The position numbers and the translations under genes were made by a program. Below, in pieces: positions 1-64,000 of a stretch of 64,000 bases of DNA. Positions within the stretch are counted from its first letter, which is position 1. Every line of letters starts with the position of its first letter. Origin of the DNA: Thermodesulfobacteriota bacterium (GTDB taxonomy: Bacteria > Desulfobacterota > QYQD01); contig JBFMFO010000003.1 in the NCBI GenBank assembly GCA_040754095.1, positions 57,401 through 121,400 of the forward strand, written 5' to 3'. The notes beneath the pieces are model-generated. The model was given only the letters and a program-made list of their open reading frames with translations, was not told the DNA's origin and ran no database searches.

Positions 1-149
1 AAGACACCCCGATGGAGAAGGTCTCGTTCAGCCACGGTGAGTTGATATTGGTTGCCTATCAGGGTGAGGGCGGCCCGGCGAGGATAATTGCGATTCAAGA
101 GATAGCGAAAATCATGGGCTGCCGTCTTTAGTGTGGCGGTATTCACCCG

Positions 150-731
150 TCAAAAACTGACCTTTGGGGCCTGCGTTGCCGTCCCAGGGGCCTGAAAGAA
201 TCCTGCCCTGGAAAATCCGAACATACCCGCCAGGATGTTGTCTGGAAAACTCCTGATCCTCGTATTGTATGACTGCACTGCCTCGTTATAGCGTCTCCTT
301 TCCGTGGCGATTCTGTTTTCCGTTCCCGCCAATTCATCCTGAAGACGCATAAAATTCTGATTGGCCTTGAGGTCAGGATATCTCTCCACAACTACGAGGA
401 GACGGCTCAGCGCCGAAGAAAGGGAATTATTGGCCTCAATCTTTTCTTCTATGGTACGGGCCTGTCCCACCCTGGCCCGCGCCTCGGTTACCGTGACCAG
501 TACCTCCTTTTCATGGGCCGCATAGCCCTTTACCACATTGACATAATTGGGTATCAGGTCATAGCGGCGCTGCAACTGGTTTTCCACCTGGGCCCATGCG
601 GCCTTTACGCCCTCATCCAGAGCCACCAACTGATTATAGGTTCCTTTTACAAAGGAATAGCTCATCAGCAGGACAACAGCAATTATCGCTATAATTATAA
701 TAAGCGACTTTCTACCCTTAGCATCAGCCAT
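150..731 (-). CDS. LemA family protein
   Basis: 193 aa with an N-terminal TM helix (IIIIAIIAVVLLMSY). Conserved LemA core motifs are present (QLVALDEGVKAAWAQVENQLQRRYDLIPN ... RRRYNEAVQSYN). ATG start at 731. Confidence 0.85.
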   Translation of the reverse strand: MADAKGRKSLIIIIAIIAVVLLMSYSFVKGTYNQLVALDEGVKAAWAQVENQLQRRYDLIPNYVNVVKGYAAHEKEVLVTVTEARARVGQARTIEEKIEANNSLSSALSRLLVVVERYPDLKANQNFMRLQDELAGTENRIATERRRYNEAVQSYNTRIRSFPDNILAGMFGFSRAGFFQAPGTATQAPKVSF

Positions 732-742
732 ATAGCCCCTCC

Positions 743-1414
743 TTAAGACAAACTGTCAACCACCTGCGCCAGCCGGTTAACCGCATCCAGGTATCCTTCC
801 AACAGATGCACTAACTCATCCTCAGAAGGTTTTTTCTTCCCCTCTTTCACCCGGAGCAAGGTCATAAAAATTTCCCTATCCAATTTCAGGGCATCCGTCA
901 ATTGTGAAATTATCTCATCCTCGGCGAATGGCGCTTCCCGGCCGAGGACATGAAGCAACCCGTAAAACACCATAATAAAGCCGGGCAGGGAGACGGCTAT
1001 CAGTTGCCGGATGTCCTTCCCTTTACCCCGCGTCTCCAGGTATTTCTTGCGGAGGAGAAGGAGCTTCCCCTTTATTTCCCTTTCGCATTGCAGGCGCACA
1101 TTAGCCTTATCAAAGGCAAGGGATTGAAGGACGTCCTCGCCGTGTTCGACGTGATAGTTCTTTTGAAAGGCCATGAACTCCAGGGGAAAGGTGTCCAGAG
1201 AAGCGCCTATATATGATTTGCTGAGAAATAGCGGCGTAGGTAATCCCTTTTTATGCCACTTGCGGACCACGTCAAATGCTCCGGCCGGCCGGCTTACTCC
1301 CCGGTCGGTAAGGACAATCAGGATGGCGGTCTCCGGCCAGGTCACTCTGGTGATTGAAAGCAACTCTGCGCCGTAAATAGCCTTATAATCTTCAACCAAT
1401 TCGCTTAGTTTCAT
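743..1414 (-). CDS. hypothetical protein co-operonic with LemA and TPM genes
   Basis: 223-aa ORF with an ATG start, tightly packed between the TPM gene and lemA on the same strand. No recognisable motif. Confidence 0.5.
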   Translation of the reverse strand: MKLSELVEDYKAIYGAELLSITRVTWPETAILIVLTDRGVSRPAGAFDVVRKWHKKGLPTPLFLSKSYIGASLDTFPLEFMAFQKNYHVEHGEDVLQSLAFDKANVRLQCEREIKGKLLLLRKKYLETRGKGKDIRQLIAVSLPGFIMVFYGLLHVLGREAPFAEDEIISQLTDALKLDREIFMTLLRVKEGKKKPSEDELVHLLEGYLDAVNRLAQVVDSLS

Positions 1415-1523
1415 GGTCTATTTCCATTCTTAAAAAATAACCACGTTGGTCCCAACTACTTCTAGAACCGGCCTTATTAATAACAGTTTAAGCTGCTTAA
1501 ACTGTTTAAACGGTTCAAATCGT

Positions 1524-2339
1524 CTAAAATCCCCGGCTGGCGCCGCCACCGCCGCTCATGCCCCCGCCAAACCCACCGAATCCCCCGCCAAAACCACCGA
1601 AATCGTCGTTTCCGAATCCGCCGCCACGGCCTATAGGCGGGAAAAAGATAATAGGCAGCCCGCCCATGCGGGAGCGCCTCCTTCCCAGAACTAGAAAGAA
1701 AAATAAAAACAGGGGCAGGACAGCCAATGGCCAGGAAGACGAACTGCGGTGTGCCTTCTTTAGCTCCATCTTCCCGGTAAGCTGGACTCCTGCGTCCCGG
1801 GCCACAATCTGCGTTATGGCCAGACTGCCGTTGAGAAGTCCCTGGCTGAAATCGCCTCTCTTAAACCAGAGAATTACATAATCATCGAGTATCTGGCCGA
1901 CCAGACCGTCAGGCAGTATTCCCTCGACGCCATAGCCGGTTTCTATCCGCACGCGCCGCTCTTTTTGGGCCAGGAGGATGAGAACGCCCCTGTCTTCCCC
2001 CTTTTTCCCTATGCCCCAGTCCTCATAAAGGCCGGTGGCATAGGTTTCTATGTCGGAGCCGCCGAGATCGGGCAGGGTAACTACTACCAATCCGGTCCCG
2101 GTTTTCTGCCATAGCTCCTGGGCCAGGTGGTTGATCTGATCGGCATGGACTGGTGATAAGACCCGTGCGAAGTCGTTGACCGGGCCTTTGTGCCGGGGAT
2201 AAGTGGCGGCAAATACAGGCTGAATACAAAGGACAAAAGACAGGAAGAATAGAAATAAAAAAAATCGGGCTGCTTTCAGATGACCCCCTGACCTCAATCC
2301 GCCGCAGGCGGAGAAGCAAAAGTTGATGTCATTAGTCAA
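1524..2339 (-). CDS. TPM-domain protein (YgcG-like) with Gly-rich C-terminal tail
   Basis: Signal/TM segment (ARFFLFLFFLSFVLCIQPVFA). TPM phosphatase-domain motifs follow (PVNDFARVLSP ... GTGLVVVTLPDLGG ... GVLILLAQKERRVRIETGYG). A second TM is present, and the C-terminus is GGGFGNDDFGGFGGGFGGFGGG. The true start is probably internal (near 2270) rather than the ATG at 2339. Confidence 0.8.
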   Translation of the reverse strand: MTNDINFCFSACGGLRSGGHLKAARFFLFLFFLSFVLCIQPVFAATYPRHKGPVNDFARVLSPVHADQINHLAQELWQKTGTGLVVVTLPDLGGSDIETYATGLYEDWGIGKKGEDRGVLILLAQKERRVRIETGYGVEGILPDGLVGQILDDYVILWFKRGDFSQGLLNGSLAITQIVARDAGVQLTGKMELKKAHRSSSSWPLAVLPLFLFFFLVLGRRRSRMGGLPIIFFPPIGRGGGFGNDDFGGFGGGFGGFGGGMSGGGGASRGF

Positions 2340-2412
2340 TAGTCATTTGTCACCAGTAAAGGCAATCTATCTTCCCAACTTAACCAATGACTAATGACCA
2401 GTGATGAGTGAC
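2327..2412. repeat. Intergenic inverted-repeat element, TGACTAATGACCAGTGAC family
   Basis: Arms gtcattagtcaatagtcatttgtcacc / ccaatgactaatgaccagtgatgagtgac. The same motif recurs at many intergenic sites in the window. Confidence 0.7.
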
Positions 2413-2479
2413 GTTTTGAACTTTAAACTTTGGACTTACCAGTCAGAGTCTTTGCGTTATGAAATTTAGAACTAAGGGG

Positions 2480-3418
2480 CTATAGTCCTGCGGCGGCAAG
2501 CTCTTCGACCAGATGTTTTTGGTTATTGTTCAGCTTGCCCGGGACCTTCACCATAATACGTACGTACAAATCCCCCCGTCCCGAACCATCCGGTAGCGGA
2601 AGCCCGAACCCCTTAATCCGCAGCCTGGTGTTGCTCTGGGTGCCGGCCGGCACACGTACGCTTAAATTTTTGCCATCCAGGGTCGGGACATCCACCTGTG
2701 AACCGAGGACAACGCTGCTGAAAGGTATTTCCCTGTCCAGTACCAGATTGAACCCTTCACGCTTGAATTGCGGATGTTCCAGCACCTTGATCTTTAAATA
2801 AAGATTGCCCGGCGGCCCTCCATGTAATCCGGGTCCGCCTTTACCCGGTATGCGCAACTTTTTCCCGTCTTCTATCCCTGCCGGTATCCTGACAGAGACC
2901 CTTTCCATGTGCCCGCCACGCTGGAAAGAGACGACCTTTTCCGCTCCATTAAACGCCTCTACCAGGCTGACCGGTAGTTCTAAAACGATATCTTCACCCT
3001 TCTGCCTTACGTCCTGATGAAACCGGAAGTCGCGGCCGGATTGCGGTCCCCCAAAGTTATAGTAGAATTGACGGGAGCTTCCCTTTTTGCCCTGCGAAAA
3101 GGCCTGGCCCAGGATGTCGCCAAAACTGAACCCAAACTCCTTAAAGATGCCGGAATAATCAAACCCACGAAAGATGTCTTCCTGAGAGAACCGCTGATGG
3201 AACTCTGTCGATCCGACGGTGTCGTATTGCTTCCTTTTTTCCGGATCACTCAGGACGGCGTAAGCCTCGCTGATCTGCTTAAACCTTTCCTCGGCGGCCT
3301 TATCCCCTTTATTACGGTCAGGGTGATACTTTAATGCCAATTTCCGGTAGGCCTTCTTGATCTCCTCAGCGGAGGCGCTTTTAGGAACTCCCAGGATTTT
3401 ATAATAGTCTTTGCTCAT
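2480..3418 (-). CDS. DnaJ-class co-chaperone, CbpA-like (J domain plus DnaJ C-terminal domains, no Zn finger)
   Basis: N-terminal J domain [33 protein letters not shown]. Length is 312 aa, Gly/Phe-rich in the middle, and no CxxCxGxG repeats. Confidence 0.85.
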
Positions 3419-3424
3419 CGGTTA

Positions 3425-3530
3425 AACAAGGGAAGCTGTCAGCGGTCAGCAATCAGCCTTCAGTTTAATTTAATATGTTGTTTATCTTATTTTTTGGCTG
3501 ACAGATGAAAGCTGATAGCTGAGAGCTTTT
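3425..3530. repeat. Mosaic intergenic repeat, cagcggtcagc / gctgatagctga family, with a ttcggaaactatagtttccgaa hairpin
   Basis: Sequence motifs are shared with 10690-10850, 14640-14790, 19840-19990, 38530-38690 and 51720-51830. Confidence 0.6.
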
Positions 3531-3586
3531 ATTCGGAAACTATAGTTTCCGAATAAATAGTAATATAGTTTCTTAATTGTGCGATG

Positions 3587-4765
3587 TCAAGCCGACGGCT
3601 GATGGCCGGCAGCTTCTGTAAAAGGCAGGTAAACGGTAAAGGTTGAACCTGCTCCCGGCGCGCTTTCAAACTCTATGAAACCCCCCATCAGCTCAACAAA
3701 TTTTTTAGATATGGCAAGCCCGAGGCCTGAGCCTTGTTCTCCGCCTTCTTTCCTGGTTATTTTAGGAAACGGGGTAAATATCTTATCGCTGTCTCCCGGC
3801 TTTATGCCCTGACCGGTATCGGTTATGGCTATGGCCACCAAATCCCCCCTTATCCCCCCTTTAGTAAAGGGGGGTGAGGGGGGATTTGGGTCTTGTTGCA
3901 GCCGGCAATTTACGCTGATTTGTCCGCCCGCCTGGCTAAACTTTATGGCATTATCAAGGAGGTTTCGCAGAATAGTCTGCAGGCCTCTTTTATCTGCGGT
4001 GATACGGTCTGATTCCGGCGGCGTTTCCCGCCGGAAGGAGATACGCTTATTGTAGGCCATATTTTGCAGATCCATCCAGACCGTATCGATCAGGCCGGTT
4101 AGAGAGAGGGGTTCCGGACGGGGCGTAACACCCCCGGTCTCCAGCCTGGCTAGGAGCGAGATGTCATTAACCAGGGTCAGCAGTTGTCGCCCGTTCCGGT
4201 CGATCACGGAGAGAAATTCGCGCTGGTTGCTGTTTAACGGCCCGTAGTATTCATTGGCCAGCAGCTCAGCAAAACCGAGGATGCCGTTAAGGGGGCTGCG
4301 CAGTTCGTGGGAAGTTTTTGAAAGAAAGGCAAACTTTTGCTGCTCTGCCCGTTGCAACTCATGGCCGGCCCGACGCAACTCGTCATACAGCGACTTTATG
4401 CGCAACATAACCTTGACCCGGGTTGCCAAAATCAGGTTGTCAACCGGTTGCACTATATAATCGTCGGCCCCCATGTCCATGCCCTTTATCTTGGACTTTA
4501 AGTCGTCATAAGTGGCAGTCAGGAATACGATGGGGATATGCCTCATCTCAGGATCGCCCTTGAGTATCCGGCAGACCTCGAATCCATCCATAATCGGCAT
4601 CTGGATATCAAGGAGCACCACATCCGGGTGTTTTTCGCGGGCCAGCCGCACGGCCTCCAGGCCGTCCCCGGCGGGAATTATTGCACAGTCAATATTAGCG
4701 CGTAATATCTCACTCACCATAAAGCGGACATTGGGATTATCATCGGCGAGCAGTATGGCGTACAT
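3587..4765 (-). CDS. Hybrid response regulator-histidine kinase (N-terminal REC, HisKA, HATPase_c)
   Basis: REC domain (ILLADDNP ... VVLLDIQMPIMDGFEV). H-box SHELRSPLNGILGFAELL, N-box LLDNAIKFS, G1 DTGQGI, G2 GSGLGLAI. A 54-nt palindromic insertion lies between the N and G1 boxes. Confidence 0.85.
   Translation of the reverse strand: MYAILLADDNPNVRFMVSEILRANIDCAIIPAGDGLEAVRLAREKHPDVVLLDIQMPIMDGFEVCRILKGDPEMRHIPIVFLTATYDDLKSKIKGMDMGADDYIVQPVDNLILATRVKVMLRIKSLYDELRRAGHELQRAEQQKFAFLSKTSHELRSPLNGILGFAELLANEYYGPLNSNQREFLSVIDRNGRQLLTLVNDISLLARLETGGVTPRPEPLSLTGLIDTVWMDLQNMAYNKRISFRRETPPESDRITADKRGLQTILRNLLDNAIKFSQAGGQISVNCRLQQDPNPPSPPFTKGGIRGDLVAIAITDTGQGIKPGDSDKIFTPFPKITRKEGGEQGSGLGLAISKKFVELMGGFIEFESAPGAGSTFTVYLPFTEAAGHQPSA
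3838..3892. repeat. G5/C5-run palindromic element inserted in-frame in the HK gene
   Basis: The sequence aaatcccccttatcccccctttagtaaaggggggtgaggggggatttgg is a near-perfect hairpin. It encodes DPNPPSPPFTKGGIRGDL within the kinase ATP-lid region. Intergenic copies lie at 5868-5935, 6121-6210 and 6287-6336. Confidence 0.75.
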
Positions 4766-4993
4766 GTAATCTCCTTTCAGATCAGCTTTCAGCCTTCAGC
4801 TTTGGGCTTTGAGCTTATTTGCTTTTCCCCAGCCATTCTTCCACCTTTTTAAGAACTTCGGCCGGTGGAACAGGTTTGGCTACGCGCCGGAAGCCGCGAG
4901 AATCATATTCGGTCTTCTGCCGGACGTTGACAAGGAATTCCTGCAAGTAGCCTTTTCCTTTATCCACTTTCTTCGACTATCAGCTTTTAACGA

Positions 4994-5560
4994 TCATGAG
5001 AACTCAATGATTTTTTTGATTAGAGCGGTCCAATCCAGGGGCTTGGCAAAGAAGGCGTCTGCGCCGCATTTCAGTGCTTTTTTTCTGTATCCTTCCTCTG
5101 CATGGGCTGTAGTAACTATTACTTTGATATGTTTGGTACAATCATTGGATTTAATCCTGGTACAGACTTCAAACCCATCCATCTTAGGCATCATCAGGTC
5201 CAGGATCACGATTTTTGGTTTGACCTCGCCAATTTTATAAATGGCCTCAAATCCGTCGCCGGCGGTATGAACCTGGTATCTATCTTTGGCTGCCAGGAAG
5301 GCAGCCTCAAAGAGTTTAAGGTCATAAGGATTATCATCAACCACCAGGATGTGATTTTTACCGGGATTAACGGCCTCCGGCGGAACTGCATCTTTGCCGG
5401 CCAGGAAATTAAGCAACTCCCCTCTTCTTATCTTACGATGGCCGCCCGGGGTTACGAAGGCATTGAGGATGCCTTCATCTATCCATCGGGTGATGGTTGT
5501 CCGGGTTACCCCGCAAATCTTGCCAGCTTCTGAGGTTGTAAGGTATTCTGATACATTCAT
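4994..5560 (-). CDS. DNA-binding response regulator (N-terminal MerR/excisionase-type HTH plus REC)
   Basis: HTH LTTSEAGKICGVTRTTITRWIDEGIL. REC domain ILVVDDNPYDL ... IVILDLMMPKMDGFEV ... KPLD. Confidence 0.8.
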   Translation of the reverse strand: MNVSEYLTTSEAGKICGVTRTTITRWIDEGILNAFVTPGGHRKIRRGELLNFLAGKDAVPPEAVNPGKNHILVVDDNPYDLKLFEAAFLAAKDRYQVHTAGDGFEAIYKIGEVKPKIVILDLMMPKMDGFEVCTRIKSNDCTKHIKVIVTTAHAEEGYRKKALKCGADAFFAKPLDWTALIKKIIEFS

Positions 5561-5665
5561 CTGAAGACACCTTTCTCCAGCAGACCGGAAGTCCGTAGTT
5601 TTTCGCTTATATACTACTTTTCGGACATTGTTACAATTAAGTTAACATAATGTTTTGTGCAGCTT

Positions 5666-5735
5666 CGTAGGGTGGGCTAAGCCCACCAAAACTACTACGC
5701 CGCCAATGATGGTGGGCTAAGCCCACCCTACGGCT
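5666..5735. repeat. Paired palindromic repeats GTAGGGTGGGCTAAGCCCACC ... GGTGGGCTAAGCCCACCCTAC
   Basis: Each half is a perfect hairpin. Related copies lie at 6254-6282, 6412-6436 and 24819-24888. Confidence 0.75.
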
Positions 5736-5749
5736 ACGGCACTATAAAT

Positions 5750-5830
5750 CCGAATATCGAAATCCGAAACAAATCCGAAATCAAAATGCTCAAATGACCA
5801 AAACATAATTGTTTGTAACACGTTAGCTGT
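5750..5830. repeat. Solo terminal inverted repeat of the ~300 bp MITE family (aatccgaaa...caaatgaccaaaa)
   Basis: Matches the reverse complement of the 3' terminus of the MITE copies at 16790-17125 and 18750-19085. Confidence 0.6.
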
Positions 5831-5867
5831 TTGAAAAGAGCTGGTCGTCCAGAAAACGGCGCCTCGA

Positions 5868-5935
5868 AAATCCCCCTTAATCCCCCTTTTTCAAAGGGGG
5901 AATGTAGGGGGCCCCCCCTGTCAGCGGTAATCTGA
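5868..5935. repeat. G5/C5-run palindromic element (cccccttaatccccctttttcaaagggggaatgtagggggcccccc)
   Basis: Hairpin-forming. An inverted partner copy lies at 6121-6210, with flanking ctgtcagcggt / accgctgacag. Confidence 0.7.
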
Positions 5936-6120
5936 ATATGCATCAGATCTGGCAACATGAAAATGCCGGTCTTCTTCCCAAAATGCTCAATCAATACTGT
6001 TCTTCTCTTCTTCGTATTCTTGTAAGTATTTGAGTTCACAGGGTTCACATGCACCATGCAAGCATACTCTATGCCACAAAAGTGCTGCATTTTCAAATTG
6101 CCCGTTTTCTTACGTTTTCA

Positions 6121-6210
6121 CGGGACCGCTGACAGGGCCCCCTTTTTCAAAGGGGGGAAATGTTTCTCCTCCCTTTGGAAAAGGGAGGTTGGGAGGGATT
6201 TTAAAATACT
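6121..6210. repeat. G5/C5-run palindromic elements (two adjacent copies)
   Basis: gggccccctttttcaaaggggggaaatg and ctcctccctttggaaaagggaggttgggaggg. Confidence 0.7.
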
Positions 6211-6253
6211 TCTTCAAATAGCTAAGCTGATACAATTGGTTAAAATTTAGCCA

Positions 6254-6336
6254 TGTAGGGTGGGCAAAGCCCACCCTACGGGACTTAAATCCCCCTCACC
6301 CCCCCTTTGGAAAAGGGGGGGTGAGGGGGATTTGGC
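6254..6336. repeat. GTAGGGTGGGCAAAGCCCACCCTAC palindrome followed by a G5/C5 palindrome (aaatccccctcaccccccctttggaaaagggggggtgagggggattt)
   Basis: Both are perfect inverted repeats read directly from the sequence. Confidence 0.8.
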
Positions 6337-6411
6337 AAGTTTATATGTTTAATTGCCGGAGTAATAGTAGGATAGTCCCGCACGATGGGTTTTACCCGCT
6401 ATCCTTCTCTC

Positions 6412-6436
6412 GGTGGGCAAAGCCCACCCTACGTGA
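6412..6436. repeat. GGTGGGCAAAGCCCACCCTAC palindrome copy
   Basis: Same core as 5666-5735 and 6254-6282. Confidence 0.7.
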
Positions 6437-6626
6437 CTACCCATCATTCCATTATTCCACCATCCATTTATCTATAGGTATTCAAAGAGCCAAGATGTTA
6501 CTTTCGACCAACATGCACAACAAGAAGTCGTATTATTCGTTTTTTTCTTAATGTTTTTTTGGGTGTGCCGATAAGGAAGGAACGAAGGCGTATCGCAAAT
6601 CATACTCTTCAAGAGGAGGTAAGAAG

Positions 6627-8624
6627 ATGAACCTGTTTAAACGAGAAGAAAACAAGGCAAAGGATTATGAGAGTGAGTTACAGGAGGCCCGGGCGCAGGC
6701 CAGGCGCTGTGAAAGTATCTTATCTGCTATAGCCGCACCCATGTTTGTGACCGATAAAGACCTGGTGATTACCTCTATAAATGACGCCGCGCTGAAGGCC
6801 ATGGGCTACAGTCGGGATGAGGTAGTGGGGAAGATGACCTGTGCCCAGTTTTCCAAGACCCCGCTCTGCGGCACGGCCCAGTGCACGATTAAGAACTGCA
6901 TGCGCACCGGCGACGTAATCAACGGTGAGACGGTGGCCGAGACCAGGGACGGAAGGAAGGTGCCCATCCAGGCGGCCTGTTCGGCCCTCTTTGACGAGCA
7001 GGGAAAGCCCTACGGCGGCATGGAGGTCATCCTAGACCGGACCGAGGCAGTCAAGGCCAAGTGGGAGGTAGATAATATCCTCAAATCCGCCGCCGCGCCC
7101 ATGTTTGTGACCGATAAAGACCTGGTGATCACCTCCATCAATGATGTGGCGTTAAAGGCCATGGGCTACAGTCGGGATGAGGTGGTGGGGAAGATGACCT
7201 GCGCCCAGTTTGCCAGGACTCCCCTCTGCGGCACGGCCCAGTGCACGATAAAGAACTGCATGCGCACCGGCGACGTAATCAACGGTGAGACGGTGGCCGA
7301 GACCAGGGACGGCAGAAAGGTGCCCATCCAGGCGGCCTGTTCGGCCCTCTTTGACGAGCAGGGAAAGCCCTACGGCGGCATGGAGGTCATCATAGACATA
7401 ACAGAGGTCAAACGCCTCCAGAAAGAGGCCGATGAACAACGTGAATACCTGGAAAGACAGGTGGCCATGCTGGTAAAAGAATTACATACCCTGAGCCTCG
7501 GAGACCTGTCGGTAAACATTGTCGCGGAAAGACAGGATGAGATCGCCAGGGTCATAGAAAGTTTAAATAAGGTTATTGAAAGTCTCCGGGAGACCGCCCG
7601 GGTAGCGGAAGCTGTTGCCCGGGGAGACCTGACCGTAGAAATCACACTCAAGTCAGAAAAGGATGTCCTTGGAAATGCCTTTAAGAAAATGATTAACGAC
7701 TTGCGGAATATCGTCGGCAATATAAAAGAGGCGTCCGACAATGTGGCCTCCGGCAGTCAGCAAACCAGCAGTACGGCCGCGCAACTCTCACAGGGTTCTA
7801 CCGAACAGGCGTCCAGTATTGAAGAGGTGTCCAGCTCCATGGAGGAGATGAACAGTACGGTAAATCAGAATGCCGACAATGCCAGGCAGACCACCTCCAT
7901 TGCCGAGAAGGCCGCCGGCAATGCCCAGGAAAGCGGCAAGGCCGTGGCGGAGGCGGTAGGGGCCATGAAACAGATCGCGGAAAAAATATCCATCATTGAA
8001 GAAATCGCCCGCCAGACCAATCTGTTAGCCTTAAATGCGGCCATCGAGGCGGCCCGGGCCGGGGAACATGGGCGGGGGTTTGCGGTGGTGGCGGCCGAGG
8101 TGCGCAAGCTGGCCGAGCGCAGCCAGACCGCAGCCCAGGAGATCGCCAATCTATCGGGGAGCAGTGTTCAGGTGGCCGAACATGCCGGCGCTCTGGTGGC
8201 CGAACTGGTTCCCAATATCCAGAAGACCGCCGAGCTGGTTCAGGAGATAAATGCCTCCAGCACCGAGCAGGCCAGCGGTATCCGGCAGGTGACTCAGTCT
8301 ATTCAACAGCTCGACCAGGTGGTGCAGCAGAATGCCAGCGCTGCCGAAGAGATGTCCGCAACCGCCGAGGAACTTACGTCCCAGGCCGAGCGGCTGCGCG
8401 AGTCCGTTAATTTCTTCAAGCTGGATGACCAGGGTGGTCAGGGGATGAAACAATCGGGAGCCGGGCGTAGTCCCCGTGCCGACATCCCTAAACTGTCTGC
8501 CCACAAACCGGCGCGCCCCGGCGCATCTGCGAGCGGCAGTGTGACTAAGCCGCAGATAACAACCGGGGTTGATATAGTCCTGGGTAAGAATGATATGGAC
8601 GACCGGGAGTTTGAAAGAATTTAA
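6627..8624 (+). CDS. Cytoplasmic methyl-accepting chemotaxis protein with two tandem Cys-rich PAS-like modules, HAMP and MCP signalling domain
   Basis: Strong RBS AGAGGAGG. No TM segments. Two 120-aa repeats each carry [23 protein letters not shown]. The MCP tip motif is [37 protein letters not shown]. The C-terminal tail ends REFERI. Confidence 0.9.
6727..7410 (+). repeat. Tandem direct duplication (two 360-bp copies, about 95% nucleotide identity) inside the MCP gene
   Basis: 6727-7050 versus 7087-7410. The 3' halves are almost base-for-base identical. Confidence 0.85.
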
Positions 8625-8761
8625 TCCACAGATTACGCAGATTACACAGATATTCGTGAGTTATTGGGTTAAATCCCCCGTAGCTTGCTGCGGGGTAGTT
8701 CATTTTTTCCTTAATAAATTTTTTCGCTTACCGATAAATGAGTATAGCTCATGGCTCATAG

Positions 8762-10687
8762 TTGAAGGCTAAAAGCTCAAGAGGTTTTTCTCCATTGGAT
8801 GAGCAGCGGGATATAACAAAGGAACTGGATGAATGTCAGAGGCATCTGACGCAGTTATGTGCCGACATTGAGCCGGAATTTTTGCAGCTTGGCCGGGAGC
8901 TTGAGTCTGTTTTTCACCGGGCCCAGGATCTTTCAGAACAGGCCAGGGGGGCAGTCTATCTGCACGCTACGGCGCATCTTCGAGAAGAGGAACCGGCCCC
9001 CGCCTCAGGCGGACATCTCCGAAAGGTTATAGACCTGTTTCTGGATGTGAGGGATATTTTTAATACGTCACTTGATGCCCTGCGTACCACGATTGAGGAG
9101 TCTGCAAAGGCTGTCAGGCATATTTTCAATATAGGGAAAGAACTGGAAAGCCTGAAGAGCGGGCAAAATGCCCTGGAGAGGCTGGCCGTTATAACCAGAA
9201 TACTGGGTATTTCTACCCGCATCGAGTGCGGCCGTCTTGGAGATATGGGCAGCGGGTTTATTTTTTTATCGGATCAAATAAGTAATTTTTCCGGTGCGCT
9301 TTCCAAGTATGCATCTGACTTTGAGACCGAGGTAAAACAGGTATTGGCAAATATTGAGGAGGCAGAGACATCCGTGGCTGCCCGTCTGAAAATCCAACGT
9401 AAAGAATCTGATCGGATTTCACAACAAATTATGGGTGTTTTAGATATGGTAGATATGGCATCCGCACAGATGACCCGGCTTTCCGAACAGATTGATCACT
9501 TTTCCGAAAGGATACTCCGGGAGGTCGGAGAGATTGTATCCGCCTTGCAGTTTCAGGATATAACCAGGCAGCAGGTTGAACACGTACAGGAGACCCTGAC
9601 AGAGATAGGATGCTCTCTGGACGGGAAAAATCTGAAAAAATGTACATCAGAAGAACTGAGCATTGTTTATAGGAACTTAGCTGTACAGCTTTCACAACTT
9701 CGTAACGTGAGAAGCGAAATTACTACCGCCGGCCAAAACATAATGACTGCCCTTGAAGAGATCGGCCGGGAAATCGAAGGACATGTAAGGCATGTCGCCG
9801 CGGCCATAGGTGAGACGAGCGGGGGCAAGGGTGATAATGCACTGGCTATGCTTGAGCCCCAGATGGAGGCGCTGGGACAGCAACTGAAAAATAGTTTTTT
9901 GCTCAGCGAGGTATTGTTTAAGACCATCGGTAATGTGTCAGGCCTGGTAGAGCGGATCGGAAGCAATCAAGCCAAAATCAATAAGACACGCCTGGATATG
10001 AAGATCCTGGCCCTTAATGCCCAAGTACAGGCGGCAAGACTGGGAGGGGATGGACGCGCACTTTCTGTACTGGCTGAAGATATGCAGCATCTTTCGGATT
10101 CCTGGAGTGCGGTGGCCGAAGAGACGGCCTCCCTACTCCAGAATGCCGTTAATGTGGCGGCCGACCTGAAAGACAAACTGGAAGATGTATTGGAACATTG
10201 CCGGAGCCAGACCGCAAAAAGCCAGGAACGGGCCTCTAATGCCGTGCTTCTCCTGCAGACTGCCAGCGACAAGACAGGGAGCGCCGTTGAGTCCATTAAT
10301 CAAGCCAGTCGTTCATTGGGAGAGGATGTTACGGCGTTAGGGAAGACCATAAAATTCCCTCAACTTGCTGAAAGCGGCCTGGAAAGGACTATATCGCACT
10401 TAGAACATCTGCAGGATGAAATCGGCAAGAGATTATCACCGGAGGAGAGACGGCTTATTAACGGGGCATCGACGCTGGATAGAACAGCCGAACGCTATAC
10501 CATGGAGAGTGAACGCAGGATGCACACTCATGCCCTGCAGCAACTTAAACCGGTCGCAGATGCGCCGGGGTGTACTGATGTCCATGCTGTCGAACGTCAC
10601 GCCTCGGCGCGTGTTCCACTTGAAAAGGATGCGCAGATAAAAGCGACAGGCACAGATGACATGGGAGACAATGTGGAGTTGTTTTAA
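8762..10687 (+). CDS. MCP-like cytoplasmic protein with two signalling-tip-like motifs (divergent chemoreceptor)
   Basis: 641-aa ORF, probably with a TTG start. Canonical tip motif ILALNAQVQAARLGGDGRALSVLAEDMQHLSDS at about residue 415. Degenerate tip-like motif ITRILGISTRIECGRLGDMGSGFIFLSDQISNFS at about residue 130. No HAMP, no TM. Confidence 0.6.
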   Translation: MKAKSSRGFSPLDEQRDITKELDECQRHLTQLCADIEPEFLQLGRELESVFHRAQDLSEQARGAVYLHATAHLREEEPAPASGGHLRKVIDLFLDVRDIFNTSLDALRTTIEESAKAVRHIFNIGKELESLKSGQNALERLAVITRILGISTRIECGRLGDMGSGFIFLSDQISNFSGALSKYASDFETEVKQVLANIEEAETSVAARLKIQRKESDRISQQIMGVLDMVDMASAQMTRLSEQIDHFSERILREVGEIVSALQFQDITRQQVEHVQETLTEIGCSLDGKNLKKCTSEELSIVYRNLAVQLSQLRNVRSEITTAGQNIMTALEEIGREIEGHVRHVAAAIGETSGGKGDNALAMLEPQMEALGQQLKNSFLLSEVLFKTIGNVSGLVERIGSNQAKINKTRLDMKILALNAQVQAARLGGDGRALSVLAEDMQHLSDSWSAVAEETASLLQNAVNVAADLKDKLEDVLEHCRSQTAKSQERASNAVLLLQTASDKTGSAVESINQASRSLGEDVTALGKTIKFPQLAESGLERTISHLEHLQDEIGKRLSPEERRLINGASTLDRTAERYTMESERRMHTHALQQLKPVADAPGCTDVHAVERHASARVPLEKDAQIKATGTDDMGDNVELF

Positions 10688-10689
10688 AA

Positions 10690-10850
10690 ATAGCTGTCAG
10701 CTATCAGCAGTCAGCGGTCAGCATGAAGTCGGTCCACCGTTCACTGTTGACCGTTTACCGAAAGAAAATGTCGGACAACGGTTAACGGATAACAGATAAC
10801 AAACATGCTGATAGCTGAACGCTGATAGCTAAAATGGGGAGGGATCAACA
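10690..10850. repeat. Mosaic intergenic repeat, reverse-complement copy of 19840-19990
   Basis: ctgtcagctatcagcagtcagcggtcagcatg ... ccgtttaccgaaagaaaatgtcggacaacggttaacggataac ... gctgatagctgaacgctgatagc. Near-identical inverted copy at 19840-19990. Related copy at 38560-38680. Confidence 0.75.
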
Positions 10851-11188
10851 TGGCTTGCATGCTTAGCGACGTTGACGGAAAGCCGGTGTTAAAGCTGACG
10901 GGTGCAGTCGGTATCGCCGAAGGCGCGGAATTAAAAGGGGCCCTGCTGAGGCTTATTGAATCTACAGAAAATCCTACGGTAGCCATGGATGGAGTTACAG
11001 AGGTCGATGTCTGCACTTTGCAACTTCTATTTGCAACTCAAAAGAGCGCCGCCAAAGCCGGTAAGTCGCTTAATTTGGCGGACATCCCCGAGCCGTTTAA
11101 TCAGGCAGCAGAATTGGCAGGAATGGCTGACCTCTTTGGGCTTAAAATTCGAAATCCGAAGCACGAAATTCGAGACAATACCAAATGA
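10850..11188 (+). CDS. STAS-domain protein (anti-sigma-factor-antagonist-like) in the che cluster
   Basis: RBS GGGGAGGG. Reads KLTGAVGIAEGAELKGALLRL ... VDVCTLQLLFATQKSAAKAGKSL, a STAS/SpoIIAA-like fold signature. The 3' end and stop codon lie inside a MITE terminal repeat, so the C-terminus is uncertain. Confidence 0.65.
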   Translation: MACMLSDVDGKPVLKLTGAVGIAEGAELKGALLRLIESTENPTVAMDGVTEVDVCTLQLLFATQKSAAKAGKSLNLADIPEPFNQAAELAGMADLFGLKIRNPKHEIRDNTK

Positions 11189-11420
11189 CCAAAATTCTAA
11201 GCAATTATGAGGCTCTTGCAAAAGTCGTCACTCCGGTGAAAACCGGAGTCCAGATGGTTTGCAACTGTTTGAAAAGACTGGATTCCGGCTTTCGCCGGAA
11301 TGACAACAATTCGATCGTAAGAGTTTTGCAATAGCCACTTATGTTTTGGTCATTTGAGCATTTTGATTTCGGATTTGTTTCGGATTTGGGATTTCGAATT
11401 TCGGATTTAAACGTGGCGCT
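11130..11420. repeat. Diverged copy of the ~300 bp MITE (TIRs cgaaattcgagacaataccaaatgaccaaaat / ttttggtcatttgagcattttgatttcggatttgtttcggattt)
   Basis: Same termini and same internal hairpin (ccggctttcgccggaatgac) as the copies at 16790-17125 and 18750-19085. Confidence 0.65.
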
Positions 11421-11496
11421 CGGTAATCTCAGTTCGGCGCATAAGTGCTAACGGTGTTTTGGCAGTGGATTTAGGTAAAAACTGGGGGGGTAATTT

Positions 11497-11862
11497 ATGG
11501 CTAAGACAATTATGACCGCCGACGATTCAGCCAGCGTCCGGCAGATGGTAAGTTTCACCCTTAAACAGGCCGGTTACGAGGTCATCGAAGCGGCGGACGG
11601 TAAAGATGCCCTGACCAAGTTGAACGGCACGCAGATAGACATGCTGATTACCGACCTCAATATGCCCAACCTGGATGGGATCAGCCTGATCAAGGGTGTG
11701 CGCGGGATGCCTAACCATAAGTTCATCCCGATCATTATGCTGACTACAGAGTCTCAGGAGAGCAAGAAGGCTGAAGGCAGAACAGCCGGGGCCTCCGGAT
11801 GGATCGTTAAGCCGTTTAAGCCGGATCAGCTCCTGGCGGTGGTTAAAAAAGTATTAAGATAA
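11497..11862 (+). CDS. cheY: Chemotaxis response regulator CheY
   Basis: 121-aa single REC domain (ADDSASVR ... DMLITDLNMPNLDGISLI ... KPF). Confidence 0.9.
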   Translation: MAKTIMTADDSASVRQMVSFTLKQAGYEVIEAADGKDALTKLNGTQIDMLITDLNMPNLDGISLIKGVRGMPNHKFIPIIMLTTESQESKKAEGRTAGASGWIVKPFKPDQLLAVVKKVLR

Positions 11863-11922
11863 GCGGGTAAAATCAAAGCTCAAAGTTCAAAGGCCAAATG
11901 AATGACAAATGTCAAAGCTCAA

Positions 11923-12066
11923 ATGACAAATGAAATTCAAAGTTCAAATGAGCAAAAGCTCTATGATCTTGAGGAGCGAACAGCCCAGTTTGGAGAAAAT
12001 GTCATTGATTTCGTCAAAACACTGCCACAGGACTCGATTAACAGGGAATTGTGCGGGTATAAGTAG
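11923..12066 (+). pseudogene. Truncated N-terminal fragment of a four-helix-bundle (23S rRNA IVS-type) protein gene
   Basis: Reads MTNEIQSSNEQKLYDLEERTAQFGENVIDFVKTLPQDSINRELCGYK*. The YDLEERT.QFGE.VI.F.K.LP motif is recognised from memory of that family. The fragment stops at the hairpin preceding the GIY-YIG gene. Confidence 0.35.
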
Positions 12067-12095
12067 TCCGTCATTCCCGCGAAAGCGGGAATCCA
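12066..12095. repeat. REP-like hairpin GTCATTCCCGCGAAAGCGGGAATCCAG (5' flank of GIY-YIG gene)
   Basis: Perfect 9-bp stem. Almost the same hairpin (gtcattccggcgaaagccggaatccag) sits inside the MITE copies at 16907-16933, 18875-18901 and 19705-19731. Confidence 0.75.
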
Positions 12096-12107
12096 GAAAA
12101 AAGAAGC

Positions 12108-12425
12108 ATGAAAAACTTCTTCGTTTATATCCTTTGCAGTAAACGGAATGGCACTTTGTATACCGGCGTGACGTCGAACTTAATCAAACGGGTATATGAA
12201 CATAAGAGTGATTTAGTTGATGGGTTTACAAAGAAATATAATGTCCACTGTCTGGTTTGGTATGAAATGCATGAGACAGCTGAGGCAGCTATTACCAGAG
12301 AGAAACAAATAAAGAAATGGAATCGCAAGTGGAAACTAAAACTTATCGAGGAGTATAACCCTGAATGGGATGATTTATATAAAGCTCTTTGTGAAGAGAC
12401 TGGATTCCCGTTTTCACGGGAATGA
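12108..12425 (+). CDS. GIY-YIG nuclease superfamily protein (small UPF0213/YhbQ-like)
   Basis: 105 aa. Reads FFVYILCSKRNGTLYTGVTSNLIKRVYEH ... with a conserved downstream E (YEMHETAEAAITREKQIKKWNRKWK). The final codons and the stop lie inside a second hairpin. Confidence 0.75.
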   Translation: MKNFFVYILCSKRNGTLYTGVTSNLIKRVYEHKSDLVDGFTKKYNVHCLVWYEMHETAEAAITREKQIKKWNRKWKLKLIEEYNPEWDDLYKALCEETGFPFSRE

Positions 12426-12428
12426 CGA
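12400..12428. repeat. REP-like hairpin CTGGATTCCCGTTTTCACGGGAATGAC (3' flank of GIY-YIG gene)
   Basis: Reverse complement of the 5' flank hairpin motif. Confidence 0.7.
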
Positions 12429-12511
12429 CTTGTTACGAACCCATCAACTTTGGATTTTGACATTTGAACTTATGAAGGCGGGATGGCATGAGGTTACCCG
12501 AAATATGAGCT

Positions 12512-14638
12512 ATGGAGGTATTAGCCGTGAACCCCGAAGATAAACACGCCCAGACCTATTTGGAAGAAGCCAGGGAGCTGCTGGCCGAACTGGAAGAGGC
12601 CGTGCTTGAGTTGGAAAACAACATGTCCGACATGGAGCTTGTGAACCGTATTTTTCGAGCCATGCATACAATTAAAGGTTCCGGGGCCATGTTCGGTTTT
12701 GACGCCGTGGCCGGGTTTACCCACCACGTGGAGACCGTCCTGGATCAGGCGCGAAACGGCGTCATCCCGGTTACGAATGACCTCACCGGCCTGATTCTGG
12801 CGGCGCGGGATGAGATCTCATCCATGCTGTTCGGCGCATCTGAGGCGGATTCGGGCGGCCGTGAGGAAATTATCGCCGCATTGCGTTCGCTTTTACCCGG
12901 AGAGGCAAATGAGGGAGAGGCGACAGGCCCAGAGACGAACGAGGCAGTCCCTGATTCGGGGGCCGAAGTTCAACCGGAAAGCAGCAGGGGCATGAGAGCT
13001 ACATACCGTATCCGTTTTATTCCTGGAAGCGATACGCTTCGCTATGGGAACGACCCTATCGCCTTGCTTAACGAACTGGACAACCTCGGAGAGCTGCGGG
13101 TCACCGCTCTTTCCGATCGCATCCCCTGCCTGGAAGAAATCAATTATGATGATTGTTATCTCGGATGGGACGTGACTCTTATATCTGAGGCCGATATCAA
13201 CGCGATCCGCGATGTCTTTATATTTGTGGAAGACAGCAGTGAGGTGACCATTGAAAAGATAGCAAATGCGAATACGATTGGCGATGCGGCAACTGAAAAG
13301 ATTGGTCAGATACTGGTTGCTCGTGGAGATGTCCCTGCCGAAGCGGTGGAAAGGGCCGCAAAGGATCAAAAAAAGATCGGGGAGATACTGGTCGAGACCG
13401 GTACGGTGTCTAAGGAAAAGGTTAATTCAGCCCTGGTCGAACAGCATATTATCCGGCAGCAGGCGGAAAAGCATAGCGCCAGCAGCATCCGCGTGGCCGC
13501 CGAAAAGCTTGACCAGCTCATTAATATAGTGGGTGAGTTGGTCACTACGCAGGCCCAACTCACTCAAGCGGCCGGTTCTAACGGGAACTCGGAACTGCTG
13601 ACGGCTGTAGAGAGTGTCGAGCGTCTTACCGGCGAACTGCGCGATTGTGTCCTGGGAGTGCGTATGCTGCCCATTGGCTCCACTTTTGCCAAGTTTAAAA
13701 GATTGGTGCGCGACCTTTCCGTGGCGCTGGGCAAGGAAGTTGATTTTATCACAGAGGGAGACGAGACAGAACTCGATAAAACGGTTATCGAGAAGATCGG
13801 CGATCCCCTGGTTCATCTTATCCGGAATAGCTTAGACCACGGTATTGAGACCCCGGAGAAAAGAGAGGCCACCGGCAAGCCGCGTCGCGGCATAATTCGT
13901 TTGACGGCGGCGCACGCCGGAGGAGAGGTGGTTATATCGGTTGAGGACGACGGCAAGGGGCTTGATACGGAGGCCATCGTCCGTAAGGCCATGGAAAAAG
14001 GGCTGATCGATGACGCGAAGAGCCTCTCCGATTCCCAGATATTTAATCTCATTTTCCAGCCGGGGTTTTCCACCGCTGAAACGGTCACAGATGTCTCAGG
14101 CCGCGGGGTAGGCATGGACGTGGTAAGACGGGAGATAGAGGCCCTGCGGGGTTCGTTTGATATTCAGAGTAAAAAGGGGCGAGGCACCACGGTTACGGTC
14201 AGACTGCCCCTGACCCTGGCCATAATCGACGGCCTCCTGGTGGAGTCAGGCCGGGAGCGGTTTGTGATTCCGCTGCATCATGTGCAGGAGTGTGTGGAAT
14301 TGACCGGGCGTGATATTGATAATACCCACGGACGCCATGTGATGAATGTCCGGGACAGGCTTGTTCCTTATGTCCGCTTAAGTGAATTCTTTGTTACGGC
14401 GGATAGAGAAGCGCTATCTATAGAACAGGTCATCGTGGTGCAGGCCGAGGATTTCGTTACAGGCCTGGTTGTGGACAGGATTGTGGGTGAGAAGCAGGCG
14501 GTGATTAAACCTCTGGGCAAGATGTTCAGGCAAGCCGACGGCGTATCCGGGGCTACTATACTGGGTGACGGCACGGTGGCCTTGATTTTGGACGTACCCC
14601 AGATCACACGGTGCGCACAGCGTGAGGAGGCGGCATGA
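12512..14638 (+). CDS. cheA: Chemotaxis histidine kinase CheA
   Basis: HPt motif RAMHTIKGSGAMFGF. HATPase motifs (HLIRNSLDHGIE, VEDDGKGLD, GRGVGMDVV). C-terminal CheW-like domain. The start may instead be the GTG at 12527 (RBS GGAGG). Confidence 0.9.
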   Translation: MEVLAVNPEDKHAQTYLEEARELLAELEEAVLELENNMSDMELVNRIFRAMHTIKGSGAMFGFDAVAGFTHHVETVLDQARNGVIPVTNDLTGLILAARDEISSMLFGASEADSGGREEIIAALRSLLPGEANEGEATGPETNEAVPDSGAEVQPESSRGMRATYRIRFIPGSDTLRYGNDPIALLNELDNLGELRVTALSDRIPCLEEINYDDCYLGWDVTLISEADINAIRDVFIFVEDSSEVTIEKIANANTIGDAATEKIGQILVARGDVPAEAVERAAKDQKKIGEILVETGTVSKEKVNSALVEQHIIRQQAEKHSASSIRVAAEKLDQLINIVGELVTTQAQLTQAAGSNGNSELLTAVESVERLTGELRDCVLGVRMLPIGSTFAKFKRLVRDLSVALGKEVDFITEGDETELDKTVIEKIGDPLVHLIRNSLDHGIETPEKREATGKPRRGIIRLTAAHAGGEVVISVEDDGKGLDTEAIVRKAMEKGLIDDAKSLSDSQIFNLIFQPGFSTAETVTDVSGRGVGMDVVRREIEALRGSFDIQSKKGRGTTVTVRLPLTLAIIDGLLVESGRERFVIPLHHVQECVELTGRDIDNTHGRHVMNVRDRLVPYVRLSEFFVTADREALSIEQVIVVQAEDFVTGLVVDRIVGEKQAVIKPLGKMFRQADGVSGATILGDGTVALILDVPQITRCAQREEAA

Positions 14639-14664
14639 GTTCACCGCAGAGGACGGGAAGAAAG

Positions 14665-14775
14665 CTGAAGGCTCAAAGCTCAAAGCTCAAAGCTCAAAGC
14701 TGATGGCTGATAGCTCATAGTTCATGGCTCAAGGCTGAAGGTAATGACCAGTGACCAATGACTAATGACCGATTT
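14665..14775. repeat. Mosaic repeat with a 4x GCTCAAA microsatellite plus a gctgatggctgatagctcatag ... aatgaccagtgaccaatgactaatgacc motif
   Basis: Read directly from the sequence. Motifs are shared with many other intergenic sites. Confidence 0.6.
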
Positions 14776-14803
14776 GCGGTGAGAAATACAAGGAGGTAGA
14801 AAA

Positions 14804-16618
14804 ATGAAAGTCAGGATAGGTACAAAACTGGCCGTTGGTTTTGTCATCCCCTTGCTTTCTATGCTGATCATCGGGGGATGGGCCTATTTTGCCAATCGGG
14901 ATGTAGAATCAAGGTCGAGCTTGACAAAGGACGAGAGCATCGTCTTTCACGAGACCGCCCAGCAGATGAAGGTGGACGTTATACAGGTACAACAGTGGCT
15001 ATCGGATATCTCGGCCACGCGGGCGCAGGACGGCCTGAATGATGGTTTTGATAAGGCAGAGGAGCACAGACGATCTTTTTTGGCCGGGCTGAATAAGTTC
15101 AGGGAGATGTTCACCGAGGAAAACAACCAGGAGGGATTGGAACACCTGAAGAAATTGGAAGCAGAATTTAACGCATATCATGCCACCGGGAAAAAGATGG
15201 CCCAGGCTTACATAGAGCACGGGCCGGCCGGCGGAAACAAGCTGATGGCCGAGTTTGATGAGGCAGCAGAGGCCCTGTGGCGCAATCTCAATCCATTGGT
15301 GGAATCACAGACCAAAGAAGTGCATGAGAGTATGGAGGCCATTGTTACCTCGATCAAACGTGTCAATATGGGCGTTATCGTCATCTTGTCTTTAGCCGTT
15401 TTAATAACTGCTGTTGTAGGCATACTTATCGCTCGTCGTATTGTCAGACCAGTCAACCAGCTTCGTGACGTTGCTGATAAACTGGCGGCAGGAGATACCT
15501 CGGTAGAAATCGATATCAAGAGCCGGGATGAGACCGGCGACCTGGCCGCATCATTTAAGAAGATGGTGGCGCAACTGAACGGCCTGCTTGCCGAGATAGA
15601 CCTGCTCACCAGGTCTGCGGTGGAAGGAAAACTCGATACCCGCGGCGATACCGGGAAATTTGGCGGTGATTATGGAAAGATTATCCACGGCATAAACGAT
15701 ACCCTCGATGCTGTAACCGGCCCTCTGAAGACTTCAGCCGAATACGTCCGGCAGATCAGCAGAGGCGACCTCCCGGCAAAGCTTACAGACGACTACAAAG
15801 GCGATTTTAACGAGATCAAGAACAGCCTGAACAGCATGATCGATAATCTTACCGGTTTTGCCGTCAATGTACGGACAGTGGCCGGGCAGGTGGCTGCAGG
15901 CAGCGAGGAGCTTAATGCTGCTGCCACGCAGATGTCCCAGGGCACGTCCGAACAGGCGGCAAGCATCGAGGAGGTATCCAGTTCCATGGAGGAGATGAAT
16001 GCCGCAGTAGTGCAGAATGCGGATAACGCCAAGCAGACGGCGGTTATTGCAAAAGATGCGGCTCAAAATGCCAGGGAGAGTGGTGATGCAGTGGTGCAGG
16101 CGGTAGGGGCCATGAACCAGATCGCGGAAAAAATAACTATTATTGAAGAGATTGCCAGACAGACCAACCTCCTGGCCTTGAATGCGGCCATTGAGGCGGC
16201 CCGGGCCGGAGAGCATGGACGGGGCTTTGCGGTGGTGGCGGCAGAGGTGCGGAAGCTGGCCGAACGCAGCCAGACTGCGGCCCAGGAGATTGCCGATTTA
16301 TCGGGGAGCAGCGTCGAGGTGGCCGAAAGTGCCGGCCGTATGGTAGCTGAACTGGTTCCCAATATACAGAAGACCGCCGATCTCGTTCAGGAGATCAGCG
16401 CTTCCAGCGGAGAGCAGGCCCGGGGGATAGAACAGGTCACCCAGGCCATTGAACAGCTTAATCAGGTGGTGCAGCAGAATACCGGTAGCGCAGAGGAGGT
16501 GGCCATTCCTCCGAAGAGCTTTCCGCTCAGGCAGAACAATTGCTTAATGCGGCAGAGTTTTTCAAGACTGGCGAGGGCGCCCGGCAGACAGCGGCGCATG
16601 CCGGGATCAGGCGCGTAA
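14804..16618 (+). CDS. Transmembrane methyl-accepting chemotaxis protein (2 TM, periplasmic helical sensor, tandem HAMP, MCP domain) with an apparent frameshift at the 3' end
   Basis: RBS AAGGAGG. TM1 [18 protein letters not shown]2 [23 protein letters not shown] tip motif [37 protein letters not shown]. After about 16510 the reading frame yields nonsense ([15 protein letters not shown]), while the -1 frame continues as a normal MCP tail to the DFERF terminus at 16797. Confidence 0.8.
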
Positions 16619-16789
16619 AACGCCCAACGGCTCCTTCCTCCGCGATGCAGTTGAGTCCGGCCGCCGCACCTGTAACACAGAGACATGAGAAAAAAGTTGA
16701 TAGTTCAACCGGGGATAAGCTTGGGCAGGCAGGATCGAGAGCGGTGGATTTAATCCTGGAGCCGGATAATGATGGGCAGGATTTTGAAA

Positions 16790-17125
16790 GGTTTTGAGGC
16801 GGCTATTCACCGCAAGGGCGGACAAATTCTAAATTCGAAGCACGAAATACGAAACAAATTTAAATGACCAAAATTGATGGTCTCGTAAAAAGTCTGAAAA
16901 GACTATTTTCTGTCATTCCGGCGAAAGCCGGAATCCAGCAAATTCAATATGTTCTGGATGCCGGATCAAGTCCGGCATGACGATTTCAGGACTTTTTACG
17001 AATTCATCAAAATTCAAAATCCTAAACAATTATGTTTTGGTCATTTGGACATTTTGATTTCGGATTTGTTTCGGATTTCGATATTAGGATTTCGGATTTA
17101 TAGCTTTGCGTCTTTGCGGTGAGCC
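16790..17125. repeat. MITE-like element (~300 bp) with ~45-bp imperfect TIRs and two internal hairpins. Copy 1.
   Basis: About 97% identical to 18750-19085. TIRs cgaaatacgaaacaaatttaaatgaccaaaat / ttttggtcatttggacattttgatttcggatttgtttcggattt. Internal hairpins gtcattccggcgaaagccggaatccag and gccggatcaagtccggc. Confidence 0.8.
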
Positions 17126-17149
17126 TAAGAAATACAAGGAGGTAGAAAG

Positions 17150-18757
17150 ATGAAAGTATCAGTAGGACCAAAGCTTATCGGGGCGTTTGTTTTTCTTGTA
17201 ATCGCCCTGGGTGTGGTCAGCTACACCGGCATCAGGCAGATGGAGGCCATAGACGGGCATCTGATGAACATCTCGGATGTTATTATGAAGCGCGCCATCG
17301 TAGCTAAAGAACTACAACTGCATCTTGCCAATACCGGCTGGGGGGTTATGGAGTTCCTGACCGCGGAGACTACGGCCGAGCGGGATGAGTTGGCCGGCAC
17401 AATCAAGAAGGAGATGGCCGAGGTCAGCGAGCATATGGGCGAGTTGGACGGGATTGCCTCTGCCGAGGTCAAGACACATCTGGCAGAATTTCGTAATTCC
17501 TTTGGTGCGGTGGAAAAGATTATTAACCAGATATTAACCCAGGGCCGGGGCGGCATAAACAAAGAAGTCCAGATGCTCGATACCCAGTTGGATGCGGTTA
17601 TTGATAAAACCATAGCCGGGACAGAGAAGATCGTGGCCGTGGTGGACAGGGAGGTGGAGGCGGCCAAGCTGGCGTCGGATAAAGACGTGGAGTATGGCCG
17701 GAACCTGCTGATGGCAGTGGCCGGGGCAGCCCTGGTGGTGGCCGTGATTATAAACATCTTTATCATTCTCGGCATAAGAAGCTTCAGGCGGACGGCATTG
17801 AGCATAGGGGAAGCGGTAGAAAACGTGGCAGCGGGCGCGGAACAGCTTTCCGCTACGGCCCAGGGGCTTTCACAGGGGGCCACAGAACAGGCGGCGAGCA
17901 TCGAGGAGGTATCCAGCTCCATGGAGGAGATGAATGCGTCTATCTCACAGAATGCGGACAGCGCCGGCCAGACTGCGGCTATGGCTACCAAGGCGGCCGG
18001 CAACGCCAGCGAAGGCGGTCAGGCGGTGACCCAGGCGGTCGGCGCCATGAAGCAGATTGCCGAGAAGACGAGCGTAATCGAAGAGATCTCTCGCCAGACC
18101 AATTTACTGGCCCTGAATGCCGCTATCGAGGCGGCCCGGGCCGGTGAACATGGAAAGGGCTTTGCAGTGGTCGCTTCCGAGGTGAGGAAGCTGGCGGAAC
18201 GGAGCCAGATCGCGGCCCAGGAGATTGCCAACCTTTTAGGCGGCAGCCTCCAGGTGGCCGAACATGCCGGCAAGCTGGTGGAAGAGTTGGTCCCCGCTAT
18301 CCAGAAGACCTCTGAACTTGTTCAGGAGATCAATGCGGCCAGCCGGGAGCAGGCCAGCGGTATCGGCCAGGTCACCCAGGCCATCCAGCAGCTCGACCAG
18401 GTGGTGCAGGCAAACGCAGCCGCCTCTGAAGAACTGGCCTCCACCAGTGAAGAGACGTCCTCGCAGGTGGTTGAGATGCAGCGTAACGTGGATATGTTTA
18501 TCGAGCGGCTGGGAGGACGAAAGAGAGTCAATAAGAAGAACTCGGCGCGAAAAACGAACTCCGGGAACTTCATCGGCCTTACCGGCAAGCTCAAGGGAAA
18601 ACCCAGTACAGAATCGGTTAAGGACTTAACCGTCGCCTCGGTCGTAGATGCGCCGGGGCGTGCGGAAGGGGGCCAGACGGCCGCGAGGAGCCAGGATGCT
18701 GTAGGTGTTATTCTTGATCTGGATAAGCAGAACGACCAGAATTTCGAAAGATTTTGA
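17150..18757 (+). CDS. Transmembrane methyl-accepting chemotaxis protein (2 TM, ~150-aa periplasmic domain, MCP signalling domain, no clear HAMP)
   Basis: RBS AAGGAGG. TM1 [17 protein letters not shown]2 [27 protein letters not shown] tip motif [38 protein letters not shown]-terminal tail NDQNFERF. Confidence 0.9.
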
Positions 18758-19085
18758 GGCGGATATTCACCGCAAGGGCGGACAAATTCTAAATTCGAAG
18801 CACGAAATACGAAACAAATTTAAATGACCAAAATTGATGGTCTCGTAAAAAGTCTGAAAAGACTATTTTCTGTCATTCCGGCGAAAGCCGGAATCCAGCA
18901 AATTCAATATGTTCTGGATGCCGGATCAAGTCCGGCATGACGATTTCAGGACTTTTTACGAATTCATCAAAATTCAAAATTCTAAACAATTACGCCTTGG
19001 TCATTTGAGCATTATGATTTCGGATTTGTTTCGGATTTCGATATTAGGATTTCGGATTTATAGCTTTGCGTCTCTGTCGAAGATC
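18750..19085. repeat. MITE-like element, copy 2
   Basis: Near-identical to 16790-17125, including the last codons of the upstream MCP gene. Confidence 0.8.
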
Positions 19086-19135
19086 CGCCGGTATTTAGGA
19101 GGGCGGTGAGACAATAAATCAAAGGAGATAGAACT

Positions 19136-19672
19136 ATGGACGAGATCAGGCAGTACCTTACCTTTGTTTTGAACAGAGAAGATTTTGCCCTGGAGACCTC
19201 GAGGGTAAAAGAGGTGCTGGAGTACACAACCGTTACCCGGATACCGCGCATGCCGGATTTTCTCTGCGGCGTGATAAACTTAAGGGGCAACGTAGTCCCG
19301 GTTATGGATATGCGGTTAAAACTGGGGATGCCGGCGGCAGAGCGAACCGTCGATACCTGTATTGTGATTGTAGAAGTGGAGCTTGATGGGGAGACAGTCA
19401 CGATAGGATGTCTTGTGGATTCAGTCAAAGAAGTCCTGGAGATACCAGCCGGTGAGATCGAACCGGCGCCCAAGATGGGGATGCGCCTCAGGGCTGACTT
19501 TATCCAGGGCATGGCCAGGCAGAACGAAGGCTTTATTATCATTCTGGATATCAACCGCATCCTTTCCATCGATGAAATAACGCTCATGTCCGCCGCCGCC
19601 GGACCGGCGATTGAGACGGATGTAGCCGTTCAAAAGACATCTGGTGATGTCCAGGCAATGTCATTGACTTAA
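19136..19672 (+). CDS. cheW: Chemotaxis coupling protein CheW
   Basis: RBS AAGGAG. CheW-like domain (YLTFVLNREDFALETSRVKEVLE ... GVINLRGNVVPVMDMR ... IVIVEV). About 20-aa C-terminal extension. Confidence 0.9.
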   Translation: MDEIRQYLTFVLNREDFALETSRVKEVLEYTTVTRIPRMPDFLCGVINLRGNVVPVMDMRLKLGMPAAERTVDTCIVIVEVELDGETVTIGCLVDSVKEVLEIPAGEIEPAPKMGMRLRADFIQGMARQNEGFIIILDINRILSIDEITLMSAAAGPAIETDVAVQKTSGDVQAMSLT

Positions 19673-19839
19673 GGTTTCATCTGCTGATGCAGAATCAAAG
19701 GACGTCATTCCGGCGAAAGCCGGAATCCAGTCTTTTCAAGATGTTCTGGACACCGGCTTTCGCCGGTGTGACGGTGAGGATCAACCGGATTATTCTTAAG
19801 TCAACGACATTGGATGTTCAGGCGGAGATGGTGGGTTAG

Positions 19840-19990
19840 GAAGCTATCAGCACTCAGCGTTCAGCGGTCAGCATGTTTGTTATCCGTTATCCGTTAACCG
19901 TTGTCCGACATTTTTTTCGGTAAACGGTCAACAGTGAACGGTGGACCGGCTTCATACTGATAGTTGAACGCTGATAGCCGAAAATAGACA
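19840..19990. repeat. Mosaic intergenic repeat (inverted copy of 10690-10850)
   Basis: gctatcagcactcagcgttcagcggtcagcatgtttgttatccgtta ... ccgttgtccgacattttt ... ggtaaacggtcaacagtgaacggtggaccggc ... ctgatagttgaacgctgatagc. Confidence 0.75.
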
Positions 19991-19996
19991 AAAATT

Positions 19997-20878
19997 ATGG
20001 CGGACATAAGCCCCGGCTTAAATACGAATATCCCCATTTTTAATCCCCCTGACATGTCTGACCAGGAGTTTGCCCTGTTCAGCGATCTTGTCTATCGCCA
20101 TGCCGGGATAACCCTTCCCCCTGCTAAAAGGAACATGCTTGTTTCACGGCTGCTAAAACGCCTCAGGGCCCTTGGGATGCGTTCTTTTTTAGATTATTAC
20201 AATTACATAACCAGCCCGGCGGGCCGTCAGGCCGAATTCCCACATACTATCGATATGGTCAGCACTAACAAGACCGAGTTTTTCCGGGAGGCAGGCCATT
20301 TTAAGTTCTTAAAAGAGGCGGTCTTGCCGGAGTTGGCGGCCCGGGTACGCCGTCAGGGTAAGGGGAAAATCACGGCCTGGAGCGCAGGTTGTTCCTCGGG
20401 AGAAGAACCTTATACCTTAACTATGGTCATGATAGAGTATCTTAAGGTTTGTGGGGGCGGTGAGTTTTCTATCCTGGCTACGGATATATCACATCGCATG
20501 TTGGATAAAGGCCGGCGCGCAGTTTATTCAGAGGTCGATATCCAGAGTGTCCCCCCTGATTACCTTCGGAAATATTTCATGCGAGGAATAAAGGGACAGG
20601 AAGGTTATTATCGTGTGGCGCCGGAGTTGCGTAACCGCGTGAAATTTCAGCATTATAATTTTATGGACGACTCCGTCCCTTTCCACGGGTCTATGGATTT
20701 TATCTTTTGCCGCAATGTCATGATATATTTCGACCAGGGGACCAGAACCATGTTGGTCAAGAAGTTTTATAAGCATCTCGTTGACGGAGGGTATCTGTTC
20801 ATCGGCCACTCGGAGACCCTGCACGGGATGGAAACGGATTTTAAACTGGCCAGCCCCACGGTTTACAGGAAGATGTAA
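19997..20878 (+). CDS. cheR: Chemotaxis protein methyltransferase CheR
   Basis: N-terminal helical domain (FALFSDLVYRHAGITL). SAM-binding motif (AWSAGCSSGEEPYTLTM). About 293 aa. Confidence 0.9.
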   Translation: MADISPGLNTNIPIFNPPDMSDQEFALFSDLVYRHAGITLPPAKRNMLVSRLLKRLRALGMRSFLDYYNYITSPAGRQAEFPHTIDMVSTNKTEFFREAGHFKFLKEAVLPELAARVRRQGKGKITAWSAGCSSGEEPYTLTMVMIEYLKVCGGGEFSILATDISHRMLDKGRRAVYSEVDIQSVPPDYLRKYFMRGIKGQEGYYRVAPELRNRVKFQHYNFMDDSVPFHGSMDFIFCRNVMIYFDQGTRTMLVKKFYKHLVDGGYLFIGHSETLHGMETDFKLASPTVYRKM

Positions 20879-20882
20879 AGAA

Positions 20883-21060
20883 GTTCGGAATATCACGCAA
20901 GGCCGCCAAGACCGCGAAGGAAAAAAGAAAATCTGGAAATCAAGTCGTGCCATAGGCAGATTCGCCGAGGCGAAAAATCAAGAATAGAACAATATTTTTC
21001 TTCATGAGTTCATGAGTTCCAAATTATATTCTTTTTGCGTCCTTTGTGCCTTGGCGTGAG
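20883..21060. repeat. ~170-bp MITE-like element with TIRs tcacgcaaggccgccaagaccgcgaagg / cctttgtgccttggcgtgaga
   Basis: Inverted, partly deleted copy at 31425-31580. Partial copy at 24736-24800. Confidence 0.7.
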
Positions 21061-21133
21061 AAATTGAGTTTTTATGGGGCCGTCAGCTTTAACATTCGAA
21101 ATTTCCATCTTTCGATAGTTTTCGGATGAAAAC

Positions 21134-24094
21134 TTGATAGCCCGGGGACAAGGGATGGCAGATTTTTTAAAAGACCAGATGGACTATGTCCTATTCTTCT
21201 ACGGGCTGTCGTTCGCCCTGCTGGCCATAGTGTGCTGGTTCCTGAGCCGGAGGAGATACGGTCACTTGCCGTGGCGATGGCTGGGGCTGTTTGCCGCTGC
21301 CTACGGCGTCAGCAACTGGCTGTGTATGGCGGCCATGAGCACCGGGCATGACGTGTTTTTCGTAGCGCGGCTCGGCCTTATGATCCTGGCCTTTGCATTC
21401 CTTGTGGAGTTTGGCCGGGCCGGCATGGCGGCTCTCAGGGGGCGGGCGCCGGGCCGGTGGGTTTTTATCCCGTTATTGTGTCTGGCTGCCCTGGGCGGCT
21501 TGGCCGGGCTAAGAGGACTTCTCTCTTCTACCCGCTACACCTTGGGACTGGCGGGCGGGTTATGGGCGGCATGGGTCCTGTTTCAGGCCTCAAAGGCCCG
21601 GGGTATGAAAGGCCGCCCTTTGGCGGTTGCCGCTCTGGCCATGGCCGGTTGCGGCCTGACCATAGGCACGGTGGTGGAAGGCGCTTCCTTTTTCCCTGCC
21701 TCGGCGCTTAACCGGGAGACATTTCTAGCGGTTGCGGGTGTCCCGATCCAATTGATCCGGGGTATTCTGGCCATTATCGTTGCTATTGCCGTAGCAGCCC
21801 ATTTTCGGATCTTCTGTCGCTATGATGCGGACGGGGATGACTGTAAGTGGAGATCCTGTTACATGCCGCGGATGGGGCTCGCCCTGTTTTTTGTCTTGGC
21901 CGGCGGGTGGGCACTTACGGAAGCGGTGGGCAGATATGCAGAGGGAGACCTACGTTTTCATCTGCTTAGCCGCGTCAAGACCATAGCCGACACCGTGGAC
22001 CTTGGTCATGTAACGAGACTGACGGGCACACCGGCCGACATCGGCACGCCGGACTACAATTGCCTGAAGGGGCGGCTTATTAATGTCAGGGCCGCCAATC
22101 CGGACTGCCGGTTTGTTTATTTAATGGCCAGGAGGGACGGCAAGGTTATTTTCCTCGCAGACTCCGAACCGGAGGGATCCCGGGACTGTTCGCCGCCGGG
22201 CCAGCTCTACGGGGAGGCCAGTCCTGAACTACTGGGTTTTTTTACATCCGGCAAGCCGTTTGTAGAGGGACCGCTTACCGACCGATGGGGAGACTGGGTC
22301 TCTGGTTTTTCCCCGGTCCGTGACCCCCGGACCGGGCGGGTATTGGCGGCCGTGGGTATAGACATTGACGCCGGGGATTGGCAGCAAAAAATCATGACCC
22401 ATCGCCTGGCGCCTATAATTATCACCATGCTGGCGGCCGTACTTCTCCTCGGTTTCTTCGTGAGCCGGGAAAGGATGCTGGCAGCCAAACAACAGGCCGA
22501 GGTGGCCAACCGGGCTAAAAGTGAATTTCTAGCTATGATGAGCCATGAAATCCGTACCCCCATGAACGGGGTGCTGGGCATGCTTGATCTGGCGCTCGAT
22601 GGCGAGATGCCTTTGCGGCAACGGGAATACCTTACTATGGCAAGATCGGCGGCCGATTCCCTGCATAGTCTGCTTAACGACATCCTGGATTTTTCCAGGA
22701 TCGAGGCGGGGAAACTGGTTATGGAAGAGACGGACTTCAGCCTCCGTTCGGTTATCAACTCGGTGGTTGACCTCCTGAGATTGCCGGCGCAGGGAAGAGG
22801 CCTGGCGATCCGGCGGGATATTCCTGACGCCGTTCCCGATGCCCTGTCCGGAGACGCGGGCCGCTTGAGACAGATATTGCTTAATCTCATAGGAAACGCC
22901 GTCAAGTTTACCAAAAGCGGATATGTACTGATTAGCGCCGGGGTGGAGGAAAGGACTGGGTCGGGTATGTTGCTCCATTTCTCGGTAAAAGATACCGGGA
23001 TCGGAATTCCCAGAGATAAACTCGAAACTATTTTTGATGCCTTTATCCAGGGCGAGGCCTCGAACAACCGCCGGTATGGAGGGGTGGGGCTTGGGTTAAG
23101 CATATCGAGACGGCTTGTGGAGATGATGGGCGGCAGTATCTGGGTGGAAAGCGAGGAAGGCAGGGGAAGCATATTCCATTTTACGGTCAGGTTTGGTCTG
23201 CCGCGGGGGCTTCCGGAAAGAGAGTCTCAGTCCTCTGACCACTTGAGTGAAGCAAGAGAAGGGACAGCGGCGACGCCACATACCCTGTCCAAGACTAATT
23301 TCAGGGTCCTGTTGGCTGAGGATGACCTTATCAACCAGGAGGTAGCAAGGGGCATCCTCCTGAAACATGGCCATATGCCAACGGTCGTCTCGGACGGTAA
23401 AGCGGCCGTAGAGACATGGGGGAAAGGGAATTTTGACCTCATCTTTATGGACATCCAGATGCCGGTTATGGACGGGTTTGAGGCCACGCGCCTGATACGG
23501 GAGAAAGAAAAGGCGACGGGAGCGCATATTCCCATTATTGCCATGACTGCCTCCGCCCTGAAGGGTGACCGGGAAAGGTGTCTGGAGGCGGGTATGGACG
23601 GTTATATCTCCAAGCCGGTCAAGGCGGCGGAGCTTTTACAACTGATAGAGGCCACCGTGGTGAATAAGACGGCGAAAGATAGGGAAAACAGTTATTTTAC
23701 GCCATCTGTTGATTTTGCAGCCGGGAATCCGCCGGCAGAGAGCAAGGCGCTCGATGTATCAGGCGCGCTGGATAACCTCGGGGGTGACGTGAACCTTCTA
23801 AAGGAGGTTACGAACCTGTTTTTGGAGAAGGTTCCGTTTGAGATTCAGGGATTGGGAGGGGCGATCTCCTCCGGAGATGAGCGGCTCATAGAGCGCCATG
23901 CGCATAAGATAAAAGGAATGGCCGCCAACATCGGGGCAAAAAGGATTGCCGACAGCGCCTTTCGCATCGAACTGGCGATCAGAAAGGATGATATCTCCGG
24001 GTGTGGCGCATTGTTTGAAAGGATGGGAGAAGAATTAGAGGCATTTAAGAAGTCGGCGGGTGAGGCCGATTGGAATAATATGGGAGGGGAATGA
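21134..24094 (+). CDS. Hybrid sensor histidine kinase: multi-pass TM N-terminus, extracytoplasmic sensor domain, HisKA, HATPase_c, REC, C-terminal HPt
   Basis: About 6 N-terminal TM helices, a ~190-aa hydrophilic segment and another TM. H-box MSHEIRTPMNGVLGML. N/G boxes (LLNLIGNAVKFT, DTGIGI, GGVGLGLSI). REC (VLLAEDDLINQ ... DLIFMDIQMPVMDGFEA ... SKP). HPt (HKIKGMAANIGAKRI). The start may be the ATG at 21155. Confidence 0.85.
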   Translation: MIARGQGMADFLKDQMDYVLFFYGLSFALLAIVCWFLSRRRYGHLPWRWLGLFAAAYGVSNWLCMAAMSTGHDVFFVARLGLMILAFAFLVEFGRAGMAALRGRAPGRWVFIPLLCLAALGGLAGLRGLLSSTRYTLGLAGGLWAAWVLFQASKARGMKGRPLAVAALAMAGCGLTIGTVVEGASFFPASALNRETFLAVAGVPIQLIRGILAIIVAIAVAAHFRIFCRYDADGDDCKWRSCYMPRMGLALFFVLAGGWALTEAVGRYAEGDLRFHLLSRVKTIADTVDLGHVTRLTGTPADIGTPDYNCLKGRLINVRAANPDCRFVYLMARRDGKVIFLADSEPEGSRDCSPPGQLYGEASPELLGFFTSGKPFVEGPLTDRWGDWVSGFSPVRDPRTGRVLAAVGIDIDAGDWQQKIMTHRLAPIIITMLAAVLLLGFFVSRERMLAAKQQAEVANRAKSEFLAMMSHEIRTPMNGVLGMLDLALDGEMPLRQREYLTMARSAADSLHSLLNDILDFSRIEAGKLVMEETDFSLRSVINSVVDLLRLPAQGRGLAIRRDIPDAVPDALSGDAGRLRQILLNLIGNAVKFTKSGYVLISAGVEERTGSGMLLHFSVKDTGIGIPRDKLETIFDAFIQGEASNNRRYGGVGLGLSISRRLVEMMGGSIWVESEEGRGSIFHFTVRFGLPRGLPERESQSSDHLSEAREGTAATPHTLSKTNFRVLLAEDDLINQEVARGILLKHGHMPTVVSDGKAAVETWGKGNFDLIFMDIQMPVMDGFEATRLIREKEKATGAHIPIIAMTASALKGDRERCLEAGMDGYISKPVKAAELLQLIEATVVNKTAKDRENSYFTPSVDFAAGNPPAESKALDVSGALDNLGGDVNLLKEVTNLFLEKVPFEIQGLGGAISSGDERLIERHAHKIKGMAANIGAKRIADSAFRIELAIRKDDISGCGALFERMGEELEAFKKSAGEADWNNMGGE

Positions 24095-24149
24095 CAAATG
24101 TCAAATGGCAAAGCTCAAATGAAGCCCAAATGACTAAAACAGATGTCAT

Positions 24150-24285
24150 TAGTCAATAGTCATTTGTCATTACTTAAAGAAGTTGCAAGTTGCAAAAGTT
24201 ACAAGTTACAAATCGGTAACTTCTGTAACCTGTAACTATTTTATAAACAATGACTAATGACCAGTGACGAGTGAGGTTTTGCGCT
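24150..24285. repeat. TGACTAATGACCAGTGAC-family inverted-repeat element with internal gttgcaagttgcaaaagttacaagttacaa direct repeats
   Basis: gtcattagtcaatagtcatttgtcat ... caatgactaatgaccagtgacgagtgagg. Confidence 0.7.
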
Positions 24286-24320
24286 TTGTCATTTGAACTT
24301 TACAACAAGGGGGTTTATCA

Positions 24321-24722
24321 ATGAGGACATTGATTGTAGAGGACGATTTTATCGCCCGGCGGATTTTAAGGGATATCCTTTCACCTTATGGAGACTGTGA
24401 TATCGCTATTGACGGCGACGAGGCCATCCAGGCCTTCCGGCTGGCCTATGAGGACAGCAAACCCTACGATCTAATCTGTATGGACATAATGATGCCGGAT
24501 ATTGATGGGCAGGAGGCGCTCCGGCGGATCCGTGAAATAGAAAAGGACGCAGGTATAAGACCTTCGGAGGAAGTAAAGGTAATTATGACTACTGCACTCA
24601 GCGATCCAAAGAACGTCGTCGAGGCATTCTACAAAGGAGGTGCTACCTCATATATCGTAAAGCCCGTTAACAAACAAAAATTTCTGGAAGAGGTGCGGAA
24701 TCTGGGACTAATTGGCGGTTAG
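24321..24722 (+). CDS. Single-domain response regulator (CheY-like)
   Basis: REC motifs LIVEDDFIARR ... DLICMDIMMPDIDGQEAL ... VKP. 133 aa. Confidence 0.85.
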   Translation: MRTLIVEDDFIARRILRDILSPYGDCDIAIDGDEAIQAFRLAYEDSKPYDLICMDIMMPDIDGQEALRRIREIEKDAGIRPSEEVKVIMTTALSDPKNVVEAFYKGGATSYIVKPVNKQKFLEEVRNLGLIGG

Positions 24723-24818
24723 CGGGCTGAAAACAGAAGTCAATTTCTCACGCCAAGGCGCCAAGACCGCAAAGATGCAAGAAATCTGAAGCACGACCTT
24801 TGGCATTACAATATTAGA

Positions 24819-24888
24819 CGTAGGGTGGGCTTTGCCCACCATCATTGGCAGCGCAGCGTATTTTCGGTGGGCTGCGCCCACCCTGCAT
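24819..24888. repeat. Paired GTAGGGTGGGC...GCCCACC palindromes (inverted-orientation relative of 5666-5735)
   Basis: cgtagggtgggctttgcccacc ... cggtgggctgcgcccaccctgc. Confidence 0.7.
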
Positions 24889-24929
24889 GACTTTAACGAC
24901 ATGCAATATACAATAGATGCGGGGATAAC

Positions 24930-25994
24930 ATGAGCGAGAAAATCAAGGTGCTGGTTGTTGATGACTCTGCCGTGGTGCGGCAGACGCTTAACGAGATATT
25001 AAACTCTGATCCGGATATTGAGGTAATCGCTACAGCGCAGGACCCTTATGTGGCGGCGGAGCGTCTGAAAAAGGCTGTGCCGGATGTTATTACCCTGGAC
25101 GTAGAGATGCCGCGCATGGACGGCATCACCTTCCTGCGCAAGCTTATGGCCCAGCATCCCATCCCCGTGGTGATCTGCTCGACCCTGACTACACAGGGCG
25201 CCCGGACCACCCTCCAGGCCCTGGAATATGGCGCAGTGGAGATCATCGAGAAACCCAAGATGGGGACAAAGCAGTTTCTGGAGGAGTCCAGGATACGCAT
25301 CTGCGACGCTGTTAAGGCGGCGGCTCAGGTCACATTACGTCCCAGAAAAATCAGAAAAGTTGAAGAAAAACTGACGGCGGATGTAATCATGGCCAAACCA
25401 AAGACCAGGGCCATGGCCGAAACCACGGAGAAGGTAGTCCTGATCGGGGCTTCCACCGGCGGTACGGAGGCGTTAAGAGATTTCCTTGAGGCCCTGCCGC
25501 ACGATACCCCGGGCATAGTGATTGTCCAGCACATGCCTGAGAAATTTACCACCGCCTTTGCCGCGCGGCTGAACGGCCTTTGCCGGGTGGAGGTCAAAGA
25601 GGCTGAAAATGGTGATGGCGTGGTGACCGGACGGGCCTTGATAGCCCCCGGGAATAGGCATACCTTGCTCAAGCGGAGCGGCGCCCGGTATTATGTGGAG
25701 ATTAAGGACGGGCCTTTAGTCTCCCGTCATCGTCCGTCTGTGGATGTGCTCTTTCGCTCCGGCGCGCGCTATGCCGGGTCCAATGCGGTCGGCGTCATCA
25801 TGACCGGCATGGGCGACGACGGCGCTCAGGGGTTGCTGGAAATGAAGGAGGCCGGGGCCTTTACCATTGCCCAGGACGAGGCCACCTGTGTGGTTTTTGG
25901 CATGCCCAAGGAGGCCATAAAGCGTGGCGCCGTAGATAAAATATTGCCGCTGCCCGCTATTCCGCGAGAGGTTATCAAGATATGTTCGGAATGA
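24930..25994 (+). CDS. cheB: Chemotaxis response regulator protein-glutamate methylesterase CheB
   Basis: N-terminal REC ([13 protein letters not shown] ... [14 protein letters not shown]). C-terminal methylesterase catalytic-domain motifs ([12 protein letters not shown] ... VQHMP ... [10 protein letters not shown]). Confidence 0.9.
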
Positions 25995-26248
25995 AGGGCT
26001 GAAGGCTGAAAGCTCAAGGCTATAAAGGCTATAAGTGATGGGTTACGGGTTGTGGGTTACGGGGTTAAGCGGAGCATGATGTTAAGTAGTTGAGGGTTTT
26101 TTCACTACTCAACTACTTAACTGCTTAACCAGTATACCAATAACTGAACGCCGGATGCTGCGTTTTTTTGTTGTAACTTTTAGCCAATTCTTGCTACTAT
26201 GCAGGAAGTCTGAGAAATTAGAACGCAATCATAGGAGGGGGCGTGTTC

Positions 26249-28711
26249 ATGGGTAAGAGTAAGAGTAACAATAGGTTTATATTATGGTTTGACGAGATAG
26301 GCATCAAGGATATCCCGTTGGTCGGCGGGAAAAACGCTTCACTGGGAGAGATGTATCAAAAACTGATCAGGAAAGGCGTCAACGTCCCGGGTGGTTTTGC
26401 CATAACGGCCGAGGCCTACAAACATCTGCTCCAGACGTCGGGTGTGGACAAAAAGATTCGAGATATCCTGACGGGTCTCGACACCCATAATGTTAAGGAT
26501 CTCATGCAGCGTGGGGAAAAGGTGCGTAATGTAGTGCGTACCGCTCCTTTCCCGGATGATCTCACCAGGACTATTGTTGATGCCTATGTACGGATGGAGA
26601 AGGAGTACGGGGTTAATGTGGACGTTGCGGTCCGTTCTTCTGCCACCGCCGAAGACCTTCCCGATGCCTCATTTGCCGGCCAGCAGGAGACCTATCTGAA
26701 TATCCAGGGGGAAGAACATCTTATAGATGCCTGTAAGAGATGTTTTGCCAGCCTGTTTACCAACCGGGCCATTTCCTACAGGCAGGATAAGGGGTTTGGT
26801 CATTTTGATGTCTATCTATCCATAGCCGTCCAGAAGATGATACGAAGCGATTCAGCCTGCTCCGGCGTTATGTTTTCTATTGATACGGAGTCCGGCTTCA
26901 AAGATGCGGTTTTTATTACCGGCGCCTGGGGTCTGGGTGAAAATGTGGTGCAGGGAGCAGTCAACCCTGATGAATTTTATGTCTTCAAACCGACCCTCAA
27001 GAACGGCAAGATGCCCATAGTCGTCAAGAAACTGGGGACCAAAGAGATAAAGATGGTTTATACGAACAACCCCAGGAAACCAACTGTTAATAAGCCGACA
27101 TCGCTTACTGAGAGAAATCAGTATGTGCTTTCGGATGAAGAACTGGCTACCCTGGCGCGTTGGGCCTGTGTGATTGAAGATCACTACAGTAAAGAGGCCG
27201 GTTATTTTAAGCCTATGGACATCGAGTGGGCCAAGGATGGAGACGGCAAAAAGGCAGGGACCGGTAAGCTCTATATCGTGCAGGCCAGGCCGGAGACGGT
27301 GCATTCCCAGAAGGATGTCAATTTTATAGAGACATACGTCCTGAAAGAGACGGGAAAGCTCCTTGTCACCGGGCAGGCGGTCGGCTCCAGGGTGGGTCAG
27401 GGCAAGGTAAATATTATTAAGAGTTCCAAGAACATCCTGGATTTCAAACCAGGGCAGGTTTTGGTAACGGACATGACCGATCCCGACTGGGAGCCGATCA
27501 TGAAAATCGCCGCAGCCATCGTTACCAACCGCGGCGGGCGGACGTGCCATGCGGCTATTGTGTCCCGGGAATTGGGTATCCCTTGTGTTATCGGGACAGA
27601 AAAGGCGGATAAGGTTTTAAAGGCTGGCCAGACTGTTACTGTGTCATGCTGTGAGGGAGAAACCGGCCATATATATGAAGGCATATTGAAGTATAAGGTG
27701 GAACGCACTGACCTGAAGAAATTGCCCCAGACCCGCACCAAGATAATGATGAATGTAGGCATCCCGGAAAAGGCTTTCATACAGGGCCAGATTCCGAATG
27801 ATGGAGTGGGGTTGGCGCGAGAAGAATTTATTATTAACTCTCATATCGGCATACATCCCCTGGCGCTCATCCATTACAAGGAGCTTAAGGGAAAGGCGCG
27901 GAAAGATAAGAAGATAGCAAAGGTAGTAGAACAGATCGATCAGCGTACGCCCCATTATAAAGACAAGGTACAATTCTTTGTAGATACTCTGGCCCAGGGT
28001 ATCGGGCGGATCGGCGCCGGTTTTTATCCTAACGATGTTATTGTGCGCCTTTCCGACTTCAAGACCAACGAATACGCTAACTTAATCGGCGGATTTCTTT
28101 ATGAGCCGGTTGAGAGCAACCCCATGATCGGCTGGCGCGGGGCTTCGCGCTATTATGATCCGGCCTATGAATCTGCTTTTGCGCTGGAGTGCAAAGCGCT
28201 CCTCAAGGTGAGAGAGGACATGGGCCTGACCAATGTCAAGGTCATGGTTCCCTTCTGCCGGACTGTGGAAGAAGGGAAGAAAGTAATCGAGGTTATGAAG
28301 AAATACGGCCTGGTTCAGGGCAAAAAGGGACTGGAAGTCTATGTGATGTGCGAGATACCCAGCAATGTTGTGCTGGCTGATGAGTTTTCCAAGGTATTCG
28401 ATGGGTTCTCCATCGGGTCTAATGATCTGACACAGCTCACGATGGGGCTGGATCGGGATTCAGAGCTTATCGCCCATATTTCTGATGAACGTAATGAATC
28501 TGTAAAACGTTTGATTGCCCAGGTTATTAAGGTGGCGCGGGCCAATAAGAGGAAGATAGGCATCTGTGGCCAGGGGCCGAGCGATTTTCCCGAATTCGCC
28601 GAGTTTCTTGTGGAATGCGGGATTGACTCTATGAGCCTAAACCCGGACACGGCAGTCAAGACCAGACTGCTCGTGGCAGAGAGGGAGAAGAAGCTGGGGA
28701 TAAAACCGTAA
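26249..28711 (+). CDS. ppsA: Phosphoenolpyruvate synthase (pyruvate, water dikinase)
   Basis: N-terminal ATP-grasp motifs (VGGKNASLGEM). Central phosphohistidine domain (GGRTCHAAIVSRELGIPCVIG). C-terminal PEP-utilising domain. RBS AGGAGGGGG upstream of the ATG at 26249. The ORF-track GTG at 26243 is less likely. Confidence 0.9.
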   Translation: MGKSKSNNRFILWFDEIGIKDIPLVGGKNASLGEMYQKLIRKGVNVPGGFAITAEAYKHLLQTSGVDKKIRDILTGLDTHNVKDLMQRGEKVRNVVRTAPFPDDLTRTIVDAYVRMEKEYGVNVDVAVRSSATAEDLPDASFAGQQETYLNIQGEEHLIDACKRCFASLFTNRAISYRQDKGFGHFDVYLSIAVQKMIRSDSACSGVMFSIDTESGFKDAVFITGAWGLGENVVQGAVNPDEFYVFKPTLKNGKMPIVVKKLGTKEIKMVYTNNPRKPTVNKPTSLTERNQYVLSDEELATLARWACVIEDHYSKEAGYFKPMDIEWAKDGDGKKAGTGKLYIVQARPETVHSQKDVNFIETYVLKETGKLLVTGQAVGSRVGQGKVNIIKSSKNILDFKPGQVLVTDMTDPDWEPIMKIAAAIVTNRGGRTCHAAIVSRELGIPCVIGTEKADKVLKAGQTVTVSCCEGETGHIYEGILKYKVERTDLKKLPQTRTKIMMNVGIPEKAFIQGQIPNDGVGLAREEFIINSHIGIHPLALIHYKELKGKARKDKKIAKVVEQIDQRTPHYKDKVQFFVDTLAQGIGRIGAGFYPNDVIVRLSDFKTNEYANLIGGFLYEPVESNPMIGWRGASRYYDPAYESAFALECKALLKVREDMGLTNVKVMVPFCRTVEEGKKVIEVMKKYGLVQGKKGLEVYVMCEIPSNVVLADEFSKVFDGFSIGSNDLTQLTMGLDRDSELIAHISDERNESVKRLIAQVIKVARANKRKIGICGQGPSDFPEFAEFLVECGIDSMSLNPDTAVKTRLLVAEREKKLGIKP

Positions 28712-28725
28712 TCTGCAATAGCTGA

Positions 28726-28776
28726 AAGCAAGAGAGCTGAAAGCCTTGAACCTTAAGCTCTCTTGCTTTATTTTTC
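28726..28776. terminator. Bidirectional rho-independent terminator between ppsA and ahcY
   Basis: Stem aagcaagagagct / agctctcttgctt with a 17-nt loop, followed by tattttt. Confidence 0.6.
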
Positions 28777-28782
28777 TGTCTC

Positions 28783-30048
<1,266 letters not shown>

Positions 30049-30155
30049 TTAAAATGTCAGTGGTCAGTTGTCAGTAGTCCGTTGCGAATTGGCAGAGGCG
30101 CTACCTCAATCCGAAACCTGCAACGGACCATGGACAACGGTCAACGGACAACTGT

Positions 30156-31322
30156 TTAAAGTCCGGCCTTCTCCTTCAACAATTCCACCTTATCCAGCTT
30201 TTCCCAGGTGAACTCCGGCTCCGGCCGGCCAAAGTGCCCGTAAGCCGCTGTTTTTTTGAATATGGGACGTCTTAAATCCAGATAGCTGATAACGTCGGCC
30301 GGCTTGAAGCTGAAATCCTCCGTAATGATCTTGACAATCCGGTCATTAGGGATGGCCTCTGTGCCATAGGTATTTACGTTGATGGAAAGCGGCCTGGCCA
30401 GGCCGATACTATAAGCCACCTGAACCTCGCATTCCCGCGCCAGACCGGCGGCCACCACATTCTTGGCCACATATCTGGCCATATAGGAGGGACTGCGATC
30501 CACCTTAGAGGGGTCTTTTCCGGAAAAGGCCCCGCCGCCATGGTGTCCGCGGCCTCCATAGGTATCGACGATGATTTTTCGCCCAGTGACGCCGCAATCG
30601 GCCAGCGGCCCGCCCACGACAAAACGGCCGGTCGTATTGATCAGGTATTCTGTATCGCCGGTCATGAGGTGCGCCGGGATAACCTCCCTGATGACTTCCT
30701 CAATAATGGCCTCTTTAATCTCTTTATAGGACACTTCCGGGGTATGCTGGGCGGCAATAACCACGGTTGGTATGGATACCGGCTCCCCATTGACATAACG
30801 GACCGTAACCTGGGTCTTGCCGTCCGGTCTCAAAAAGGTAAGTATTCCCTTCTTTCGCACTTCAGCCAGGCGCATGGCCAGCTTGTGGGCATACCAGATA
30901 GGCATGGGCATGAAATCCGGGGTTTCGTCAGAGGCATAGCCAAACATGAGGCCCTGATCGCCGGCTCCCATTTCATGGTAGAGGCCGGTGCCGTTTACGC
31001 CCTGTGCAATATCCGGCGACTGTTTATCGATGCTGGAAAGAACAGCACAGGTTTGCCAGTCAAAACCCATGGATGAGTCTGTATAGCCGATTTCTTTTAT
31101 GGCGCCGCGCACAATTTGCGGCATATCTACATAGCAATCCGTGGTGATCTCGCCGGCTATCAGGGCCATGCCGGTAGTCACCAATGTTTCACAGGCCACC
31201 CGGCCCATTTTATCCTTTTCCAGTATAGCGTCAAGGATAGCATCAGAGATTTGGTCGGCTACCTTGTCCGGATGTCCCTCGGTAACCGATTCTGAGGTAA
31301 AAAGGCAATTTTTCATAAACAT
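30156..31322 (-). CDS. metK: S-adenosylmethionine synthetase
   Basis: [40 protein letters not shown] and other MAT signatures. RBS GGAGG. Confidence 0.95.
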
Positions 31323-31424
31323 AGTGCGTCCTCCTCTTGCAAACTTGCGGTATATAAACAGATGACTCTATCCTTGTCAAGCTATTAAGGCTCATAATAT
31401 TGATGATCTCGCAAACGGTCCAAA

Positions 31425-31580
31425 ATATCACGCAAAGCCGCCAAGGATGTAAAAAGAATAAGATTTGGAACTCAGGAACTCATGAAAAAATACCGTTCTA
31501 TTCCTGATTTCTTGATTTCCAGATTTTTATTTCCCCTTTGCGGTCTTTGCGCCTTTGCGTGAGAAGTTGACTTGTTACAA
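31425..31580. repeat. Inverted, partly deleted copy of the 20883-21060 MITE-like element
   Basis: tcacgcaaagccgccaagg ... ttgcggtctttgcgcctttgcgtgagaa. The internal segment matches the reverse complement of copy 1. Confidence 0.65.
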
Positions 31581-31838
31581 GACCATCAATATTGATGAAC
31601 TCGTAAAAAGTAAAATTTTACTGCAGAGATCGCCGAGAACGCTGAGATAACATATTGAATAGTCATTCGACCCGGCTCATGCCCGTGAGCCAGCCGAACG
31701 GTTTACAGTTTTTCTCTGCGCACTCTGCGTGCTCAGCGGTGAAAAGGTTTTTTTACGAATTGATCAATATTAGTATTGAGAAATTATTCGGTTCTACTTA
31801 ACGCAGGGTTCGTCTTAGGAAGTGATGTCGCCGGGGGT

Positions 31839-32447
31839 TTAGCTTGGACTAACCATGCCACCCGAAAGTATAAGCTTAAAGGCGTCTTCGACAGAGATAT
31901 CCACATTAATAATATCTTCTTCCGGCACGATAAGGTAGAATCCAGAGGTGGGGTTAGGGGTTGTGGGTACAAAAACACCGACCATGTGAGGACGGGTGTT
32001 TGCAGACAGTTTATCGCCGGCCTTTCCGGTGATAAAACCAAGACTATAAATACCCCGGCGGGGGTATTCAATCAATACTACCTTCTTAAACTGGGTATCG
32101 CCCTTGACAAATATGGCCTCCGAGACCTGTCTGAGGGCGCCGTAGAGCACCCTGACCAGGGGGATTTTATCTACGATCATTTCCCAGTAGCCCAGGGCCT
32201 TTTTGCCGATATAGTTGCGGACCAGAAGCCCGGTAGTCAAGGCTAATATTACGGTGTATATGATACCCAGGCCCGGGATATGGAAGGGTAGATAGGTCTC
32301 AGGGTTGAACTTTTTCGGGAGGATGTCCCCGATTGAATCAATAAAATTTATCATCCCTGTTGCGACATATATCGTCACGAAGATGGGGATGAGAACTAGA
32401 AGCCCGGTCAAAAATAGGTTTTTTATCTTGCTTATGAATCGCTTCAC
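31839..32447 (-). CDS. DUF502-family membrane protein
   Basis: Two N-terminal TM helices and a conserved hydrophilic C-terminus, typical of COG2928/DUF502. The family is assigned from memory. Confidence 0.65.
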   Translation of the reverse strand: MKRFISKIKNLFLTGLLVLIPIFVTIYVATGMINFIDSIGDILPKKFNPETYLPFHIPGLGIIYTVILALTTGLLVRNYIGKKALGYWEMIVDKIPLVRVLYGALRQVSEAIFVKGDTQFKKVVLIEYPRRGIYSLGFITGKAGDKLSANTRPHMVGVFVPTTPNPTSGFYLIVPEEDIINVDISVEDAFKLILSGGMVSPS

Positions 32448-32452
32448 AGGGA

Positions 32453-32800
32453 TTAAACGATGTGGTTGTCTTTATCTACATGACAAAGGTGCGGTCTGTG
32501 GCCTGCCAATTCATCTTCGCTGTAAAGGGCGTAAGTGGCTACTATGAGCAGGTCGCCGACCACTCCCTTGCGGGCCGCTGCGCCATTAAGACAGATAACG
32601 CCGGAATCAGGCAGACCCTCGATAGCGTAAGTCTCAAAACGTTCGCCGTTGTTTATATTATAGACCCGGACCATTTCGAAAGGCAAGATGCCCGCGGCCC
32701 TCATAAGAGAGGCATCTATGGTCAGGCTGCCTTCGTAATTCAGATCGGCCTCCGTTACTCTTACGCGGTGCAGTTTCGATTTCAGCATAAGCCTCTGCAT
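32453..32800 (-). CDS. panD: Aspartate 1-decarboxylase
   Basis: MLKSKLHRVRVTEADLNYEGSLTID (pyruvoyl-forming G-S site). Start chosen at MQRLMLKSK, which has an RBS GGGAGAA. The longer ORF-track start would overlap panC. Confidence 0.9.
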   Translation of the reverse strand: MQRLMLKSKLHRVRVTEADLNYEGSLTIDASLMRAAGILPFEMVRVYNINNGERFETYAIEGLPDSGVICLNGAAARKGVVGDLLIVATYALYSEDELAGHRPHLCHVDKDNHIV

Positions 32801-32805
32801 TTTGT

Positions 32806-33657
32806 TTATTCTCCCGGCGATAAAAGGCAATTGTCGATAAGACGTGTTTTCCCTACCCGGGCAGCTATGGCCAGTAGGGTTTTATCGTTAACTATGTGCC
32901 GCTCCTCCAGTGTTTCAGGATGGCAAAAACTGATATAGTCTGTCCTGACATTATCATGAACAGCCATCAGTTCCTTTATGGCCTTTTTTATCCCTTCAGG
33001 CCTTTTTTCTCCTTTATGGACCAGATCCTTAGCCACGGAAATGGCCTGTTGAAGGCTGAGCGCCGCCTTTCTCTCAGCCGGGGATAGATAGGTATTGCGC
33101 GAACTCATGGCCAGGCCATCTCTTTCACGGACGATGGGCCGGCCTGTTACCTTGATGGCCATATTTAAATCGCCGGCCATGCGGCGGATGGCCAGCCATT
33201 GCTGGTAATCTTTCAGCCCGAATACGGCCTCATGAGGCTGTACGATATTAAAAAGTTTAGTTACCACCGTGGTTACCCCGCGAAAATGTGCGGGCCGGTT
33301 CCGGCCGCATAGCGATTGGGTTACCTGTTCCACTTCCACATGTGTCTGAAATCTCGGCGGGTACATGTCCTGTGCAGACGGACAGAAGAGGATATCCACA
33401 CCGGCCTTTTCAGCCATTATACGATCGCGTTTAAGGTCACGCGGATAGCGTTCAAGGTCCTCTGAAGGGCCGAACTGCAACGGATTTACAAAGACGCTCA
33501 CTACCAGGAGGTCGCATCTCTTACGGGCATAGGCCATGAGGCTTATATGTCCCGCATGAAAGAACCCCATAGTAGGCACAAGAGCGATCCGTTTGCCTTC
33601 GGCCCTCTTTTGCATGGACAGGGATTGCATCCTGGCCACGGATTTCATTATCTTCAT
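32806..33657 (-). CDS. panC: Pantoate--beta-alanine ligase
   Basis: MKIMKSVARMQ ... GKRIALVPTMGFFHAGHISL (HxGH motif) ... MSSRN. Start trimmed to the conserved MKI N-terminus. Confidence 0.9.
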   Translation of the reverse strand: MKIMKSVARMQSLSMQKRAEGKRIALVPTMGFFHAGHISLMAYARKRCDLLVVSVFVNPLQFGPSEDLERYPRDLKRDRIMAEKAGVDILFCPSAQDMYPPRFQTHVEVEQVTQSLCGRNRPAHFRGVTTVVTKLFNIVQPHEAVFGLKDYQQWLAIRRMAGDLNMAIKVTGRPIVRERDGLAMSSRNTYLSPAERKAALSLQQAISVAKDLVHKGEKRPEGIKKAIKELMAVHDNVRTDYISFCHPETLEERHIVNDKTLLAIAARVGKTRLIDNCLLSPGE

Positions 33658-33930
33658 ATAGGAGACGTCACTGGTCATTAGTCATCGGTCATTGGTTAGG
33701 TGTGGGATTGACGGCTTTTACTAGTGACAGATAACCATTGACTAATGACATTCATTGTAATTCACAATATTAAACCGCTCTCTTGGTACGGACGCAATTT
33801 AACAACTGCCCTTTCTTTTTGTCAAGTTTTGTTAGTTAGCAACTATTTGCCGCAGAGCACACAGAGTCAAGCCATTTAACACCTGAGGACAGGCGGGACG
33901 CTTGTCCTCCTGATAGATGATGGTTGAAAG

Positions 33931-34770
33931 CTAACATCTGATAGCCGCTTTTCTCAGCAGATTGCTTATCCGTACAAAATCGTTAACTTCCAGGGTTTCG
34001 GCCCTTCTCTGTCCATCGATGTGCAGGGTTTCCAGGACGTTTCTAATCAGTTCAGGAGGAAAGCTGGCTCCAGAGAGGGCATTTTGCAGGGTCTTGCGCC
34101 GTTTCTGGAAGGCGCTCTTGACTGTTTTTTTAAAGAGGGATTCATCTTCAGCGATTACCTCCGGGGGGCGGAGGTGAAGACCGAGGATCATAGAATCCAC
34201 TTCCGGTCTGGGATAGAATTGAGCGGCAGGCACTCGTAAGACCTTTTCGACGGCGGCGCAATAATTGAAGAACACGGCAAGAATGCCATATGTTTTACCG
34301 CCGGGCGGGGCGACGATCCTTTCGGCCACCTCCTTTTGGAGCATGACAAAGGCATTTTTAAACGAAGACCGACATTCCCATATCTTAAAAAGTATAGGGC
34401 TGGAAATATAGTACGGCAGGTTCCCTATTATCTTTAGTTTTTGTCCATATTCTCTTTCCAATGCCGGAAAATCAACTTTCAGTATGTCCTGGTGTACTAT
34501 TTCCAGGGTGGAAGGGAGGGCATATTCTTCTTTCACAATAGCAATCAGGCGCGGGTCAACTTCAAAGCTTATGAGTTTTTTGACCCTGGCGGCCAGGGGC
34601 AGGGTGAGAATGCCCAGACCCGTGCCCACTTCAATGACTATGTCCTCTGCCCCAAATCCCGCTTTTTCAATTATGGTCTTAGCAATATCCGGGTTTATAA
34701 GGAAATTTTGCCCCCGGCTCTTTGAGGGCCGTATGTCGTACTTTTTTAGTAATCCTTGCGGGCTGGTCAT
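33931..34770 (-). CDS. rsmA: 16S rRNA (adenine1518-N6/adenine1519-N6)-dimethyltransferase RsmA/KsgA
   Basis: KSRGQNFLINPDIAKTII ... IEVGTGLGILT ... IIGNLPYYISSPILFK. Confidence 0.9.
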   Translation of the reverse strand: MTSPQGLLKKYDIRPSKSRGQNFLINPDIAKTIIEKAGFGAEDIVIEVGTGLGILTLPLAARVKKLISFEVDPRLIAIVKEEYALPSTLEIVHQDILKVDFPALEREYGQKLKIIGNLPYYISSPILFKIWECRSSFKNAFVMLQKEVAERIVAPPGGKTYGILAVFFNYCAAVEKVLRVPAAQFYPRPEVDSMILGLHLRPPEVIAEDESLFKKTVKSAFQKRRKTLQNALSGASFPPELIRNVLETLHIDGQRRAETLEVNDFVRISNLLRKAAIRC

Positions 34771-34837
34771 TGGACGCTCAGTTTAAATTTCAAAGTGTAA
34801 AGTTTAAATGAATGTCAAAGCGTCTAAGTTCAAAACG

Positions 34838-34955
34838 TCACTTGTCACAAAAAAGTCATCGGTCAATAGTCACTTGTCAATGGTAGAAGATATTGATCTC
34901 CCTACTTAACTAATTACCAATGACTATTGACAAATGACTAATGACATTCACTATA
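34838..34955. repeat. TGACTAATGAC / GTCACTTGTCA-family inverted-repeat element
   Basis: gtcacttgtcacaaaaaagtcatcggtcaatagtcacttgtcaatgg ... ccaatgactattgacaaatgactaatgacattcac. Confidence 0.65.
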
Positions 34956-35415
34956 GCCGTCTGGCCCGGCGCTTTGTCCTGAGGTACTTAAAACTGTAAA
35001 GTGTAAGGAAATAGGTAATAACCGCCGGTATAATGCCGAGGATCACTCCACCAATGAGCATAGTGAGCACTAACTCCCGGCCGGCGTGGGCTATATCGAT
35101 AATAGAATAGGTATATGGCAGTTTCATTTCAAAAGAGGTGACCCATTTCCCGAGGTAATAGGCCAGGTAATAGTAGATGGGTATGGTGACGGGATTACTG
35201 ATTACAATGGCCCCGATAAGCCCGGCTATGCGGCTGCTGCTCAACAGAGAGGTTGTCAGGAGGATCATTATGGTGTGGAACGGTATGGTCGGGGTAAGAC
35301 CGATAAAGACACCAATGGCCATGCCGGAGGCAATCGACCGGGGATTGCCCTTGAGGTTCTTTATGCGGAGATAATAGTATTTTAATATCCTTTTTAAAGT
35401 CATATCTATAAGCAT
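34951..35415 (-). CDS. DUF2062-family membrane protein
   Basis: 154 aa with 3-4 TM helices. The family is assigned from memory. Confidence 0.55.
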   Translation of the reverse strand: MLIDMTLKRILKYYYLRIKNLKGNPRSIASGMAIGVFIGLTPTIPFHTIMILLTTSLLSSSRIAGLIGAIVISNPVTIPIYYYLAYYLGKWVTSFEMKLPYTYSIIDIAHAGRELVLTMLIGGVILGIIPAVITYFLTLYSFKYLRTKRRARRL

Positions 35416-36447
35416 TCAGCCATCAGCTTTGCCGGGCGTAGACTGCTGAGGGCTGAGACGGGAATAGGCATCGAGGTCCATGTCGGAAACCTCTCCTTTG
35501 CGGAAACGATGGTATCCGGCCACCGCAATCATAGCGGCATTATCCGTGCAAAGGGACGGATCCGGGATAAAGACCTTAATCCCGGCCTGTTTTGCGGCCG
35601 CGCCGAGGGCTTCCCTTAACCGGCGATTAGAAGCTACTCCGCCTGCCGCAACAATATTTTTGACTTTATATTGCAGGGCGGCCTTCATGGTTTTATCTGT
35701 CAGAACATCAACTACGGCCTCCTGAAAGGCGGCCGCCGTATCCTCGTAGGGTGCCGTTATCCGATTCTCCCGGCAACAGCGTATATAATTGGCTACTGCG
35801 GTCTTAAGGCCGCTGAAGCTGAAATCGAAGGAATCCTTACTGATAATGGCCCGGGGGAGATTGATTTTTTTAGGGTTCCCTTGTTCGGCCAGCCGGCTGA
35901 TTACCTCACCTCCGGGATAGCCAAGGCCCATCAGTTTCGCCACCTTATCGAAGGCCTCGCCGGCGGCGTCATCCCGCGTCTGGCCCAGGAGATGATAACC
36001 TGTATAGTCAGAGACGTAGTACAGGGCGGTATGCCCGCCTGAGGCCATAAGGGCGACATAGGGGAAAGAAGGGGAATCTTCTTCCAGATAAATAGATAAC
36101 AGGTGTCCTTCGATGTGGCTCACGCCAATGAGGGGGAGTTCCCGCGCATAAGAAAGGGCCTTGGCAAAGGAGAGGCCGATCAGTAGTGACCCTACCAGCC
36201 CCGGCCCCCGGGTGGCGGCTATGGCATCAATGCCATTTAAAGATACCCCGGACCGTTCCAGGGCCTCTTTCACGACAGGATAGATGGCTTCGATGTGTTT
36301 GCGGGAGGCCAGTTCCGGTACGACGCCGCCGTAACGGCGATGCACGTCCACCTGGGAGGCTACCACACTGGATAATATAATTTTTCCGTCCCGGACGACA
36401 GCCGCGGCTGTCTCATCACAGGAGCTTTCGATACCCAGGATGAGCAC
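35416..36447 (-). CDS. tsaD: tRNA N6-adenosine threonylcarbamoyltransferase TsaD
   Basis: MLILGIESSCDETAAAVV ... HIEGHLL ... metal-binding His pair. Kae1/YgjD family. Confidence 0.9.
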   Translation of the reverse strand: MLILGIESSCDETAAAVVRDGKIILSSVVASQVDVHRRYGGVVPELASRKHIEAIYPVVKEALERSGVSLNGIDAIAATRGPGLVGSLLIGLSFAKALSYARELPLIGVSHIEGHLLSIYLEEDSPSFPYVALMASGGHTALYYVSDYTGYHLLGQTRDDAAGEAFDKVAKLMGLGYPGGEVISRLAEQGNPKKINLPRAIISKDSFDFSFSGLKTAVANYIRCCRENRITAPYEDTAAAFQEAVVDVLTDKTMKAALQYKVKNIVAAGGVASNRRLREALGAAAKQAGIKVFIPDPSLCTDNAAMIAVAGYHRFRKGEVSDMDLDAYSRLSPQQSTPGKADG

Positions 36448-36449
36448 GT

Positions 36450-37373
36450 TCAGACCCTGTTGGCACAGCCCAGGGCCTCTATCTTGCCTGCGATGATCTG
36501 CGCCACTTTTTCCCGGGCCGGCCCCAGGATTTTTCTCAGGTCGAAAGTCTCCGGTTTTTCCGCCAGGATGCGGCGCATGGCGCTGACGAAACCAAGTCGG
36601 AGGTCCGTATCTATATTGACCTTGGCTACACCCACCTTGATAGCCTTTTGCACTTCTTCCAGGGGCACGCCTTTGGCCTCCCCAATCGGAATGCCGGAAC
36701 CAATGGCCTCTTGAAGAAGGTCAGCCGGGATAGAAGACGCGCCGTGCAGGACGAGGGGTATGCCCGTCTTTTCTTTAACCTTTTTTAGTCGTTCCAGGTC
36801 AAGGCGGGCAGCGCCTTTATACTTGAAGGCCCCGTGCGATGTCCCTACTGCCGGAGCCAGAGAGTCAACATTTGTCTCCTGAACAAAACGGCCGGCCTCT
36901 TCAGGATCGACAAGTACGGCGTCTCTTTCCGCTACAGATACGGTATCCTCTATGCCCATGAGGCGGCCCAGTTCGGCCTCTACCGAGACCCCGACCTCGT
37001 GGGCTGTTTTTACCACCTGCCTGGTCAGGGCTGCATTTTCGGTATAAGGCAGGTGAGAGGCGTCGATCATGACCGAGGTAAATCCGGCCTGAATACAGGC
37101 CCTGATCGTTTCCAGCTTGTGCCCGTGATCCAGATGCAGGGCTACGGGGATTTCTACCTTTCCGGCCAGTGTCCTGGCCATGGATACGATGGTCGATAGT
37201 CCGGCATAACTGATGGCGCCTTCTGAAGCCTGGATAATGACCGGGGCGCGCAGGTTATTGGCCGTCTGTAAAATGGCCTGTAACATTTCCATATTAACAA
37301 AATTAAAGGCCCCTATGGCGTAGCCTTCCCGGTAAGCCTTAAGCAATATGTCTTTGGCAGGTACAAGCGGCAT
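36450..37373 (-). CDS. fba: Class II fructose-bisphosphate aldolase
   Basis: GYAIGAFNFVNMEMLQAIL ... LHLDHG ... class II FBA/tagatose-bisphosphate aldolase signatures. Confidence 0.9.
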   Translation of the reverse strand: MPLVPAKDILLKAYREGYAIGAFNFVNMEMLQAILQTANNLRAPVIIQASEGAISYAGLSTIVSMARTLAGKVEIPVALHLDHGHKLETIRACIQAGFTSVMIDASHLPYTENAALTRQVVKTAHEVGVSVEAELGRLMGIEDTVSVAERDAVLVDPEEAGRFVQETNVDSLAPAVGTSHGAFKYKGAARLDLERLKKVKEKTGIPLVLHGASSIPADLLQEAIGSGIPIGEAKGVPLEEVQKAIKVGVAKVNIDTDLRLGFVSAMRRILAEKPETFDLRKILGPAREKVAQIIAGKIEALGCANRV

Positions 37374-38419
37374 CAGGATCTCCTTTCTCCTTTTATGAAC
37401 TGTTCGGCAATAAGTACATCTTCTTTGCTTCCTATGTAAAGCGGCACACGCTGATGCAATTCTTTGGGCTCGAGATCAAGTATGCTCTGGAAGCCGGTGC
37501 TGGCATAGCCACCGGCCTGCTCTACGACAAAGGACAGCGGGTTGCACTCACACATGAGGCGCAGTTTGCCGAGAGGCTTTTTGGGGTCTTTTTTATCCGG
37601 AGGGTACATAAATATACCGCCATGCAGGAGGTTGCGATGGAAATCCGCCACCAGAGAACCAATATAGCGCCCCGTGTACGGTCTTTTTGTTTCCCTATCC
37701 GGCGTTTTAAAATAGGTCACAAGTTTTTTAACTTCATCCGACCAATAGCTATAGTTGCCTTCGTTAACGCTAAAGGCCCTTCCCCGCTCCGGTATCTTGA
37801 TATTCTCATGGGATAACAAGAACTCGCCTATACTTGGAAGGAGTGTAAATCCGTGTACGCCGCTGCCTGACGTATAGACCATCATGCTGCTGGAGCCATA
37901 GACAAAGTAGCCGGCTGCGACCTGTTTGCTTCCTTTTTGGAGGATATCTTCCAGGGTTGGGTCGGCAGGCATCGGGGTTAAGCGGCGGTAAATGGAGAAG
38001 ATAGTGCCGATGCTGACGTTTACGTCGATATTGGATGAACCGTCCAAGGGGTCGAAGATCAGGACATAATTGCCTTTGGTAAATCTCTCAGGGACGGGTA
38101 TTATATCCGGGTCTTCTTCTGAAGCCATAGCGCACAATTCTCCGGTGTGGGCCATACGCTCAACGATGGTCCTATGAGCGAATTCATCCAGCTTCTGTAC
38201 CTGCTCTCCCTGGACGTTTTCTCGTCCGGCATAGCCCAGTATGTCCACCAGGCCGGCTTTATTTACCTCGCGAGAGATGATTTTGGCGGCCACAATGAGT
38301 TCGGATAACAACCGCGTGAATGCACCGGTAGCCTCGGGGTGGGCCTTTTGGGTGGTCAGCAGGTGTTCTATGACCGTTGTTCCTAATAGAGAGGGCATGA
38401 ATTTCTCCTTAATAACCAT
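37373..38419 (-). CDS. fbp: Fructose-1,6-bisphosphatase class 1
   Basis: [22 protein letters not shown] metal-binding motif. [21 protein letters not shown]. Confidence 0.9.
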
Positions 38420-38730
38420 ACGATGGGCAACAACCGATCATTAGTCATCGGCCATCGGTTAGTGCTCAACCGGAAATTACCGTTTCCGGCTTACGGTCGG
38501 CCTAAGGCCGGTCGTGCCACGCGCCGATTCGCCGGGGCGAGCTTCACGCTTTCAGCGGTCAGCTGTCAGCATGTTTGTTATCCGTTAACCGTTGTCCGAC
38601 ATTTTCTTTCGGTTAACGGTCAACAGTGAACGGTGGGCCGGCTTTATGCTGAAGGCTGATAGCTGAATGCTGATCGCTTTTACCAGTGACAAATGACTAT
38701 TGACTAATGACATTCACTATACTTTGTTTG
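38420..38730. repeat. Composite mosaic repeat block. The 38420-38560 portion is the reverse complement of 51780-51900, and 38560-38680 relates to 19840-19990.
   Basis: Shared strings: atcattagtcatcggccatcggttag, ccggaaattaccgtttccgg, cagcggtcagctgtcagcatgtttgttatccgttaaccgttgtccgac, accagtgacaaatgactattgactaatgac. Confidence 0.75.
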
Positions 38731-38815
38731 TTTTTTACCACAAAGTCACTGAAAAAGCCAAGGCCTAAAACAGCCAAAAGCTGAAAGCTGAAGGCTGATA
38801 GCTGATGGCTATTTT

Positions 38816-39400
38816 TCAGGATACAGCAATTCCGCGGATAAAGAAATCGCTGATTTGTTTGGCTGCGGTATGCGTACTGTATTTTTTTTGAGGGGAGAGT
38901 ATCCAGAAACGGGACATTTCATCTAAAGCTCCGAAAAAAGCCCGCTTGGCTATGCCCGGCATGACGTCTTTGCGGATGAGGCCTTGTTCCTGGCCTTTTT
39001 TTATAATGGAAGAGATTATATTTACATACTCGGCAAATTTTTTATTGCGATATTCCTTCATGAATTTACTACTCTGCCGGATTTCGACCTGGAGCACTTC
39101 GGCCATCTCTCTGTTTTCTTCTACAATTTTCAGATGAACCCGGGAAAAAATCTCCAATTGTTTGAGCGGGTTTTCTTCTTTGGCCAGTTCTTCACGCATG
39201 TTGGTTATAATTCCCCCCATCTCTTCCTCAAAGAGGGAGATGAGTATGTCATATTTATTGTTAAAATAAAGATATATCGTGCCGTCCGCCACATTTGCTT
39301 CTTTGGCGATTTCTGAGATGCGTGAGTTAAAGAAACCGTTCCGGGCAAAAATTTTAACGGCGGCCTGGATAATCTTCTGATGTTTGTCGGTGGCTTTCAC
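38816..39400 (-). CDS. TetR/AcrR-family transcriptional regulator
   Basis: N-terminal HTH IIQAAVKIFARNGFFNSRISEIAKEANVADGTIYLYF. Confidence 0.85.
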   Translation of the reverse strand: MKATDKHQKIIQAAVKIFARNGFFNSRISEIAKEANVADGTIYLYFNNKYDILISLFEEEMGGIITNMREELAKEENPLKQLEIFSRVHLKIVEENREMAEVLQVEIRQSSKFMKEYRNKKFAEYVNIISSIIKKGQEQGLIRKDVMPGIAKRAFFGALDEMSRFWILSPQKKYSTHTAAKQISDFFIRGIAVS

Positions 39401-39702
39401 AGAGTTATAGACTTATTTGGCTCAAGAAGATCCCCTATGAATGGTTGCTCATTCATAATATATGTATGAAATAAGATTCCATAAATTTTGTCAAGATAAT
39501 TTTCATCGGACTTTCATTAACATCTCAAAATGAGTGAATTATTTTATTGAATTGGACGATATATATTAGTTAAAAAGGTAAGTATGTATATTATGCATAA
39601 AAAAGATATTGACCCTTGTTATTACACGGGTTATTGTGAAAAGTCGGAAAATAAAAAAAGCGGGAGAACCGGTTAAAATTTAAGTTTTTTCATTAAAATT
39701 AA

Positions 39703-40749
<1,047 letters not shown>

Positions 40750-40762
40750 TGCGGATGTCTTG

Positions 40763-41602
40763 ATGCGAAAAAAGGAAAGACCCCTTAATCGTCTGAAAAT
40801 TTTTATCTTGACTGGTCTGTTAGCTGTTATCCTTTTTGTACTCCTTGTTTCCAGTATAGGGAAAAACAGAGATTTTGGCCCCTGGCAGAAGGTTGGTGTG
40901 GAGTTGTTTGCTCCCATCCAGAAAGGGATCGTCTTCATTCAGAGGGGAATTGCTTCTTTTGGGCATGATTATATCTACTTGGTTGGCGTGCAAAAGGAAA
41001 ATAGATTGTTGAGAAAAGAAATCGAACGACTTCGCAGTAAAAACAATGAGTATCGTGAAGCCCTTCTTGCCAATATCCGGCTCAAGAAACTATTAAATTT
41101 TAAAGAGACGGTGCCCCTGCCCCTTTTGTCGGCAGAGGTCGTTGGGTACGATCCAACGGTCTGGTTTAAGACCATGATTATTAACCGTGGCTCTGACGAT
41201 GGGCTTCAACGAGGGATGGCAGTTATATCTGCTGATGGTGTTGTTGGCCAGATTATAAGTGTCTCCCTGCACTATGCAAAGGCTTTACTGATTACAGACC
41301 GGAACAGCGCTGTCGATGCCATTGTGCAGAGAAGCAGGGTAAGGGGAGTGCTCAAGGGAGAATCCGGGGGAGTCTGTTATTTAGATTACGTTGGGATTCG
41401 TGATGATGTTAAACCCGGGGATATAGTAATCTCTTCCGGGGTGGGGGGGATATTCCCGAAGGGGTTGCCTGTCGGGAGGGTTATTAAGGCCAGGAGTTCT
41501 CGCCCGGGTTTATTTCAACATATCGAAGTGGTTCCCTGTGTTAATATTTCTAATATAGAAGAAGCATTGGTTGTTTTAGAAAAAAGCTCTATAATGGAAT
41601 AG
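40763..41602 (+). CDS. mreC: Rod shape-determining protein MreC
   Basis: N-terminal TM, coiled coil and beta-rich C-terminal domain. Position immediately after mreB. The ATG at 40763 is preferred over the TTG at 40760. Confidence 0.85.
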   Translation: MRKKERPLNRLKIFILTGLLAVILFVLLVSSIGKNRDFGPWQKVGVELFAPIQKGIVFIQRGIASFGHDYIYLVGVQKENRLLRKEIERLRSKNNEYREALLANIRLKKLLNFKETVPLPLLSAEVVGYDPTVWFKTMIINRGSDDGLQRGMAVISADGVVGQIISVSLHYAKALLITDRNSAVDAIVQRSRVRGVLKGESGGVCYLDYVGIRDDVKPGDIVISSGVGGIFPKGLPVGRVIKARSSRPGLFQHIEVVPCVNISNIEEALVVLEKSSIME

Positions 41603-41732
41603 GAATTAGCGCCACAAAGTCACCAAGACACAAAGTTAAAAAAAATCGAATTTCGAAATTCGAAATTAATCTGATCTCTTAGGGCCTTGGTGGCGTTGTG
41701 GCTAAAAATTGCATGGGATAAAGTGACCTAAT

Positions 41733-42233
41733 ATGTTTTTTTTATTTTTACTGGGTTGCGTATTATTAATCCTGGAAACGACTCTATTCTATCATCTGCC
41801 TTTATGGAAACTTAAAATTGACGGGTTGCTCCTCTTAATTATATATGTCTCACTTTACCTAAATGGAATCCAGAGTGGTTTGTTGGTTTTTTCTTTAGGT
41901 ATATTGGTGGATACATTTGCAGGCAGTGCCCTGGGCATGCATGTACTCGTTTATGCCATGCTTTTTTTATTAGTAAAGGTTATCTCACGTAATCTGATCG
42001 TAAAAAATATCTATTATCAAATGGCTATCATTTTTTCCGTAAGTTTTTTGGCTAACTTGGGCCTGCTGGTTTTGGATTTGGTATTCATGGATGGAGTAAT
42101 TTGGTGGCATCACGTTTGGATGGTATTTCTTCAAAGTCTCCTGACGGCTCTGCTAAGCCCTGTCTTTTTCATTTGTTACGATTATTTTGACCGGTTGTTT
42201 GGGTTACGGGAAGCACGCGAGGTTTCGCGCTAG
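41733..42233 (+). CDS. mreD: Rod shape-determining protein MreD
   Basis: 166-aa polytopic membrane protein following mreC. Confidence 0.8.
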   Translation: MFFLFLLGCVLLILETTLFYHLPLWKLKIDGLLLLIIYVSLYLNGIQSGLLVFSLGILVDTFAGSALGMHVLVYAMLFLLVKVISRNLIVKNIYYQMAIIFSVSFLANLGLLVLDLVFMDGVIWWHHVWMVFLQSLLTALLSPVFFICYDYFDRLFGLREAREVSR

Positions 42234-42286
42234 GATTTCTTTAGTAATTCGGTGGTTAGAATATTCTTGGTTCTTATTATAAAAAG

Positions 42287-42385
42287 AATGTCATTAGTCA
42301 ATAGTCAGTTGTCACTGGTAGGAATTAATAAGTTTACCGCACATTACATGACCAATGACTAATGACCAGTGACGTTGTCTATAGA
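42287..42385. repeat. TGACTAATGACCAGTGAC-family inverted-repeat element
   Basis: gtcattagtcaatagtcagttgtcactgg ... catgaccaatgactaatgaccagtgacg. Confidence 0.7.
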
Positions 42386-42388
42386 TAA

Positions 42389-44320
42389 GTGGTCTATATT
42401 GTGAGGCAGACAGGTTCAAAAAGAGATCTACGCATAAGGACATTTGATCCGGCAGAAATCGAGGAATACCACAGGAGATTTGACCGGATTACTGTATTCG
42501 TCATAGTCGTTTTTGCCGTTTTTTTTGCCCGCCTCTGGTATCTACAGATCATAAAAGGTGACGAATACCTCAAACGCTCGGAGAGAAATTGCCTCCGTAT
42601 CCAATACATGCCGGGGCCACGGGGAGATATCCTGGATCGGCATGGGCAGGTGCTGGTGCAAAGCCGGCCGTCTTTCAGCATATCCCTGGTTCGTGAAGAC
42701 GTAAAAGACATAAATAAGTTACTTAACCGGTTGAGTTCCCTCTTGAAGAAAAGTCCGGCCTTACTATGGGAAAAGGTGGTGGCGGCGAAGAATATGCCCC
42801 GTTATATGCCTATACGCTTATGTGAAGATGTGGATGCAGATACCGTGGCCTTGATAGAGATGCACAGGTTTGAGATGCCCGGCGTAACCATAGAGATTGA
42901 ACCTAAGAGAAACTATGTTTATGGGAATATGGCCGCACACTTGTTTGGTTACCTGGGAGAGATAAATGAAAAGGAATTGAAGGGCGAATCATTTAAGAAC
43001 GTCAGGATGGGTGAATTCGTTGGGCGATGCGGCCTGGAGAAGGTTTATCAGGCGGATTTGGCGGGTATAGGCGGCGGCAGGCAGGTAGAGGTTGATGCCG
43101 CCGGCCGGGTGATAAGTGTTTACGGGGATATCCCGCCCGTTTCCGGGAATAATATCCATCTCACCCTGGACGCCGACCTGCAAAGGGTAGCCGAAGATGC
43201 TATGGCTGGCCGTTCGGGGGCAGTCGTAGCCATGGATCCCAGAAATGGAAAGATACTGACCTGGGCGAGCTGTCCTAATATTGATTTGGAAGCCTTTCTC
43301 CACGGATTAAGTCGGGAAGAGTGGTCAGGTCTGGTAAATGATCCTTTACGGCCTTTGCCGGATAAGGTTATTCAAGGGCAATATCCCCCGGGTTCTACTT
43401 ATAAGATTGTAACCATGGCGGCCGCGCTGGAAGAGAAGGTTATTGATCCTGCCGCTCCACTATATTGCAGCGGATATTATCCTTTTGGTAACCGGGTCTA
43501 TAGATGTTGGGAGGAAAAAGGACATGGCAGCGTGGCTATGCATAAAGCTATCGTGCGGTCATGCGACGTTTATTTCTATGAAATGGGGAGAAGGCTGGGG
43601 GTAAAACGTCTGGCACGCTACGCGCAGGGTTTTGGTCTGGGATCACCTGCCAAGGTAGAATTGGAGCATGAAAAGTCAGGACTGGTGCCTACTCCCGAAT
43701 GGAAATTAAAACGGTTTAAGGTGCCCTGGCAGGAGGGGGAGACGCTTTCTATCGCTATCGGCCAGGGTTTTGATCTGGTCACCCCTCTCCAGATGCTGCG
43801 CGTGATTTCTGCTGTGGCCAATGGGGGGGCGCTTTATCGTCCCCAGTTTGTGGAAAAAATCGTTAGTCTTGACGGCAAGATAATAAAACAGTTTAAGCCC
43901 ATAATAGACGGGCGGGTTCCGGTTTGTAAACGTAACCTGGAAATAATACGGGACGGCTTGGCGGGGGTGGTAAATGAGCCGCACGGTACGGGGGGGGCGT
44001 GCCGGCTCAGCACAGTTATGGTCGGAGGCAAGACCGGGACGGCCCAGGTGGTTCGTTTGCCCGCCTACCGTGAGAAGAACATAAGCGCTATACCTTATAA
44101 GTATCGGGACCATGCCTGGTTTGTGGCCTTTGCCCCGGTGGAGGCCCCTGAGATAGCAATTGCGGTTTTAGTTGAACATAGCGGGCATGGTGGTTCAATA
44201 GCTGCTCCCGTAGCCAGGGCGGTTTTGGAAGAATATTTCGGCAAAAAGTCCGGCCCGGACGCCCCGGCGCATCTTCGAGAGGCGGCCCTGGTTCGCACAG
44301 GGGGTGCAAATGATAGATAG
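42389..44320 (+). CDS. mrdA: Penicillin-binding protein 2 (peptidoglycan D,D-transpeptidase MrdA)
   Basis: N-terminal TM. Dimerisation domain. Transpeptidase motifs STYK (GSTYKIV), SCD (RSCDVYF) and KTGT (GKTGTAQ). Confidence 0.9.
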   Translation: MVYIVRQTGSKRDLRIRTFDPAEIEEYHRRFDRITVFVIVVFAVFFARLWYLQIIKGDEYLKRSERNCLRIQYMPGPRGDILDRHGQVLVQSRPSFSISLVREDVKDINKLLNRLSSLLKKSPALLWEKVVAAKNMPRYMPIRLCEDVDADTVALIEMHRFEMPGVTIEIEPKRNYVYGNMAAHLFGYLGEINEKELKGESFKNVRMGEFVGRCGLEKVYQADLAGIGGGRQVEVDAAGRVISVYGDIPPVSGNNIHLTLDADLQRVAEDAMAGRSGAVVAMDPRNGKILTWASCPNIDLEAFLHGLSREEWSGLVNDPLRPLPDKVIQGQYPPGSTYKIVTMAAALEEKVIDPAAPLYCSGYYPFGNRVYRCWEEKGHGSVAMHKAIVRSCDVYFYEMGRRLGVKRLARYAQGFGLGSPAKVELEHEKSGLVPTPEWKLKRFKVPWQEGETLSIAIGQGFDLVTPLQMLRVISAVANGGALYRPQFVEKIVSLDGKIIKQFKPIIDGRVPVCKRNLEIIRDGLAGVVNEPHGTGGACRLSTVMVGGKTGTAQVVRLPAYREKNISAIPYKYRDHAWFVAFAPVEAPEIAIAVLVEHSGHGGSIAAPVARAVLEEYFGKKSGPDAPAHLREAALVRTGGANDR

Positions 44321-45419
44321 GAGGTATATAACCAACTTTGATTGGCCATTACTTGGGGTAGTGCTACTCTTATCAATGTTAGGAGTTCTAAATCTTTATA
44401 GCGCCGGTTATTCTGCTACTGGTCCTGCAACTACAGTTTATCTAAGGCAGCTTTATTGGCTGGGCCTATCCGGGGTCATTATGGTTGTCGTTCTATCTTT
44501 TGATTACCGGCGGATAGCTGAGTGGGCTCCTTACATATATGTGGTATCTATAATAACCCTGGTGGCCGTATTGTTTGTTGGGAAGACAGTTTCGGGCTCT
44601 CAAAGGTGGCTAGGTTTCGGCTCCCTGGTTTTTCAACCGTCAGAGCTGGCCAAGTTGGCGACGGTTATTGCACTGGCCAGTTATTTTTATCACAAGGACG
44701 TTAAAAAGGGCTACGGACTAAGTGACCTCCTGGCGCCGGCGGGTATTGTTTTGCTTCCCTTTATTCTTATCGTTAAGGAGCCGGATTTAGGGACGAGTCT
44801 TTTGCTCCTGTTTATACTGGCGTCAATGGTCCTTTTCGTAGGTCTAAAATGGGGCGCATTTTTGACCTTGCTGGGTTTTGGACTGACCTCTGTGCCGTTT
44901 ATCTGGTCTTTATTAAAGGATTATCAAAAAAAGAGGGTGGAATCTTTTCTCTGGCCGGAAAGAGACCCCCTGGGGGCTGGTTATCATGCCCTTCAGTCCA
45001 AGATCGCGGTGGGGTCCGGCAAGATACTGGGGAAGGGCTATCTGGAGGGATCACAAAGCAAACTTAATTTCCTTCCCGAACAGCATACTGATTTTGCCTT
45101 TTCCGTCCTTGGGGAGGAGTGGGGTTTTATAGGATCGATTCTGCTGATTATTCTTTATTTTTTGCTTATCCTGTTGGGCTTGCAGGTTGCTATCCGTTCA
45201 AAGGAAAAGTTCGGCACCTTTTTGGCGTTTGGCATATTGGCCATGATATTCTGGCATTTAGTGGTAAATGTGGGCATGGTTCTTGGCCTAATGCCTGTGG
45301 TCGGAGTCCCTCTTCCCTTGATCAGTTATGGTGGTTCTTCAGCCATCACTACCCTGACCGGTATCGGCCTGCTTCTTAACATCCGTATGCGGCGGTTTAT
45401 GCTGCAAAAAGGCCCGTAA
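44304..45419 (+). CDS. rodA: Peptidoglycan glycosyltransferase RodA (SEDS family)
   Basis: About 10 TM helices, FtsW/RodA/SpoVE signatures, follows mrdA. Confidence 0.9.
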   Translation: MQMIDRRYITNFDWPLLGVVLLLSMLGVLNLYSAGYSATGPATTVYLRQLYWLGLSGVIMVVVLSFDYRRIAEWAPYIYVVSIITLVAVLFVGKTVSGSQRWLGFGSLVFQPSELAKLATVIALASYFYHKDVKKGYGLSDLLAPAGIVLLPFILIVKEPDLGTSLLLLFILASMVLFVGLKWGAFLTLLGFGLTSVPFIWSLLKDYQKKRVESFLWPERDPLGAGYHALQSKIAVGSGKILGKGYLEGSQSKLNFLPEQHTDFAFSVLGEEWGFIGSILLIILYFLLILLGLQVAIRSKEKFGTFLAFGILAMIFWHLVVNVGMVLGLMPVVGVPLPLISYGGSSAITTLTGIGLLLNIRMRRFMLQKGP

Positions 45420-45648
45420 TCCGAGCCTTGATATCCGGAGATTATTTTAAAAAACCCGCTTCAGATTTTGACTTACTTCATTTATCCCATAATTATGCCC
45501 AATATAGTTTTTAAAACATATTAAAAAAACATTGACACGGGGTTTTAAATCATGTAAAAGCCTTTTTAGTCTACTGAACTGCTATTCACTAATCATGATG
45601 ATTCCTTATTTTATAAGCTGAAACTTCCTTTAAGTGAGGGGTAAACGG

Positions 45649-46074
45649 ATGCTGGATATAGATATTACCTTGTTGATACAGTTGGCCAATTTCCTGGCTC
45701 TGATGGTTATCCTGAATCTCATCCTTTATCGGCCCTTGCGTAAAATTATAGCAGAGAGAAAAGAGAAGGTGTCAGGCTTGGAGCGTGAGATAGAGGGGCT
45801 TATTAAGAACGCCAGCCAGAGGCTTGAAGACTTTAAGGTTAAAATGAGCGGGGCTCACGAGCGAGGGAACAAGGAAAAGGAAAACTTAAAAAATGAGGGC
45901 CTTGGCGAGGAGAAACAGATTATTTCCAAGACCCGTAGTGAGGCCGAGGCATCTAAGTCCCAGATGTTGTCGCAGATTGACCAGGACGCTAATAAGGCGA
46001 AAGAGGAACTGAAAGGGCAGGTATCGGGGTTTGCTTCTGACATAGCGGCCAAGATTTTGGGGAGGGGTATTTGA
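45649..46074 (+). CDS. ATP synthase F0 subunit b'
   Basis: Single N-terminal TM (LLIQLANFLALMVILNLILY), then a long charged helix. First of two b-type genes. The ATG at 45649 has RBS GAGGGG. Confidence 0.75.
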   Translation: MLDIDITLLIQLANFLALMVILNLILYRPLRKIIAERKEKVSGLEREIEGLIKNASQRLEDFKVKMSGAHERGNKEKENLKNEGLGEEKQIISKTRSEAEASKSQMLSQIDQDANKAKEELKGQVSGFASDIAAKILGRGI

Positions 46075-46685
46075 TGGCTGATCAGAGTAATGGTAAGCGG
46101 TTTTTTATAGTGAGTGCCGCACAGGCTCTAACGATTATATCGGTTTTACTGTACTATACGACGGTATTTGCCTCAGGGCATGGTGAGGGGCATGGATACA
46201 GTAGTGAGCTATGGTGGGATCTTGTCTGGCGGACTATGAATTTTACAATTCTAGCCGCCGTGCTCTTTAAGGTACTTAAAAAGCCTGTAAGCAATCTCCT
46301 TTCCGGTCGGCAAGCCTCGATTAAGGATAACTTTGATGCGCTGGATGTAAAAAAGTCTGAGGCAGAAAAGAGGTATGCTGAGTACGAGAGAAAACTTTCG
46401 ACCATCGAGGAGGAGGCCAAAAAAGTAATTCAAGAATATATTGAGCAGGGTGAGGCCGAGAAGAAGCGGATCATCGAAGATGCCGAGAAGACTGCTGAAT
46501 CAATAAAGAAACAGGCTCAATTTGCGGTGGAGCAAGAGATGAAGCGGGCTAAGCTGGTCTTAAGTGCTGAAGCAGCCGAGCTTTCAGTTAAGCTGGCTGA
46601 AGATCTAATTAAGAAGAATCTTAATGAATCAGATCACAAGAAATTGATTGACGAATATATTGCGAAGGTGGTGCATACAAATTGA
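46074..46685 (+). CDS. atpF: ATP synthase F0 subunit b
   Basis: N-terminal TM then charged coiled coil. The ATG overlaps the upstream stop (TGATG). RBS GGAGGGG. Confidence 0.8.
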   Translation: MADQSNGKRFFIVSAAQALTIISVLLYYTTVFASGHGEGHGYSSELWWDLVWRTMNFTILAAVLFKVLKKPVSNLLSGRQASIKDNFDALDVKKSEAEKRYAEYERKLSTIEEEAKKVIQEYIEQGEAEKKRIIEDAEKTAESIKKQAQFAVEQEMKRAKLVLSAEAAELSVKLAEDLIKKNLNESDHKKLIDEYIAKVVHTN

Positions 46686-47233
46686 TCAGTAAGATAGTTG
46701 CCAAAAGATACGCCAAGGCACTTTTTGTGGTTGGCAAAGAGGAGGATAAGCTGGAGGCTTATCAGCAGGAGTTAAATGGCTTTGCGCAAATCCTACAGGG
46801 ATCTCCTGAATTAAGAGATGCCTTAACCAATCCGGTCTATCCTACTGATATTAAGGCCAGATTGATGGGTGACCTGGCCGTAACTCTCAAACTCAGCCCT
46901 ATCATGAGCAACTTCATGAAGCTTCTGGTGGAAAAAAGGCGTATACTTTCTGTTCCTGACATTGCCGTGCTGCATCAGAAGTTAACCGATGAATTTATGG
47001 GGGTTAAAAGGGCGGTGGTTACGGCTGCTATCTCCCTGGCTGAGGATGTAAAACAGAGCGTCCAAAAGGCATTGGAAAAGGTCACCGGCAAAAAGGTTAT
47101 CCTTAATACAGAAGAGGATCCTTCTATTATAGGGGGACTGGTGGTGAGAGCGGGAGACATGGTTTGGGATGGGAGTGTAAGAACTCAATTACGGGATATA
47201 AAAGAAATTTTAAAGAGGGGTGAGGTATCATAA
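46682..47233 (+). CDS. atpH: ATP synthase F1 subunit delta (OSCP)
   Basis: [25 protein letters not shown]. The reading frame opens on a TTG. Confidence 0.85.
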
Positions 47234-48753
47234 TGCAGATACGAGCCGAAGAAGTTAGTCAGATTATTAAGGGTCAGATTAAAGAGTATGAGAAAAAGAT
47301 TGACCTCAAGGAGACAGGCATTGTCCTATCTGTAGGTGATGGTATTGCCCGTGTCCATGGGGTCGAGAATTGCCAGGCCATGGAGCTTCTGGAATTTCCG
47401 GGTGGCATCATGGGTGTTGCTCTTAATCTGGAAGAGGATAACGTGGGCTGTGCTGTCATGGGAGACGTGGAGCACATCAAAGAGGGCGACGTCGTCAAAC
47501 GTACGGGCCGCATCGCCGAGGTGCCGGTGGGTGAGGCCGTTGTAGGACGTGTAGTCGATGGCCTTGGAAGTCCCTTGGATGGTAAAGGGCCAATTGAGGT
47601 CAAGGAGACGCGCCGGATAGAGATGATCGCCCCTGGTGTTATTGCCCGGCAGCCGGTTAAGGAGCCCATGTACACGGGGCTTAAGGCTATCGACGCTATG
47701 ACGCCGGTGGGTCGAGGACAACGAGAACTCATCATAGGCGACCGTCAGATCGGCAAAACCGCTATTGGTGTGGATGCCATTATCAACCAAAAAGGTCAGG
47801 ATGTATTCTGTATCTATGTCGCGGTCGGCCAGAAGAAATCAACCGTGGCATTGGTTGCCGAGGCGTTGCGGCGTCACGGGGCCATGGAGTATACGACGAT
47901 CGTGGCCGCTTGTGCCAGTGACCCCGCGCCGTTGCAGTACGTGGCTGCATTTGCCGGTTGTACCATGGGTGAGTATTTCCGTGATACCGGGCGGCATGCC
48001 TTGATTATCTATGACGACCTTTCCAAGCAGGCTGTAGCCTATCGGCAGCTCTCACTGCTGCTCAGGCGGCCTCCAGGGCGCGAGGCGTATCCGGGTGATA
48101 TCTTCTATAACCATTCCCGATTATTAGAGAGGGCCGCTAAGGTGAATGATGCACTGGGGGGTGGTTCATTGACGGCATTACCTATTATTGAGACCCAGGC
48201 TGGCGACGTCTCTGCCTATATTCCGACCAATGTTATCTCTATTACCGATGGTCAGATCTATCTTGAACCCGCACTGTTTTTCGCAGGTGTCAGGCCGGCG
48301 ATTAACGTTGGTCTGTCCGTCTCCCGCGTGGGTGGGGCGGCGCAGGTCAAGGCCATGAAACAGGTTGCTGGTACGCTTCGATTAGATCTGGCCCAGTATC
48401 GAGAGTTGGCGGCCTTCGCCGGGTTCGGTAGCGACCTTGACAAGTCCACGCAGGCGCAGCTCAATCGGGGTGCCCGCCTGGTAGAAATCCTCAAACAGCC
48501 GCAGTACCAGCCCCTGCCTATGGAGAAAGAGATCACTATTCTCTTTGCCGGTGCAAGGGGATATCTGGATGAGCATCCTATAGATGCATTGAGAGCTTAT
48601 GAGGACGGGCTCTACCCATTTATCGAAAGCAAACACCCTGATGTTTTTAAAGAATTAAGGGAAAAGAAGACCATAGACGATAGCTTGGAGGCAAAGATGA
48701 GGAAGGCCCTTGACGAGTATCGGGGCGCCTTCAAGGCCTCCAAGGGCTTGTAG
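47233..48753 (+). CDS. atpA: ATP synthase F1 subunit alpha
   Basis: P-loop GDRQIGKT and full-length conservation. Confidence 0.97.
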
Positions 48754-48802
48754 GGGTAATAAAGACTTTCACATCAATTTCATGAGATAAGAGTGGTTAC
48801 CG

Positions 48803-49681
48803 ATGGCTACGCTAAAAGACGTTTTACGGAAAATTGGGGCAGTAAAAAAGACCCAGCAGATTACCAAGGCCATGAACATGGTGGCGGCGGCCAAACTGCG
48901 CGGGGCACAGTCGAAAATGGAGAATTTCAGGCCCTATGCCAGCAAATTTGCTGAGGTCATAGGGAGTCTATCCGCGCACCTGAATGTTGATGCCTCGCCT
49001 CTTTTGGAACAGCGCGAGGTAAAGAATATTGAACTTCTGCTGGTTACCGCAGACCGGGGGTTGTGTGGCAGTTTTAACGTAAATTTGAATAATGTAGCCG
49101 AAAAGTTCCTGCGGGCAAAGGGGGCGGAAGGGGTAGGGACCTCACTCGTTTGTCTCGGTCGAAAAGGTCGAGACTACTTCCGGCATCGTGAGACGAACAT
49201 GAGGGCCTCACATATCGACGTTATGGGCCGGTTTGACATGTCGAATGCCATAACAATTGCCCAGGATCTGGCAAGTAGATTTATTAGGGGTGAGTCTGAT
49301 GAAGTGTATGTGGTTTCTGCGCATTTTATCAGTGTGGCTATCCAAAAGCCCGTTACCAGGAAACTCCTCCCCATAAGTCCAGAAGAACTTGGGGGGGCAG
49401 GAGAAGCGGCCGGCACTGCGCGGGAATATTTATATGAGCCCTCACCGGAACAGCTTATCAGCAGTCTTTTACCTACACACGTGAACGTGCAGGTGTACAA
49501 TGCCATGCTGGAGACGTCAGCCAGCGAGCACGCCGCCCGGATGACAGCCATGGACAACGCTTCGCGTAACTGTAAAGATTTGATCCGGAGCTTGAGCCTG
49601 ATGTATAACAAGGCGCGGCAGGCCGCCATTACGAGAGAATTGATGGACATTGTCGGCGGGGCCGAGGCGCTGAAGAAATAG
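48803..49681 (+). CDS. atpG: ATP synthase F1 subunit gamma
   Basis: MATLKDVLRKIGAVKKTQQITKAMNMVAAAKLR ... C-terminal ITRELMDIVGGAEAL. Confidence 0.95.
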   Translation: MATLKDVLRKIGAVKKTQQITKAMNMVAAAKLRGAQSKMENFRPYASKFAEVIGSLSAHLNVDASPLLEQREVKNIELLLVTADRGLCGSFNVNLNNVAEKFLRAKGAEGVGTSLVCLGRKGRDYFRHRETNMRASHIDVMGRFDMSNAITIAQDLASRFIRGESDEVYVVSAHFISVAIQKPVTRKLLPISPEELGGAGEAAGTAREYLYEPSPEQLISSLLPTHVNVQVYNAMLETSASEHAARMTAMDNASRNCKDLIRSLSLMYNKARQAAITRELMDIVGGAEALKK

Positions 49682-49709
49682 AATAATATTGAATAATGAG
49701 GAGGAATAG

Positions 49710-51146
<1,437 letters not shown>

Positions 51147-51198
51147 GTAGTTGACAAATCATTTGGTTTAGCGACAGAAAGGTACGGAGCAAAAAAAG

Positions 51199-51615
51199 AT
51201 GGCTGATAAGTTATTGCTTGAGGTAACTACACCGAGCCGGATGGTGGTCAGCGAAGAGGTGGATATGGTGGTAGCCCCAGGAGAATGGGGTGAGTTTGGG
51301 GCACTGCCAAACCATGCGGCGTATCTGACGGCTATTAAGTTAGGCGAGTTACGTTATAAGGTAGGCAATAAGACGGAATATGCGATTGTAAGCGGCGGAT
51401 TCGCGGAGATAGTTGCTGATCGTGCCACTTTTCTCGTGACCTCTGCCGAGAAGGCGCATGAGGTTGATGTAGCACGGGCACTGAAGGCCAAAGAGAGAGC
51501 CGAGCAGAGATTACAGGCGGCAGCCGCGAAGAGGGAAACTATTGATGTGGTGCGTGCCGAGGCTGCTTTGCAGAGGGCGATATGGCGGCTAAAGATAGCT
51601 GAGAAGGCAAAATAA
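51199..51615 (+). CDS. atpC: ATP synthase F1 subunit epsilon
   Basis: 138 aa. N-terminal beta-sandwich plus C-terminal helical hairpin. Confidence 0.9.
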   Translation: MADKLLLEVTTPSRMVVSEEVDMVVAPGEWGEFGALPNHAAYLTAIKLGELRYKVGNKTEYAIVSGGFAEIVADRATFLVTSAEKAHEVDVARALKAKERAEQRLQAAAAKRETIDVVRAEAALQRAIWRLKIAEKAK

Positions 51616-51656
51616 TTATGGCCTAAGGAAAAAGGCTGAGAATAGGTTTGAATGGA

Positions 51657-51688
51657 AAAGGGCAAGCGAGGGCTTGCCCTTTTCTTTT
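51657..51688 (+). terminator. Rho-independent terminator after atpC
   Basis: aaagggcaagc-gagg-gcttgcccttt followed by tcttttgg. Confidence 0.6.
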
Positions 51689-51699
51689 GGAATTTCTAT

Positions 51700-51915
51700 A
51701 ATGAATGTCAGTTGTCACTGGTAAAAGCGATCAACACTCAGCATCAGCATTCAGCTTAAGGTACTATTTGCCTTGGATTTTTTGCTGATGGCTGACAGCT
51801 GACCGCTGAAAGCGTGAAGTTCGCCCCGGCGAATCGGCCTGTGGCACGACCGAAAACGGTAGTTTCCGGTCGTGCGCTAATCAATGACCGATGACTAATG
51901 ACCAGTGATGTTGCC
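51700..51915. repeat. Composite mosaic repeat block (reverse complement of 38420-38690)
   Basis: gtcagttgtcactggtaaaagcgatcaacactcagcatcagcattcagc ... gctgatggctgacagctgaccgctgaaagcgtgaag ... ccggaaaacggtagtttccgg ... aatgaccgatgactaatgaccagtgatg. Confidence 0.75.
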
Positions 51916-51923
51916 TATAATAT

Positions 51924-52700
51924 ATGGTTGCGAAAGGTATAGCTTCTGTGCTTGTTAAGGAAAAGGTGTCATTTAAGTTCATAATCCTTGCCGCGGGAAA
52001 AGGGACGCGCATGAAATCTTCCCGGGCCAAGGTATTACACGAGATTATGGGCCGGCCGATGCTGGCCTATGTATTGGACACGGCTGAAAGGCTTGAATCG
52101 TCAGGTACATATGTGATTGTTGGGTATCAGAGCAAGGCGGTACAAGAGACTTTTGGTGACCGGCCGGTTAAGTTTATCTTACAGCACGAGCAATTGGGAA
52201 CCGGACATGCTGTCTTGTGTGCAGCGAGTGAGCTTTCCGGTTATAGCGGAGACGTGGTCATTCTCTGTGGCGACGTACCGTTTTTGAGGCCGGAGACAGT
52301 GAGGGGGCTTATAAAACAACATATAGCCCGGAAGGCGGCATTATCTGTCCTGACGACGATTGTAGATAACCCCGGGCATTATGGCCGGGTGATCAAAGAC
52401 GGCAAGGGTAATATCTTAAGGATCGTTGAAGATAAGGATGCTATACCAGATGAAAAAGTGATATGTGAAGTGAATACCGGAATATATTGCGCTAAATTTC
52501 CAGTGGTTATCGATGCCCTGAGAAGGGCAGGAAGAGATAATGTGCAGGGAGAATATTATTTAACCGACGCTGTGCACCTGATCAAAGAGATGGGCCACAG
52601 GGTTATCAGCGTTATTACAGATCGGCAGGATGAGGTTATGGGTATAAACAGTAAGGCAGAGCTGGCCAGAGCGGAAGAGATGATGCGGAATTATAAGTAA
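51924..52700 (+). CDS. GlmU-like N-terminal nucleotidyltransferase (UDP-GlcNAc pyrophosphorylase domain only; no acetyltransferase left-handed beta-helix domain)
   Basis: ILAAGKGTRMKS ... VLCGDVPFL ... EYYLTD nucleotidyltransferase motifs. The ORF stops after about 258 aa and is followed by hairpins and 260 bp of non-coding DNA. The true start may be the internal GTG near 51966. Confidence 0.7.
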   Translation: MVAKGIASVLVKEKVSFKFIILAAGKGTRMKSSRAKVLHEIMGRPMLAYVLDTAERLESSGTYVIVGYQSKAVQETFGDRPVKFILQHEQLGTGHAVLCAASELSGYSGDVVILCGDVPFLRPETVRGLIKQHIARKAALSVLTTIVDNPGHYGRVIKDGKGNILRIVEDKDAIPDEKVICEVNTGIYCAKFPVVIDALRRAGRDNVQGEYYLTDAVHLIKEMGHRVISVITDRQDEVMGINSKAELARAEEMMRNYK

Positions 52701-52960
52701 TGAGTACTGGGTGATGAGTAGTGATAGTCGGATTATATAAACCCGGTATCAGTTTAGCCATTTGAAAACCTGGCTAAACTTCAATTCAAAATGCAAGATT
52801 TAAAGTGCAAAATTCAAAATGTTGATGGTATTTGTCCGAAATTTTACATTTTCCACATTGCATTTTCCATTTTGCAATGAGATTTAGCGCATTTTAAAAA
52901 GCGCTAAATTCTTACTAAGCCGGTTAGGTTTTGGCTTCGGGAAGATAAAAAGGTGAATGG

Positions 52961-55141
52961 ATGTCCAGAAGAATAACCAGGGAGACAAAAGAAAGGGCAA
53001 TCCAGCCCGCAGATGTACTGGCCGCCATGCGCAAGGCAGGGCGGCCTCTTTTTATGCGTGAGATTTTGCAGATTTTAAGCCCTGCGCCACGGAATAAAAA
53101 GTTCGTAAAAGACATGATAATCCGGATGGGGGAAACCGGTGATCTTATACTACTTAAAGAGGGCCGCTATGGTCTCCCGGAACGTATGAATCTGGTTACG
53201 GGACGTCTGCAGATCAACCCGGGTGGTTTTGGCTTTGTGATCCCGGAAGCAAAAGATATAGAAGACGTATTTATACCGGGACGGGAGATAAAGGATGCCA
53301 TCCACGGCGATCGGGTAATGGTGCGCCTGGAACATGGACTAAGAGGCCGTCGGCCGGAGGGGAGAGTCATCCGTATCCTGGAAAGGAAAGCCAAATATGT
53401 CGTTGGGGCTTTCACCAGGGGTCGGGGAGCCTCCTACGTAATGCCTGAGGATGAACGATTTCCGTTTGAAGTTGTCATCTCCTCCCGGGAGACCGCCGGC
53501 GCCCGTTCGGATGAAGTGGTGGTGGCGGAGATAACGAATTTCCCCCCGGGGAGGCGAAACCCTGAAGGCCGGATAATAAAAGTGCTTGGCGACCCGGATG
53601 ATATAGCCGTACAGACGCAGATGGTCATTTTCAAGCACGGCCTTATCCAGGACTTCAGCCCTGAGGCAGAGGCGCAGGCGCAGTCTCTGCCTTCCGAGGT
53701 TAAAGCCGGGATGGTGAAGGGCCGGGAGGACCTGCGGGGCGTTCTTACCGTGACCATTGATGGAGAGCAGGCCAAAGATTTTGACGATGCTGTATCTATA
53801 GAGAAGGATCGCCAGGGTTATAATCTCTATGTCTCCATTGCCGATATCAGCCATTATGTGCCGGCAGGAAGTCCTTTGGACGAAGATGCCTATAAGCGTG
53901 GTAACAGTGTCTATTTCCCTAATTTTGTCGTTCCCATGTTTCCGCCCATCCTTTCAGACTATTTAGGCAGCTTGAGGCCCCGGGTGGAGCGACTGGCCTT
54001 TACCGTCTTTATGCATTTTGACCGCCAGGGGAAGATGAGGGAACGTCGTTTTTATAAGAGTGTCATCCAGAGTGACGCCCGTTTAACCTATACAGAGGTC
54101 AAAGGCATCCTGGTGGATAAGGATAGGAGCCTGCGCCGGACATATAGGCCGCTGGTTAAATCATTGGAATGGATGGCTGAGTTAAGTCAGAAAATTGCCG
54201 GGAATAGACGCCGACGCGGCAGTATTGATTTTGATCTCCCGGAACCGGCCATAATACTTGGCGTGCAAGGAACCTTAGAGGATGTTGTGCGCCGGGAAAG
54301 AAACCTTGCCCATCAGATCATAGAGGAATTTATGATAGCGGCCAACGAGGCTGTGGCCGAGTATATCTCTGAGAGAGATATCCCCTGTCTTTATCGCATA
54401 CACGAGGAGCCTGAGGCGGCAAAAGTCCACAATTTTCTCAATTTTGCCTATTCTCTGGGGTTGCCTATTACGTTTCCGGAAAAGATGACCCCGCACTGGT
54501 TTCAGCAGGTGCTCGGTTTGGTAGAAGGCGCGCCGGGCGAATATGTGGTTAACACGCTGCTATTGCGTTCCATGAAGCAGGCGGTTTATGCGGCTGAAAA
54601 CCGTGGGCATTTTGGTTTAGCCTCAGCCCACTACACCCATTTTACCTCTCCCATCCGCCGCTATGCCGACTTGATAGTACATCGCATCTTGCACCATACG
54701 CTGGAAGGGAATCCCAAGCCCCTTTATAGCTTAGAGCAGATATCCGAGATAGGCCGGTATATCTCAACGCAGGAACGTCTGGCCATGGAGGCGGAACGCG
54801 AAATGGTGGATCGTCTGCGTGCACGGTTTATGGAGGATAAAATCGGAGAGGAGTACGATGGTATCATATCGGCAGTTACCGCCTTCGGATTTTTTGTGGA
54901 ACTACGTGAGATTTTTGTGGAAGGCGTAGTGCGTCTGGTGGACATGGCCGATGATTACTATTATTACGAAGAAAAACACCATCGTCTGGTGGGTAGAAGA
55001 AAAAAGCGGGTTTTCCAGATAGGGGATTTTGTGCGGGTCCAGGTGGCCAGAGTCGATATTCCGCGCCGGCATATTAATCTTGTTCTGGTTATGAAGTACA
55101 CATCCAGGGGAGTTTCTGACCTGAGGGAATCAAAAAGGTAG
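52961..55141 (+). CDS. rnr: Ribonuclease R
   Basis: N-terminal HTH/cold-shock-like region. RNB catalytic domain (DGEQAKDFDDAVSIE). C-terminal S1 domain and basic tail. Confidence 0.9.
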   Translation: MSRRITRETKERAIQPADVLAAMRKAGRPLFMREILQILSPAPRNKKFVKDMIIRMGETGDLILLKEGRYGLPERMNLVTGRLQINPGGFGFVIPEAKDIEDVFIPGREIKDAIHGDRVMVRLEHGLRGRRPEGRVIRILERKAKYVVGAFTRGRGASYVMPEDERFPFEVVISSRETAGARSDEVVVAEITNFPPGRRNPEGRIIKVLGDPDDIAVQTQMVIFKHGLIQDFSPEAEAQAQSLPSEVKAGMVKGREDLRGVLTVTIDGEQAKDFDDAVSIEKDRQGYNLYVSIADISHYVPAGSPLDEDAYKRGNSVYFPNFVVPMFPPILSDYLGSLRPRVERLAFTVFMHFDRQGKMRERRFYKSVIQSDARLTYTEVKGILVDKDRSLRRTYRPLVKSLEWMAELSQKIAGNRRRRGSIDFDLPEPAIILGVQGTLEDVVRRERNLAHQIIEEFMIAANEAVAEYISERDIPCLYRIHEEPEAAKVHNFLNFAYSLGLPITFPEKMTPHWFQQVLGLVEGAPGEYVVNTLLLRSMKQAVYAAENRGHFGLASAHYTHFTSPIRRYADLIVHRILHHTLEGNPKPLYSLEQISEIGRYISTQERLAMEAEREMVDRLRARFMEDKIGEEYDGIISAVTAFGFFVELREIFVEGVVRLVDMADDYYYYEEKHHRLVGRRKKRVFQIGDFVRVQVARVDIPRRHINLVLVMKYTSRGVSDLRESKR

Positions 55142-55172
55142 CCGCCTGGACTTTGCATCGTAGGCTATTTGC

Positions 55173-55943
55173 GTGAAAACCATTACAGCTAATCTCGCCA
55201 ACCTGGCCATTGTTCTGCACAAGCCACGTTATCCGGAGAATATCGGGGCGGCAGCGCGCTGTGCTCTGAACATGGGCATCTCCAAGATAACGGTGGTGAG
55301 TCCGGCCAATCCGGATAGAGAAAAAATGCTTAAGATGGCTACGCATGAGGCGGCGGGCCTGATTGAAGATATGGAGATCCATGACAGCCTGGACGCGGCC
55401 CTTGCCCCTTTTCAGTATATAGTCGGAACTACGGCCAGGCTGGGCAGACATCGGCAGGCCCTAGAGACGCCGCGGGAACTGGCCGGTCGTATCGTGGACC
55501 TTTCTCAAAATAACTGCGTAGCCCTCCTTTTTGGCCCGGAGAATACAGGCCTGAGCAACGAGGATCTGAGATATTGTCATATTGTGACCACCATACCTAC
55601 AGCCAATTTTGCTTCGCTTAACCTGGCCCAGGCCGTCATGATTGTATGTTACGAGATACTCATGGCCCGTATGGAAGCCACCTCTCGGGATCGTATTACA
55701 CCGCATCTGGCGACTTCTGCAGAGCTGGAGGGGATGTATGCGGATCTGCAGGGGGCGCTGCTCACAATCGGTTTTCTTAAATCTGGGGAGCAGGAATATG
55801 GCCTTAACCAGGTGCGGGCCTTTCTTTCCCGCGTCAAACTTCTCTCACGGGAGACTCAACTCATCCGCGGCCTCTGCCGGCAGCTTAAATGGTTTAAAGG
55901 TAGCATTCAGCAGTCAGCTGTCAGCGATCAGCAAGGCAAGTAA
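55173..55943 (+). CDS. SpoU/TrmH-family RNA 2'-O-methyltransferase (TrmJ/RlmB-like)
   Basis: IVLHKPRYPENIGAAARCALNMGI ... ALLFGPENTGLSNEDL ... SLNLAQAVMIVCYE. SPOUT motifs. Lies downstream of rnr as rlmB usually does, but lacks the RlmB N-terminal domain. GTG start. Confidence 0.75.
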   Translation: MKTITANLANLAIVLHKPRYPENIGAAARCALNMGISKITVVSPANPDREKMLKMATHEAAGLIEDMEIHDSLDAALAPFQYIVGTTARLGRHRQALETPRELAGRIVDLSQNNCVALLFGPENTGLSNEDLRYCHIVTTIPTANFASLNLAQAVMIVCYEILMARMEATSRDRITPHLATSAELEGMYADLQGALLTIGFLKSGEQEYGLNQVRAFLSRVKLLSRETQLIRGLCRQLKWFKGSIQQSAVSDQQGK

Positions 55944-55950
55944 AAATTTA

Positions 55951-56020
55951 TGGGTCATAACTAGATGGCAGCACACTTTTTAAAGTGCTGTTCTAGTCAT
56001 GACCCCAATTTATTATTTTC
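55951..56020. terminator. Bidirectional terminator hairpin between the methyltransferase gene and the TPR gene
   Basis: tgggtcataactagatggcagcacacttt-ttaaagtgctgttctagtcatgacccca followed by atttattatttt. Confidence 0.6.
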
Positions 56021-56065
56021 CTCAAAGCTGATAGCTGAAGACTGAAAGCTGAGCGCCCATAAATT

Positions 56066-57013
56066 CTATCTACAGGGCAGATCGAATTCAGGAGATGACA
56101 TCTCTTTAAGTTTTTCTTCAAGATCGGCTATAGGAGATTTGAGATTTCCGGCTTCATCGGCCCTTTTTAGTATTTCAAGCACAAGCGAGGCTTTTTCCTT
56201 GTGTCCGATATTATAACAGACGTTGAAGGCCCTCCAGGCGTATTCAGCGGCCTCAGACCACCTTTCCTGTTTTAGGGTTAACTTGGCCAGCATCTCCAGG
56301 TCAGCAGCGATACCGGGATAATCGAGGTTTTCCTGGTCAAGTTCCAGGGCTTCTACCCATAGGGTTTGGGCCTCCATATAATTTCCCTCAGACATGCGTA
56401 TAAGGCCCAGATTATGGCAGGCTGAAGCCATCCCGGATTTATTATCCCCGGCTTCATATATGGCTATGGCTTTCGATACAGAGTCATTTGCCATGGGAAG
56501 AAGGCCTTTTTGCCAATATAGGTGTCCCATAAGATTGAGGACAAATGCTTGCTGGACATCATCCTTGCCGCGGGTTGCCGCCTGAAAAGCCTCTTCCAGG
56601 TGTCTTTCGGCCTGGCTTGGATTTTCCGCCTTCAGATCAACCGTAGCCAGATTACTGAGACTGAGAGATAGCCCTGCTTCGTTATCCAGATTACGCTGAA
56701 TGCGGGCGGCCAGGGTGAAAAAATCTCCGGCCTCATTGAGCTTGCCGGTATTCAGGGCCAGCATGCCGAGATTGTTATAGTCATAAGCCATGCCGGGAAG
56801 GTTGTCTGTGGACTGGTTAATTCGCAGGGAATCTTCAAATAAGGACAAGGCCCGGCTATAACAACCCTTTTTAAACCAGCGTAATCCCTGATTGGCATAA
56901 TCCAGCGCCTTTTCTTTTTCTAATTCTATAGGCTTCGGCGGCGCGCCTGCACAGCCTGGGAGGCCGGATAACATTAACAGTATGCAGGCTATTATCAGAA
57001 GACAGCGGCGCAT
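56066..57013 (-). CDS. TPR-repeat lipoprotein
   Basis: Signal peptide with a lipobox-like LSGLPGC. Several 34-aa TPR-like repeats (ALDYANQGLRWFKKGCYSRALSLFE ... ). Confidence 0.75.
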   Translation of the reverse strand: MRRCLLIIACILLMLSGLPGCAGAPPKPIELEKEKALDYANQGLRWFKKGCYSRALSLFEDSLRINQSTDNLPGMAYDYNNLGMLALNTGKLNEAGDFFTLAARIQRNLDNEAGLSLSLSNLATVDLKAENPSQAERHLEEAFQAATRGKDDVQQAFVLNLMGHLYWQKGLLPMANDSVSKAIAIYEAGDNKSGMASACHNLGLIRMSEGNYMEAQTLWVEALELDQENLDYPGIAADLEMLAKLTLKQERWSEAAEYAWRAFNVCYNIGHKEKASLVLEILKRADEAGNLKSPIADLEEKLKEMSSPEFDLPCR

Positions 57014-57931
57014 TTATCTTACTCCTCTTGTATCCGGCTGAATAATTCCCTTTTCTTTCGGGGGGATGCCGCCTTTAATGAGCGGACTACGTTTGGCGGA
57101 TTCCAGTATCTGGTCCAATTTCTGTAAATTCTCACGCGCTCCCTGGGCAATGGCCGGCGCATCACGACTGGCGGTCTTTATATCATGCAGGATTTTTCTC
57201 ATTTCTTGCATGGCTTCCGGCAGGACCCGGGCGGCTTGCTCTACGCCCTGCGATGTCTTCTCAGCGTTAGCCAGTGTGGTCTCCAGGTGGGCCATTTGCC
57301 GGTCCAGTCTCTCATAAAGGTCATTTTTTACCAGTATGTTCCCCATCCCCTGGCCCCTTTTTATATCATTGGTTATGGCCCGCAGGTCCCAGAGCGTACC
57401 CAATAACGGGCCTTCCGGGTCCTTAAGCTGATCCATCGTCTCCTCGAGGCTGTATAGTATCCGGGTAAGGGCATTGAATTTTTCTTCCAGGTGAAACTCT
57501 TCAGCATAATCACTGAGAGATTTTTTCCTCTTGGAGGGGATGGTTCCCTCTTCAGATATAAGGGGTGACTCCGGCGAACCGGCGGATATAGATATATATT
57601 CGCTGCCAATGAAGGTGGGACTGGCCACGACCGCTACCGAGTCCCGCCTGATCAATTTTGAGTATCCCTTCAGGATTTTGATGGTGACCCCTACCTTGTT
57701 TTGCGGGGTGATCTCTAACGAAGTCACCCGCCCCACATCAGTATTAAATATCTTGACGGTGGCCCCTTCCCTGAGGTTGTAGCCCTCATCAAAGACAATA
57801 TTATAGATGCCATAATCCCTAAACCAGGCCTTACCGCGGCCGATGACGATTACGCTTCCGGTTACTACGATGATGGTAAGGATGAGCAAAGCGCCCACCA
57901 TCTTTTCCATTGTGCTAAACTTCATTTCCAT
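57014..57931 (-). CDS. mlaD: MlaD-like MCE-domain protein
   Basis: N-terminal TM (MVGALLILTIIVVTGSVIVIG), MCE domain, C-terminal coiled coil. The start is uncertain; candidate ATGs lie at 57964, 57931 and 57907. Confidence 0.8.
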   Translation of the reverse strand: MEMKFSTMEKMVGALLILTIIVVTGSVIVIGRGKAWFRDYGIYNIVFDEGYNLREGATVKIFNTDVGRVTSLEITPQNKVGVTIKILKGYSKLIRRDSVAVVASPTFIGSEYISISAGSPESPLISEEGTIPSKRKKSLSDYAEEFHLEEKFNALTRILYSLEETMDQLKDPEGPLLGTLWDLRAITNDIKRGQGMGNILVKNDLYERLDRQMAHLETTLANAEKTSQGVEQAARVLPEAMQEMRKILHDIKTASRDAPAIAQGARENLQKLDQILESAKRSPLIKGGIPPKEKGIIQPDTRGVR

Positions 57932-58059
57932 GATCGGATGCTGTTCCTCCCCGGATATTATCAAAACCTAACCACAGAACACAGAGAAACTATAACGTAC
58001 TAATGAGTTCAAAGTTTAAAGTTCAAAGTTAAAATCAATGCCAAATGCCAAAGCTCAAA

Positions 58060-58165
58060 ACGTCACTCGTCACTGGTCATTAGTCATTGGTTAAGTTGGG
58101 AGAAAGATAGACCCCTTTTACCAGTGACAAATGACTCTTGACTAATGACTAATGACTTCTACTTT
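58060..58165. repeat. TGACTAATGACCAGTGAC-family inverted-repeat element
   Basis: cgtcactcgtcactggtcattagtcattgg ... ccagtgacaaatgactcttgactaatgactaatgac. Confidence 0.7.
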
Positions 58166-58217
58166 TGTCATTTGGAACTTACGTAAAACCCTCTGTGGTT
58201 GTTTTTCACGAAAGTTT

Positions 58218-58922
58218 TTACATTACCCTCTCCGAGCCAGGATTTTCTCCGGCCAGCCTCCCCTCTTCCAGGGTATATGAGCGACTGATGAGTGCGGACA
58301 GGGAGGCGAATGAGGCAGCGCTTGTGGAGGCGACCAGCAGGGAGCTGCCCATCTCCTGCAGGCATTTTCCTGCATAGGATATAAGCAGGGTCTGTCCTTC
58401 TGTAGAAAGGGTATCGATTATTCTGTCCAATAGTATCAGGATAGGTTTTTTGGCCAGCTCCCGGGCGCATACTGCCCGTTTAAATATCTCCGCATTAACC
58501 TCTGTGGGATGCAGGTCTTTATAATCATTGACCTGGAAATAGGTTAAGAGCCTTTCTCCTTCTTCCCAAACATCGTGCAGTGATCTGTTTTCGTAGTAGG
58601 CCCATCCTAGGGATACGTTTTGTAATAAGGTGAGATTGCTTATCAGGGCCGTATCCTCGGCTACGTAAGCAATCTTTCGGCGCAGGGAAAGAAGGTCTAT
58701 TTCCCTGTCAAAAGGTACGGGTATCCCATCCAGGTAGATTTCTCCCTGCGTTGGTTCCAGCAAAGTGGCGCATATCTGGAGCAACTCAGCGCCGGACAGG
58801 CCGGTTGGGTCACAGAGACCTATCCCTTCGCCAGATTGTACGGCCAGGTTAACCCCCTGCAGTATATTTTTCCCGTTATCTTTATACCATACATTATTTA
58901 TGTGGAGGCGAATTGCGGCCAT
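58218..58922 (-). CDS. ABC-ATPase-like protein with degenerate catalytic motifs (pseudo-MlaF)
   Basis: ABC fold register is recognisable (ILQGVNL.V..GE...L.....G .. LL ... GEIYLDG). But Walker A reads LCDPTGLSGAELL (no GK[ST]). The signature reads EVNAE instead of LSGGQ. Walker B reads ILILLDRII (no DE). Confidence 0.7.
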   Translation of the reverse strand: MAAIRLHINNVWYKDNGKNILQGVNLAVQSGEGIGLCDPTGLSGAELLQICATLLEPTQGEIYLDGIPVPFDREIDLLSLRRKIAYVAEDTALISNLTLLQNVSLGWAYYENRSLHDVWEEGERLLTYFQVNDYKDLHPTEVNAEIFKRAVCARELAKKPILILLDRIIDTLSTEGQTLLISYAGKCLQEMGSSLLVASTSAASFASLSALISRSYTLEEGRLAGENPGSERVM

Positions 58923-58929
58923 CTTCCAA

Positions 58930-59754
58930 TCACAGGTAAAAAAAGGTGGATATGAGGACGTTCAGGACAAAACAATACACCAGACATTGTACAGCGGCCC
59001 GGGCGGTGACCTGTGGCACTTCAGTGATAGCCTTTTTAGCCAGACCGCCCTGGTAAGTACAGACCAGAGATATAATGAGGCCGAAGAAAAGGGCCTTGAC
59101 AAATCCTATAATGACATCAAACCCTGTAATAGCCCGGTAGAATGAAGGAAGTAAGACAGAAAACGGCGTTCCTGTGAATATCCAGGCGAATAAGTATCCC
59201 CCGGTAATAGCTACAGCGTCGAAGCAAACAAAAAGGCAGATGATAGCCAGTATTACTCCCAAGACACGGGGCAGAACTATAAGGTGCAGGGGGTCTATTC
59301 CCAGCATACGGAGCGCGCGCATTTCTTTAAGGACATGCATATAACCTATCTCTACCGACATGGACATCCCGGAGCGAAGTATGACGACCAGCGTGGTCAT
59401 CAGCGGCCCAATTTCCCGTATGACTACGGCTACAAGTAATGTGCCCAGGAACTCTTCACTCCCGACCCTGGTCAGTTGTCCCAGGGATTGAACGATAACC
59501 AAAAAACCGAAAATAAGGGCCACGAGGCTTATGATACCCAGAGACTGAACCCCTGTAAAATATATCTGTTGTATGATAGCTTGTCTAATCAGTCGCCGCC
59601 CTGTCTTATGTTCTTTGAATAAGATATAGATGAGGCGGGTGAGAAGGCCCACAACATTGCTTAAATGCCGTATTCTTTCTACTATACTGCGGCCGAGGCA
59701 GCCAAGGAGCCACCCGGGAGATAGTCCGGATATGTTGCCTTGATACCCGCCCAT
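58930..59754 (-). CDS. mlaE: MlaE-family ABC transporter permease
   Basis: 274 aa, 5-6 TM helices, conserved MlaE/YrbE blocks (GPLMTTLVVILRSGMSMSVEIGYMHVLKE). Confidence 0.85.
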   Translation of the reverse strand: MGGYQGNISGLSPGWLLGCLGRSIVERIRHLSNVVGLLTRLIYILFKEHKTGRRLIRQAIIQQIYFTGVQSLGIISLVALIFGFLVIVQSLGQLTRVGSEEFLGTLLVAVVIREIGPLMTTLVVILRSGMSMSVEIGYMHVLKEMRALRMLGIDPLHLIVLPRVLGVILAIICLFVCFDAVAITGGYLFAWIFTGTPFSVLLPSFYRAITGFDVIIGFVKALFFGLIISLVCTYQGGLAKKAITEVPQVTARAAVQCLVYCFVLNVLISTFFYL

Positions 59755-59759
59755 TTTCT

Positions 59760-60179
59760 TTATGCCCGGATGCCTTTTTCTGACAGCATTTTTTCCGCAA
59801 ATCCCAGGATAAAATCTCTTTGTGCCTTACCGGCATATTGGATACAGTCGCAGTGAAGAGTCTGCTTGCTGCGTATGAGAAATTCTAACTTGACGCAATC
59901 CTCTCCGACCTCGATAGAGAAACAAAAGGGCTTGCAATTTTCGTGGGTGTATTGCACCTCAGCCAGCAGGTCATCCGGGAGGTCAACCCAGAACAGACCC
60001 TCTACAGAGGACAGTTGGGCATGCTCCCGGAGATATTCCACAATCTGTTCGACTTGTTTTTTATCCAGTTCATCAATCAGATATTGCCGCACTAAAAGCT
60101 CCCTTACCGCAAAAAATCCTAAACCCTGTTCCCCATTTTCAAATGACAAAATCCAGGTTTGATATTTGGATTTAGTCAC
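59760..60179 (-). CDS. Hypothetical Cys-containing protein upstream of mlaE
   Basis: 139-aa ORF with an ATG start, no recognisable motif. Cysteines lie at CKPFCFSIEVGEDC ... HCDC. Confidence 0.4.
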   Translation of the reverse strand: MTKSKYQTWILSFENGEQGLGFFAVRELLVRQYLIDELDKKQVEQIVEYLREHAQLSSVEGLFWVDLPDDLLAEVQYTHENCKPFCFSIEVGEDCVKLEFLIRSKQTLHCDCIQYAGKAQRDFILGFAEKMLSEKGIRA

Positions 60180-60234
60180 TGGTCATTAGTCATTGGTCAA
60201 TGGTCATCAGCTATCAGCCATGAGCTATGAGCTA

Positions 60235-62634
60235 TTATTTCTCTTCCTTCATGAAGGCCTTTACATGTTCGGCCATCTTTTTCAGATTTTGATCCACCCG
60301 GCAGAATACGGTTCCCTCGTCATAGGTCCCGTCTTCTTTCCGCTTGCCGGCCTCCATGCCGGTAAGGATCTCGATGCCTTCTTCCACTGTGGAAATGGGA
60401 TAGATATAGAATTTGCCCTCCCGGACCGCCTCCACCACGTCTTTTCGTAGCATCAAATCCTTTACATTTCGTTCCGGAATAATTACCCCCTGTTCGCCGG
60501 TCAGGCCCAGGGCCTTGCACACCTCGTAAAAACCTTCGACTTTTCGTGTAACTCCGCCGACGGGCAAGATTTCCCCTTTTTGGCTTACTGCCCCGGTGAC
60601 GGCTATGCCTTGATAGATCGGCACATCCGCCAGGCTGGAGAGCAAGGCAAAGAGTTCTGCCCCGGATGCAGAGTCGCCTTCGACCAGGCCGTAGCTTTGC
60701 TCGAAACAAAGCGTGGCGGATAAAGTCAATGGTTTGTCATGGGCAAATTTTTCTTTCAGGTATCCACCGAGGATCATAACCCCTTTGGTATGGATACGCC
60801 CGCTCAGCTCGGCTTCGCGGTCAATGGTTACGACCCCTTCCTTGCCGATGGAGACATTAGCGGTAATACGGGTCGGCCTTCCGAACGTATAATCGCCAAG
60901 GTCATATACTGAAAGTCCGTTTACTTGCCCGCTTATGCGGCCGTCAGTCTGGATCTTTATGGTTCCTTTGGCTATGGCTTCTTGTACTTTTTCTTCATAG
61001 AGATTGGAGCGATATCTCTTCTCGGTGATGGCTTTTTCGACGTGGTCAGCCGTGATATATTCCTTTTTATCTTCAGTGGCCCAGAAGTGGGCTTCCTTGA
61101 CTATGTCATATATTTCCGCAAGCTCCAGGGTCAGCTTGTTCTTATCGCCGGACAATTCCGAGCTGTATTCGATGAGGCGGGCCACGCCGGTCTTATGCAG
61201 GGGCCTGAGATTTTGTTTATAAACCATGGTCTTTAAGCAGCTTATAAACTGCTCCAGCTTGGCCGGTTGATTGTCCATTTCCACGTCAAGATGCGCCTTG
61301 ACCTTGAACAACTCTCTGAATGCCTCGTCATAATTGTAAAGTAAGTAATAGATATATGGATCACCGATGAGGATGGTTTTTACCCGCAGCGGGACAGGTT
61401 CCGGCTTGAGGGTTTTGGTTGTGATGTAACCAAATTGTTCGGCGAGGCCCTCGATGCGTATTTCCTTATTTTTTATAGTCCTTTTCAGCGCCTCATAGGA
61501 AAAAAACCACTTCAAGAGATCCAGCACCTTGATAATTAAATACCCTCCATTGGCTTGGTGCAGGGCGCCGGGCTTGATCATGGTGAAGTCGGTGAAAAGG
61601 GCGCCGAATTGGGCCTTGTACTCTATGGTTCCAAAGAGGTTCGGATAGTTGGGATTGGTGCAATAGACCACCGGGGCCCCTTTAAGTTTCGAATTATCTA
61701 TGAGCACATTGACCTCATAGCGCGTAAATGACGGGGCGGGAGCAGCTATTGGGAACGGCCCGGCAGGCGCGGCCTTTTGTTTAAAGTCATCTATATGCTT
61801 GACCACGTCATCCTGTACATCCTGCAGGTAGGTGACTACGGCCGGATACGATCTGTATTTTTCTTTGAGGTCATCGATAAAATGGCCTACGGCCTGGAGA
61901 GTTACGTCTCTATCCAACCCCTTTAACTCGGTGCGAAATTCCTTTTCCATCTGTTGTATCTTGTGAGCGGCAATGTTCATTTCTTTTTGCAGGGCCTCGC
62001 TTTTAGCCCGGAGCCCGGCCCTCTGCCCGTCAGAAAGGGCTTTGATATCCTCCTGCGCGAGGGGTGTCCCATCTTCTTTGGCCGGGATGACCATCATGCC
62101 GCCTTGATCTACATTCAGGGCAAAACCTTCCTGCCTGGCCCGTTCTTCCAGTTCTTCAAAGATTTTTGCCCGGCGAGCGTTAAAGCCCTTAACAATTTCT
62201 TCCTTGCGCGTCAGATAGTATTCACTTCCAAAGACCTCAGGTATCTGCATCTTGAGATTTTCGATGAGTTCTTCCATATCCTTCTGAAATTCTCTGCCCT
62301 CGCCTACCGGAAGTTCTATAGCTATCGGCTTGTCCGGTTCCTTGAAATTATGCACATAACAACAATCGGGAGGCACATCCTGTTTGTCGGCTATATCTTC
62401 CAGAAAGGATTTGACGATGTAGCTCATGCCCGTATTCGGAGCGCCGGCCATATAAACATTATATTCCAGGTCTGACATCTTAATGCCGAACTTCAGGGCA
62501 TTAACCGCGCGTTCCTGGCCTATAACGCCATTTTTCAGGGTAAGCACTTCGTCTGTGGTGGTAAACCCAAGGGTTTCCGGATCACAGGTCCTTCTCAATT
62601 CGTGAATAGACGCTTCTTTAAATTTTTTCGCCAT
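60235..62634 (-). CDS. Lon-like protease (COG1067/LonC-type) with a degenerate AAA+-like module
   Basis: C-terminal Lon proteolytic domain with Ser-Lys dyad context (GDSASGAELFALLSS ... PVGGVTRKVEGF). In the N-terminal ATPase-like region Walker A reads GAPNTGMS (Lys replaced by Met) and no hhhhDE Walker B is evident. Confidence 0.8.
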   Translation of the reverse strand: MAKKFKEASIHELRRTCDPETLGFTTTDEVLTLKNGVIGQERAVNALKFGIKMSDLEYNVYMAGAPNTGMSYIVKSFLEDIADKQDVPPDCCYVHNFKEPDKPIAIELPVGEGREFQKDMEELIENLKMQIPEVFGSEYYLTRKEEIVKGFNARRAKIFEELEERARQEGFALNVDQGGMMVIPAKEDGTPLAQEDIKALSDGQRAGLRAKSEALQKEMNIAAHKIQQMEKEFRTELKGLDRDVTLQAVGHFIDDLKEKYRSYPAVVTYLQDVQDDVVKHIDDFKQKAAPAGPFPIAAPAPSFTRYEVNVLIDNSKLKGAPVVYCTNPNYPNLFGTIEYKAQFGALFTDFTMIKPGALHQANGGYLIIKVLDLLKWFFSYEALKRTIKNKEIRIEGLAEQFGYITTKTLKPEPVPLRVKTILIGDPYIYYLLYNYDEAFRELFKVKAHLDVEMDNQPAKLEQFISCLKTMVYKQNLRPLHKTGVARLIEYSSELSGDKNKLTLELAEIYDIVKEAHFWATEDKKEYITADHVEKAITEKRYRSNLYEEKVQEAIAKGTIKIQTDGRISGQVNGLSVYDLGDYTFGRPTRITANVSIGKEGVVTIDREAELSGRIHTKGVMILGGYLKEKFAHDKPLTLSATLCFEQSYGLVEGDSASGAELFALLSSLADVPIYQGIAVTGAVSQKGEILPVGGVTRKVEGFYEVCKALGLTGEQGVIIPERNVKDLMLRKDVVEAVREGKFYIYPISTVEEGIEILTGMEAGKRKEDGTYDEGTVFCRVDQNLKKMAEHVKAFMKEEK

Positions 62635-62718
62635 AAGCCGTTCCGTGTAAGAGAATTAGTCTGTCAGGATGCTTTACTCTACATGAAAAACGATATGGTT
62701 GGCAAGTGAAAACGTTTT

Positions 62719-62853
62719 CCCTGATCACCAGCAAGACATCATCTGCAGCGTTGACTTCGATCGCTCCTCCTTGCGGCGTATTGCTCCATACGCCTCAGTC
62801 GTCGCTCCTCGGCGCCTTGCATCTAATATCTTGCTGGTGATCAGGGATATCCC
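62719..62853. other. 17-bp perfect inverted repeat (ccctgatcaccagcaag / cttgctggtgatcaggg) enclosing ~80 bp of GC-rich sequence
   Basis: Read directly from the sequence. Could form a long-range stem in an RNA or be an operator-like palindrome. Confidence 0.5.
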
Positions 62854-62957
62854 ATAACCTGCTGATGTTAATTTTGATAGCCAAATTAAACGGCGGATTC
62901 GGGTGTTATATTAGCGTATAGCGGGTAGGGGGAGGGGCCGGGAAGGTGGTCTTTTAA

Positions 62958-63512
62958 TCACGACTTTTTGTTCCATAGGTCCGTAAAATATTTGACCTGG
63001 CAACTGTGCTCTACGGACGAAAGAACCACAAATGCCTCATCGACCGTGTTTCCCCGGGCAAAGACGCCGTGTCCTCTGACCAGAACAGCTTTGTGATCGC
63101 ACAGGGCCGCGGCTGCACTTTGGGCCAGCCCTCTGGACCCTACGCCTCCCTGAACAATGGGTATTTCGTGGAGTAGATAAACGCTTTCTGAATCCTCGGG
63201 GCGCAGCTCGGTTCCGGCCGGGTACAAGAGAGACAGGACTACAGCGAATTCAGAGTGGCCATGTAAGATAGCGAGAGCCGAGGTTCCCTTGTAGATTTCC
63301 CTGTGGACGACCAGTTCGGTTGAGGCTATCATATCCAGTGAAGACGGCCCGGAAAGGGAAACCTCCACAATCTGGCCTTCCAGTTCGTCGAGCATGCTCC
63401 CGGTCGTGCTTATCAGGATCCGGTCCCCGATACGCTTACTGACGTTGCCGAAATGCGAATGTGCCAGCCTTTGGGCGACCATTTTCTTCCCGTATTTGAT
63501 TAACTCTTCCAT
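62958..63512 (-). CDS. Class II aldolase/adducin-family protein
   Basis: HSHFGNVS ... ILHGHSEFA ... LVRGHGVFARG. These are the metal-binding His motifs of the fuculose-phosphate aldolase / MTRu-1-P dehydratase fold. Confidence 0.75.
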   Translation of the reverse strand: MEELIKYGKKMVAQRLAHSHFGNVSKRIGDRILISTTGSMLDELEGQIVEVSLSGPSSLDMIASTELVVHREIYKGTSALAILHGHSEFAVVLSLLYPAGTELRPEDSESVYLLHEIPIVQGGVGSRGLAQSAAAALCDHKAVLVRGHGVFARGNTVDEAFVVLSSVEHSCQVKYFTDLWNKKS

Positions 63513-63558
63513 GGCTAGGACAATCCTTACGGCCTCAAAAAGTCCATCTGCTGCGCGG

Positions 63559-64000
63559 CTACAACTTCATCAATCCTAAGTCCTTGAGCTTATGGTCTCC
63601 GGGCACACCTTCGTTGGTCCATCCTCTATGCCGGTAGTATTCTGTTAAGGCTTTATCATACTGAATTCGGTCGATATTTTCCACCGAGGCGTTCTCTAGG
63701 CCCATCGTTTCGTAAAAGCGGTCGGGCAGAAAATCGTCATCTTTTGTAAATCCTTCCCGGATATTATAGAGTCTTTCCAGGTTCCAGATCCGTTCGCCGA
63801 TCTTATTAAGATCGTCTGCCGCGAAAGTCCCACCGGTTACGGCAGCCAATATATTGGCATATTCTTCTTGCCCGGCCCCCAAGTAAGCAAACTTACATAC
63901 TACCAGGGAATCTACAGCAGCAAAAGTGTCCTGGAATATGGCCAGGTAAGAAGGCTTGCCTGTGAAGGTGCGGGGATCAATAGCTTTGGGCTTACGCAGC
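63559..64000 (-). CDS. Aldehyde:ferredoxin oxidoreductase family protein, C-terminal part (truncated by the window edge)
   Basis: The ORF runs off the window edge. The C-terminal sequence ... SLVVCKFAYLGAGQEEYANILAAVTGGTFAADDLNKIGERIWNLERLYNIREGF ... is typical of the AOR domain 2/3 C-terminus. Confidence 0.65.
   Translation of the reverse strand, partial: LRKPKAIDPRTFTGKPSYLAIFQDTFAAVDSLVVCKFAYLGAGQEEYANILAAVTGGTFAADDLNKIGERIWNLERLYNIREGFTKDDDFLPDRFYETMGLENASVENIDRIQYDKALTEYYRHRGWTNEGVPGDHKLKDLGLMKL

Follow-up and report, generated by a model that had tools for sequence, protein, structure and literature searches.

A hybrid response-regulator/histidine kinase encoded in the stretch of DNA analyzed here (64 kb, hereafter the window) carries, within its ATP-binding domain, a segment translated from a palindromic repeat. 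Taken together, our results make it very probable that a non-coding hairpin repeat inserted into the kinase gene at an exposed turn, was tolerated there as a loop, and subsequently decayed, expanded and recombined among lineages.

The hairpin lies where an earlier note on this DNA had located it (3838-3892), with some of the C and G runs miscounted in the sequence given there. The near-perfect palindrome, CCAAATCCCCCCTTATCCCCCCTTT AGT AAAGGGGGGTGAGGGGGGATTTGG, occupies 3838-3891, and its arms (3838-3861 and 3866-3889, inverted repeats I8/I9) are complementary at 88%. Folding of 3838-3891 as DNA gave -25.5 kcal/mol (z -6.3), a value that none of 200 shuffled sequences equaled; folded as mRNA, the same hairpin reaches -47.4 kcal/mol. 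The 18 codons spanning it (3839-3892, minus strand, read from 3892 to 3839) translate as DPNPPSPPFTKGGIRGDL. In the orientation of the gene, stop codons interrupt two of the three frames, and the open one is the frame in use. Because C-runs specify proline and G-runs glycine, every frame of the hairpin in both orientations encodes PP..(K/R)G..G peptides, which bears out the idea that PPF.KGG-type peptides would arise from either orientation. A search for intrinsic terminators (a G+C-rich stem followed by a T run) left the kinase copy unflagged on both strands and flagged only the copy at 6138. Rfam 15 contained no match at the gathering score, the sub-threshold matches being to generic hairpins (miRNA precursors).

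The kinase hairpin belongs to a repeat family. Its core, CCCCCTTTnnnAAAGGGGG, occurs at five sites in the window, all within 3855-6319, against a chance expectation of 0.07. These five sites agree with the family copies previously proposed at 5868-5935, 6121-6210 and 6287-6336, the second of which turned out to consist of two hairpins. Three intergenic copies, none of them assigned to a strand, could be delimited: one at 5867-5911 (AAAATCCCCCTTAATCCCCCTTTTTCAAAGGGGGAATGTAGGGGG; recovered by the core search and as inverted repeat I14), a double-hairpin copy at 6136-6203 (CCCCCTTTTTCAAAGGGGGG ... CTCCCTTTGGAAAAGGGAG ... GGGAGGGATTTT), and one at 6287-6333 with perfect 22-nt arms (AAATCCCCCTCACCCCCCCTTT / AAAGGGGGGGTGAGGGGGATTT; I6, 100% complementary), the one among these copies that is closest to the kinase copy. 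A composite of the 6136-6203 type is also found directly after the kinase stop codon in two related loci (L004 and L005). In all these copies, complementary spacers of 3-5 nt separate the inner hairpin, CCCCCCTTT-loop-AAAGGGGGG, from the outer arms, which are AAATCCCCC on one side and GGGGGATTT on the other. The kinase copy has the same organization, with CCCCCTTT-loop-AAAGGGGG as the inner hairpin between the arms AAATCCCCC and GGGGGATTT, and it has intergenic counterparts.

The intergenic region that holds these copies (5.57-6.62 kb, ~1,066 nt) consists mostly of repeats, and its counterpart in another locus (L006) is ~300 nt long. Within it, CCCCCCCTGTCAGCGG (5912-5935) and CCGCTGACAGGGCCCCC (6125-6141) form inverted repeats around a ~190-nt segment between two hairpin copies, and a 120-aa ORF at 5734-6096 is probably spurious. 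A second family, at 5666-5732, 6246-6288, 6412-6432 and 24822-24884, comprises GTAG-tagged palindromes, (C)GTAGGGTGGGC-AAA/TAA-GCCCACC(CTACG), that are REP-like and partly arranged as inverted doublets.

The host protein (3587-4765, minus strand, 392 aa) is 100% identical to an NCBI MAG protein of a Thermodesulfobacteriota bacterium. Its REC (residues 4-116), HisKA (146-211) and HATPase_c (258-383) domains all score above the curated Pfam cut-offs (E-values 5.8e-27, 6.3e-23 and 1.8e-18). The catalytic landmarks H153, N272, D316-G318-G320 of the G1 box and G345-G349 of the G2 box are invariant columns in the alignment. Translation and domain matches agree with the earlier description of an in-frame insert that follows the N box (N272) and precedes the G1 box; the 18 codons spanning the hairpin end eight residues ahead of D316. 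The spacing between N272 and D316 is 44 residues, as had been estimated, and the spacing in orthologues without the insert is 29 rather than the supposed ~27.

We next considered where the segment lies in the fold. In an AlphaFold2 model built from a 69-sequence alignment (mean pLDDT 85.9), the insert falls in the turn 291-308 that joins β-strands 282-290 and 309-316 of the ATP-binding domain. Residues 294-305 have pLDDT below 50, a low-confidence turn predicted to be disordered. Since strand 309-316 leads straight into the G1 box, the insert would sit at the far end of the β-hairpin, distant from the nucleotide pocket, as judged from the topology of the model and from the HK853-type structures that the kinase matches.

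A strong promoter-like site, TTGACA-17-TATATT, lies at 3590-3562 on the minus strand ahead of a DnaJ-like gene, and it is followed closely downstream by a perfect 15+15 palindrome (3528-3557, TTTATTCGGAAACTA/TAGTTTCCGAATAAA), probably an operator. L004 contains a related sequence, CCGGAAACTACCGTTTCCGAA; the exact pattern occurs in none of the fetched loci.

Comparison of orthologous sites was the most informative. Thirteen close homologues of the kinase were found, and DNA was fetched for nine of them; apart from five isolate genome records, all sequences in this study come from metagenome assemblies. The gene order HK-DnaJ-LemA-TPM downstream is kept in the fetched loci whose contigs are long enough, indicating that the homologues are true orthologues. 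In seven syntenic orthologues (79-90% identity) the segment is missing, and the protein runs QQDQ(S)VAIAI. Six of them (P0003, P0005, P0007, P0010, P0011 and P0012) have the protein sequence QQDQSVAIAI, encoded in the three for which DNA was fetched (P0003, P0010 and P0011) by GAC CAA AGT GTG GCC. The seventh, P0004, is one codon shorter (QQDQVAIAI; GAC CAA GTG GCC). Relative to this last type of empty site, GACCAA/GTGGCC, the extra DNA in the window is exactly a 48-nt block (3839-3886, minus strand, AATCCCCCCTCACCCCCCTTTACTAAAGGGGGGATAAGGGGGGATTTG), the palindrome itself reaching 3838-3889. Thus, the insert is indeed in frame, and the figure of exactly 18 added codons has to be corrected to a net gain of 15 codons (with QS replaced) or of 16 relative to P0004. 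No direct repeat flanks the kinase insert (GACCAA ... GTGGCC), i.e. there is no target-site duplication. A clean junction can be rebuilt only from the P0004 allele CAAGTG and not from the commonest empty allele, CAAAGTGTG.

The filled sites are of three types. An ortholog from an independent assembly (P0002, GCA_040755415.1) carries the same insert as the window, identical at 50 of 51 nt. P0006 has a long composite of the same family, 162 nt at the same junctions. In P0008 and P0009 the copy has decayed to GATTCCACCCCTCACCTCGATGAAAAAGGGGGCCGGGGGAATTTT, with the right arm kept, the left arm mutated and the frame intact. The outgroup, P0013, has a short loop unrelated in both protein and DNA. 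A metagenome scan with the kinase protein added no new alleles; among the matches listed, there were only relatives at 28-38% identity that share generic kinase motifs.

These comparisons bear directly on whether the 18 residues could be an ancestral loop of the subfamily, or the hairpin a misassembly or a pseudogene lesion. Apart from the general unreliability of MAG assemblies at repeats, nothing speaks for such an explanation, and we consider it very improbable. Seven orthologues do without the segment and the alignment contradicts ancestry; the inserted DNA is itself a member of a repeat family; the same insert is present in an independent assembly; and the frame and all catalytic boxes are intact in a gene with a low dN/dS. 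Rather, the segment is lineage-specific and repeat-derived, because orthologues lack it and its DNA matches the intergenic family arm for arm. This was the outcome of aligning the orthologues as the earlier note had advised.

The kinase gene is not decaying. Between the window kinase and P0002, both of which carry the insert, dN/dS is 0.19, indicative of purifying selection. We also asked whether the insert might be retained for a function, either as an RNA hairpin or Pro-Pro pause that tunes translation of the kinase or by giving the ATP-binding domain a new docking loop. The mRNA hairpin (-47 kcal/mol) is very stable and, together with two Pro-Pro pairs, could slow translation; the peptide is the same in the window and P0002, with one synonymous change, and the decayed copies remain in frame. 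However, close relatives manage without the insert, the predicted loop is disordered, and the occurrence of the same element in unrelated proteins speaks against a specific role. Nor is conservation significantly above the local background: the identity of the insert between the window and P0002 stands out when the divergence of the whole gene is the reference (P = 0.008), yet does not do so when the local 3′ divergence is used (P = 0.11), and the notion of an unusually conserved insert was dropped for this reason. Retention for function seems improbable, and we favor tolerance of a loop.

How far does the family extend beyond the kinase? A scan for a 24-base pattern, with one genome per species, detected at least 120 stretches, compared with ~0.1 chance matches estimated under uniform base composition. 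Bacteria of well over ten phyla have the family, and viral contigs carry it as well. The first 80 of the at least 120 loci include representatives of Desulfobacterota, Nitrospirota, Omnitrophota, Patescibacteria, Chloroflexota, Ignavibacteria, Bacteroidota, Acidobacteriota, Myxococcota, Methylomirabilota, Cyanobacteria, and Beta- and Gammaproteobacteria. Isolate genome records among these loci are those of Iodobacter arcticus, Pseudoxanthomonas sp. z9, Geomesophilobacter sediminis, Algoriphagus aquimarinus and Chromatium okenii. The same architecture was seen in 171 copies from other genomes. The ends of the element, formed by AAATCCCCC, are sharp; at the left boundary, A occupies position -1 in 89% of the 171 copies, and the sequence farther out is random. 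In proteobacterial genomes copies are often inverted doublets 30-100 nt apart. The pattern also occurs in viral contigs (IMG/VR; L211-L290, e.g. IMGVR_UViG_3300035670_001258), again in at least 120 stretches, and one viral contig of 23.6 kb contains nine hairpin copies. Phages may ferry the family between hosts, or some of the viral contigs may be host DNA.

The kinase is not the only protein that contains the element. Of 164 sites, 21 lie inside open frames that run for at least 80 residues on both sides, and Pfam domains were present in nine of ten element-bearing ORFs tested. Hosts confirmed in this way are a CbiG-methylase fusion, a radical SAM protein, a GT4 glycosyltransferase, RecJ (within the DHH domain), a GH3 protein, a hybrid kinase, TonB, a TIR/SEFIR protein and an AAA protein. 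In a word-indexed protein search with a 55-aa query, in which three candidates were scored, the sole match was a MoeA fragment carrying the composite peptide. HMMER comparison of a 30-aa stretch that includes the insert with 1.84 billion representative proteins gave five matches, all of them spurious ORFs across repeat arrays, the query being too short to survey hosts. As a side observation, four database "proteins" (P0121 and P0123-P0125) are wholly translated arrays of the hairpin and of other families (VIPAQAGIQ-type and SPLWKRGAGGD-type), i.e. spurious gene calls.

RecJ provides a second case in which a loop can be followed across orthologues. In the RecJ at L059:6188-7984 and in 120 Nitrospirota orthologues (P0126-P0245), one loop of the DHH domain is hypervariable: many orthologues have NPPSPPF.KGG-type peptides, others a short loop, and some have EVRSQN, DTGCRIQDKKDESCI or PSRGEGKGGG, which we read as translations of other repeat families. 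Loop peptides such as SVISQES and AVSSQN resemble translations of low-complexity GTCAG(C/T)-type repeats, e.g. TGTCAGCGGTCAGCAATCAGCCTTCAG, that lie beside many genes of the window, often as inverted pairs (2328-2398, 3437-3475, 4776-4810, 30055-30150, 34854-34939, 38576-38625 and 58062-58135).

A further case is located on the contig of P0002 itself (L003, JBFMAZ010000049.1). Upstream of the kinase, a large PAS/GAF sensor kinase contains two in-frame blocks of ~93 and ~110 residues (L003:1090-1350 and L003:3095-3450) made of PPLEKG-type repeats, the first of which interrupts the GAF region. At the DNA level the blocks are tandem arrays of a 30-nt hairpin unit, with 5.5 and 8.6 copies, and the first array is bounded in sequence by the outer arms of the family. 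Three orthologues (L004, L005 and L009) lack the arrays. Duplication within a coding sequence of another kind is seen in the chemoreceptor gene of the window (6627-8624), where a 300-nt PAS-like segment is repeated in tandem (6732-7031 and 7092-7391; 94% identical, 360-nt spacing).

Based on this distribution, we tentatively suggest, as a possibility that we hold to be somewhat doubtful, that the AAATCCCCC...GGGGGATTT hairpin represents one undescribed mobile superfamily, spread over well over ten phyla and phage genomes. It might be a general source of loop insertions in proteins and of tandem arrays with in-frame 30-nt units, by way of the Pro and Gly residues encoded in every frame, with a preference for loops such as the kinase turn and the RecJ DHH loop.

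We then returned to the history of the kinase site. Recombination within the gene has shuffled alleles with and without the insert. The 5′ 900 nt of P0006 (composite) match those of P0010 (empty) at 100% identity, and the two differ only in the insert and in a diverged patch of ~100 nt downstream; between P0008 and P0011, identity is 97-100% in the 5′ part of the gene and falls to 75-89% in its 3′ part. Moreover, in trees of the region around and downstream of the insert, sequences cluster by insert type (the window with P0002, P0008 with P0009). In the tree of the whole protein, filled and empty alleles are scattered because of this recombination. Many gains and losses, as that tree would imply, had been considered and were rejected once intragenic recombination was found.

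Two histories can accommodate the alleles. In one, a single ancient insertion took place in the ancestor of P0001-P0012, followed by decay in place (P0008/P0009), expansion (P0006) and precise deletion giving the empty alleles, with recombination spreading both states. A single old insertion that later decayed, expanded and was lost is favored by the junction ATTTG/GTGGC, which all filled alleles share; the three filled types have this right junction and the left codon in common. In addition, P0004 (GACCAA/GTGGCC) is exactly the filled allele minus the element, the decayed copies speak for long residence, and recombination is demonstrated. On the other hand, precise deletion does not explain the extra AGT of the commonest empty allele, the copy of the window and P0002 is still an 88% palindrome where P0008/P0009 have lost the left arm, and the loop, ACT in the window, is flipped to AGT in P0006. 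The complete scenario stands at a little under an even chance.

Alternatively, the turn may be an insertion hot spot that was hit separately two or three times by family members, accounting for the decayed, simple and composite types. The inserts are structurally different in these three types, the outgroup P0013 is empty, and the Nitrospirota RecJ loop likewise holds several different repeat families across orthologues. Furthermore, the composite type recurs as a unit at L003:1090 and L003:3095, so that P0006 probably received a ready-made long element; this recurrence and the flipped loop between the window and P0006 are what leave room for repeated hits. Against this, the nucleotide-identical junctions would demand a very specific target, yet the flanks of the 171 copies show no conserved target motif. 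Repeated hits are a possible history, though we would not expect it to be the true one.

Whichever history applies, the overall course of events can be pictured as follows. A short hairpin repeat, non-coding and otherwise intergenic, would have entered the kinase gene at the codons of a solvent-exposed β-hairpin turn in the ATP-binding domain. The copy would have survived because its length is a multiple of three, because the frame used is the only stop-free one in that orientation, and because Pro-Pro...Gly-Gly makes a flexible loop that spares the fold. As the kinase stays under purifying selection, the repeat would now be ordinary coding sequence for an enlarged and presumably functionally neutral loop. 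In some lineages the palindrome has already decayed, in others a longer composite occupies the site, and homologous recombination in the gene carries both allele states, filled and empty, from one lineage to another.

The element may have moved by a hairpin or single-strand based route, transposase-like or by replication slippage, without duplicating its target. Both the hairpin nature of the element and the missing target duplication would fit replication slippage or a single-strand route of the HUH type. Our searches revealed no Y1-like ORF, as judged by the Y1-transposase motif, in the window or in 120 related loci. Transposase families were absent from the 25 most frequent of 92 Pfam families among the window genes, the most frequent representing core chromosomal functions (ATP synthase, MreB, RodA and chemotaxis). 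They were likewise absent from the 25 most frequent of 192 Pfam families in 130 element-adjacent ORFs, where no family was recurrent. Since no mobilizing gene was found in the window, the 120 loci or the neighbors of the element, the case for mobility is made by presence/absence and copy number. Consequently, of the proposal that a mobile palindrome had been absorbed into a protein loop, the loop is corroborated by the modeled turn 291-308 and by dN/dS, and "mobile" is best read as probable, with neither a mobilizing enzyme nor a target duplication detected.

In-frame palindromic repeats in functional genes are already known, and the kinase insertion is not new as a phenomenon. They are established for the Rickettsia palindromic elements (RPEs; PMC10969869), which are described as ~100-150 bp long, reported in Rickettsia and ending in a CGTC tag (Ogata et al. 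2000, as summarized in PMC3733652 and PMC10969869). The likeness is close: a palindromic family is found both between genes and in frame in unrelated, apparently functional genes, where the added peptide fits the fold, and the kinase element, too, is inserted in frame. Length and tag set it apart from RPEs, as it is a 48-nt block with the end A-AAT-CCCCC. The simple form, 48 nt long, combines an AAAT tail with G5/C5 runs; the element is found in many phyla as well as in viral contigs, and it can expand in frame as 30-nt tandem units.

Most REPs of the GTAG/CGTC super-families are extragenic, and a minority is contained entirely in ORFs for known proteins (Di Nocera et al. 2013; PMC3733652); in several species, intragenic REP clusters encode 43-82 residues, for which the authors suggest placement in loops or linkers (PMC3733652). 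The kinase family resembles them in being made of short stem-loop repeats that are mostly extragenic and in some cases inside ORFs for known proteins. In contrast to REPs, which are imperfect palindromes of 20-40 bp with a GTAG or CGTC tetranucleotide at one end, it has neither tag, the sequence beyond position -1 being random, and no RAYT or TIRYT gene was found near its hairpins in the window, the 120 loci or the element neighbors. The arm GGGGTGAG fits the GGGGWSAS motif of repeats that flank TIRYT tyrosine-transposase genes (PMC3733652), which we take as a lead only. The window itself includes, at 19703-19773, a CGTC-tagged palindrome pair, CGTCATTCCGGCGAAAGCCGGAATCCAG / CTGGACACCGGCTTTCGCCGGTGTGACG, that resembles CGTC-class REPs (PMC3733652).

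Similarities to other systems are partial as well. REPINs are described as lineage-specific families inherited vertically with a single-copy RAYT (Bertels and Rainey 2011; PMC3116915), a Y1 (HUH) gene that has the repeats on its flanks. The kinase family shares with them the hairpins, the inverted doublets 30-100 nt apart in proteobacteria and the lack of target duplication, but it is common to many phyla and no link to RAYT was seen in the loci searched. MITEs combine terminal inverted repeats with a target-site duplication and have a parent IS element; the hairpin has inverted arms, but no duplication flanks the insert and no parent IS is known. The enterobacterial MITE-like ERIC and RU elements (Delihas 2007; PMC2759123) and the PARCELs of Mollicutes (PMC2996958) are small open-frame repeats that join host proteins. 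Compared with the hairpin, these are either longer elements bounded by terminal inverted repeats or coding repeats found in surface proteins, and both sequence and host range differ. No description of the hairpin family was found in the open-access literature searched, and the family is apparently undescribed. Less to be expected than the kinase insertion were the breadth of the family and its tandem expansion in frame.

For mobile DNA, the results raise the question of what moves a 48-nt hairpin without target duplication. They also draw attention to a short hairpin family that is met again and again in distant phyla and in viral contigs and that inflates MAG gene calls. For annotation, they mean that a PP..KGG segment in a protein from a sediment or groundwater MAG should be taken for a repeat-derived loop and not for a conserved motif. 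In a sister genome, the repeats have added up to ~110 residues to one kinase. The kinase site studied here, at which filled, empty, expanded and decayed alleles can all be compared, represents a clean natural example of how proteins gain loops from selfish or structural DNA.

Follow-up and report, generated by a model that had tools for sequence, protein, structure and literature searches.

The window analysed here, a stretch of 64,000 nt, encodes a soluble methyl-accepting chemotaxis protein (MCP) with two cysteine-rich PAS domains in tandem. On balance, we favour reading this protein as a cytoplasmic chemoreceptor in which an old tandem PAS pair, each module with the motif C-x8-C-x4-C-x4-C and a fifth cysteine, would sense redox state or O2 for taxis by means of an Fe-S cluster. 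The cysteine-rich PAS domain itself is genuine, very highly conserved and widespread, and it appears to be uncharacterised. The four invariant cysteines probably hold the cluster, a cofactor that we infer from their pattern of conservation and from precedent.

The MCP gene is the first gene of a che cluster. In the Pfam search of its 665-aa product, the scores were 1.6e-36 for MCPsignal (PF00015, 126 bits), 1.5e-29 for PAS_9 and 3.3e-07 for HAMP. Three PAS models lay above their cutoffs, each over two stretches of the protein (PAS_9 with 102.7 bits against a cutoff of 27, PAS_4 with 97.3 and PAS with 87.9 bits), and placed the two PAS domains at aa ~29-128 and ~153-263. No transmembrane (TM) helix was predicted in the 665-aa protein, in agreement with an earlier note on this DNA; the highest mean Kyte-Doolittle value over 19 residues was 1.31. 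The product thus combines an MCP signalling domain with the absence of a TM segment, as expected of a soluble MCP. A search of the protein against NCBIfam gave generic models only, among them the Aer2 model, which aligned over aa 18-618 with 240 bits against a cutoff of 1200. In the intergenic region upstream of the gene, an Rfam scan gave nothing but sub-threshold hairpin matches. The features of the gene are as follows:

6627-8624, + strand: soluble methyl-accepting chemotaxis protein, 665 aa, PAS-PAS-HAMP-MCP signalling domain (ORF and Pfam)
6699-7064, + strand: Cys-rich PAS module 1, aa 25-146
6840-6899, + strand: motif C-x8-C-x4-C-x4-C of module 1, Cys72/81/86/91 (regular expression on the translation)
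6864-7031, + strand: gene-conversion tract, module 1 copy
6978-6980, + strand: fifth Cys (AACSALF) of module 1, Cys118, strand H-beta
7059-7424, + strand: Cys-rich PAS module 2, aa 145-266, 120 aa 3' of module 1 (Pfam PAS_9 at 158-260; 89% aa identity to module 1)
7200-7259, + strand: motif C-x8-C-x4-C-x4-C of module 2, Cys192/201/206/211 (regular expression on the translation)
7224-7391, + strand: gene-conversion tract, module 2 copy, partner of 6864-7031
7338-7340, + strand: fifth Cys of module 2, Cys238, partner of Cys118
7470-7592, + strand: HAMP domain, aa 282-322 (Pfam PF00672)
7896-8378, + strand: MCP signalling domain, aa 424-584 (Pfam PF00015, 126 bits)

The motif opens with CAQF[S/A][K/R] and spans aa 72-91 in module 1 and aa 192-211 in module 2. 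The spacing C-x9-C-x4-C-x5-C reported in the earlier note was a miscount, as a regular expression with x9 and x5 found no match, while the fifth cysteine that it had noticed in AACSALF is present at aa 118 and 238. Twelve columns of alignment A2 were invariant (G36, C48, T54, C57, C62, C67, T78, A92, C94, G106, G107 and E109). The motif cysteines of module 1 occupy C48, C57, C62 and C67, and Cys118 occupies C94; this alignment has no conserved His or Trp, and even its nearly invariant columns include no His. Conservation of the four cysteines in homologues had been proposed as a check, and all four were invariant in 258 modules from 121 proteins, namely the window MCP and the best 120 of thousands of relatives obtained by protein search. 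These best 120 relatives were all MCPs, ranged from 566 to 1042 aa and all contained the motif. The modules occurred in 1-5 copies, adjacent ones always 120 aa apart, and the median identity over the 258 modules was 66% between proteins and 68% within proteins.

A profile search of 1.84 billion representatives, seeded like the pattern searches with Cys-containing sequences and hence biased toward motif-bearing matches, gave 266 proteins at E <= 1e-30. All four cysteines (CCCC) were present in 56 of the 59 domains with at least 150 bits. The domains at 60-80 bits mostly had the first three cysteines and Ala at the fourth position. Across the wider clan the fourth-Cys position is occupied by Ala, Ser or Val and the fifth by Ala or Gly, and no compensating Cys or His was seen in the three-Cys group, in which Glu109 was 91% conserved, equal to the four-Cys group. 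Because the three-Cys clan keeps the first three cysteines, the family core is, on the sequences compared, C-x8-C-x4-C, and the window module is placed by the same comparison in a four-to-five-Cys subfamily that occurs almost only in chemoreceptors. The family can be recognised by the rule C-x8-C-x4-C(-x4-C) with a period of 120 aa. Giant poly-PAS proteins that topped the search of representatives (P0121 with 31 stretches, P0133 and P0146) were set aside; they lack the strict motif and score through many generic PAS repeats.

The distribution of the module was obtained from a scan of one genome per species, in which 141 matching stretches were confirmed and the best 80, corresponding to 78 distinct loci, were kept. 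These best 80 of 141 stretches all came from metagenome-assembled genomes (MAGs) and were 56-97% identical to the window module. Their hosts were Thermodesulfobacteriota, Nitrospirota, Planctomycetota, Zixibacteria, Ignavibacteria, Fibrobacterota, Poribacteria, one spirochaete and two Thermoplasmatales bins, and the relatives from other phyla among them had 56-68% identity to the window module. Within the same best 80 of 141 stretches the motif was found in 76 of the 78 loci, in 1-5 copies and with every adjacent pair 120 aa apart, and 67 of the 77 motif-bearing ORFs included an MCP signalling domain, the other ten being cut by contig ends or frameshifts. Nine relatives were sampled, of which eight were MCPs (soluble, or transmembrane CHASE3-MCPs and dCache-MCPs) and one was a hybrid histidine kinase. 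Almost all hosts belong to anaerobe-rich lineages, as read from the names of the metagenome-assembled genomes and not from physiology, and many are sulfur-cycling, including Desulfo- taxa and Dissulfurispiraceae. One homologue is encoded by a named isolate, Geotalea uraniireducens (GURASL_13820, P0053).

The ligand-free AlphaFold2 model of the module was a confident PAS fold with a pLDDT of 95.9, in which a five-stranded antiparallel sheet is flanked by helices as in solved PAS domains. The PAS-like fold suspected in the earlier note, for which HMM and structure prediction had been proposed there as a check, was thereby borne out (Pfam PAS models above cutoff, the confidence of the model and its structural match to solved PAS domains), and the predicted position of the cysteines is the canonical PAS cofactor site. 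In the model, C48 (Cys72) lies at the start of E-alpha (helix 48-52), C57 (Cys81) in the E-F loop, C62 and C67 (Cys86 and Cys91) at the start of and inside F-alpha (helix 63-70), and C94 (Cys118) in the middle of strand H-beta (87-98). The cysteine side of the PAS pocket is where LOV, FixL and NifL carry their cofactors. In a phmmer alignment to FixL, the position of the proximal heme His falls between Cys81 and Cys86, the aligned residue being Ala84. This placement in E-alpha, the E-F loop and F-alpha, taken with the FixL His position, indicates that in the predicted structure the cysteines are arranged around the place where PAS domains usually hold a cofactor. No solved relative of the module was found, the PDB sequence search giving generic PAS domains only (best match FixL, E = 0.05). 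The closest folds were flavin and heme PAS domains, and the PAS domain of Aer was among the fold neighbours.

In the mechanism that we propose, each module would bind an Fe-S cluster, with [4Fe-4S] as the likeliest type. Cysteines one to three would serve as core ligands and either Cys91/211 or the conserved Glu at position 109 as the fourth. Oxidation or loss of the cluster, or ligand exchange on it, in response to O2, redox potential, NO or sulfide would alter the PAS conformation. Relayed by HAMP, this alteration would reach the signalling tip and modulate the activity of CheA, so that an anaerobe would avoid oxidising surroundings by swimming (redox taxis, or negative aerotaxis, also called anaerotaxis). 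Fe-S is favoured because three invariant cysteines with a dispensable fourth are the pattern of a site-differentiated cluster, because the hosts belong to anaerobe-rich lineages, and because two PAS domains offer precedents. The PAS domain of OrpR (DVU2106) from Desulfovibrio vulgaris binds a redox-sensitive [4Fe-4S] cluster through C52, C61 and C65 (C-x8-C-x3-C), and a carboxylate close by may take part (PMC8359166). NreB shows that a PAS domain can hold an Fe-S cluster for sensing O2 or sulfide, as [4Fe-4S] in Staphylococcus and as the [2Fe-2S] sulfide sensor of Bacillus licheniformis, with the motif C-x2-C-x11-C(-x2-C) (PMC13478379).

By motif description, OrpR is the closest precedent. Like the window module, its PAS domain is cytoplasmic, belongs to a Thermodesulfobacteriota anaerobe and has three fully conserved cysteines opening with C-x8-C and a conserved carboxylate as possible fourth ligand, and it has the redox-sensing role that we propose here. 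The first spacing is equal in the two (x8), the second is x4 in the window module and x3 in OrpR, and the wider clan retains exactly the first three cysteines. The two differ in that OrpR has C-x8-C-x3-C with three cysteines, compared with C-x8-C-x4-C-x4-C and four to five cysteines, and in that OrpR combines a single PAS domain with a sigma54 activator output, whereas the window protein has two PAS domains and a HAMP-MCP output. NreB shares the placement of a Cys-bound Fe-S cluster inside a PAS domain but has a motif of its own, a histidine kinase output and Firmicutes hosts. Assignment of the module to the NreB type was ruled out by motif (C-x8-C-x4-C-x4-C against C-x2-C-x11-C-x2-C), and no match to NreB stood out in the PDB sequence and fold searches. 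The earlier note had remarked that the cysteine spacing is unlike that of known Fe-S PAS domains, which holds for both NreB and OrpR; the window motif is identical to no characterised Fe-S PAS motif.

This lack of identity to any proven Fe-S PAS motif also speaks for the main competing explanation, in which the cysteines, in place of holding Fe-S, make up a Zn(Cys)4 site or act as a switch of the thiol/disulfide or persulfide/polysulfide kind, or in which Zn is purely structural. Four cysteines would serve equally well for Zn binding or for two disulfides, and metal-binding and Cys-switch PAS domains exist, for example in WalK (Zn) and ArcB (disulfides). The four to five invariant cysteines in one pocket and the many sulfur-cycling hosts fit such a site as well. 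However, the motif has no CxxC pairs. The replacement of the fourth Cys by Ala, Ser or Val across the wider clan, with no Cys or His to compensate, would be unusual for a tetrahedral structural Zn, the three-Cys clan has an odd number of cysteines for paired disulfides, and a Zn site leaves the restriction to anaerobe-rich lineages unexplained. We regard a Zn site or thiol switch as a serious rival to Fe-S and, taken together, as rather unlikely. With such a switch, oxidants or reactive sulfur species would be sensed by cysteine chemistry, comparable to the PAS disulfides of ArcB or to Zn-thiolate switches.

A weaker rival, and in our judgement an improbable one, gives the cysteines a structural role or a place in the wall of a pocket that binds an organic molecule (flavin, Cys-bound heme or a metabolite); the receptor would then sense this ligand or cofactor. 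The nearest folds are those of flavin and heme PAS domains, and in our own sequence comparison Cys72 is at most one residue away from the position of the adduct Cys in LOV domains (G-x-N-C-R-F-L-Q region). Yet there is no invariant His or Trp, so the His signature of FixL and DosP and the Trp signature of Aer and NifL are missing (features from PMC10468136), as are the LOV flavin-binding residues, and one organic ligand has no need of three to five invariant cysteines. Specifically, the proximal His on F-alpha that marks the heme PAS domains of FixL, DosP and Aer2 has no conserved counterpart, its position in FixL corresponding to Ala84, and with respect to the FAD and FMN PAS domains of Aer, NifL and LOV there was no invariant Trp or His, and of the three FMN signature residues (Arg, Cys and Asn) one was matched (Cys72, offset by one from LOV). 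The lack of conserved His and Trp hence excludes the known heme and FAD signatures.

Among characterised chemoreceptors, those of the Aer2, Aer and AerC type share the soluble PAS-(HAMP)-MCP architecture feeding CheA; they differ in having the heme (His) or FAD (Trp/Asn/His) residues that are absent from the window module. DcrA and DcrH of Desulfovibrio vulgaris and GSU0582 and GSU0935 of Geobacter are likewise MCPs of anaerobes, putative O2 or redox sensors for negative aerotaxis, but they have c-type heme (in a periplasmic PAS-like domain) or a hemerythrin di-iron site and no Cys-rich cytoplasmic PAS domain. Open-access papers and preprints searched for the Cys motif and for Fe-S chemoreceptors gave no description of the family, nor is it described in the Geobacter che comparative paper or the PAS classification paper. 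A review of aerotaxis from July 2026 covers heme, FAD and hemerythrin receptors, leaves an Fe-S receptor unmentioned and calls the mechanism of negative aerotaxis unclear.

The genes around the MCP gene are consistent with a role in chemotaxis. CheY, CheA, CheW and CheR genes all lie downstream of it in the window, according to Pfam:

8762-10687, + strand: sensor-less MCP-like protein following the PAS-MCP (Pfam MCPsignal 1.9e-13 only; same neighbour in L001, L002 and L003)
10850-11188, + strand: STAS-domain protein (Pfam STAS_2 1.1e-10; syntenic in L001 and L002)
11497-11862, + strand: CheY-like single-domain response regulator (Pfam Response_reg 1.5e-26)
12512-14638, + strand: CheA histidine kinase (Pfam Hpt, H-kinase_dim, HATPase_c and CheW)
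14804-18757, + strand: two 4HB-type MCP genes, 14804-16618 and 17150-18757 (Pfam 4HB_MCP_1, HAMP and MCPsignal)
19136-20878, + strand: CheW, 19136-19672, and CheR, 19997-20878 (Pfam)

Here L001-L006 denote six homologous loci. The che neighbourhood of the window recurs in L001, and CheW or a che cluster adjoins the homologues in L001 and L003-L006; there is none on the short contig of L002.

The means by which strict anaerobes avoid oxygen are poorly understood. Tentatively, and with somewhat less than even confidence, we suggest that the family may be an undescribed class of Fe-S PAS chemoreceptors, spread over several phyla of uncultured anaerobes and two MAGs labelled Thermoplasmatales. It might be the main device by which these organisms avoid oxygen or oxidising conditions (or sense sulfide or NO), with the 1-5 modules, kept alike by gene conversion, tuning its sensitivity. 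If the Fe-S assignment is true, this cofactor class would be new to taxis receptors, and the small set of Fe-S PAS sensors (NreB, AirS and OrpR) would grow to a large family. The Geotalea uraniireducens protein, as a family member in a named isolate, is usable for testing.

We turn now to the history of the two modules. A repeat search of the window identified a direct repeat, 6732-7031 against 7092-7391, of 300 nt with 94% identity and a spacing of 360 nt, equal to 120 codons. The earlier note had described two 360-bp copies of about 95% identity. The repeat is real and 360 nt is its period, but the copies at the coordinates given there (6727-7050 and 7087-7410) are 324 nt each and differ at 30 sites (90.7% identity). 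Similarly, the near-identity that it saw in the 3' ~190 bp is real, with a length of 168 nt (6864-7031 against 7224-7391) and 3 differences. Identity between module 1 and module 2 is mosaic, rising from 81% in the 5' part to 96% in the 3' part. Blastn found no third copy within the 64,000-nt window. Tandem Repeats Finder gave no report for the array, probably because it consists of two copies only.

The DNA of the six homologues (L001-L006) and the window (WIN), seven genomes in all, was compared as 342-nt modules. The module edges (nt 1-24 and 325-342) split all first modules (m1) from all second modules (m2) with 100% bootstrap support across the seven genomes. In contrast, the 3' segment of the core (nt 157-324) clustered by genome in four lineages (WIN 97%, L001 98%, L002 92% and L005 96%), while by-genome support in the 5' segment of the core (nt 25-156) was 98% for L001, 100% for L002, 93% for L005 and 3% for WIN. 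Conversion in the window is thus confined to module nt 157-324, the tract in which m1 and m2 are grouped. In a comparison of WIN with L002 over the 3' part (nt 136-324), 11 informative sites grouped the modules by genome and 0 by position. For L003, L004 and L006, identity within the gene was 84-88% in this 3' part (nt 136-324) and conversion was not seen. Synonymous identity in the 3' half is high between genomes too (~70-85% identical codons), so constraint or codon bias accounts for part of the 3' similarity. Identities to unconverted paralogues did not tell the donor of the conversion from its recipient.

Edges sorted by position and cores sorted by genome imply that the modules, as judged from these alignments, are an old tandem pair whose cores have been repeatedly homogenised by intragenic gene conversion, independently in several lineages and with lineage-specific tracts. 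This is concerted evolution, in that segments group by genome at 92-100% and flanks by position at 100%, with mosaic tracts. The 94% nucleotide identity over 300 nt would also suit a tandem duplication by which a single PAS module was doubled very recently in this lineage, a reading that the earlier note had put forward beside ongoing gene conversion. The conversion it mentioned fits the mosaic of edges and cores. The duplication does not: besides the division of m1 from m2 by the edges and the uneven identity along the modules, m1 and m2 each have orthologues of their own in genomes whose proteins are 73-96% identical to the window MCP. The aa identity of WIN m1 is 96% to m1 of P0007, 94% to m1 of P0003 and 93% to m1 of P0018, and that of WIN m2 is 98% to m2 of P0003 and 96% to m2 of P0007, compared with only 89% between m1 and m2 of the window itself. 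Among modules of two-module proteins, the nearest neighbour was the module at the same position in another protein for 186 of 205, and the layout of at least two modules spaced by 120 aa is found across phyla. A recent duplication is, on these grounds, refuted.

Since the related sequences derive from metagenome assemblies, the near-identity could in principle be an artefact of repeat collapse or chimeric joining. Three independent assemblies (GCA_028715605.1, GCA_040755415.1 and ERZ24908725), however, contain this gene with its two modules, and in each of them it has a converted tract of its own. The longest exact matches within the near-identical tract span 62 and 75 nt, its flanks are distinct, and while path swaps are possible for an assembler, making two copies alike is not. 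The recurrence of the pattern in independent assemblies and the distinct flanks leave an artefact with a negligible probability. The old, converted pair resembles other cases of concerted evolution in intragenic tandem repeats, as its cores resemble each other more closely inside one genome than they resemble those of orthologues, its flanks keep orthology and its tract limits depend on the lineage. It differs from them in what is repeated, here complete sensor domains in a signalling protein and not surface-protein or structural repeats. It is a clean case of concerted evolution of entire sensor domains within one gene, and a caution that near-identical domain repeats need not signal recent duplication.

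The MAG GCA_040755415.1 encodes two paralogous two-module Cys-PAS MCPs in one genome, at loci L002 and L004. In L002 the core of the modules is fully converted, with 97% identity between the two modules in the 3' part (nt 136–324 of the module), and in L004 it is not, with 84% identity in the 3' part. Beyond these receptors, the representative search was headed by giant proteins with 15–31 PAS-like stretches (P0121, 4799 aa; P0133, 3417 aa; P0146, 3100 aa), and the strict four-Cys motif was absent from all three. Multi-module Cys-PAS proteins with 120-aa spacing were also found on two Thermoplasmatales MAG contigs, with three modules in L078 and two in L083. Both contigs are short and binned as archaeal, and the presence of Cys-PAS on them could be due to horizontal transfer or mis-binning.

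The PAS-MCP gene of the window is preceded by a non-coding region in which the palindrome CCCTTTG[GA]AAAAGGG occurs four times, compared with 0.34 copies expected by chance:

5561-6626, intergenic region 5' of the MCP gene, 1 kb
5884 and 6140, minus strand, palindrome copies
6171 and 6303, plus strand, palindrome copies
6168-6201 and 6300-6333, 34-nt direct repeat within the intergenic region

Hairpin matches to Rfam in this region were all below threshold. The palindromes and the direct repeat are candidates for REP-like elements or for hairpins with a regulatory role.

At the other end of the gene, sequence comparison of PAS-MCP homologues revealed a conserved C-terminal tail, D-x-[DE]-F-E-[KR]-[FY], similar to the CheR/CheB-tethering pentapeptide NWETF at the C-terminus of E. 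coli receptors, but with Trp replaced by Phe. In the window protein the last five residues are EFERI (aa 661-665, window 8607-8621), so that Ile stands where the homologues' tail has Phe or Tyr.

Downstream, window 8762-10687 encodes a 641-aa MCP-like protein with a weak match to the MCP signalling domain and no recognisable sensor. Similar sensor-less MCP-like genes also lie downstream of the PAS-MCP in L001, L002 and L003, separated from it in L003 by a CheW gene, and in the window, L001 and L002 a gene for a STAS protein comes after it. Possibly the sensor-less protein partners the PAS receptor or serves as its scaffold.

Further along, the window and the syntenic locus L001 carry different small genes at one and the same position in the che operon:

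window 12108-12425, 105-aa GIY-YIG domain protein, between cheY and cheA
L001 13330-13713, 127-aa 23S_rRNA_IVP-family protein, in the same place

Follow-up and report, generated by a model that had tools for sequence, protein, structure and literature searches.

The region at 6627-25994 of the window (the whole 64 kb stretch of DNA that was analysed) is a chemotaxis gene cluster on the chromosome of an uncultured member of the Thermodesulfobacteriota, built on a conserved core of soluble MCP-like protein-STAS-CheY-CheA-34H MCP-CheW-CheR-CheB with a PAS-containing MCP ahead of it, to which a hybrid kinase pair, a spare MCP and a GIY-YIG gene have recently been added in one particular strain. 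In the account that we favour, with a probability of roughly 65%, this conserved cluster possesses a CheS-like STAS protein and a CheZ-type MCP-like protein, has taken up three strain insertions, and gains additional input from the inserted kinase pair.

Gene content and strain-specific insertions

A first-pass annotation had proposed a gene order running from an MCP to cheB, with a complete CheA/W/R/B/Y set and, lying inside it, genes for a STAS protein and for a hybrid kinase. All of this was borne out, as 13 of 13 ORFs lie on the + strand where they had been placed, every domain call is matched by Pfam, the Che set is complete, and the gene positions put the STAS and kinase genes within it. 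NCBIfam returned generic family names only for CheA, CheW, CheR and CheB. The features, with the nearest relative referred to as L001, are:

6548..6574, +, sigma-28 (FliA)-like motif TTAAT-N15-GCCGATAA, 59 nt before the first MCP (consensus match only)
6627..8624, +, MCP, soluble-type, with two PAS, HAMP and a 34H signalling domain, C-terminal EFERI (Pfam)
8711..8737, +, sigma-28-like motif TTAAT-N15-ACCGATAA, 31 nt before the MCP-like gene (consensus match; kept in L001, at 1754)
8762..10687, +, soluble MCP-like protein, 641 aa (weak Pfam MCPsignal match)
10850..11188, +, STAS-only protein, 112 aa, in the CheS position (Pfam STAS_2; adjoins cheY-cheA in relatives)
11497..11862, +, CheY, 121 aa (Pfam; 96% nucleotide identity to L001)
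11865..12535, +, 0.67 kb insertion in the cheY-cheA gap, which is 28 bp in L001 (blastn)
12108-12425, +, GIY-YIG ORF, 105 aa, within the 0.67 kb insertion (Pfam)
12512..14638, +, CheA with Hpt, dimerisation, HATPase and CheW-like domains (Pfam)
14652..17104, +, 2.45 kb insertion after cheA, with the extra MCP and repeats (blastn against L001)
14804-16797, +, extra MCP, 4HB-HAMP, 34H, frameshifted (Pfam; frame analysis)
17150..18757, +, MCP, 4HB, 34H, 535 aa, pentapeptide NFERF (Pfam; receptor kept at the same position in L001)
19136..19672, +, CheW (Pfam; blastn against L001)
19997..20878, +, CheR with E. coli-like beta-subdomain (Pfam; alignment to E. coli CheR)
20887..24903, +, 4.0 kb insertion between cheR and cheB, in place of 178 bp of L001 (blastn)
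21134-24094, +, ORF of the hybrid histidine kinase with HisKA, HATPase, REC and HPt, likely coding sequence 21155..24094, 979 aa (Pfam, NCBIfam)
24321..24722, +, REC133, a CheY-like single-domain receiver, 133 aa (Pfam)
24930..25994, +, CheB with REC and methylesterase domains (Pfam; blastn against L001)

CheA probably starts at GTG 12527; exact-sequence look-ups of CheA from ATG 12512, and of CheB, found no match. The che genes are not closely packed, being set apart by intergenic gaps of 140-530 bp filled with repeats, for which an Rfam scan of the repeat-rich spacers gave no matching family. One hairpin repeat is present in six copies in the 64 kb window, 6/6 of them within the che cluster.

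In L001 CheA is 95% identical and the DNA ~93% identical to the window, whilst CheA identity is 80% in a second relative (L003) and 67% in a third (L007). L001 and L003 both possess the order MCP-like-STAS-CheY-CheA-MCP-CheW-CheR-CheB-PPDK; the L007 contig gave no MCP-like or STAS call, and there cheR and cheB abut, followed by a 103-aa ORF and then PPDK. The neighbourhood cheB-PPDK-AdoHcy hydrolase-MetK is common to the window and its nearest relatives, whose core has no extras. Blastn against L001 (~93% identity), which set the insertion limits, left three segments of the window absent from that relative: the kinase and receiver (4.0 kb), the extra MCP (2.45 kb) and the GIY-YIG gene (0.67 kb), all located in repeat-filled intergenic DNA. 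Inverted repeats flank the GIY-YIG ORF (28 nt, 12069-12096 and 12400-12427) and the 4.0 kb insertion (37 nt, 21034-21070 and 24737-24773). The extra MCP ORF stops at 16618 owing to a frameshift near 16500, and the true C-terminus, ...DFERF, runs on in the other frame to 16797; this gene has a leader and a 300-nt trailer in common with the next MCP (17150-18757).

It is highly improbable that the extra segments were mis-joined at repeats during assembly and that the true locus resembles L001. Short-read contigs assembled independently from this strain do break at the repeats, with the cheR contig ending at 20956 and the kinase contig covering 20951-24845, and none of them crosses the cheR|kinase or the REC133|cheB join. 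However, all of these contigs match the window with 0 mismatches, one (L012) crosses from cheY into the GIY-YIG gene, again with 0 mismatches, the 78 nt after cheR in these contigs are window sequence and unlike L001, and on either side of every insertion the window runs collinear with L001.

The sigma-28-like motif type found ahead of the first MCP also heads the homologous cluster in L003 (position 529). As a family-wide feature the motif was rejected, being present in 4 of 77 loci only and limited to the lineage of the window. A scan of the cluster for sigma-70 promoters and terminators returned counts at chance level and is therefore uninformative on operon structure, and a sigma-54 consensus scan found no match.

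The STAS protein and the soluble MCP-like protein

The four-gene head module, MCP-like-STAS-CheY-CheA, is present in Desulfosarcina BuS5 and in Geobacter sulfurreducens (L006), in the latter with overlapping stop and start codons and a CheA of 54% identity, and it also reaches Nitrospirota and Ignavibacteria, in hundreds of species overall. The MCP-like family extends to at least 543 species-representative genomes and >1000 clusters at 50% identity; in 72 informative MCP-like loci from many phyla, STAS was found in 57, CheY in 71 and CheA in 64.

A STAS-only gene lies between the soluble MCP-like gene and cheY-cheA in L001, L003, Geobacter and Desulfosarcina, and the STAS protein is a normal, integral member of the cluster family and no intruder. 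The phospho-serine position, placed in the STAS alignment with what we take to be the SpoIIAA sequence, is unconserved (C in the window protein, T/S/A in homologues), and neither an RsbW/SpoIIAB-type kinase nor a PP2C phosphatase was found among the scanned ORFs of the cluster and the rest of the window. Together with the conservation of the gene across the family, this leaves the earlier reading of the STAS protein as a partner-switching module unsupported.

A closer parallel in gene order is CheS of Sinorhizobium meliloti and Agrobacterium tumefaciens, a STAS-only protein that binds CheA and speeds CheY1~P dephosphorylation, and whose gene is preceded by that of a soluble receptor and followed by cheY-cheA (PMC12654446, PMC7725337). 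The S. meliloti order is icpA-cheS-cheY1-cheA-cheW-cheR-cheB-cheY2-cheD and that of A. tumefaciens MCP514-cheS-cheY1-cheA-... (PMC12654446, PMC7725337, PMC8466855). The rhizobial che operon and the window have the same head order (soluble receptor, STAS-only, CheY, CheA) with CheR and CheB after it, a likeness read from gene order, and both have a second CheY-like gene near cheB and are without a canonical stand-alone cheZ. They differ in that rhizobial receptors are 36H whereas those of the window are 34H, that the rhizobial operon receptor is a protoglobin-HAMP MCP outside the double-hairpin DxxxQ family, and that the rhizobial operon is without a hybrid kinase. MCP514 was tried as a member of the MCP-like family and rejected, being an ordinary protoglobin MCP. 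By its gene position and by analogy with rhizobial CheS, the STAS protein may play an accessory, CheS-like part, binding CheA and aiding the removal of phosphate from CheY.

The MCP-like protein has no transmembrane segment, matches PF00015 at aa 396-521 with 51 bits (cut-off 34.6), and has a second, weaker hairpin-like segment at aa 113-253. At aa 261-270 it carries a CheZ-type signature, ALQFQ-DITRQ, where AxxFQ plus DxxxQ is the signature of the CheZ family (PMC7750401). The pattern [AS]xx[FY][QH]DxxxQ was found in 124 of 148 family representatives vs. 29 of 29,600 shuffles (0.1%), and D266 and Q270, which align to CheZ D143 and Q147, are among only four invariant residues across 141 diverse homologues. 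The C-terminus, ..GDNVELF, is kept in 133 of 150 sequences and follows a stretch modelled as a disordered linker (residues 602-632, pLDDT <50), with a helix at 634-640; it compares with DDLLDSLGF of CheZ, whose C-terminus is likewise a linker and then a short acidic/hydrophobic helix ending in F. In CheZ of E. coli, A. caulinodans and H. pylori (CheZ-HP), as in the MCP-like protein, AxxFQ-DxxxQ lies on a long helix (PMC7750401), yet CheZ is ~214 aa long and the MCP-like protein ~640 aa, with the signature set among two receptor-type hairpins.

Profile comparisons gave fainter signals. The Pfam CheZ model (PF04344) scores 19.3 bits on the MCP-like protein, under its cut-off of 30.7, and matches at E ≤0.01 in 12 of 75 relatives; hhalign of the family against E. 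coli CheZ aligned the right region at E ~0.03, which is not significant, and coiled-coil noise scores comparably. A Foldseek search of the PDB with the AF2 model returned chemoreceptor cytoplasmic domains and generic coiled coils but no CheZ, an outcome that is not decisive on CheZ likeness, the query being long helical hairpins. DosM, of Vibrio cholerae cluster I, is a soluble double-signalling-domain receptor encoded in a che cluster, of class F9. It resembles the MCP-like protein, by description only, in being soluble, in having two signalling hairpins and in being che-cluster encoded, whereas its class differs, and we know of no DxxxQ signature in it.

The MCP-like family is currently annotated as MCP or hypothetical. 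Its conserved motifs suggest a receptor-like scaffold with a CheZ-type dephosphorylation site, by which signal termination would be built into the array. We put forward tentatively, and a little short of even odds, a receptor-shaped CheZ-type phosphatase, whose hairpin would dock on or insert in the array, whose ..GDNVELF tail would capture CheY~P, and whose AxxFQ-DxxxQ would dephosphorylate it, with the STAS protein as its partner.

Receptors and cluster class

Heptad classification of the MCPs, a check proposed with the first annotation, was run. Each of the three window MCPs has one 7-residue gap per arm against the 36H receptors Tsr and Tar, which makes them 34H, and the cluster MCPs of Geobacter and Desulfosarcina BuS5 are 34H by the same symmetric one-heptad gaps. 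Nucleotide identity between the signalling domains, formerly given as 80-85%, is 84%, 80% and 78%, two values within that range and the third just under it. The two PAS units of the first MCP (6732-7031 and 7092-7391) are 94% identical to each other. The receptor pentapeptides are EFERI, NFERF and, only after frame restoration, DFERF; NFERF and DFERF fit the xF/YxxF/Y motif and EFERI fits it at position 2 only. CheR has a beta-subdomain that is ungapped against E. coli CheR, the sole comparison, retains the equivalents of R187, G188, G194 and R197, and is probably of the pentapeptide-binding type. CheA has the architecture Hpt-dimerisation-HATPase-CheW with no fused receiver and a twin MshEN-like 24-aa motif between P1 and P3, and CheY and REC133 are both single-domain proteins.

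The combination of 34H receptors, pentapeptide and pentapeptide-type CheR is tied to Geobacter 'type 2' and F8 clusters (PMC2577667, PMC11253619), and the window cluster agrees with this Geobacter 'E. coli-like type 2' / F8-like pattern, where 'F8-like' comes from receptor class and literature. Geobacter 'E. coli-like type 2' clusters (Tran et al. 2008) likewise possess 34H receptors, EFEKF-type pentapeptides and a matching CheR group, with non-che ORFs inside the cluster, as in the window (PMC2577667); the Geobacter locus L006, unlike the window, has extra two-component genes after cheA. In the F8 class, for example che1 of Pseudomonas syringae pv. tomato, one cluster likewise encodes a 34H receptor that ends in a pentapeptide, along with a pentapeptide-dependent CheR, the type to which the window CheR probably belongs (PMC11253619). 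P. syringae cheA1 is dispensable for swimming, and the output of F8-type systems is uncertain (PMC5088630, PMC11253619). Two further comparisons were rejected: the motility-linked cheA3 operon of Desulfovibrio vulgaris as functional evidence, being a different cluster type (parA, cheA last), and the Geobacter esn genes (GSU2220-2222) as a counterpart, being members of another cluster.

The hybrid kinase, its receiver and their possible place in the pathway

The kinase has ~7 predicted transmembrane segments with a ~160-aa extracytoplasmic loop between TM6 and TM7, and HisKA, HATPase, REC and HPt in one chain, the ArcB/BarA/TorS-type layout. Its start is most likely ATG 21155; the exact 979-aa product from this codon is on record in an independent assembly, and an exact-sequence look-up from TTG 21134 found no match. 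Of the 986-aa multi-pass membrane hybrid kinase described earlier, the membrane segments and the REC and HPt domains hold, but the length is likelier 979 aa. The sensor region gave no Pfam match at E = 10, and its homologues are ≤45% identical with varied outputs, the one neighbourhood examined having no che cluster.

REC133 is 65%, and the kinase core including the HPt 39%, identical to a pair adjoining the head module in G. sulfurreducens, and REC133 orthologues adjoin the che cluster in eight genomes beyond that species. The G. sulfurreducens pair is likewise a hybrid kinase and a receiver (131 aa), but its genes precede the module and its sensors are PAS domains, whereas the window pair occupies the cheR-cheB gap and carries a 7-TM sensor that includes an extracytoplasmic domain. 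Kinase and receiver were not found in the cheR-cheB gap of L001, L003 or L007. The presence of STAS and kinase in the clusters of relatives, on which the first-pass annotation had staked its reading, is therefore divided: STAS is conserved, and the kinase is absent from the three nearest clusters but has orthologues flanking the module in G. sulfurreducens. Because kinase-REC133 orthologues flank the same module there, an accessory functional link of the pair to the Che system is plausible, and the proposed cross-wiring of a Che system to a phosphorelay survives as a possible, accessory link. In Che3 of Rhodospirillum centenum a hybrid kinase, CheS3, is encoded among the che genes, as in the window; the window differs from clusters of this type in that its kinase is unconserved in the nearest orthologous clusters and its CheA is no CheA-REC fusion. 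Embedded kinases are also indicated by the 'K' genes marked in class gene orders of che clusters (PMC9239204).

The cluster had first been read as an 'alternative cellular function' (ACF) pathway, in which STAS would provide a partner-switching output and the hybrid kinase would be an obligatory member of a Che phosphorelay. Clusters of the ACF class in the Wuichet-Zhulin scheme are marked by a receiver fused to CheA, by an output regulator whose effector domain is of a non-motor kind, or by both. The assignment is not supported by the 34H receptors with CheR-tether pentapeptides, the E. coli-like CheR, the single-domain CheYs or the CheA without fused receiver, and we consider this reading improbable, even though two-component genes adjoin the Che module in ~30 of 80 loci, Desulfosarcina BuS5 has a REC-HATPase gene in its cheR-cheB interval, G. 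sulfurreducens also possesses the kinase-REC133 pair, CheA has a possible c-di-GMP-binding motif, and P. syringae F8 systems affect non-swimming traits (PMC11253619). The adjoining two-component genes are heterogeneous, with a kinase of similar score in only two of >80 loci, the three closest homologous clusters are without the kinase, and the STAS protein has neither a conserved phospho-serine nor an RsbW/PP2C partner nearby.

The opposite view, that kinase and REC133 are an unrelated two-component system lodged in a tolerant, repeat-filled cheR-cheB spacer and exchanging nothing with the Che pathway, is somewhat unlikely. It draws on the strain-specific 4.0 kb segment with its bracketing 37-nt inverted repeats, the two further unrelated insertions in the same cluster and the confinement of the six hairpin repeats to it, as well as on a modular sensor domain that, outside che clusters, is joined to GGDEF, cyclase and other kinase outputs, and on H1-D1-H2 plus receiver forming a complete relay alone. 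Yet REC133 orthologues (187-276 bits, 65% identity) directly adjoin the module in G. sulfurreducens and eight other genomes, at two different positions, which makes a chance insertion unlikely, and REC133 itself has CheY-like features, such as ..ATSYIVKP.

In the conserved-cluster account, and from knowledge of these protein families, 34H receptors with CheW would control CheA, CheA would phosphorylate CheY, and receptor adaptation would fall to CheR and CheB, docked on the xFxxF/I pentapeptides. The weakest steps concern the inserted kinase, which may form a phosphorelay complete in itself, running from His through Asp and HPt to REC133 and ending in a second CheY-like protein that travels with the cluster family in Geobacter and relatives. 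Since REC133 travels in this way, the kinase probably adds a non-receptor input to the same output and is not an 'alternative function' switch. The head module is repeatedly accompanied by REC133, either alone or together with a hybrid kinase, and this receiver is a candidate entry point for non-receptor signals.

The apparently non-canonical architecture is that of a conserved, already described cluster type with recent strain-specific insertions in repeat-rich spacers, a useful caution that function is not safely read from a single gene order. The occurrence of the STAS, MCP-like, CheY and CheA module in several phyla widens the rhizobial CheS precedent far beyond the Alphaproteobacteria. 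To our knowledge, Desulfobacterota, Nitrospirota and Ignavibacteria are usually said to have no CheZ; the phosphatase model for the MCP-like protein, if true, would give these lineages an array-integrated signal-termination device, and the CheZ signature offers a directly testable answer to how the CheY signal is terminated in CheZ-less lineages.

Gene content and class of the cluster

The gene order on the plus strand proposed in the first-pass annotation was borne out by an ORF listing and Pfam scans.

Genes of the che cluster (ORF listing and Pfam; all + strand)
6627-8624, +, MCP with PAS-PAS-HAMP
8762-10687, +, MCP-like protein, 641 aa, weak MCPsignal match
10850-11188, +, STAS-only protein
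11497-11862, +, CheY
12108-12425, +, GIY-YIG protein, 105 aa
12512-14638, +, CheA
14804-16618, +, 4HB MCP (extra)
17150-18757, +, 4HB MCP (resident)
19136-19672, +, CheW
19997-20878, +, CheR
21134-24094, +, HisKA-HATPase-REC-HPt kinase
24321-24722, +, REC133, 133-aa CheY-like receiver
24930-25994, +, CheB

CheA probably starts at GTG 12527 rather than 12512, and the kinase at ATG 21155 rather than 21134; the number of TM segments in the kinase is about seven, TM6 and TM7 being separated by a loop of ~160 residues. The PAS unit of the first MCP occurs in tandem (6732-7031 and 7092-7391) in copies sharing 94% nucleotide identity, a recent in-frame tandem duplication. The 80-85% nucleotide identity previously claimed among the MCP signalling domains (7985-8280, 16130-16420 and 18060-18360) held for two comparisons (84% and 80%), the third giving 78%. 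Just upstream of the cluster, across about 1 kb of repeat-rich DNA, lie two divergent genes on the minus strand, a REC-HisKA-HATPase kinase (3587-4765) and an HTH_17-REC regulator (4994-5560). The DNA outside the cluster encodes housekeeping functions (DnaJ, PPDK, AdoHcy hydrolase, MetK, MreBCD/PBP2/RodA, RNase R and an apparent ATP synthase operon, whose AtpD hits are named F-type ATPase beta subunits, those of named Thermodesulfobacteriota being 83-84% identical), and no flagellar, pilus or EPS genes were found within the 64-kb window.

Classification of the MCPs by heptad number, as the first-pass annotation had suggested, places them in 34H, one heptad short in each arm compared with E. 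coli Tsr and Tar (36H). The cluster MCPs end in EFERI, DFERF and NFERF, and the pentapeptide-binding beta-subdomain of CheR aligns with that of E. coli CheR with zero gaps. The same combination of 34H receptors, pentapeptide and matching CheR characterises the Geobacter 'E. coli-like type 2' clusters (Tran et al., PMC2577667), and class F8 is tied to 34H receptors, pentapeptide and pentapeptide-type CheR (PMC11253619). We call the system F8-like, flagellar-type by architecture and not by demonstrated function, because it is not yet settled what output F8 systems have (PMC5088630). Two sigma-28-like motifs (TTAAT-N15-[GA]CCGATAA) precede the first and second genes, by 59 and 31 nt; they are kept in the relatives L001 and L003, and are not general in the wider family. 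Between P1 and P3, CheA carries two tandem 24-residue motifs (aa 263-311, 13298-13444; KIGQILVARGDVPAEAVERAAKDQ and KIGEILVETGTVSKEKVNSALVEQ) resembling the MshEN c-di-GMP-binding motif (NCBIfam NF053729, 30.2 bits against a cut-off of 38), which are conserved throughout the CheA clade, the Aeromonas homologue among its members, but are lacking in E. coli CheA. MshEN-associated domains include CheA (Wang et al. 2016).

Conserved core and recent insertions

CheA shares 95% identity with that of L001 (a metagenome contig), 80% with L003 (a MAG) and 67% with L007 (a MAG), beyond which identity falls to ~53-55% (Geobacter, Desulfosarcina, Nitrospirota, Syntrophorhabdus). L001 and L003 have in common the order MCP-like - STAS - CheY - CheA - MCP - CheW - CheR - CheB, followed 3' of cheB by PPDK - AdoHcy hydrolase - MetK as in the window, and in L007 cheR adjoins cheB. 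A blastn comparison with L001 (~93% DNA identity) showed collinear genes, broken by three segments found in the window only.

Window segments replaced by short sequences in L001 (blastn)
11865-12535, insertion with the GIY-YIG gene, 28 bp in L001
14652-17104, insertion with the frameshifted (extra) MCP, 37 bp in L001
20887-24903, insertion with the kinase and REC133, 178 bp in L001

Independent short-read contigs of the same strain matched the window with zero mismatches, running from cheY into the GIY-YIG gene and ending in repeats on both sides of the kinase segment. The unusual look of the cluster is the product of recent insertions into an already known kind of cluster. In Desulfosarcina sp. 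BuS5 (L008, 18120-19343) the cheR-cheB gap, which in the window holds the kinase insertion, encodes a different protein, a 407-aa REC-HATPase (119 bits with the kinase-core model).

The spacers of the cluster are packed with repeat families. A 27-nt hairpin repeat, GTCATTCCSGCGAAAGCSGGAATCCAG, occurs six times in the window, each time inside the cluster (11278-11304, 12070-12096, 12400-12426, 16912-16938, 18872-18898 and 19704-19730), and one copy is present in L003; other spacers hold GGGTGGGCWWWGCCCACC hairpins, a CAAGGCGCCAAGACCGCAAAG element and short repeats of the AGCTSAAAGCT type. An Rfam scan of the spacer repeats returned zero family matches. The GIY-YIG ORF (12069-12427 with flanks) sits between 28-nt inverted repeats, 93% complementary, which are two GTCATTCCSGCGAAAGCSGGAATCCAG-family hairpins; the gene is missing in relatives, and the unit resembles a small element that is mobile or was mobilised. 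Its insertion did away with a tight cheY-cheA junction, 21 nt long in L001, and apparently shifted the CheA start. The kinase segment lies between 37-nt inverted repeats.

In the extra MCP, a one-base frameshift at about 16495-16505 cuts off the end of the C-terminal helix and the pentapeptide, the true C-terminus (...DFERF) being reached in another frame, to 16797; the gene is either a pseudogene or carries a sequencing error. Because the extra and resident MCPs have in common both a leader (14782-14803 and 17128-17149; ..TTTGCGGTGAG..AAATACAAGGAGGTAGAAA) and a 300-nt trailer (16777-17076 and 18737-19036, 96% identical), their sequences suggest that receptor genes may be swapped or duplicated as cassettes via recombination between common flanks.

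The hybrid kinase and its receiver

Judged by its sensor half, the kinase-REC133 pair looks like a chance insertion: the sensor has no close orthologue (best match 45% identical), is a modular unit fused elsewhere to GGDEF, cyclase and other kinase outputs, and the one sensor relative whose neighbourhood was inspected lies outside a che cluster. The remainder of the pair, however, tells against chance. Over its full length REC133 shares 65% identity with a 131-aa receiver directly upstream of the G. sulfurreducens MCP-like gene, the kinase core including the HPt is 39% identical to a hybrid kinase just before that receiver, and REC133 orthologues (187-255 bits) adjoin the head module (MCP-like - STAS - CheY - CheA) in eight further genomes, mostly directly upstream of the MCP-like gene, the exceptions being one just past cheB and another that is upstream but encoded on the opposite strand. 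By these gene neighbourhoods REC133, and less so the kinase, is a recurrent satellite of the cluster family. The first-pass annotation rightly placed the kinase within the cluster, and its interpretation of the cluster is borne out in part; the pair is missing in L001 and lies outside the conserved pathway. Together the two would make an accessory phosphorelay whose last member is a second CheY-like protein, and a functional link to Che output is plausible, at slightly under even odds.

The head module

Both Desulfosarcina sp. BuS5 and G. sulfurreducens carry all four genes of the head module, in the latter with overlapping stop and start codons. Scanning species-representative genomes with the MCP-like family alignment yielded relatives from no fewer than 543 genomes; 80 of these loci were annotated with custom HMMs, and in the 72 with informative downstream sequence the MCP-like gene was followed by STAS (57/72), CheY (71/72) and CheA (64/72). 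An Aeromonas plasmid cluster has the order MCP - CheY - STAS - CheA. The arrangement here is the same as the rhizobial MCP/IcpA - CheS - CheY1 - CheA, in which CheS, a STAS-only protein, binds CheA and accelerates CheY1 dephosphorylation (PMC12654446, PMC7725337). The earlier view of the STAS protein as a partner-switching module found no support, since family members have C, T, S or A at the SpoIIAA phospho-serine position and neither an RsbW-like kinase nor a PP2C phosphatase is encoded nearby. Seven Desulfovibrionaceae loci (L015, L018, L027, L060, L073, L075 and L090) lack a detectable STAS gene, cheY-cheA-cheR-cheB coming straight after the MCP-like gene; STAS is therefore dispensable in one lineage.

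The MCP-like protein is soluble, with two receptor-hairpin-like segments, and belongs to a family of 1091 representatives (exhaustive search, E <= 1e-10). Only D266, Q270, N419 and Y579 are invariant in a 141-sequence alignment (~22% identity). The segment ALQFQ-DITRQ, which holds D266 and Q270, lines up with AQDFQ-DLTGQ in E. coli CheZ, whose catalytic residues include D143 and Q147. The CheZ family signature is AxxFQ plus DxxxQ (PMC7750401), and 124 of the 148 family members carry this pattern, compared with 0.1% of shuffles. The family C-terminus (..GDNVELF in 133/150) follows a linker that is disordered in the AlphaFold model and is predicted to form a short terminal helix, so that signature, disordered linker and terminal helix are laid out as in CheZ. 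Just before the linker, RYTMESER..H (aa 578-588) is nearly invariant, with Y579 invariant. Against this likeness, Pfam CheZ scores of the family fell below threshold, hhalign of the family with CheZ was not significant, and a fold search returned chemoreceptors, not CheZ. We tentatively propose a CheZ-type function, at a little less than an even chance; no description of such a function was found in the literature searched. The receptor-like protein with the CheZ signature, together with its STAS partner, is a lead worth pursuing.

Follow-up and report, generated by a model that had tools for sequence, protein, structure and literature searches.

A receptor with two signalling domains is already known: DosM (VC1403) of the F9 chemosensory systems (Briegel et al. 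2016, as cited in PMC7534058 and PMC9321776), which is regarded as a structural component of the array and not as a sensor (PMC7534058, PMC9321776). Our literature searches for MCP-CheZ fusions and for other double-signalling-domain receptors gave nothing beyond DosM. Among the proteins that act on CheY~P, CheZ is recognised by contiguous AXXFQ and DXXXQ motifs on its descending helix (PMC7750401), and CheT of Sinorhizobium and Agrobacterium is a distant CheZ-like phosphatase recognised by DXXXQ (PMC12654446). In S. meliloti the STAS protein CheS, whose gene immediately precedes cheY1-cheA, binds to CheA and makes CheY1~P turn over faster (PMC12654446). Borrelia burgdorferi has an unusual MCP-like protein, BB0569, which is soluble and 590 residues long; it is polar and essential for chemotaxis, and its gene shares a cluster with cheA1 and cheY2 (PMC10703414, PMC5318424).

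In the window, the whole stretch of 64,000 nucleotides that was analysed, a che cluster contains a gene, here called X, which resembles DosM in that its product is soluble, of similar size and composed of tandem MCP signalling domains with no sensor. DosM always adjoins a triple-CheW gene, whereas X heads the series X-STAS-CheY-CheA and is accompanied by a single-domain CheW. SMART calls both DosM domains MA, whereas the N-terminal domain of X lies below the Pfam threshold. The two proteins are further set apart, as judged from the descriptions, taxa and context of DosM, by the CheZ signature, the RYTMxxER motif and the conserved C-terminal peptide of X. With no CheW3 and another gene order (F9 gene orders are given in S6 Table of PMC9321776), membership of X in an F9/DosM system was rejected on gene context.

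Results

Gene X and its chemotaxis cluster

The open reading frame at 8762-10687 of the forward strand was confirmed as real and encodes 641 residues when counted from the TTG at 8762. An in-frame TAG lies just ahead of it (8759-8761), the first in-frame ATG does not occur before residue ~212 and the conserved motif TExxFLxLG is located upstream of that ATG, so that a TTG start is required, as the sequence-only reading had proposed. The start used is probably the TTG at 8795 (630 residues), with the TTG at 8762 as the alternative: an RBS-like AGAGG is found at 8780-8784, 10 nt upstream of TTG 8795, and P0001, a near-identical MAG protein at NCBI, uses the equivalent start. Residues are numbered below on the 630-residue count from TTG 8795. 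The product is predicted to be all-helical and soluble. Pfam matched no HAMP domain in the full protein or in its N-half alone, and no sensor domain; TM segments are likewise absent, with the mean Kyte-Doolittle hydropathy over 19 residues peaking at 1.22. The absence of HAMP and TM regions noted earlier was thus confirmed. Gene X and its neighbours are as follows.

6627-8624: PAS-PAS-HAMP-MCP gene, soluble, immediately upstream of X (Pfam)
8795-10687, + strand: gene X, soluble two-hairpin MCP-like protein of 630 residues (ORF and translation)
10850-11188, + strand: STAS-domain gene (CheS-like), conserved downstream partner of X (Pfam STAS_2, E 1.1e-10)
11497-11862, + strand: cheY, presumed substrate of X (Pfam Response_reg, E 1.5e-26)
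12512-14638, + strand: cheA with Hpt, dimerisation, HATPase and CheW-like domains (Pfam)
19136-19672, + strand: cheW, single CheW domain, 178 residues (phmmer against the CheW of L081, E 3e-53)

These Pfam assignments agree with the earlier placement of X between an MCP gene and a STAS gene inside the che cluster. X heads a widely conserved operon, X-STAS(CheS-like)-CheY-CheA-(MCP, CheW, CheR, CheB): among 80 related loci, X is followed by (STAS)-CheY-CheA in 67 and by a STAS gene in at least 44. The only cheW of the window (19136-19672) is single-domain, unlike the triple CheW of F9, and all CheW matches in the 80 loci are likewise single-domain. No separate cheZ, cheC or cheX is present in the che cluster of X, and most receptors of such clusters are transmembrane and 34H-like.

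The X family, which comprises at least 561 loci in GTDB species-representative genomes, is uncharacterised; cultured organisms with an orthologue include Desulfopila aestuarii DSM 18488 and Trichlorobacter thiogenes. NCBIfam has no model for it, and its genes are now annotated as 'methyl-accepting chemotaxis protein', 'hypothetical protein' or even 'type VII secretion target'. A tblastn search of X against plasmids returned a divergent family member in Novosphingobium, which is not DosM; a match in Azospirillum proved to be an unrelated MCP.

Two signalling hairpins in tandem

Profile comparisons and structure prediction indicate that X consists of two MCP signalling hairpins that arose by internal duplication, joined by a short loop.

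8813-9616, + strand: hairpin module 1, degenerate MCP signalling domain, residues ~7-274 (Pfam, family profile, AF2)
9617-9646, + strand: junction loop between the hairpins, residues 275-284 (AF2 helix break, pLDDT 77-83)
9647-10474, + strand: hairpin module 2, MCP signalling domain, residues ~285-560 (above the Pfam threshold)

Module 2 matches Pfam MCPsignal (PF00015) with 51 bits (E 1.9e-13; gathering score 34.6), and the C-half family profile aligns with 2CH7 through the hairpin tip at E 9e-28. The N-half alone covers positions 20-165 of the 172 of the MCPsignal profile at E 1.1e-4, its 22.6 bits being less than the gathering score of 34.6 bits. Alignment of the N module with the C module by hhalign nevertheless gave a probability of 99.4% (E 6.8e-21, score 113.6) with the tips in register, as against scores of 25-31 for reversed sequences and control E values of 4e-5 to 7e-4. 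The N-half family profile also matched solved chemoreceptors with the tip in register (3G67, E 1.8e-16; 2CH7, 5.6e-15; Tsr 1QU7, 2e-11), while the best unrelated coiled coils in the PDB reached only E >= 3e-6. The N-terminal block does align to MCP signalling-domain profiles, and judged on these sequence profiles its likeness to an MCP tip greatly exceeds what chance would give; the reversed-sequence controls and the PDB profile matches rule out a chance or coiled-coil artefact at tip 1.

The AF2 model of the N-half has a pLDDT of 80. In Foldseek its top 15 PDB hits were all chemoreceptors, and it superposed on the Tsr tip fragment 6s1k_E with a TM of 0.92 and an rmsd of 1.1 Å. DSSP strings of the AF2 models showed no helix break at either tip of X, so the tip turns were located by Foldseek superposition. 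Each hairpin arm is ~125-135 residues long. Across the family the arm lengths are fixed, with spacings of 111 (sd 1.5) from E144 to D255 and 109 (sd 1.9) from Q298 to N408, and the junction is variable in length (D255 to Q298, mean 45, sd 4.3). The pTM is 0.58 for full-length X and 0.46 for the N-half. The two tandem hairpins of the sequence-only reading thus hold in the N-versus-C alignment, the PDB profile matches and the AF2/Foldseek comparison, and prediction does not yield a single continuous hairpin with one tip.

Tips and conserved motifs

Both tip-like blocks described earlier are present; their separation is 268 residues and not the ~290 first estimated. They are listed here with the other conserved elements outside the CheZ-type motif, the conservation figures being derived from an alignment of 59 family members.

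8867-8893, + strand: TExxFLxLG motif, residues 25-33 (59-member alignment)
9203-9241, + strand: tip 1 LGISTRIECGRLG, residues 137-149, predicted turn near D150 (in-register alignment with Tsr, TM14 and TM1143)
10007-10045, + strand: tip 2 LALNAQVQAARLG, residues 405-417, turn near G418 (alignment with Tsr and TM1143)
10493-10525, + strand: RYTMESERRMH motif, residues 567-577, general form RYTMxxERxxH (family alignment)
10559-10684, + strand: predicted disordered linker, residues 589-624, ending in the C-terminal peptide DNVELF at 10667-10684 (AF2)

Tip 1 retains the equivalents of Tsr E385, R388, G390, G393, G395 and F396 and has lost those of N381 and F373; its E144 is invariant across the family. 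Tip 2 retains the equivalents of L378-A382, V384, R388 and G390 and has lost those of E385, E391, G395 and F396; in this region N408 is invariant and A409, G420 and A427 are at least 90% conserved. In TExxFLxLG, E26 is invariant and F29, L30 and G33 are conserved in at least 90% of the sequences (n=59). The RYTMESERRMH motif, a type also found in the single-hairpin and 179-residue relatives described below, has invariant Y568 and M570, and T569, E573, R574 and H577 reach at least 90%. Residues 589-630 have pLDDT values below 50 in the AF2 model. The acidic/hydrophobic DNVELF peptide within them is conserved, with F630 invariant and L629 at 90% or more.

A CheZ-type motif on hairpin 1

The most conserved element of the X family, which the sequence-only reading does not mention, lies on the descending arm of hairpin 1.

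9524-9586, + strand: predicted CheZ-like catalytic helix VGEIVSALQFQDITRQQVEHV, residues 244-264 (motif, hhalign, Pfam)

Its core A250-x-x-F253-Q254-D255-x-x-x-Q259 (9542-9571), with the sequence A250-LQFQ-D255-ITR-Q259, fits the AXXFQ and DXXXQ signature of CheZ. Q252, D255 and Q259 are invariant, and I256, T257, R258 and H263 are at least 90% conserved (n=59). Against Pfam CheZ (PF04344), X scores 19.3 bits, less than the gathering score of 30.7, and 11 of the 59 family members reach E <= 0.01. Single-hairpin relatives, which show a fully canonical tip and carry the motif at identical spacing from it (+116), reach E 9e-8 to 1e-4 in their matches to Pfam CheZ; among them P0087, with 32.6 bits, exceeds the gathering score. 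Stand-alone relatives of 179 residues have no MCP tip, occur in a STAS-X-CheY context and bear the JGI label CheZ.

A search seeded with E. coli CheZ retrieved only enterobacterial sequences (at least 71% identity, most at least 78%), a profile too shallow for this purpose, and hhalign of X against enterobacterial CheZ alone (E 3e-4 to 5e-3) stayed within the coiled-coil background. The decisive link came instead from the profile of the single-hairpin tail module, which retrieved P0312 among 5.8 billion proteins at E 2e-3. P0312 is a genuine CheZ, with 52.7 bits against Pfam CheZ and 95.4% against enterobacterial CheZ in hhalign. Both the N module of X (87.5%, E 3.6e-6) and the single-hairpin tail module (94.3%, E 1.1e-7) aligned with P0312 in register; the controls gave E 0.19-0.28 for reversed sequences and 0.06-0.8 for canonical MCPs of the window. 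At the level of sequence profiles, the motif helix of hairpin 1 and the catalytic helix of genuine CheZ are thus homologous and align in register, above the coiled-coil background.

Two resemblances bear on how this motif and the tail are read. Canonical MCPs carry D-x-V-T-Q-Q-N-A at an approximately homologous position of the C-terminal arm (D481...Q485 in Tsr, LDQVVQQNA in the MCPs of the cluster). A D-x3-Q pair at about the same place means that D-x3-Q alone is no proof of catalysis, and the D/Q motif of X may be a remodelled structural element. The tail of X, in turn, resembles both the CheZ peptide DDLLDSLGF and the CheR/CheB-tethering pentapeptide of the cluster, the canonical NFERF carried by MCP3. 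Given the likeness of NVELF to NFERF, it may bind CheR or CheB rather than CheY. In NWETF-type tethers the second and fifth of the five C-terminal residues are aromatic; X ends in NVELF, and the members of its family have V, I or L as the second of these residues.

X lacks receptor features

The methylation consensus [ASTG][ASTG]xx[EQ][EQ]xx[ASTG][ASTG] has 0 matches in X and 3-4 in each of the three MCPs of the cluster. With no sensor domain, no such sites and two partly degenerate tips, the term receptor used in the sequence-only reading does not suit X. A role as signal-terminating enzyme or as scaffold docked in the chemotaxis array is more likely than one as sensor, and the scaffold or decoy role put forward earlier may apply.

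Discussion

We propose that X is an array-docking protein derived from an MCP that serves as a CheY~P phosphatase or a pseudo-receptor, a reading to which we give a probability of about one half. X would derive from the signalling domain of chemoreceptors as a soluble protein that is not methylated and in which an internal duplication produced two long hairpins. One or both tips would dock it among the receptors on the CheA/CheW baseplate; such docking is not assured, because both tips deviate from the canonical one. The invariant A250xxFQ-D255xxxQ259 lies near the tip-distal end of hairpin 1; D255 and Q259 would act like D143 and Q147 of CheZ, entering the active site of CheY~P and speeding its hydrolysis. 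Since hairpin 2 starts and ends at the junction, the disordered linker and its DNVELF peptide would emerge beside the D255/Q259 site, and DNVELF would tether CheY~P as the C-terminal peptide of CheZ does. The net effect would be termination of the signal at the array, in a system whose cluster has no separate cheZ, cheC or cheX. The CheZ motif, RYTMxxERxxH and DNVELF point together to CheY~P dephosphorylation rather than to sensing. As for shape, we regard lateral packing of the two hairpins, which would make a single chain a pseudo-dimer whose tips share one end, as more likely than an extended, DosM-like rod.

Such a rod is nevertheless one way to read the architecture: X would be a homodimeric scaffold of ~38 nm with a tip at each end, holding two facing CheA/CheW baseplates together in a double-layered cytoplasmic array, perhaps jointly with the soluble PAS-MCP encoded next to it, and QFQDITRQ would have some other function, for instance in binding a partner. 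Tandem signalling domains without a sensor are found in 98% of DosM homologues (PMC9321776), two arms of 125-135 residues would span ~38 nm, near the 35 nm height of F9 arrays (PMC7534058), and the soluble PAS-PAS-HAMP-MCP gene directly upstream echoes the PAS receptors proposed as partners of DosM (PMC7534058). We consider this arrangement unlikely, as there is no CheW3 and CheW is single-domain in the window and in the 80 related loci, the order X-STAS-CheY-CheA differs from DosM-CheW3-CheB-.-CheR-CheY-CheA and the taxa of the X family differ from the F9 list. The receptors of the cluster are moreover mostly transmembrane and 34H-like, and arrays of such receptors are ~20 nm high (PMC11253619), unfit for a 38-nm rod. 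Both tips are partly degenerate, in complementary ways, and the rod leaves the CheZ signature unexplained as the most conserved feature. The same complementary loss of canonical residue sets would suit a different geometry, in which X folds as an intramolecular four-helix bundle mimicking an MCP dimer, occupies receptor positions in the lattice and, without catalysis, adjusts the activity or coupling of CheA or brings in the STAS/CheS protein. The four helices are near-equal (E144 to D255, 111, sd 1.5; Q298 to N408, 109, sd 1.9) with a short, variable junction modelled as an ordered turn (pLDDT 77-83), the pTM is greater for full-length X than for the N-half (0.58 versus 0.46), and cytoplasmic MCPs do join polar arrays through their hairpin (PMC8466855). 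That geometry is, however, indirectly derived from models, and monomer AF2 is biased towards intramolecular packing; a purely non-catalytic role also leaves unaccounted for the invariant polar D/Q motif, the CheZ homology and the tethered C-terminal peptide, which occur as well in the 179-residue relatives that have no tip. We judge it improbable too.

Least probable by far is that X is an ordinary class IV cytoplasmic chemoreceptor whose N-half is a sensor module of the four-helix-bundle type, with coiled-coil noise for its tip-like block. The sub-threshold MCPsignal score of the N-half (22.6 bits for a gathering score of 34.6) and the spurious profile matches that coiled coils yield (control E ~1e-4) would agree with it. 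This reading is already contradicted by the N-half profile, which matches solved MCPs at E 1e-16 with the tip in register, ten orders better than unrelated coiled coils; by the N-versus-C hhalign result (E 7e-21, controls ~1e-4); by the fit of the AF2 model to the Tsr tip at 1.1 Å; by the single-hairpin relatives, in which an entirely canonical tip stands equally far from the motif; and by the lack of methylation sites.

X has several points in common with CheZ (PF04344; E. coli CheZ, PDB 1KMI). In both, a helical hairpin would form a four-helix bundle, the descending helix carries AXXFQ-DXXXQ close to where the bundle is open, a linker, predicted to be flexible in X, leads to a short acidic/hydrophobic C-terminal peptide with an aromatic or hydrophobic end residue, and the genes adjoin cheY and cheA. 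Unlike CheZ, X has as its hairpin an MCP signalling domain with a receptor-type tip, roughly double the CheZ bundle in length; a second complete MCP hairpin separates the putative catalytic helix from the tail, which reads DNVELF as against DDLLDSLGF. The single-hairpin MCPsignal+CheZ hybrids and the 179-residue proteins (e.g. P0087, P0102 and P0244) share with X the ALQFQDITRQ..EHV helix, YTMxxER, an xVxLF C-terminus and the (STAS)-CheY-CheA synteny; they have one canonical MCP hairpin or none, whereas X has two, both with partly degenerate tips. We found no papers that describe them, and they are known only as database entries. The rhizobial STAS-CheY-CheA order matches the cluster of X (PMC12654446), although CheT is small and without an MCP hairpin where X has two. 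IcpA/MCP514, the first gene of the rhizobial operon, was rejected as an equivalent of X, being a protoglobin-coupled 36H receptor (PMC8466855). The NCBIfam model of BB0569, NF052273, shows weak similarity to residues 75-266 of X; as it matches only 5 of the 59 family members (best E 4e-8), with scores far below cutoff, the relationship of BB0569 to X is uncertain.

Taken more broadly, X and its single-hairpin and 179-residue relatives could form an undescribed clade of CheZ-type CheY~P phosphatases built on the receptor signalling hairpin and derived from it, an idea that we put forward tentatively and rate below even odds. The catalytic D/Q pair would then occupy the position of D-x-V-T-Q-Q-N-A in canonical MCPs, linking CheZ to MCPs by descent; the two-hairpin X would be a single-chain pseudo-dimer in a receptor position of the CheA/CheW lattice, placing one phosphatase site in the array; and the clade would give the 34H/F8-like systems of Desulfobacterota (Geobacter and Trichlorobacter among them), Nitrospirota and Ignavibacteria the phosphatase that they apparently lack.

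How signals are terminated in chemotaxis outside the enteric bacteria is poorly resolved, and CheZ is taken to be absent from many lineages; in three Geobacter genomes, for instance, no CheZ was scored (PMC2577667). Genes of the X family would be miscounted as receptors in censuses of chemoreceptors. If the family is an array-resident CheZ-type phosphatase, it would provide the missing CheY~P phosphatase for a large group of chemosensory systems in anaerobes. It would also represent a second, independent use of the double-signalling-domain architecture, so far seen only in DosM of F9, and offer a concrete evolutionary route from a receptor hairpin to CheZ.

Gene structure and chemotaxis neighbourhood

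The gene X encodes an MCP-like protein and lies in a che cluster with the following order.

6627-8624, PAS-PAS-HAMP-MCP receptor (PAS-MCP), first in the cluster
8762-10687, +, X, open reading frame of 641 residues from TTG (ORF listing and translation)
10850-11188, STAS gene
11497-11862, CheY
12108-12425, +, ORF of 105 residues with a GIY-YIG nuclease domain (Pfam, E = 4e-17), between cheY and cheA
12512-14638, CheA
14804-16618 and 17150-18757, two MCPs
19136-19672, single-domain CheW
19997-20878, CheR
21134-24094, +, hybrid histidine kinase (HisKA-HATPase-REC-Hpt), between cheR and cheB
24321-24722, +, stand-alone receiver, between cheR and cheB
24930-25994, CheB, last gene listed

An earlier, sequence-only reading had placed X between an MCP and a STAS gene, with a probable TTG start and without HAMP domain or transmembrane segment. 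Pfam assignments agree with this placement, no HAMP domain was found in X, and the hydropathy maximum over 19 residues is 1.22. A TAG stop codon lies in frame at 8759-8761, directly 5' of the open frame, and the translation contains no in-frame ATG across about 210 codons. The family-conserved motif TExxFLxLG (residues 25-33 in an alignment of 59 homologues) lies well upstream of the first ATG, so that a TTG start is indeed required. TTG 8795 is a more likely start than TTG 8762. This further in-frame codon is preceded by AGAGG at 8780-8784 with a spacing of 10 nt, and P0001, a near-identical protein of 630 residues from a Thermodesulfobacteriota metagenome-assembled genome, uses the equivalent start. 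Residue numbers below follow the 630-residue numbering.

In related loci cheA directly follows cheY, so the GIY-YIG ORF resembles a mobile element inserted between them. The hybrid kinase and receiver between cheR and cheB suggest a phosphorelay branch on the che system. A terminator-like hairpin at 8676-8695 (+), between PAS-MCP and X, has 8 pairs (6 GC) followed by a T-rich tail and is consistent with X opening its own transcription unit; the terminator scan overall showed no enrichment over shuffles. The C-terminal end of MCP 14804-16618 lacks a pentapeptide, while NFERF ends MCP 17150-18757 and EFERI ends PAS-MCP, a difference that points to a divergent tail or to a frameshift near the 3' end of the gene.

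X contains two signalling hairpins

The sequence-only reading proposed a tandem-signalling-domain receptor on the basis of two tip-like blocks. Both are present, LGISTRIECGRLG at residues 137-149 (tip 1) and LALNAQVQAARLG at residues 405-417 (tip 2), but they are 268 residues apart and not about 290. The C half of X, as a single sequence, exceeds the Pfam MCPsignal threshold with 51 bits. The N half alone gives a sub-threshold match (E = 1.1e-4) that is nearly full-length, covering profile positions 20-165 of 172. Profiles of the N module (residues 75-296) and the C module (297-562), taken from 59 aligned full-length homologues (A1), match each other over 217 columns with tips in register (99.4%, E = 6.8e-21, score 113.6), whereas reversed-alignment controls for generic coiled-coil similarity scored 25-31 (E = 4e-5 to 7e-4).

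A profile built from the N half of the family alone (A2) was searched against the PDB and matched the chemoreceptor signalling domains of TM14 (3G67, E = 1.8e-16), TM1143 (2CH7, 5.6e-15) and Tsr (1QU7, 2e-11), while unrelated helical proteins reached at best E = 3e-6. In these alignments tip 1, RILGISTRIESARLG..G..F..LA, falls on the tips of the solved chemoreceptors. The AlphaFold2 model of the N half has a mean pLDDT of 80, peaking at 90-95 near the tip; its top 15 Foldseek matches are all chemoreceptors, and it superimposes on a Tsr tip fragment (6s1k_E, 102 residues) with a TM score of 0.92 and an rmsd of 1.1 Å. The DSSP strings of the models show no helix break at either tip, the canonical one included, and are thus unusable for locating turns. 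X therefore holds two MCP signalling hairpins, an N-terminal hairpin 1 and a C-terminal hairpin 2, rather than a single hairpin with one tip, and the structural half of the earlier interpretation was right.

A widespread family with a conserved operon

Homologues of X are proteins of about 570-650 residues. They form a coherent family with end-to-end alignments at 18-29% identity, apart from the five nearest homologues at 57-91%. Orthologues are present in cultured hosts such as Desulfopila aestuarii DSM 18488 (L005) and Trichlorobacter thiogenes ATCC BAA-34 (L023). A GTDB scan with one genome per species returned at least 600 pattern matches, and 561 among the matches listed were confirmed as relatives. 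Among these matches, relatives occur in Desulfobacterota (Geobacter, Trichlorobacter, Desulfopila, Syntrophobacter, Desulfovibrio, Desulfomicrobium), Nitrospirota (including Ca. Magnetominusculus), Ignavibacteria, Melioribacteraceae and others. Alphaproteobacterial megaplasmids carry more divergent members. The internal geometry of the family is rigid: E144 to D255 spans 111 residues (sd 1.5) and Q298 to N408 spans 109 (sd 1.9), the only variable spacing being the inter-hairpin junction (45 residues, sd 4.3).

Of the best 80 loci, 42 have STAS-CheY-CheA directly after X and 25 have CheY-CheA there, while most of the remainder show a truncated version; annotated example loci agree with the order X-(STAS)-CheY-CheA, and CheW in these 80 loci is single-domain in every case found. 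The STAS-CheY-CheA order matches cheS-cheY1-cheA of Sinorhizobium and Agrobacterium, where the STAS protein CheS binds CheA and speeds CheY1~P turnover (PMC12654446).

No NCBIfam model covers the X family. In precomputed annotations, Pfam PF28175 is listed on the close homologues P0001-P0004 and PF28017 on some single-hairpin-type or fragment relatives (P0117, P0245, P0265, P0271, P0285); X may thus already be covered in part by a recent Pfam entry. Residues 75-266 are weakly similar to the NCBIfam BB0569 family (E = 5.5e-7; 5 of the 59 members match). BB0569 is an atypical soluble MCP that Borrelia requires for chemotaxis, and its gene lies in the order cheW2-bb0566-cheA1-cheB2-bb0569-cheY2. 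On plasmid p2 of Shinella sp. H4-D48 (locus L087, 7386-9110), a 574-residue member oriented divergently from the adjoining STAS-REC-CheA-CheW-MCP genes is labelled 'type VII secretion target', a name that is probably wrong and was given to a protein of helical hairpins. A very divergent member on a Novosphingobium sp. RL4 megaplasmid (L086, 8806-10689), encoded downstream of MCP-?-CheR-CheB, has both tips strongly degenerate; its motif is LQVGDSTRQRLEHV, accompanied by RYTMAREREIH and a DDGLF tail, and the D and Q are retained despite its divergence.

A CheZ-type signature in hairpin 1

Outside the tips, E26, Q252, D255, Q259, N408, Y568, M570 and F630 are invariant in the 59 sequences, and conservation is 90% or higher at I256, T257, R258, H263, T569, E573, R574, H577 and L629. 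The segment A250-L-Q-F-Q-D255-I-T-R-Q259 exactly matches the signature of the CheY~P phosphatase CheZ, AXXFQ contiguous with the catalytic DXXXQ (PMC7750401), and was overlooked in the sequence-only reading. Its E. coli equivalent is A-Q-D-F-Q-D143-L-T-G-Q147 (checked against 1KMI). Pfam CheZ ranks second in match frequency among family members, behind MCPsignal, but its matches are weak (19 bits for X; E ≤ 0.01 in 11 of 59 members). Compared directly with enterobacterial CheZ, X has the motif in register with statistics no better than those of coiled-coil controls.

Stronger evidence for the CheZ link comes from relatives. Proteins of 360-440 residues have a single, fully canonical MCP tip, which FQDITRQ follows at a distance of exactly 116 residues, as it does in hairpin 1 of X; they also share YTMxxER and xVxLF with X. 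These single-hairpin relatives match Pfam CheZ with E = 9e-8 to 1e-4, one passing the curated threshold, and one of them, in a betaproteobacterium, is encoded at the start of a CheY-CheA-MCP-CheW operon that adjoins flagellar genes. A3, a profile built from the C-terminal module of these relatives, was run against 5.8 billion proteins and retrieved stand-alone proteins of 179 residues with the same three motifs (E = 1e-24; named CheZ by JGI). One of these, P0262 on a JGI metagenome contig (L090, 7733-10868), has ALQFQDITRQKLEHV, SYTMESERRIH and a ...SAVLF tail without an MCP tip, and is a minimal form of the same module. Its locus reads STAS-X-CheY-(probable CheA), and a canonical CheY-CheZ-MotA-MotB cluster is only a few kb away.

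Among the proteins retrieved with A3 is also P0312 (E = 2e-3), a bona fide CheZ that scores 52.7 bits over the full Pfam CheZ profile and has the motif SFQDITGQ. In profile-profile comparisons with P0312, both A3 (94.3%, E = 1.1e-7) and the N module of the X family (87.5%, E = 3.6e-6) aligned with the motif in register, against E = 0.19-0.28 for reversed P0312 and 0.06-0.8 for the three canonical MCPs of the window; P0312 itself matches enterobacterial CheZ at 95.4%. By these comparisons and their controls, the case for kinship between the motif helix of X and CheZ is about as strong as that among divergent CheZs themselves.

Function and arrangement of the hairpins

The X family has an operon of its own, and one of its receptor hairpins contains a catalytic signature of the CheZ type. 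Its most likely function is predicted to be dephosphorylation of CheY~P at the array, to which we assign a probability of about one half. The DxxxQ pair by itself does not prove catalysis, because canonical MCPs too have a D-x3-Q pair in the equivalent region of their C-terminal arm. As a rival reading, X could be a structural or regulatory pseudo-receptor, a role that need not exclude the phosphatase one. The strict methylation-site motif is absent from X, against three or four copies in each neighbouring MCP. Disorder is predicted (pLDDT below 50) for the last 42 or so residues, which terminate in a conserved DNVELF. Since hairpin 2 begins and ends at the junction, this tail would emerge near D255/Q259, much as CheZ has its CheY-binding C-terminal peptide close to the active site. 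DNVELF resembles the DDLLDSLGF of CheZ and equally the NFERF pentapeptide of MCP 17150-18757; an aromatic residue at position 2, the defining mark of pentapeptides that tether CheR/CheB, is missing from it.

Two arrangements of the hairpins can be considered. In the F9 system of V. cholerae, DosM (VC1403, WP_001185438.1) is a rod, tipped at both ends, that spans a 35-nm double-layered cytoplasmic array (PMC7534058), and X might form a similar extended rod. Alternatively, the hairpins would lie side by side as a single-chain pseudo-dimer with both tips at the same end. Several indirect hints favour this second arrangement. All four helices are of nearly the same, conserved length, with a short variable loop between the hairpins. 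AlphaFold2 predicts this junction as an ordered turn (pLDDT 77-83, other loops below 55), and pTM is higher for full-length X (0.58) than for the N half alone (0.46). Loss of canonical tip residues is complementary: tip 1 retains counterparts of Tsr E385, R388 and F396 and loses that of N381, while tip 2 retains those of N381 and R388 and loses those of E385, E391 and F396. The receptors of the cluster are mostly transmembrane and 34H-like, and arrays of F8 systems with such receptors are about 20 nm high (PMC11253619, PMC7184735), which suits one hairpin length, a 38-nm rod being too long. A monomer prediction is biased towards intramolecular packing, and our preference for the pseudo-dimer over the extended rod is therefore only modest.

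Relation to DosM and to canonical receptors

The architecture type of X is already known from DosM, 98% of whose homologues lack a sensor domain (PMC9321776); S6 Table of that study lists 78 of them. F9 clusters are defined by DosM beside a triple CheW, in the order DosM-CheW3-CheB-.-CheR-CheY-CheA (PMC9321776, S6 Table). Compared by context and description, X has neither the triple-CheW neighbour nor the F9 gene order, and its taxonomic range differs. In the accessible literature we found no double-signalling-domain protein besides DosM and no description of MCP-CheZ hybrids; the X family is apparently distinct, large and undescribed.

With positions numbered from the beginning of the LALNA block, the three MCPs of the window (6627-8624, 14804-16618, 17150-18757) have a conserved LDQVVQQNA-type motif with D at +96. 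Tsr has MDRVTQQNA with D at +103, and X and its single-hairpin relatives have FQDITRQ with D255 at +118. The cluster MCPs look like members of the 34H class, which is associated with F8 systems, given the D at +96 against +103 in Tsr. From such receptors with an NFERF pentapeptide, the cluster CheA is expected to belong to class F8. Once heptad class (34H, 36H, about 40H) is allowed for, the three motifs fall in the same region of the C-terminal arm to within one residue. Since canonical MCPs carry a D-x3-Q pair in this same region, the active-site helix of CheZ may be a remodelled MCP element, with the X family as an intermediate.
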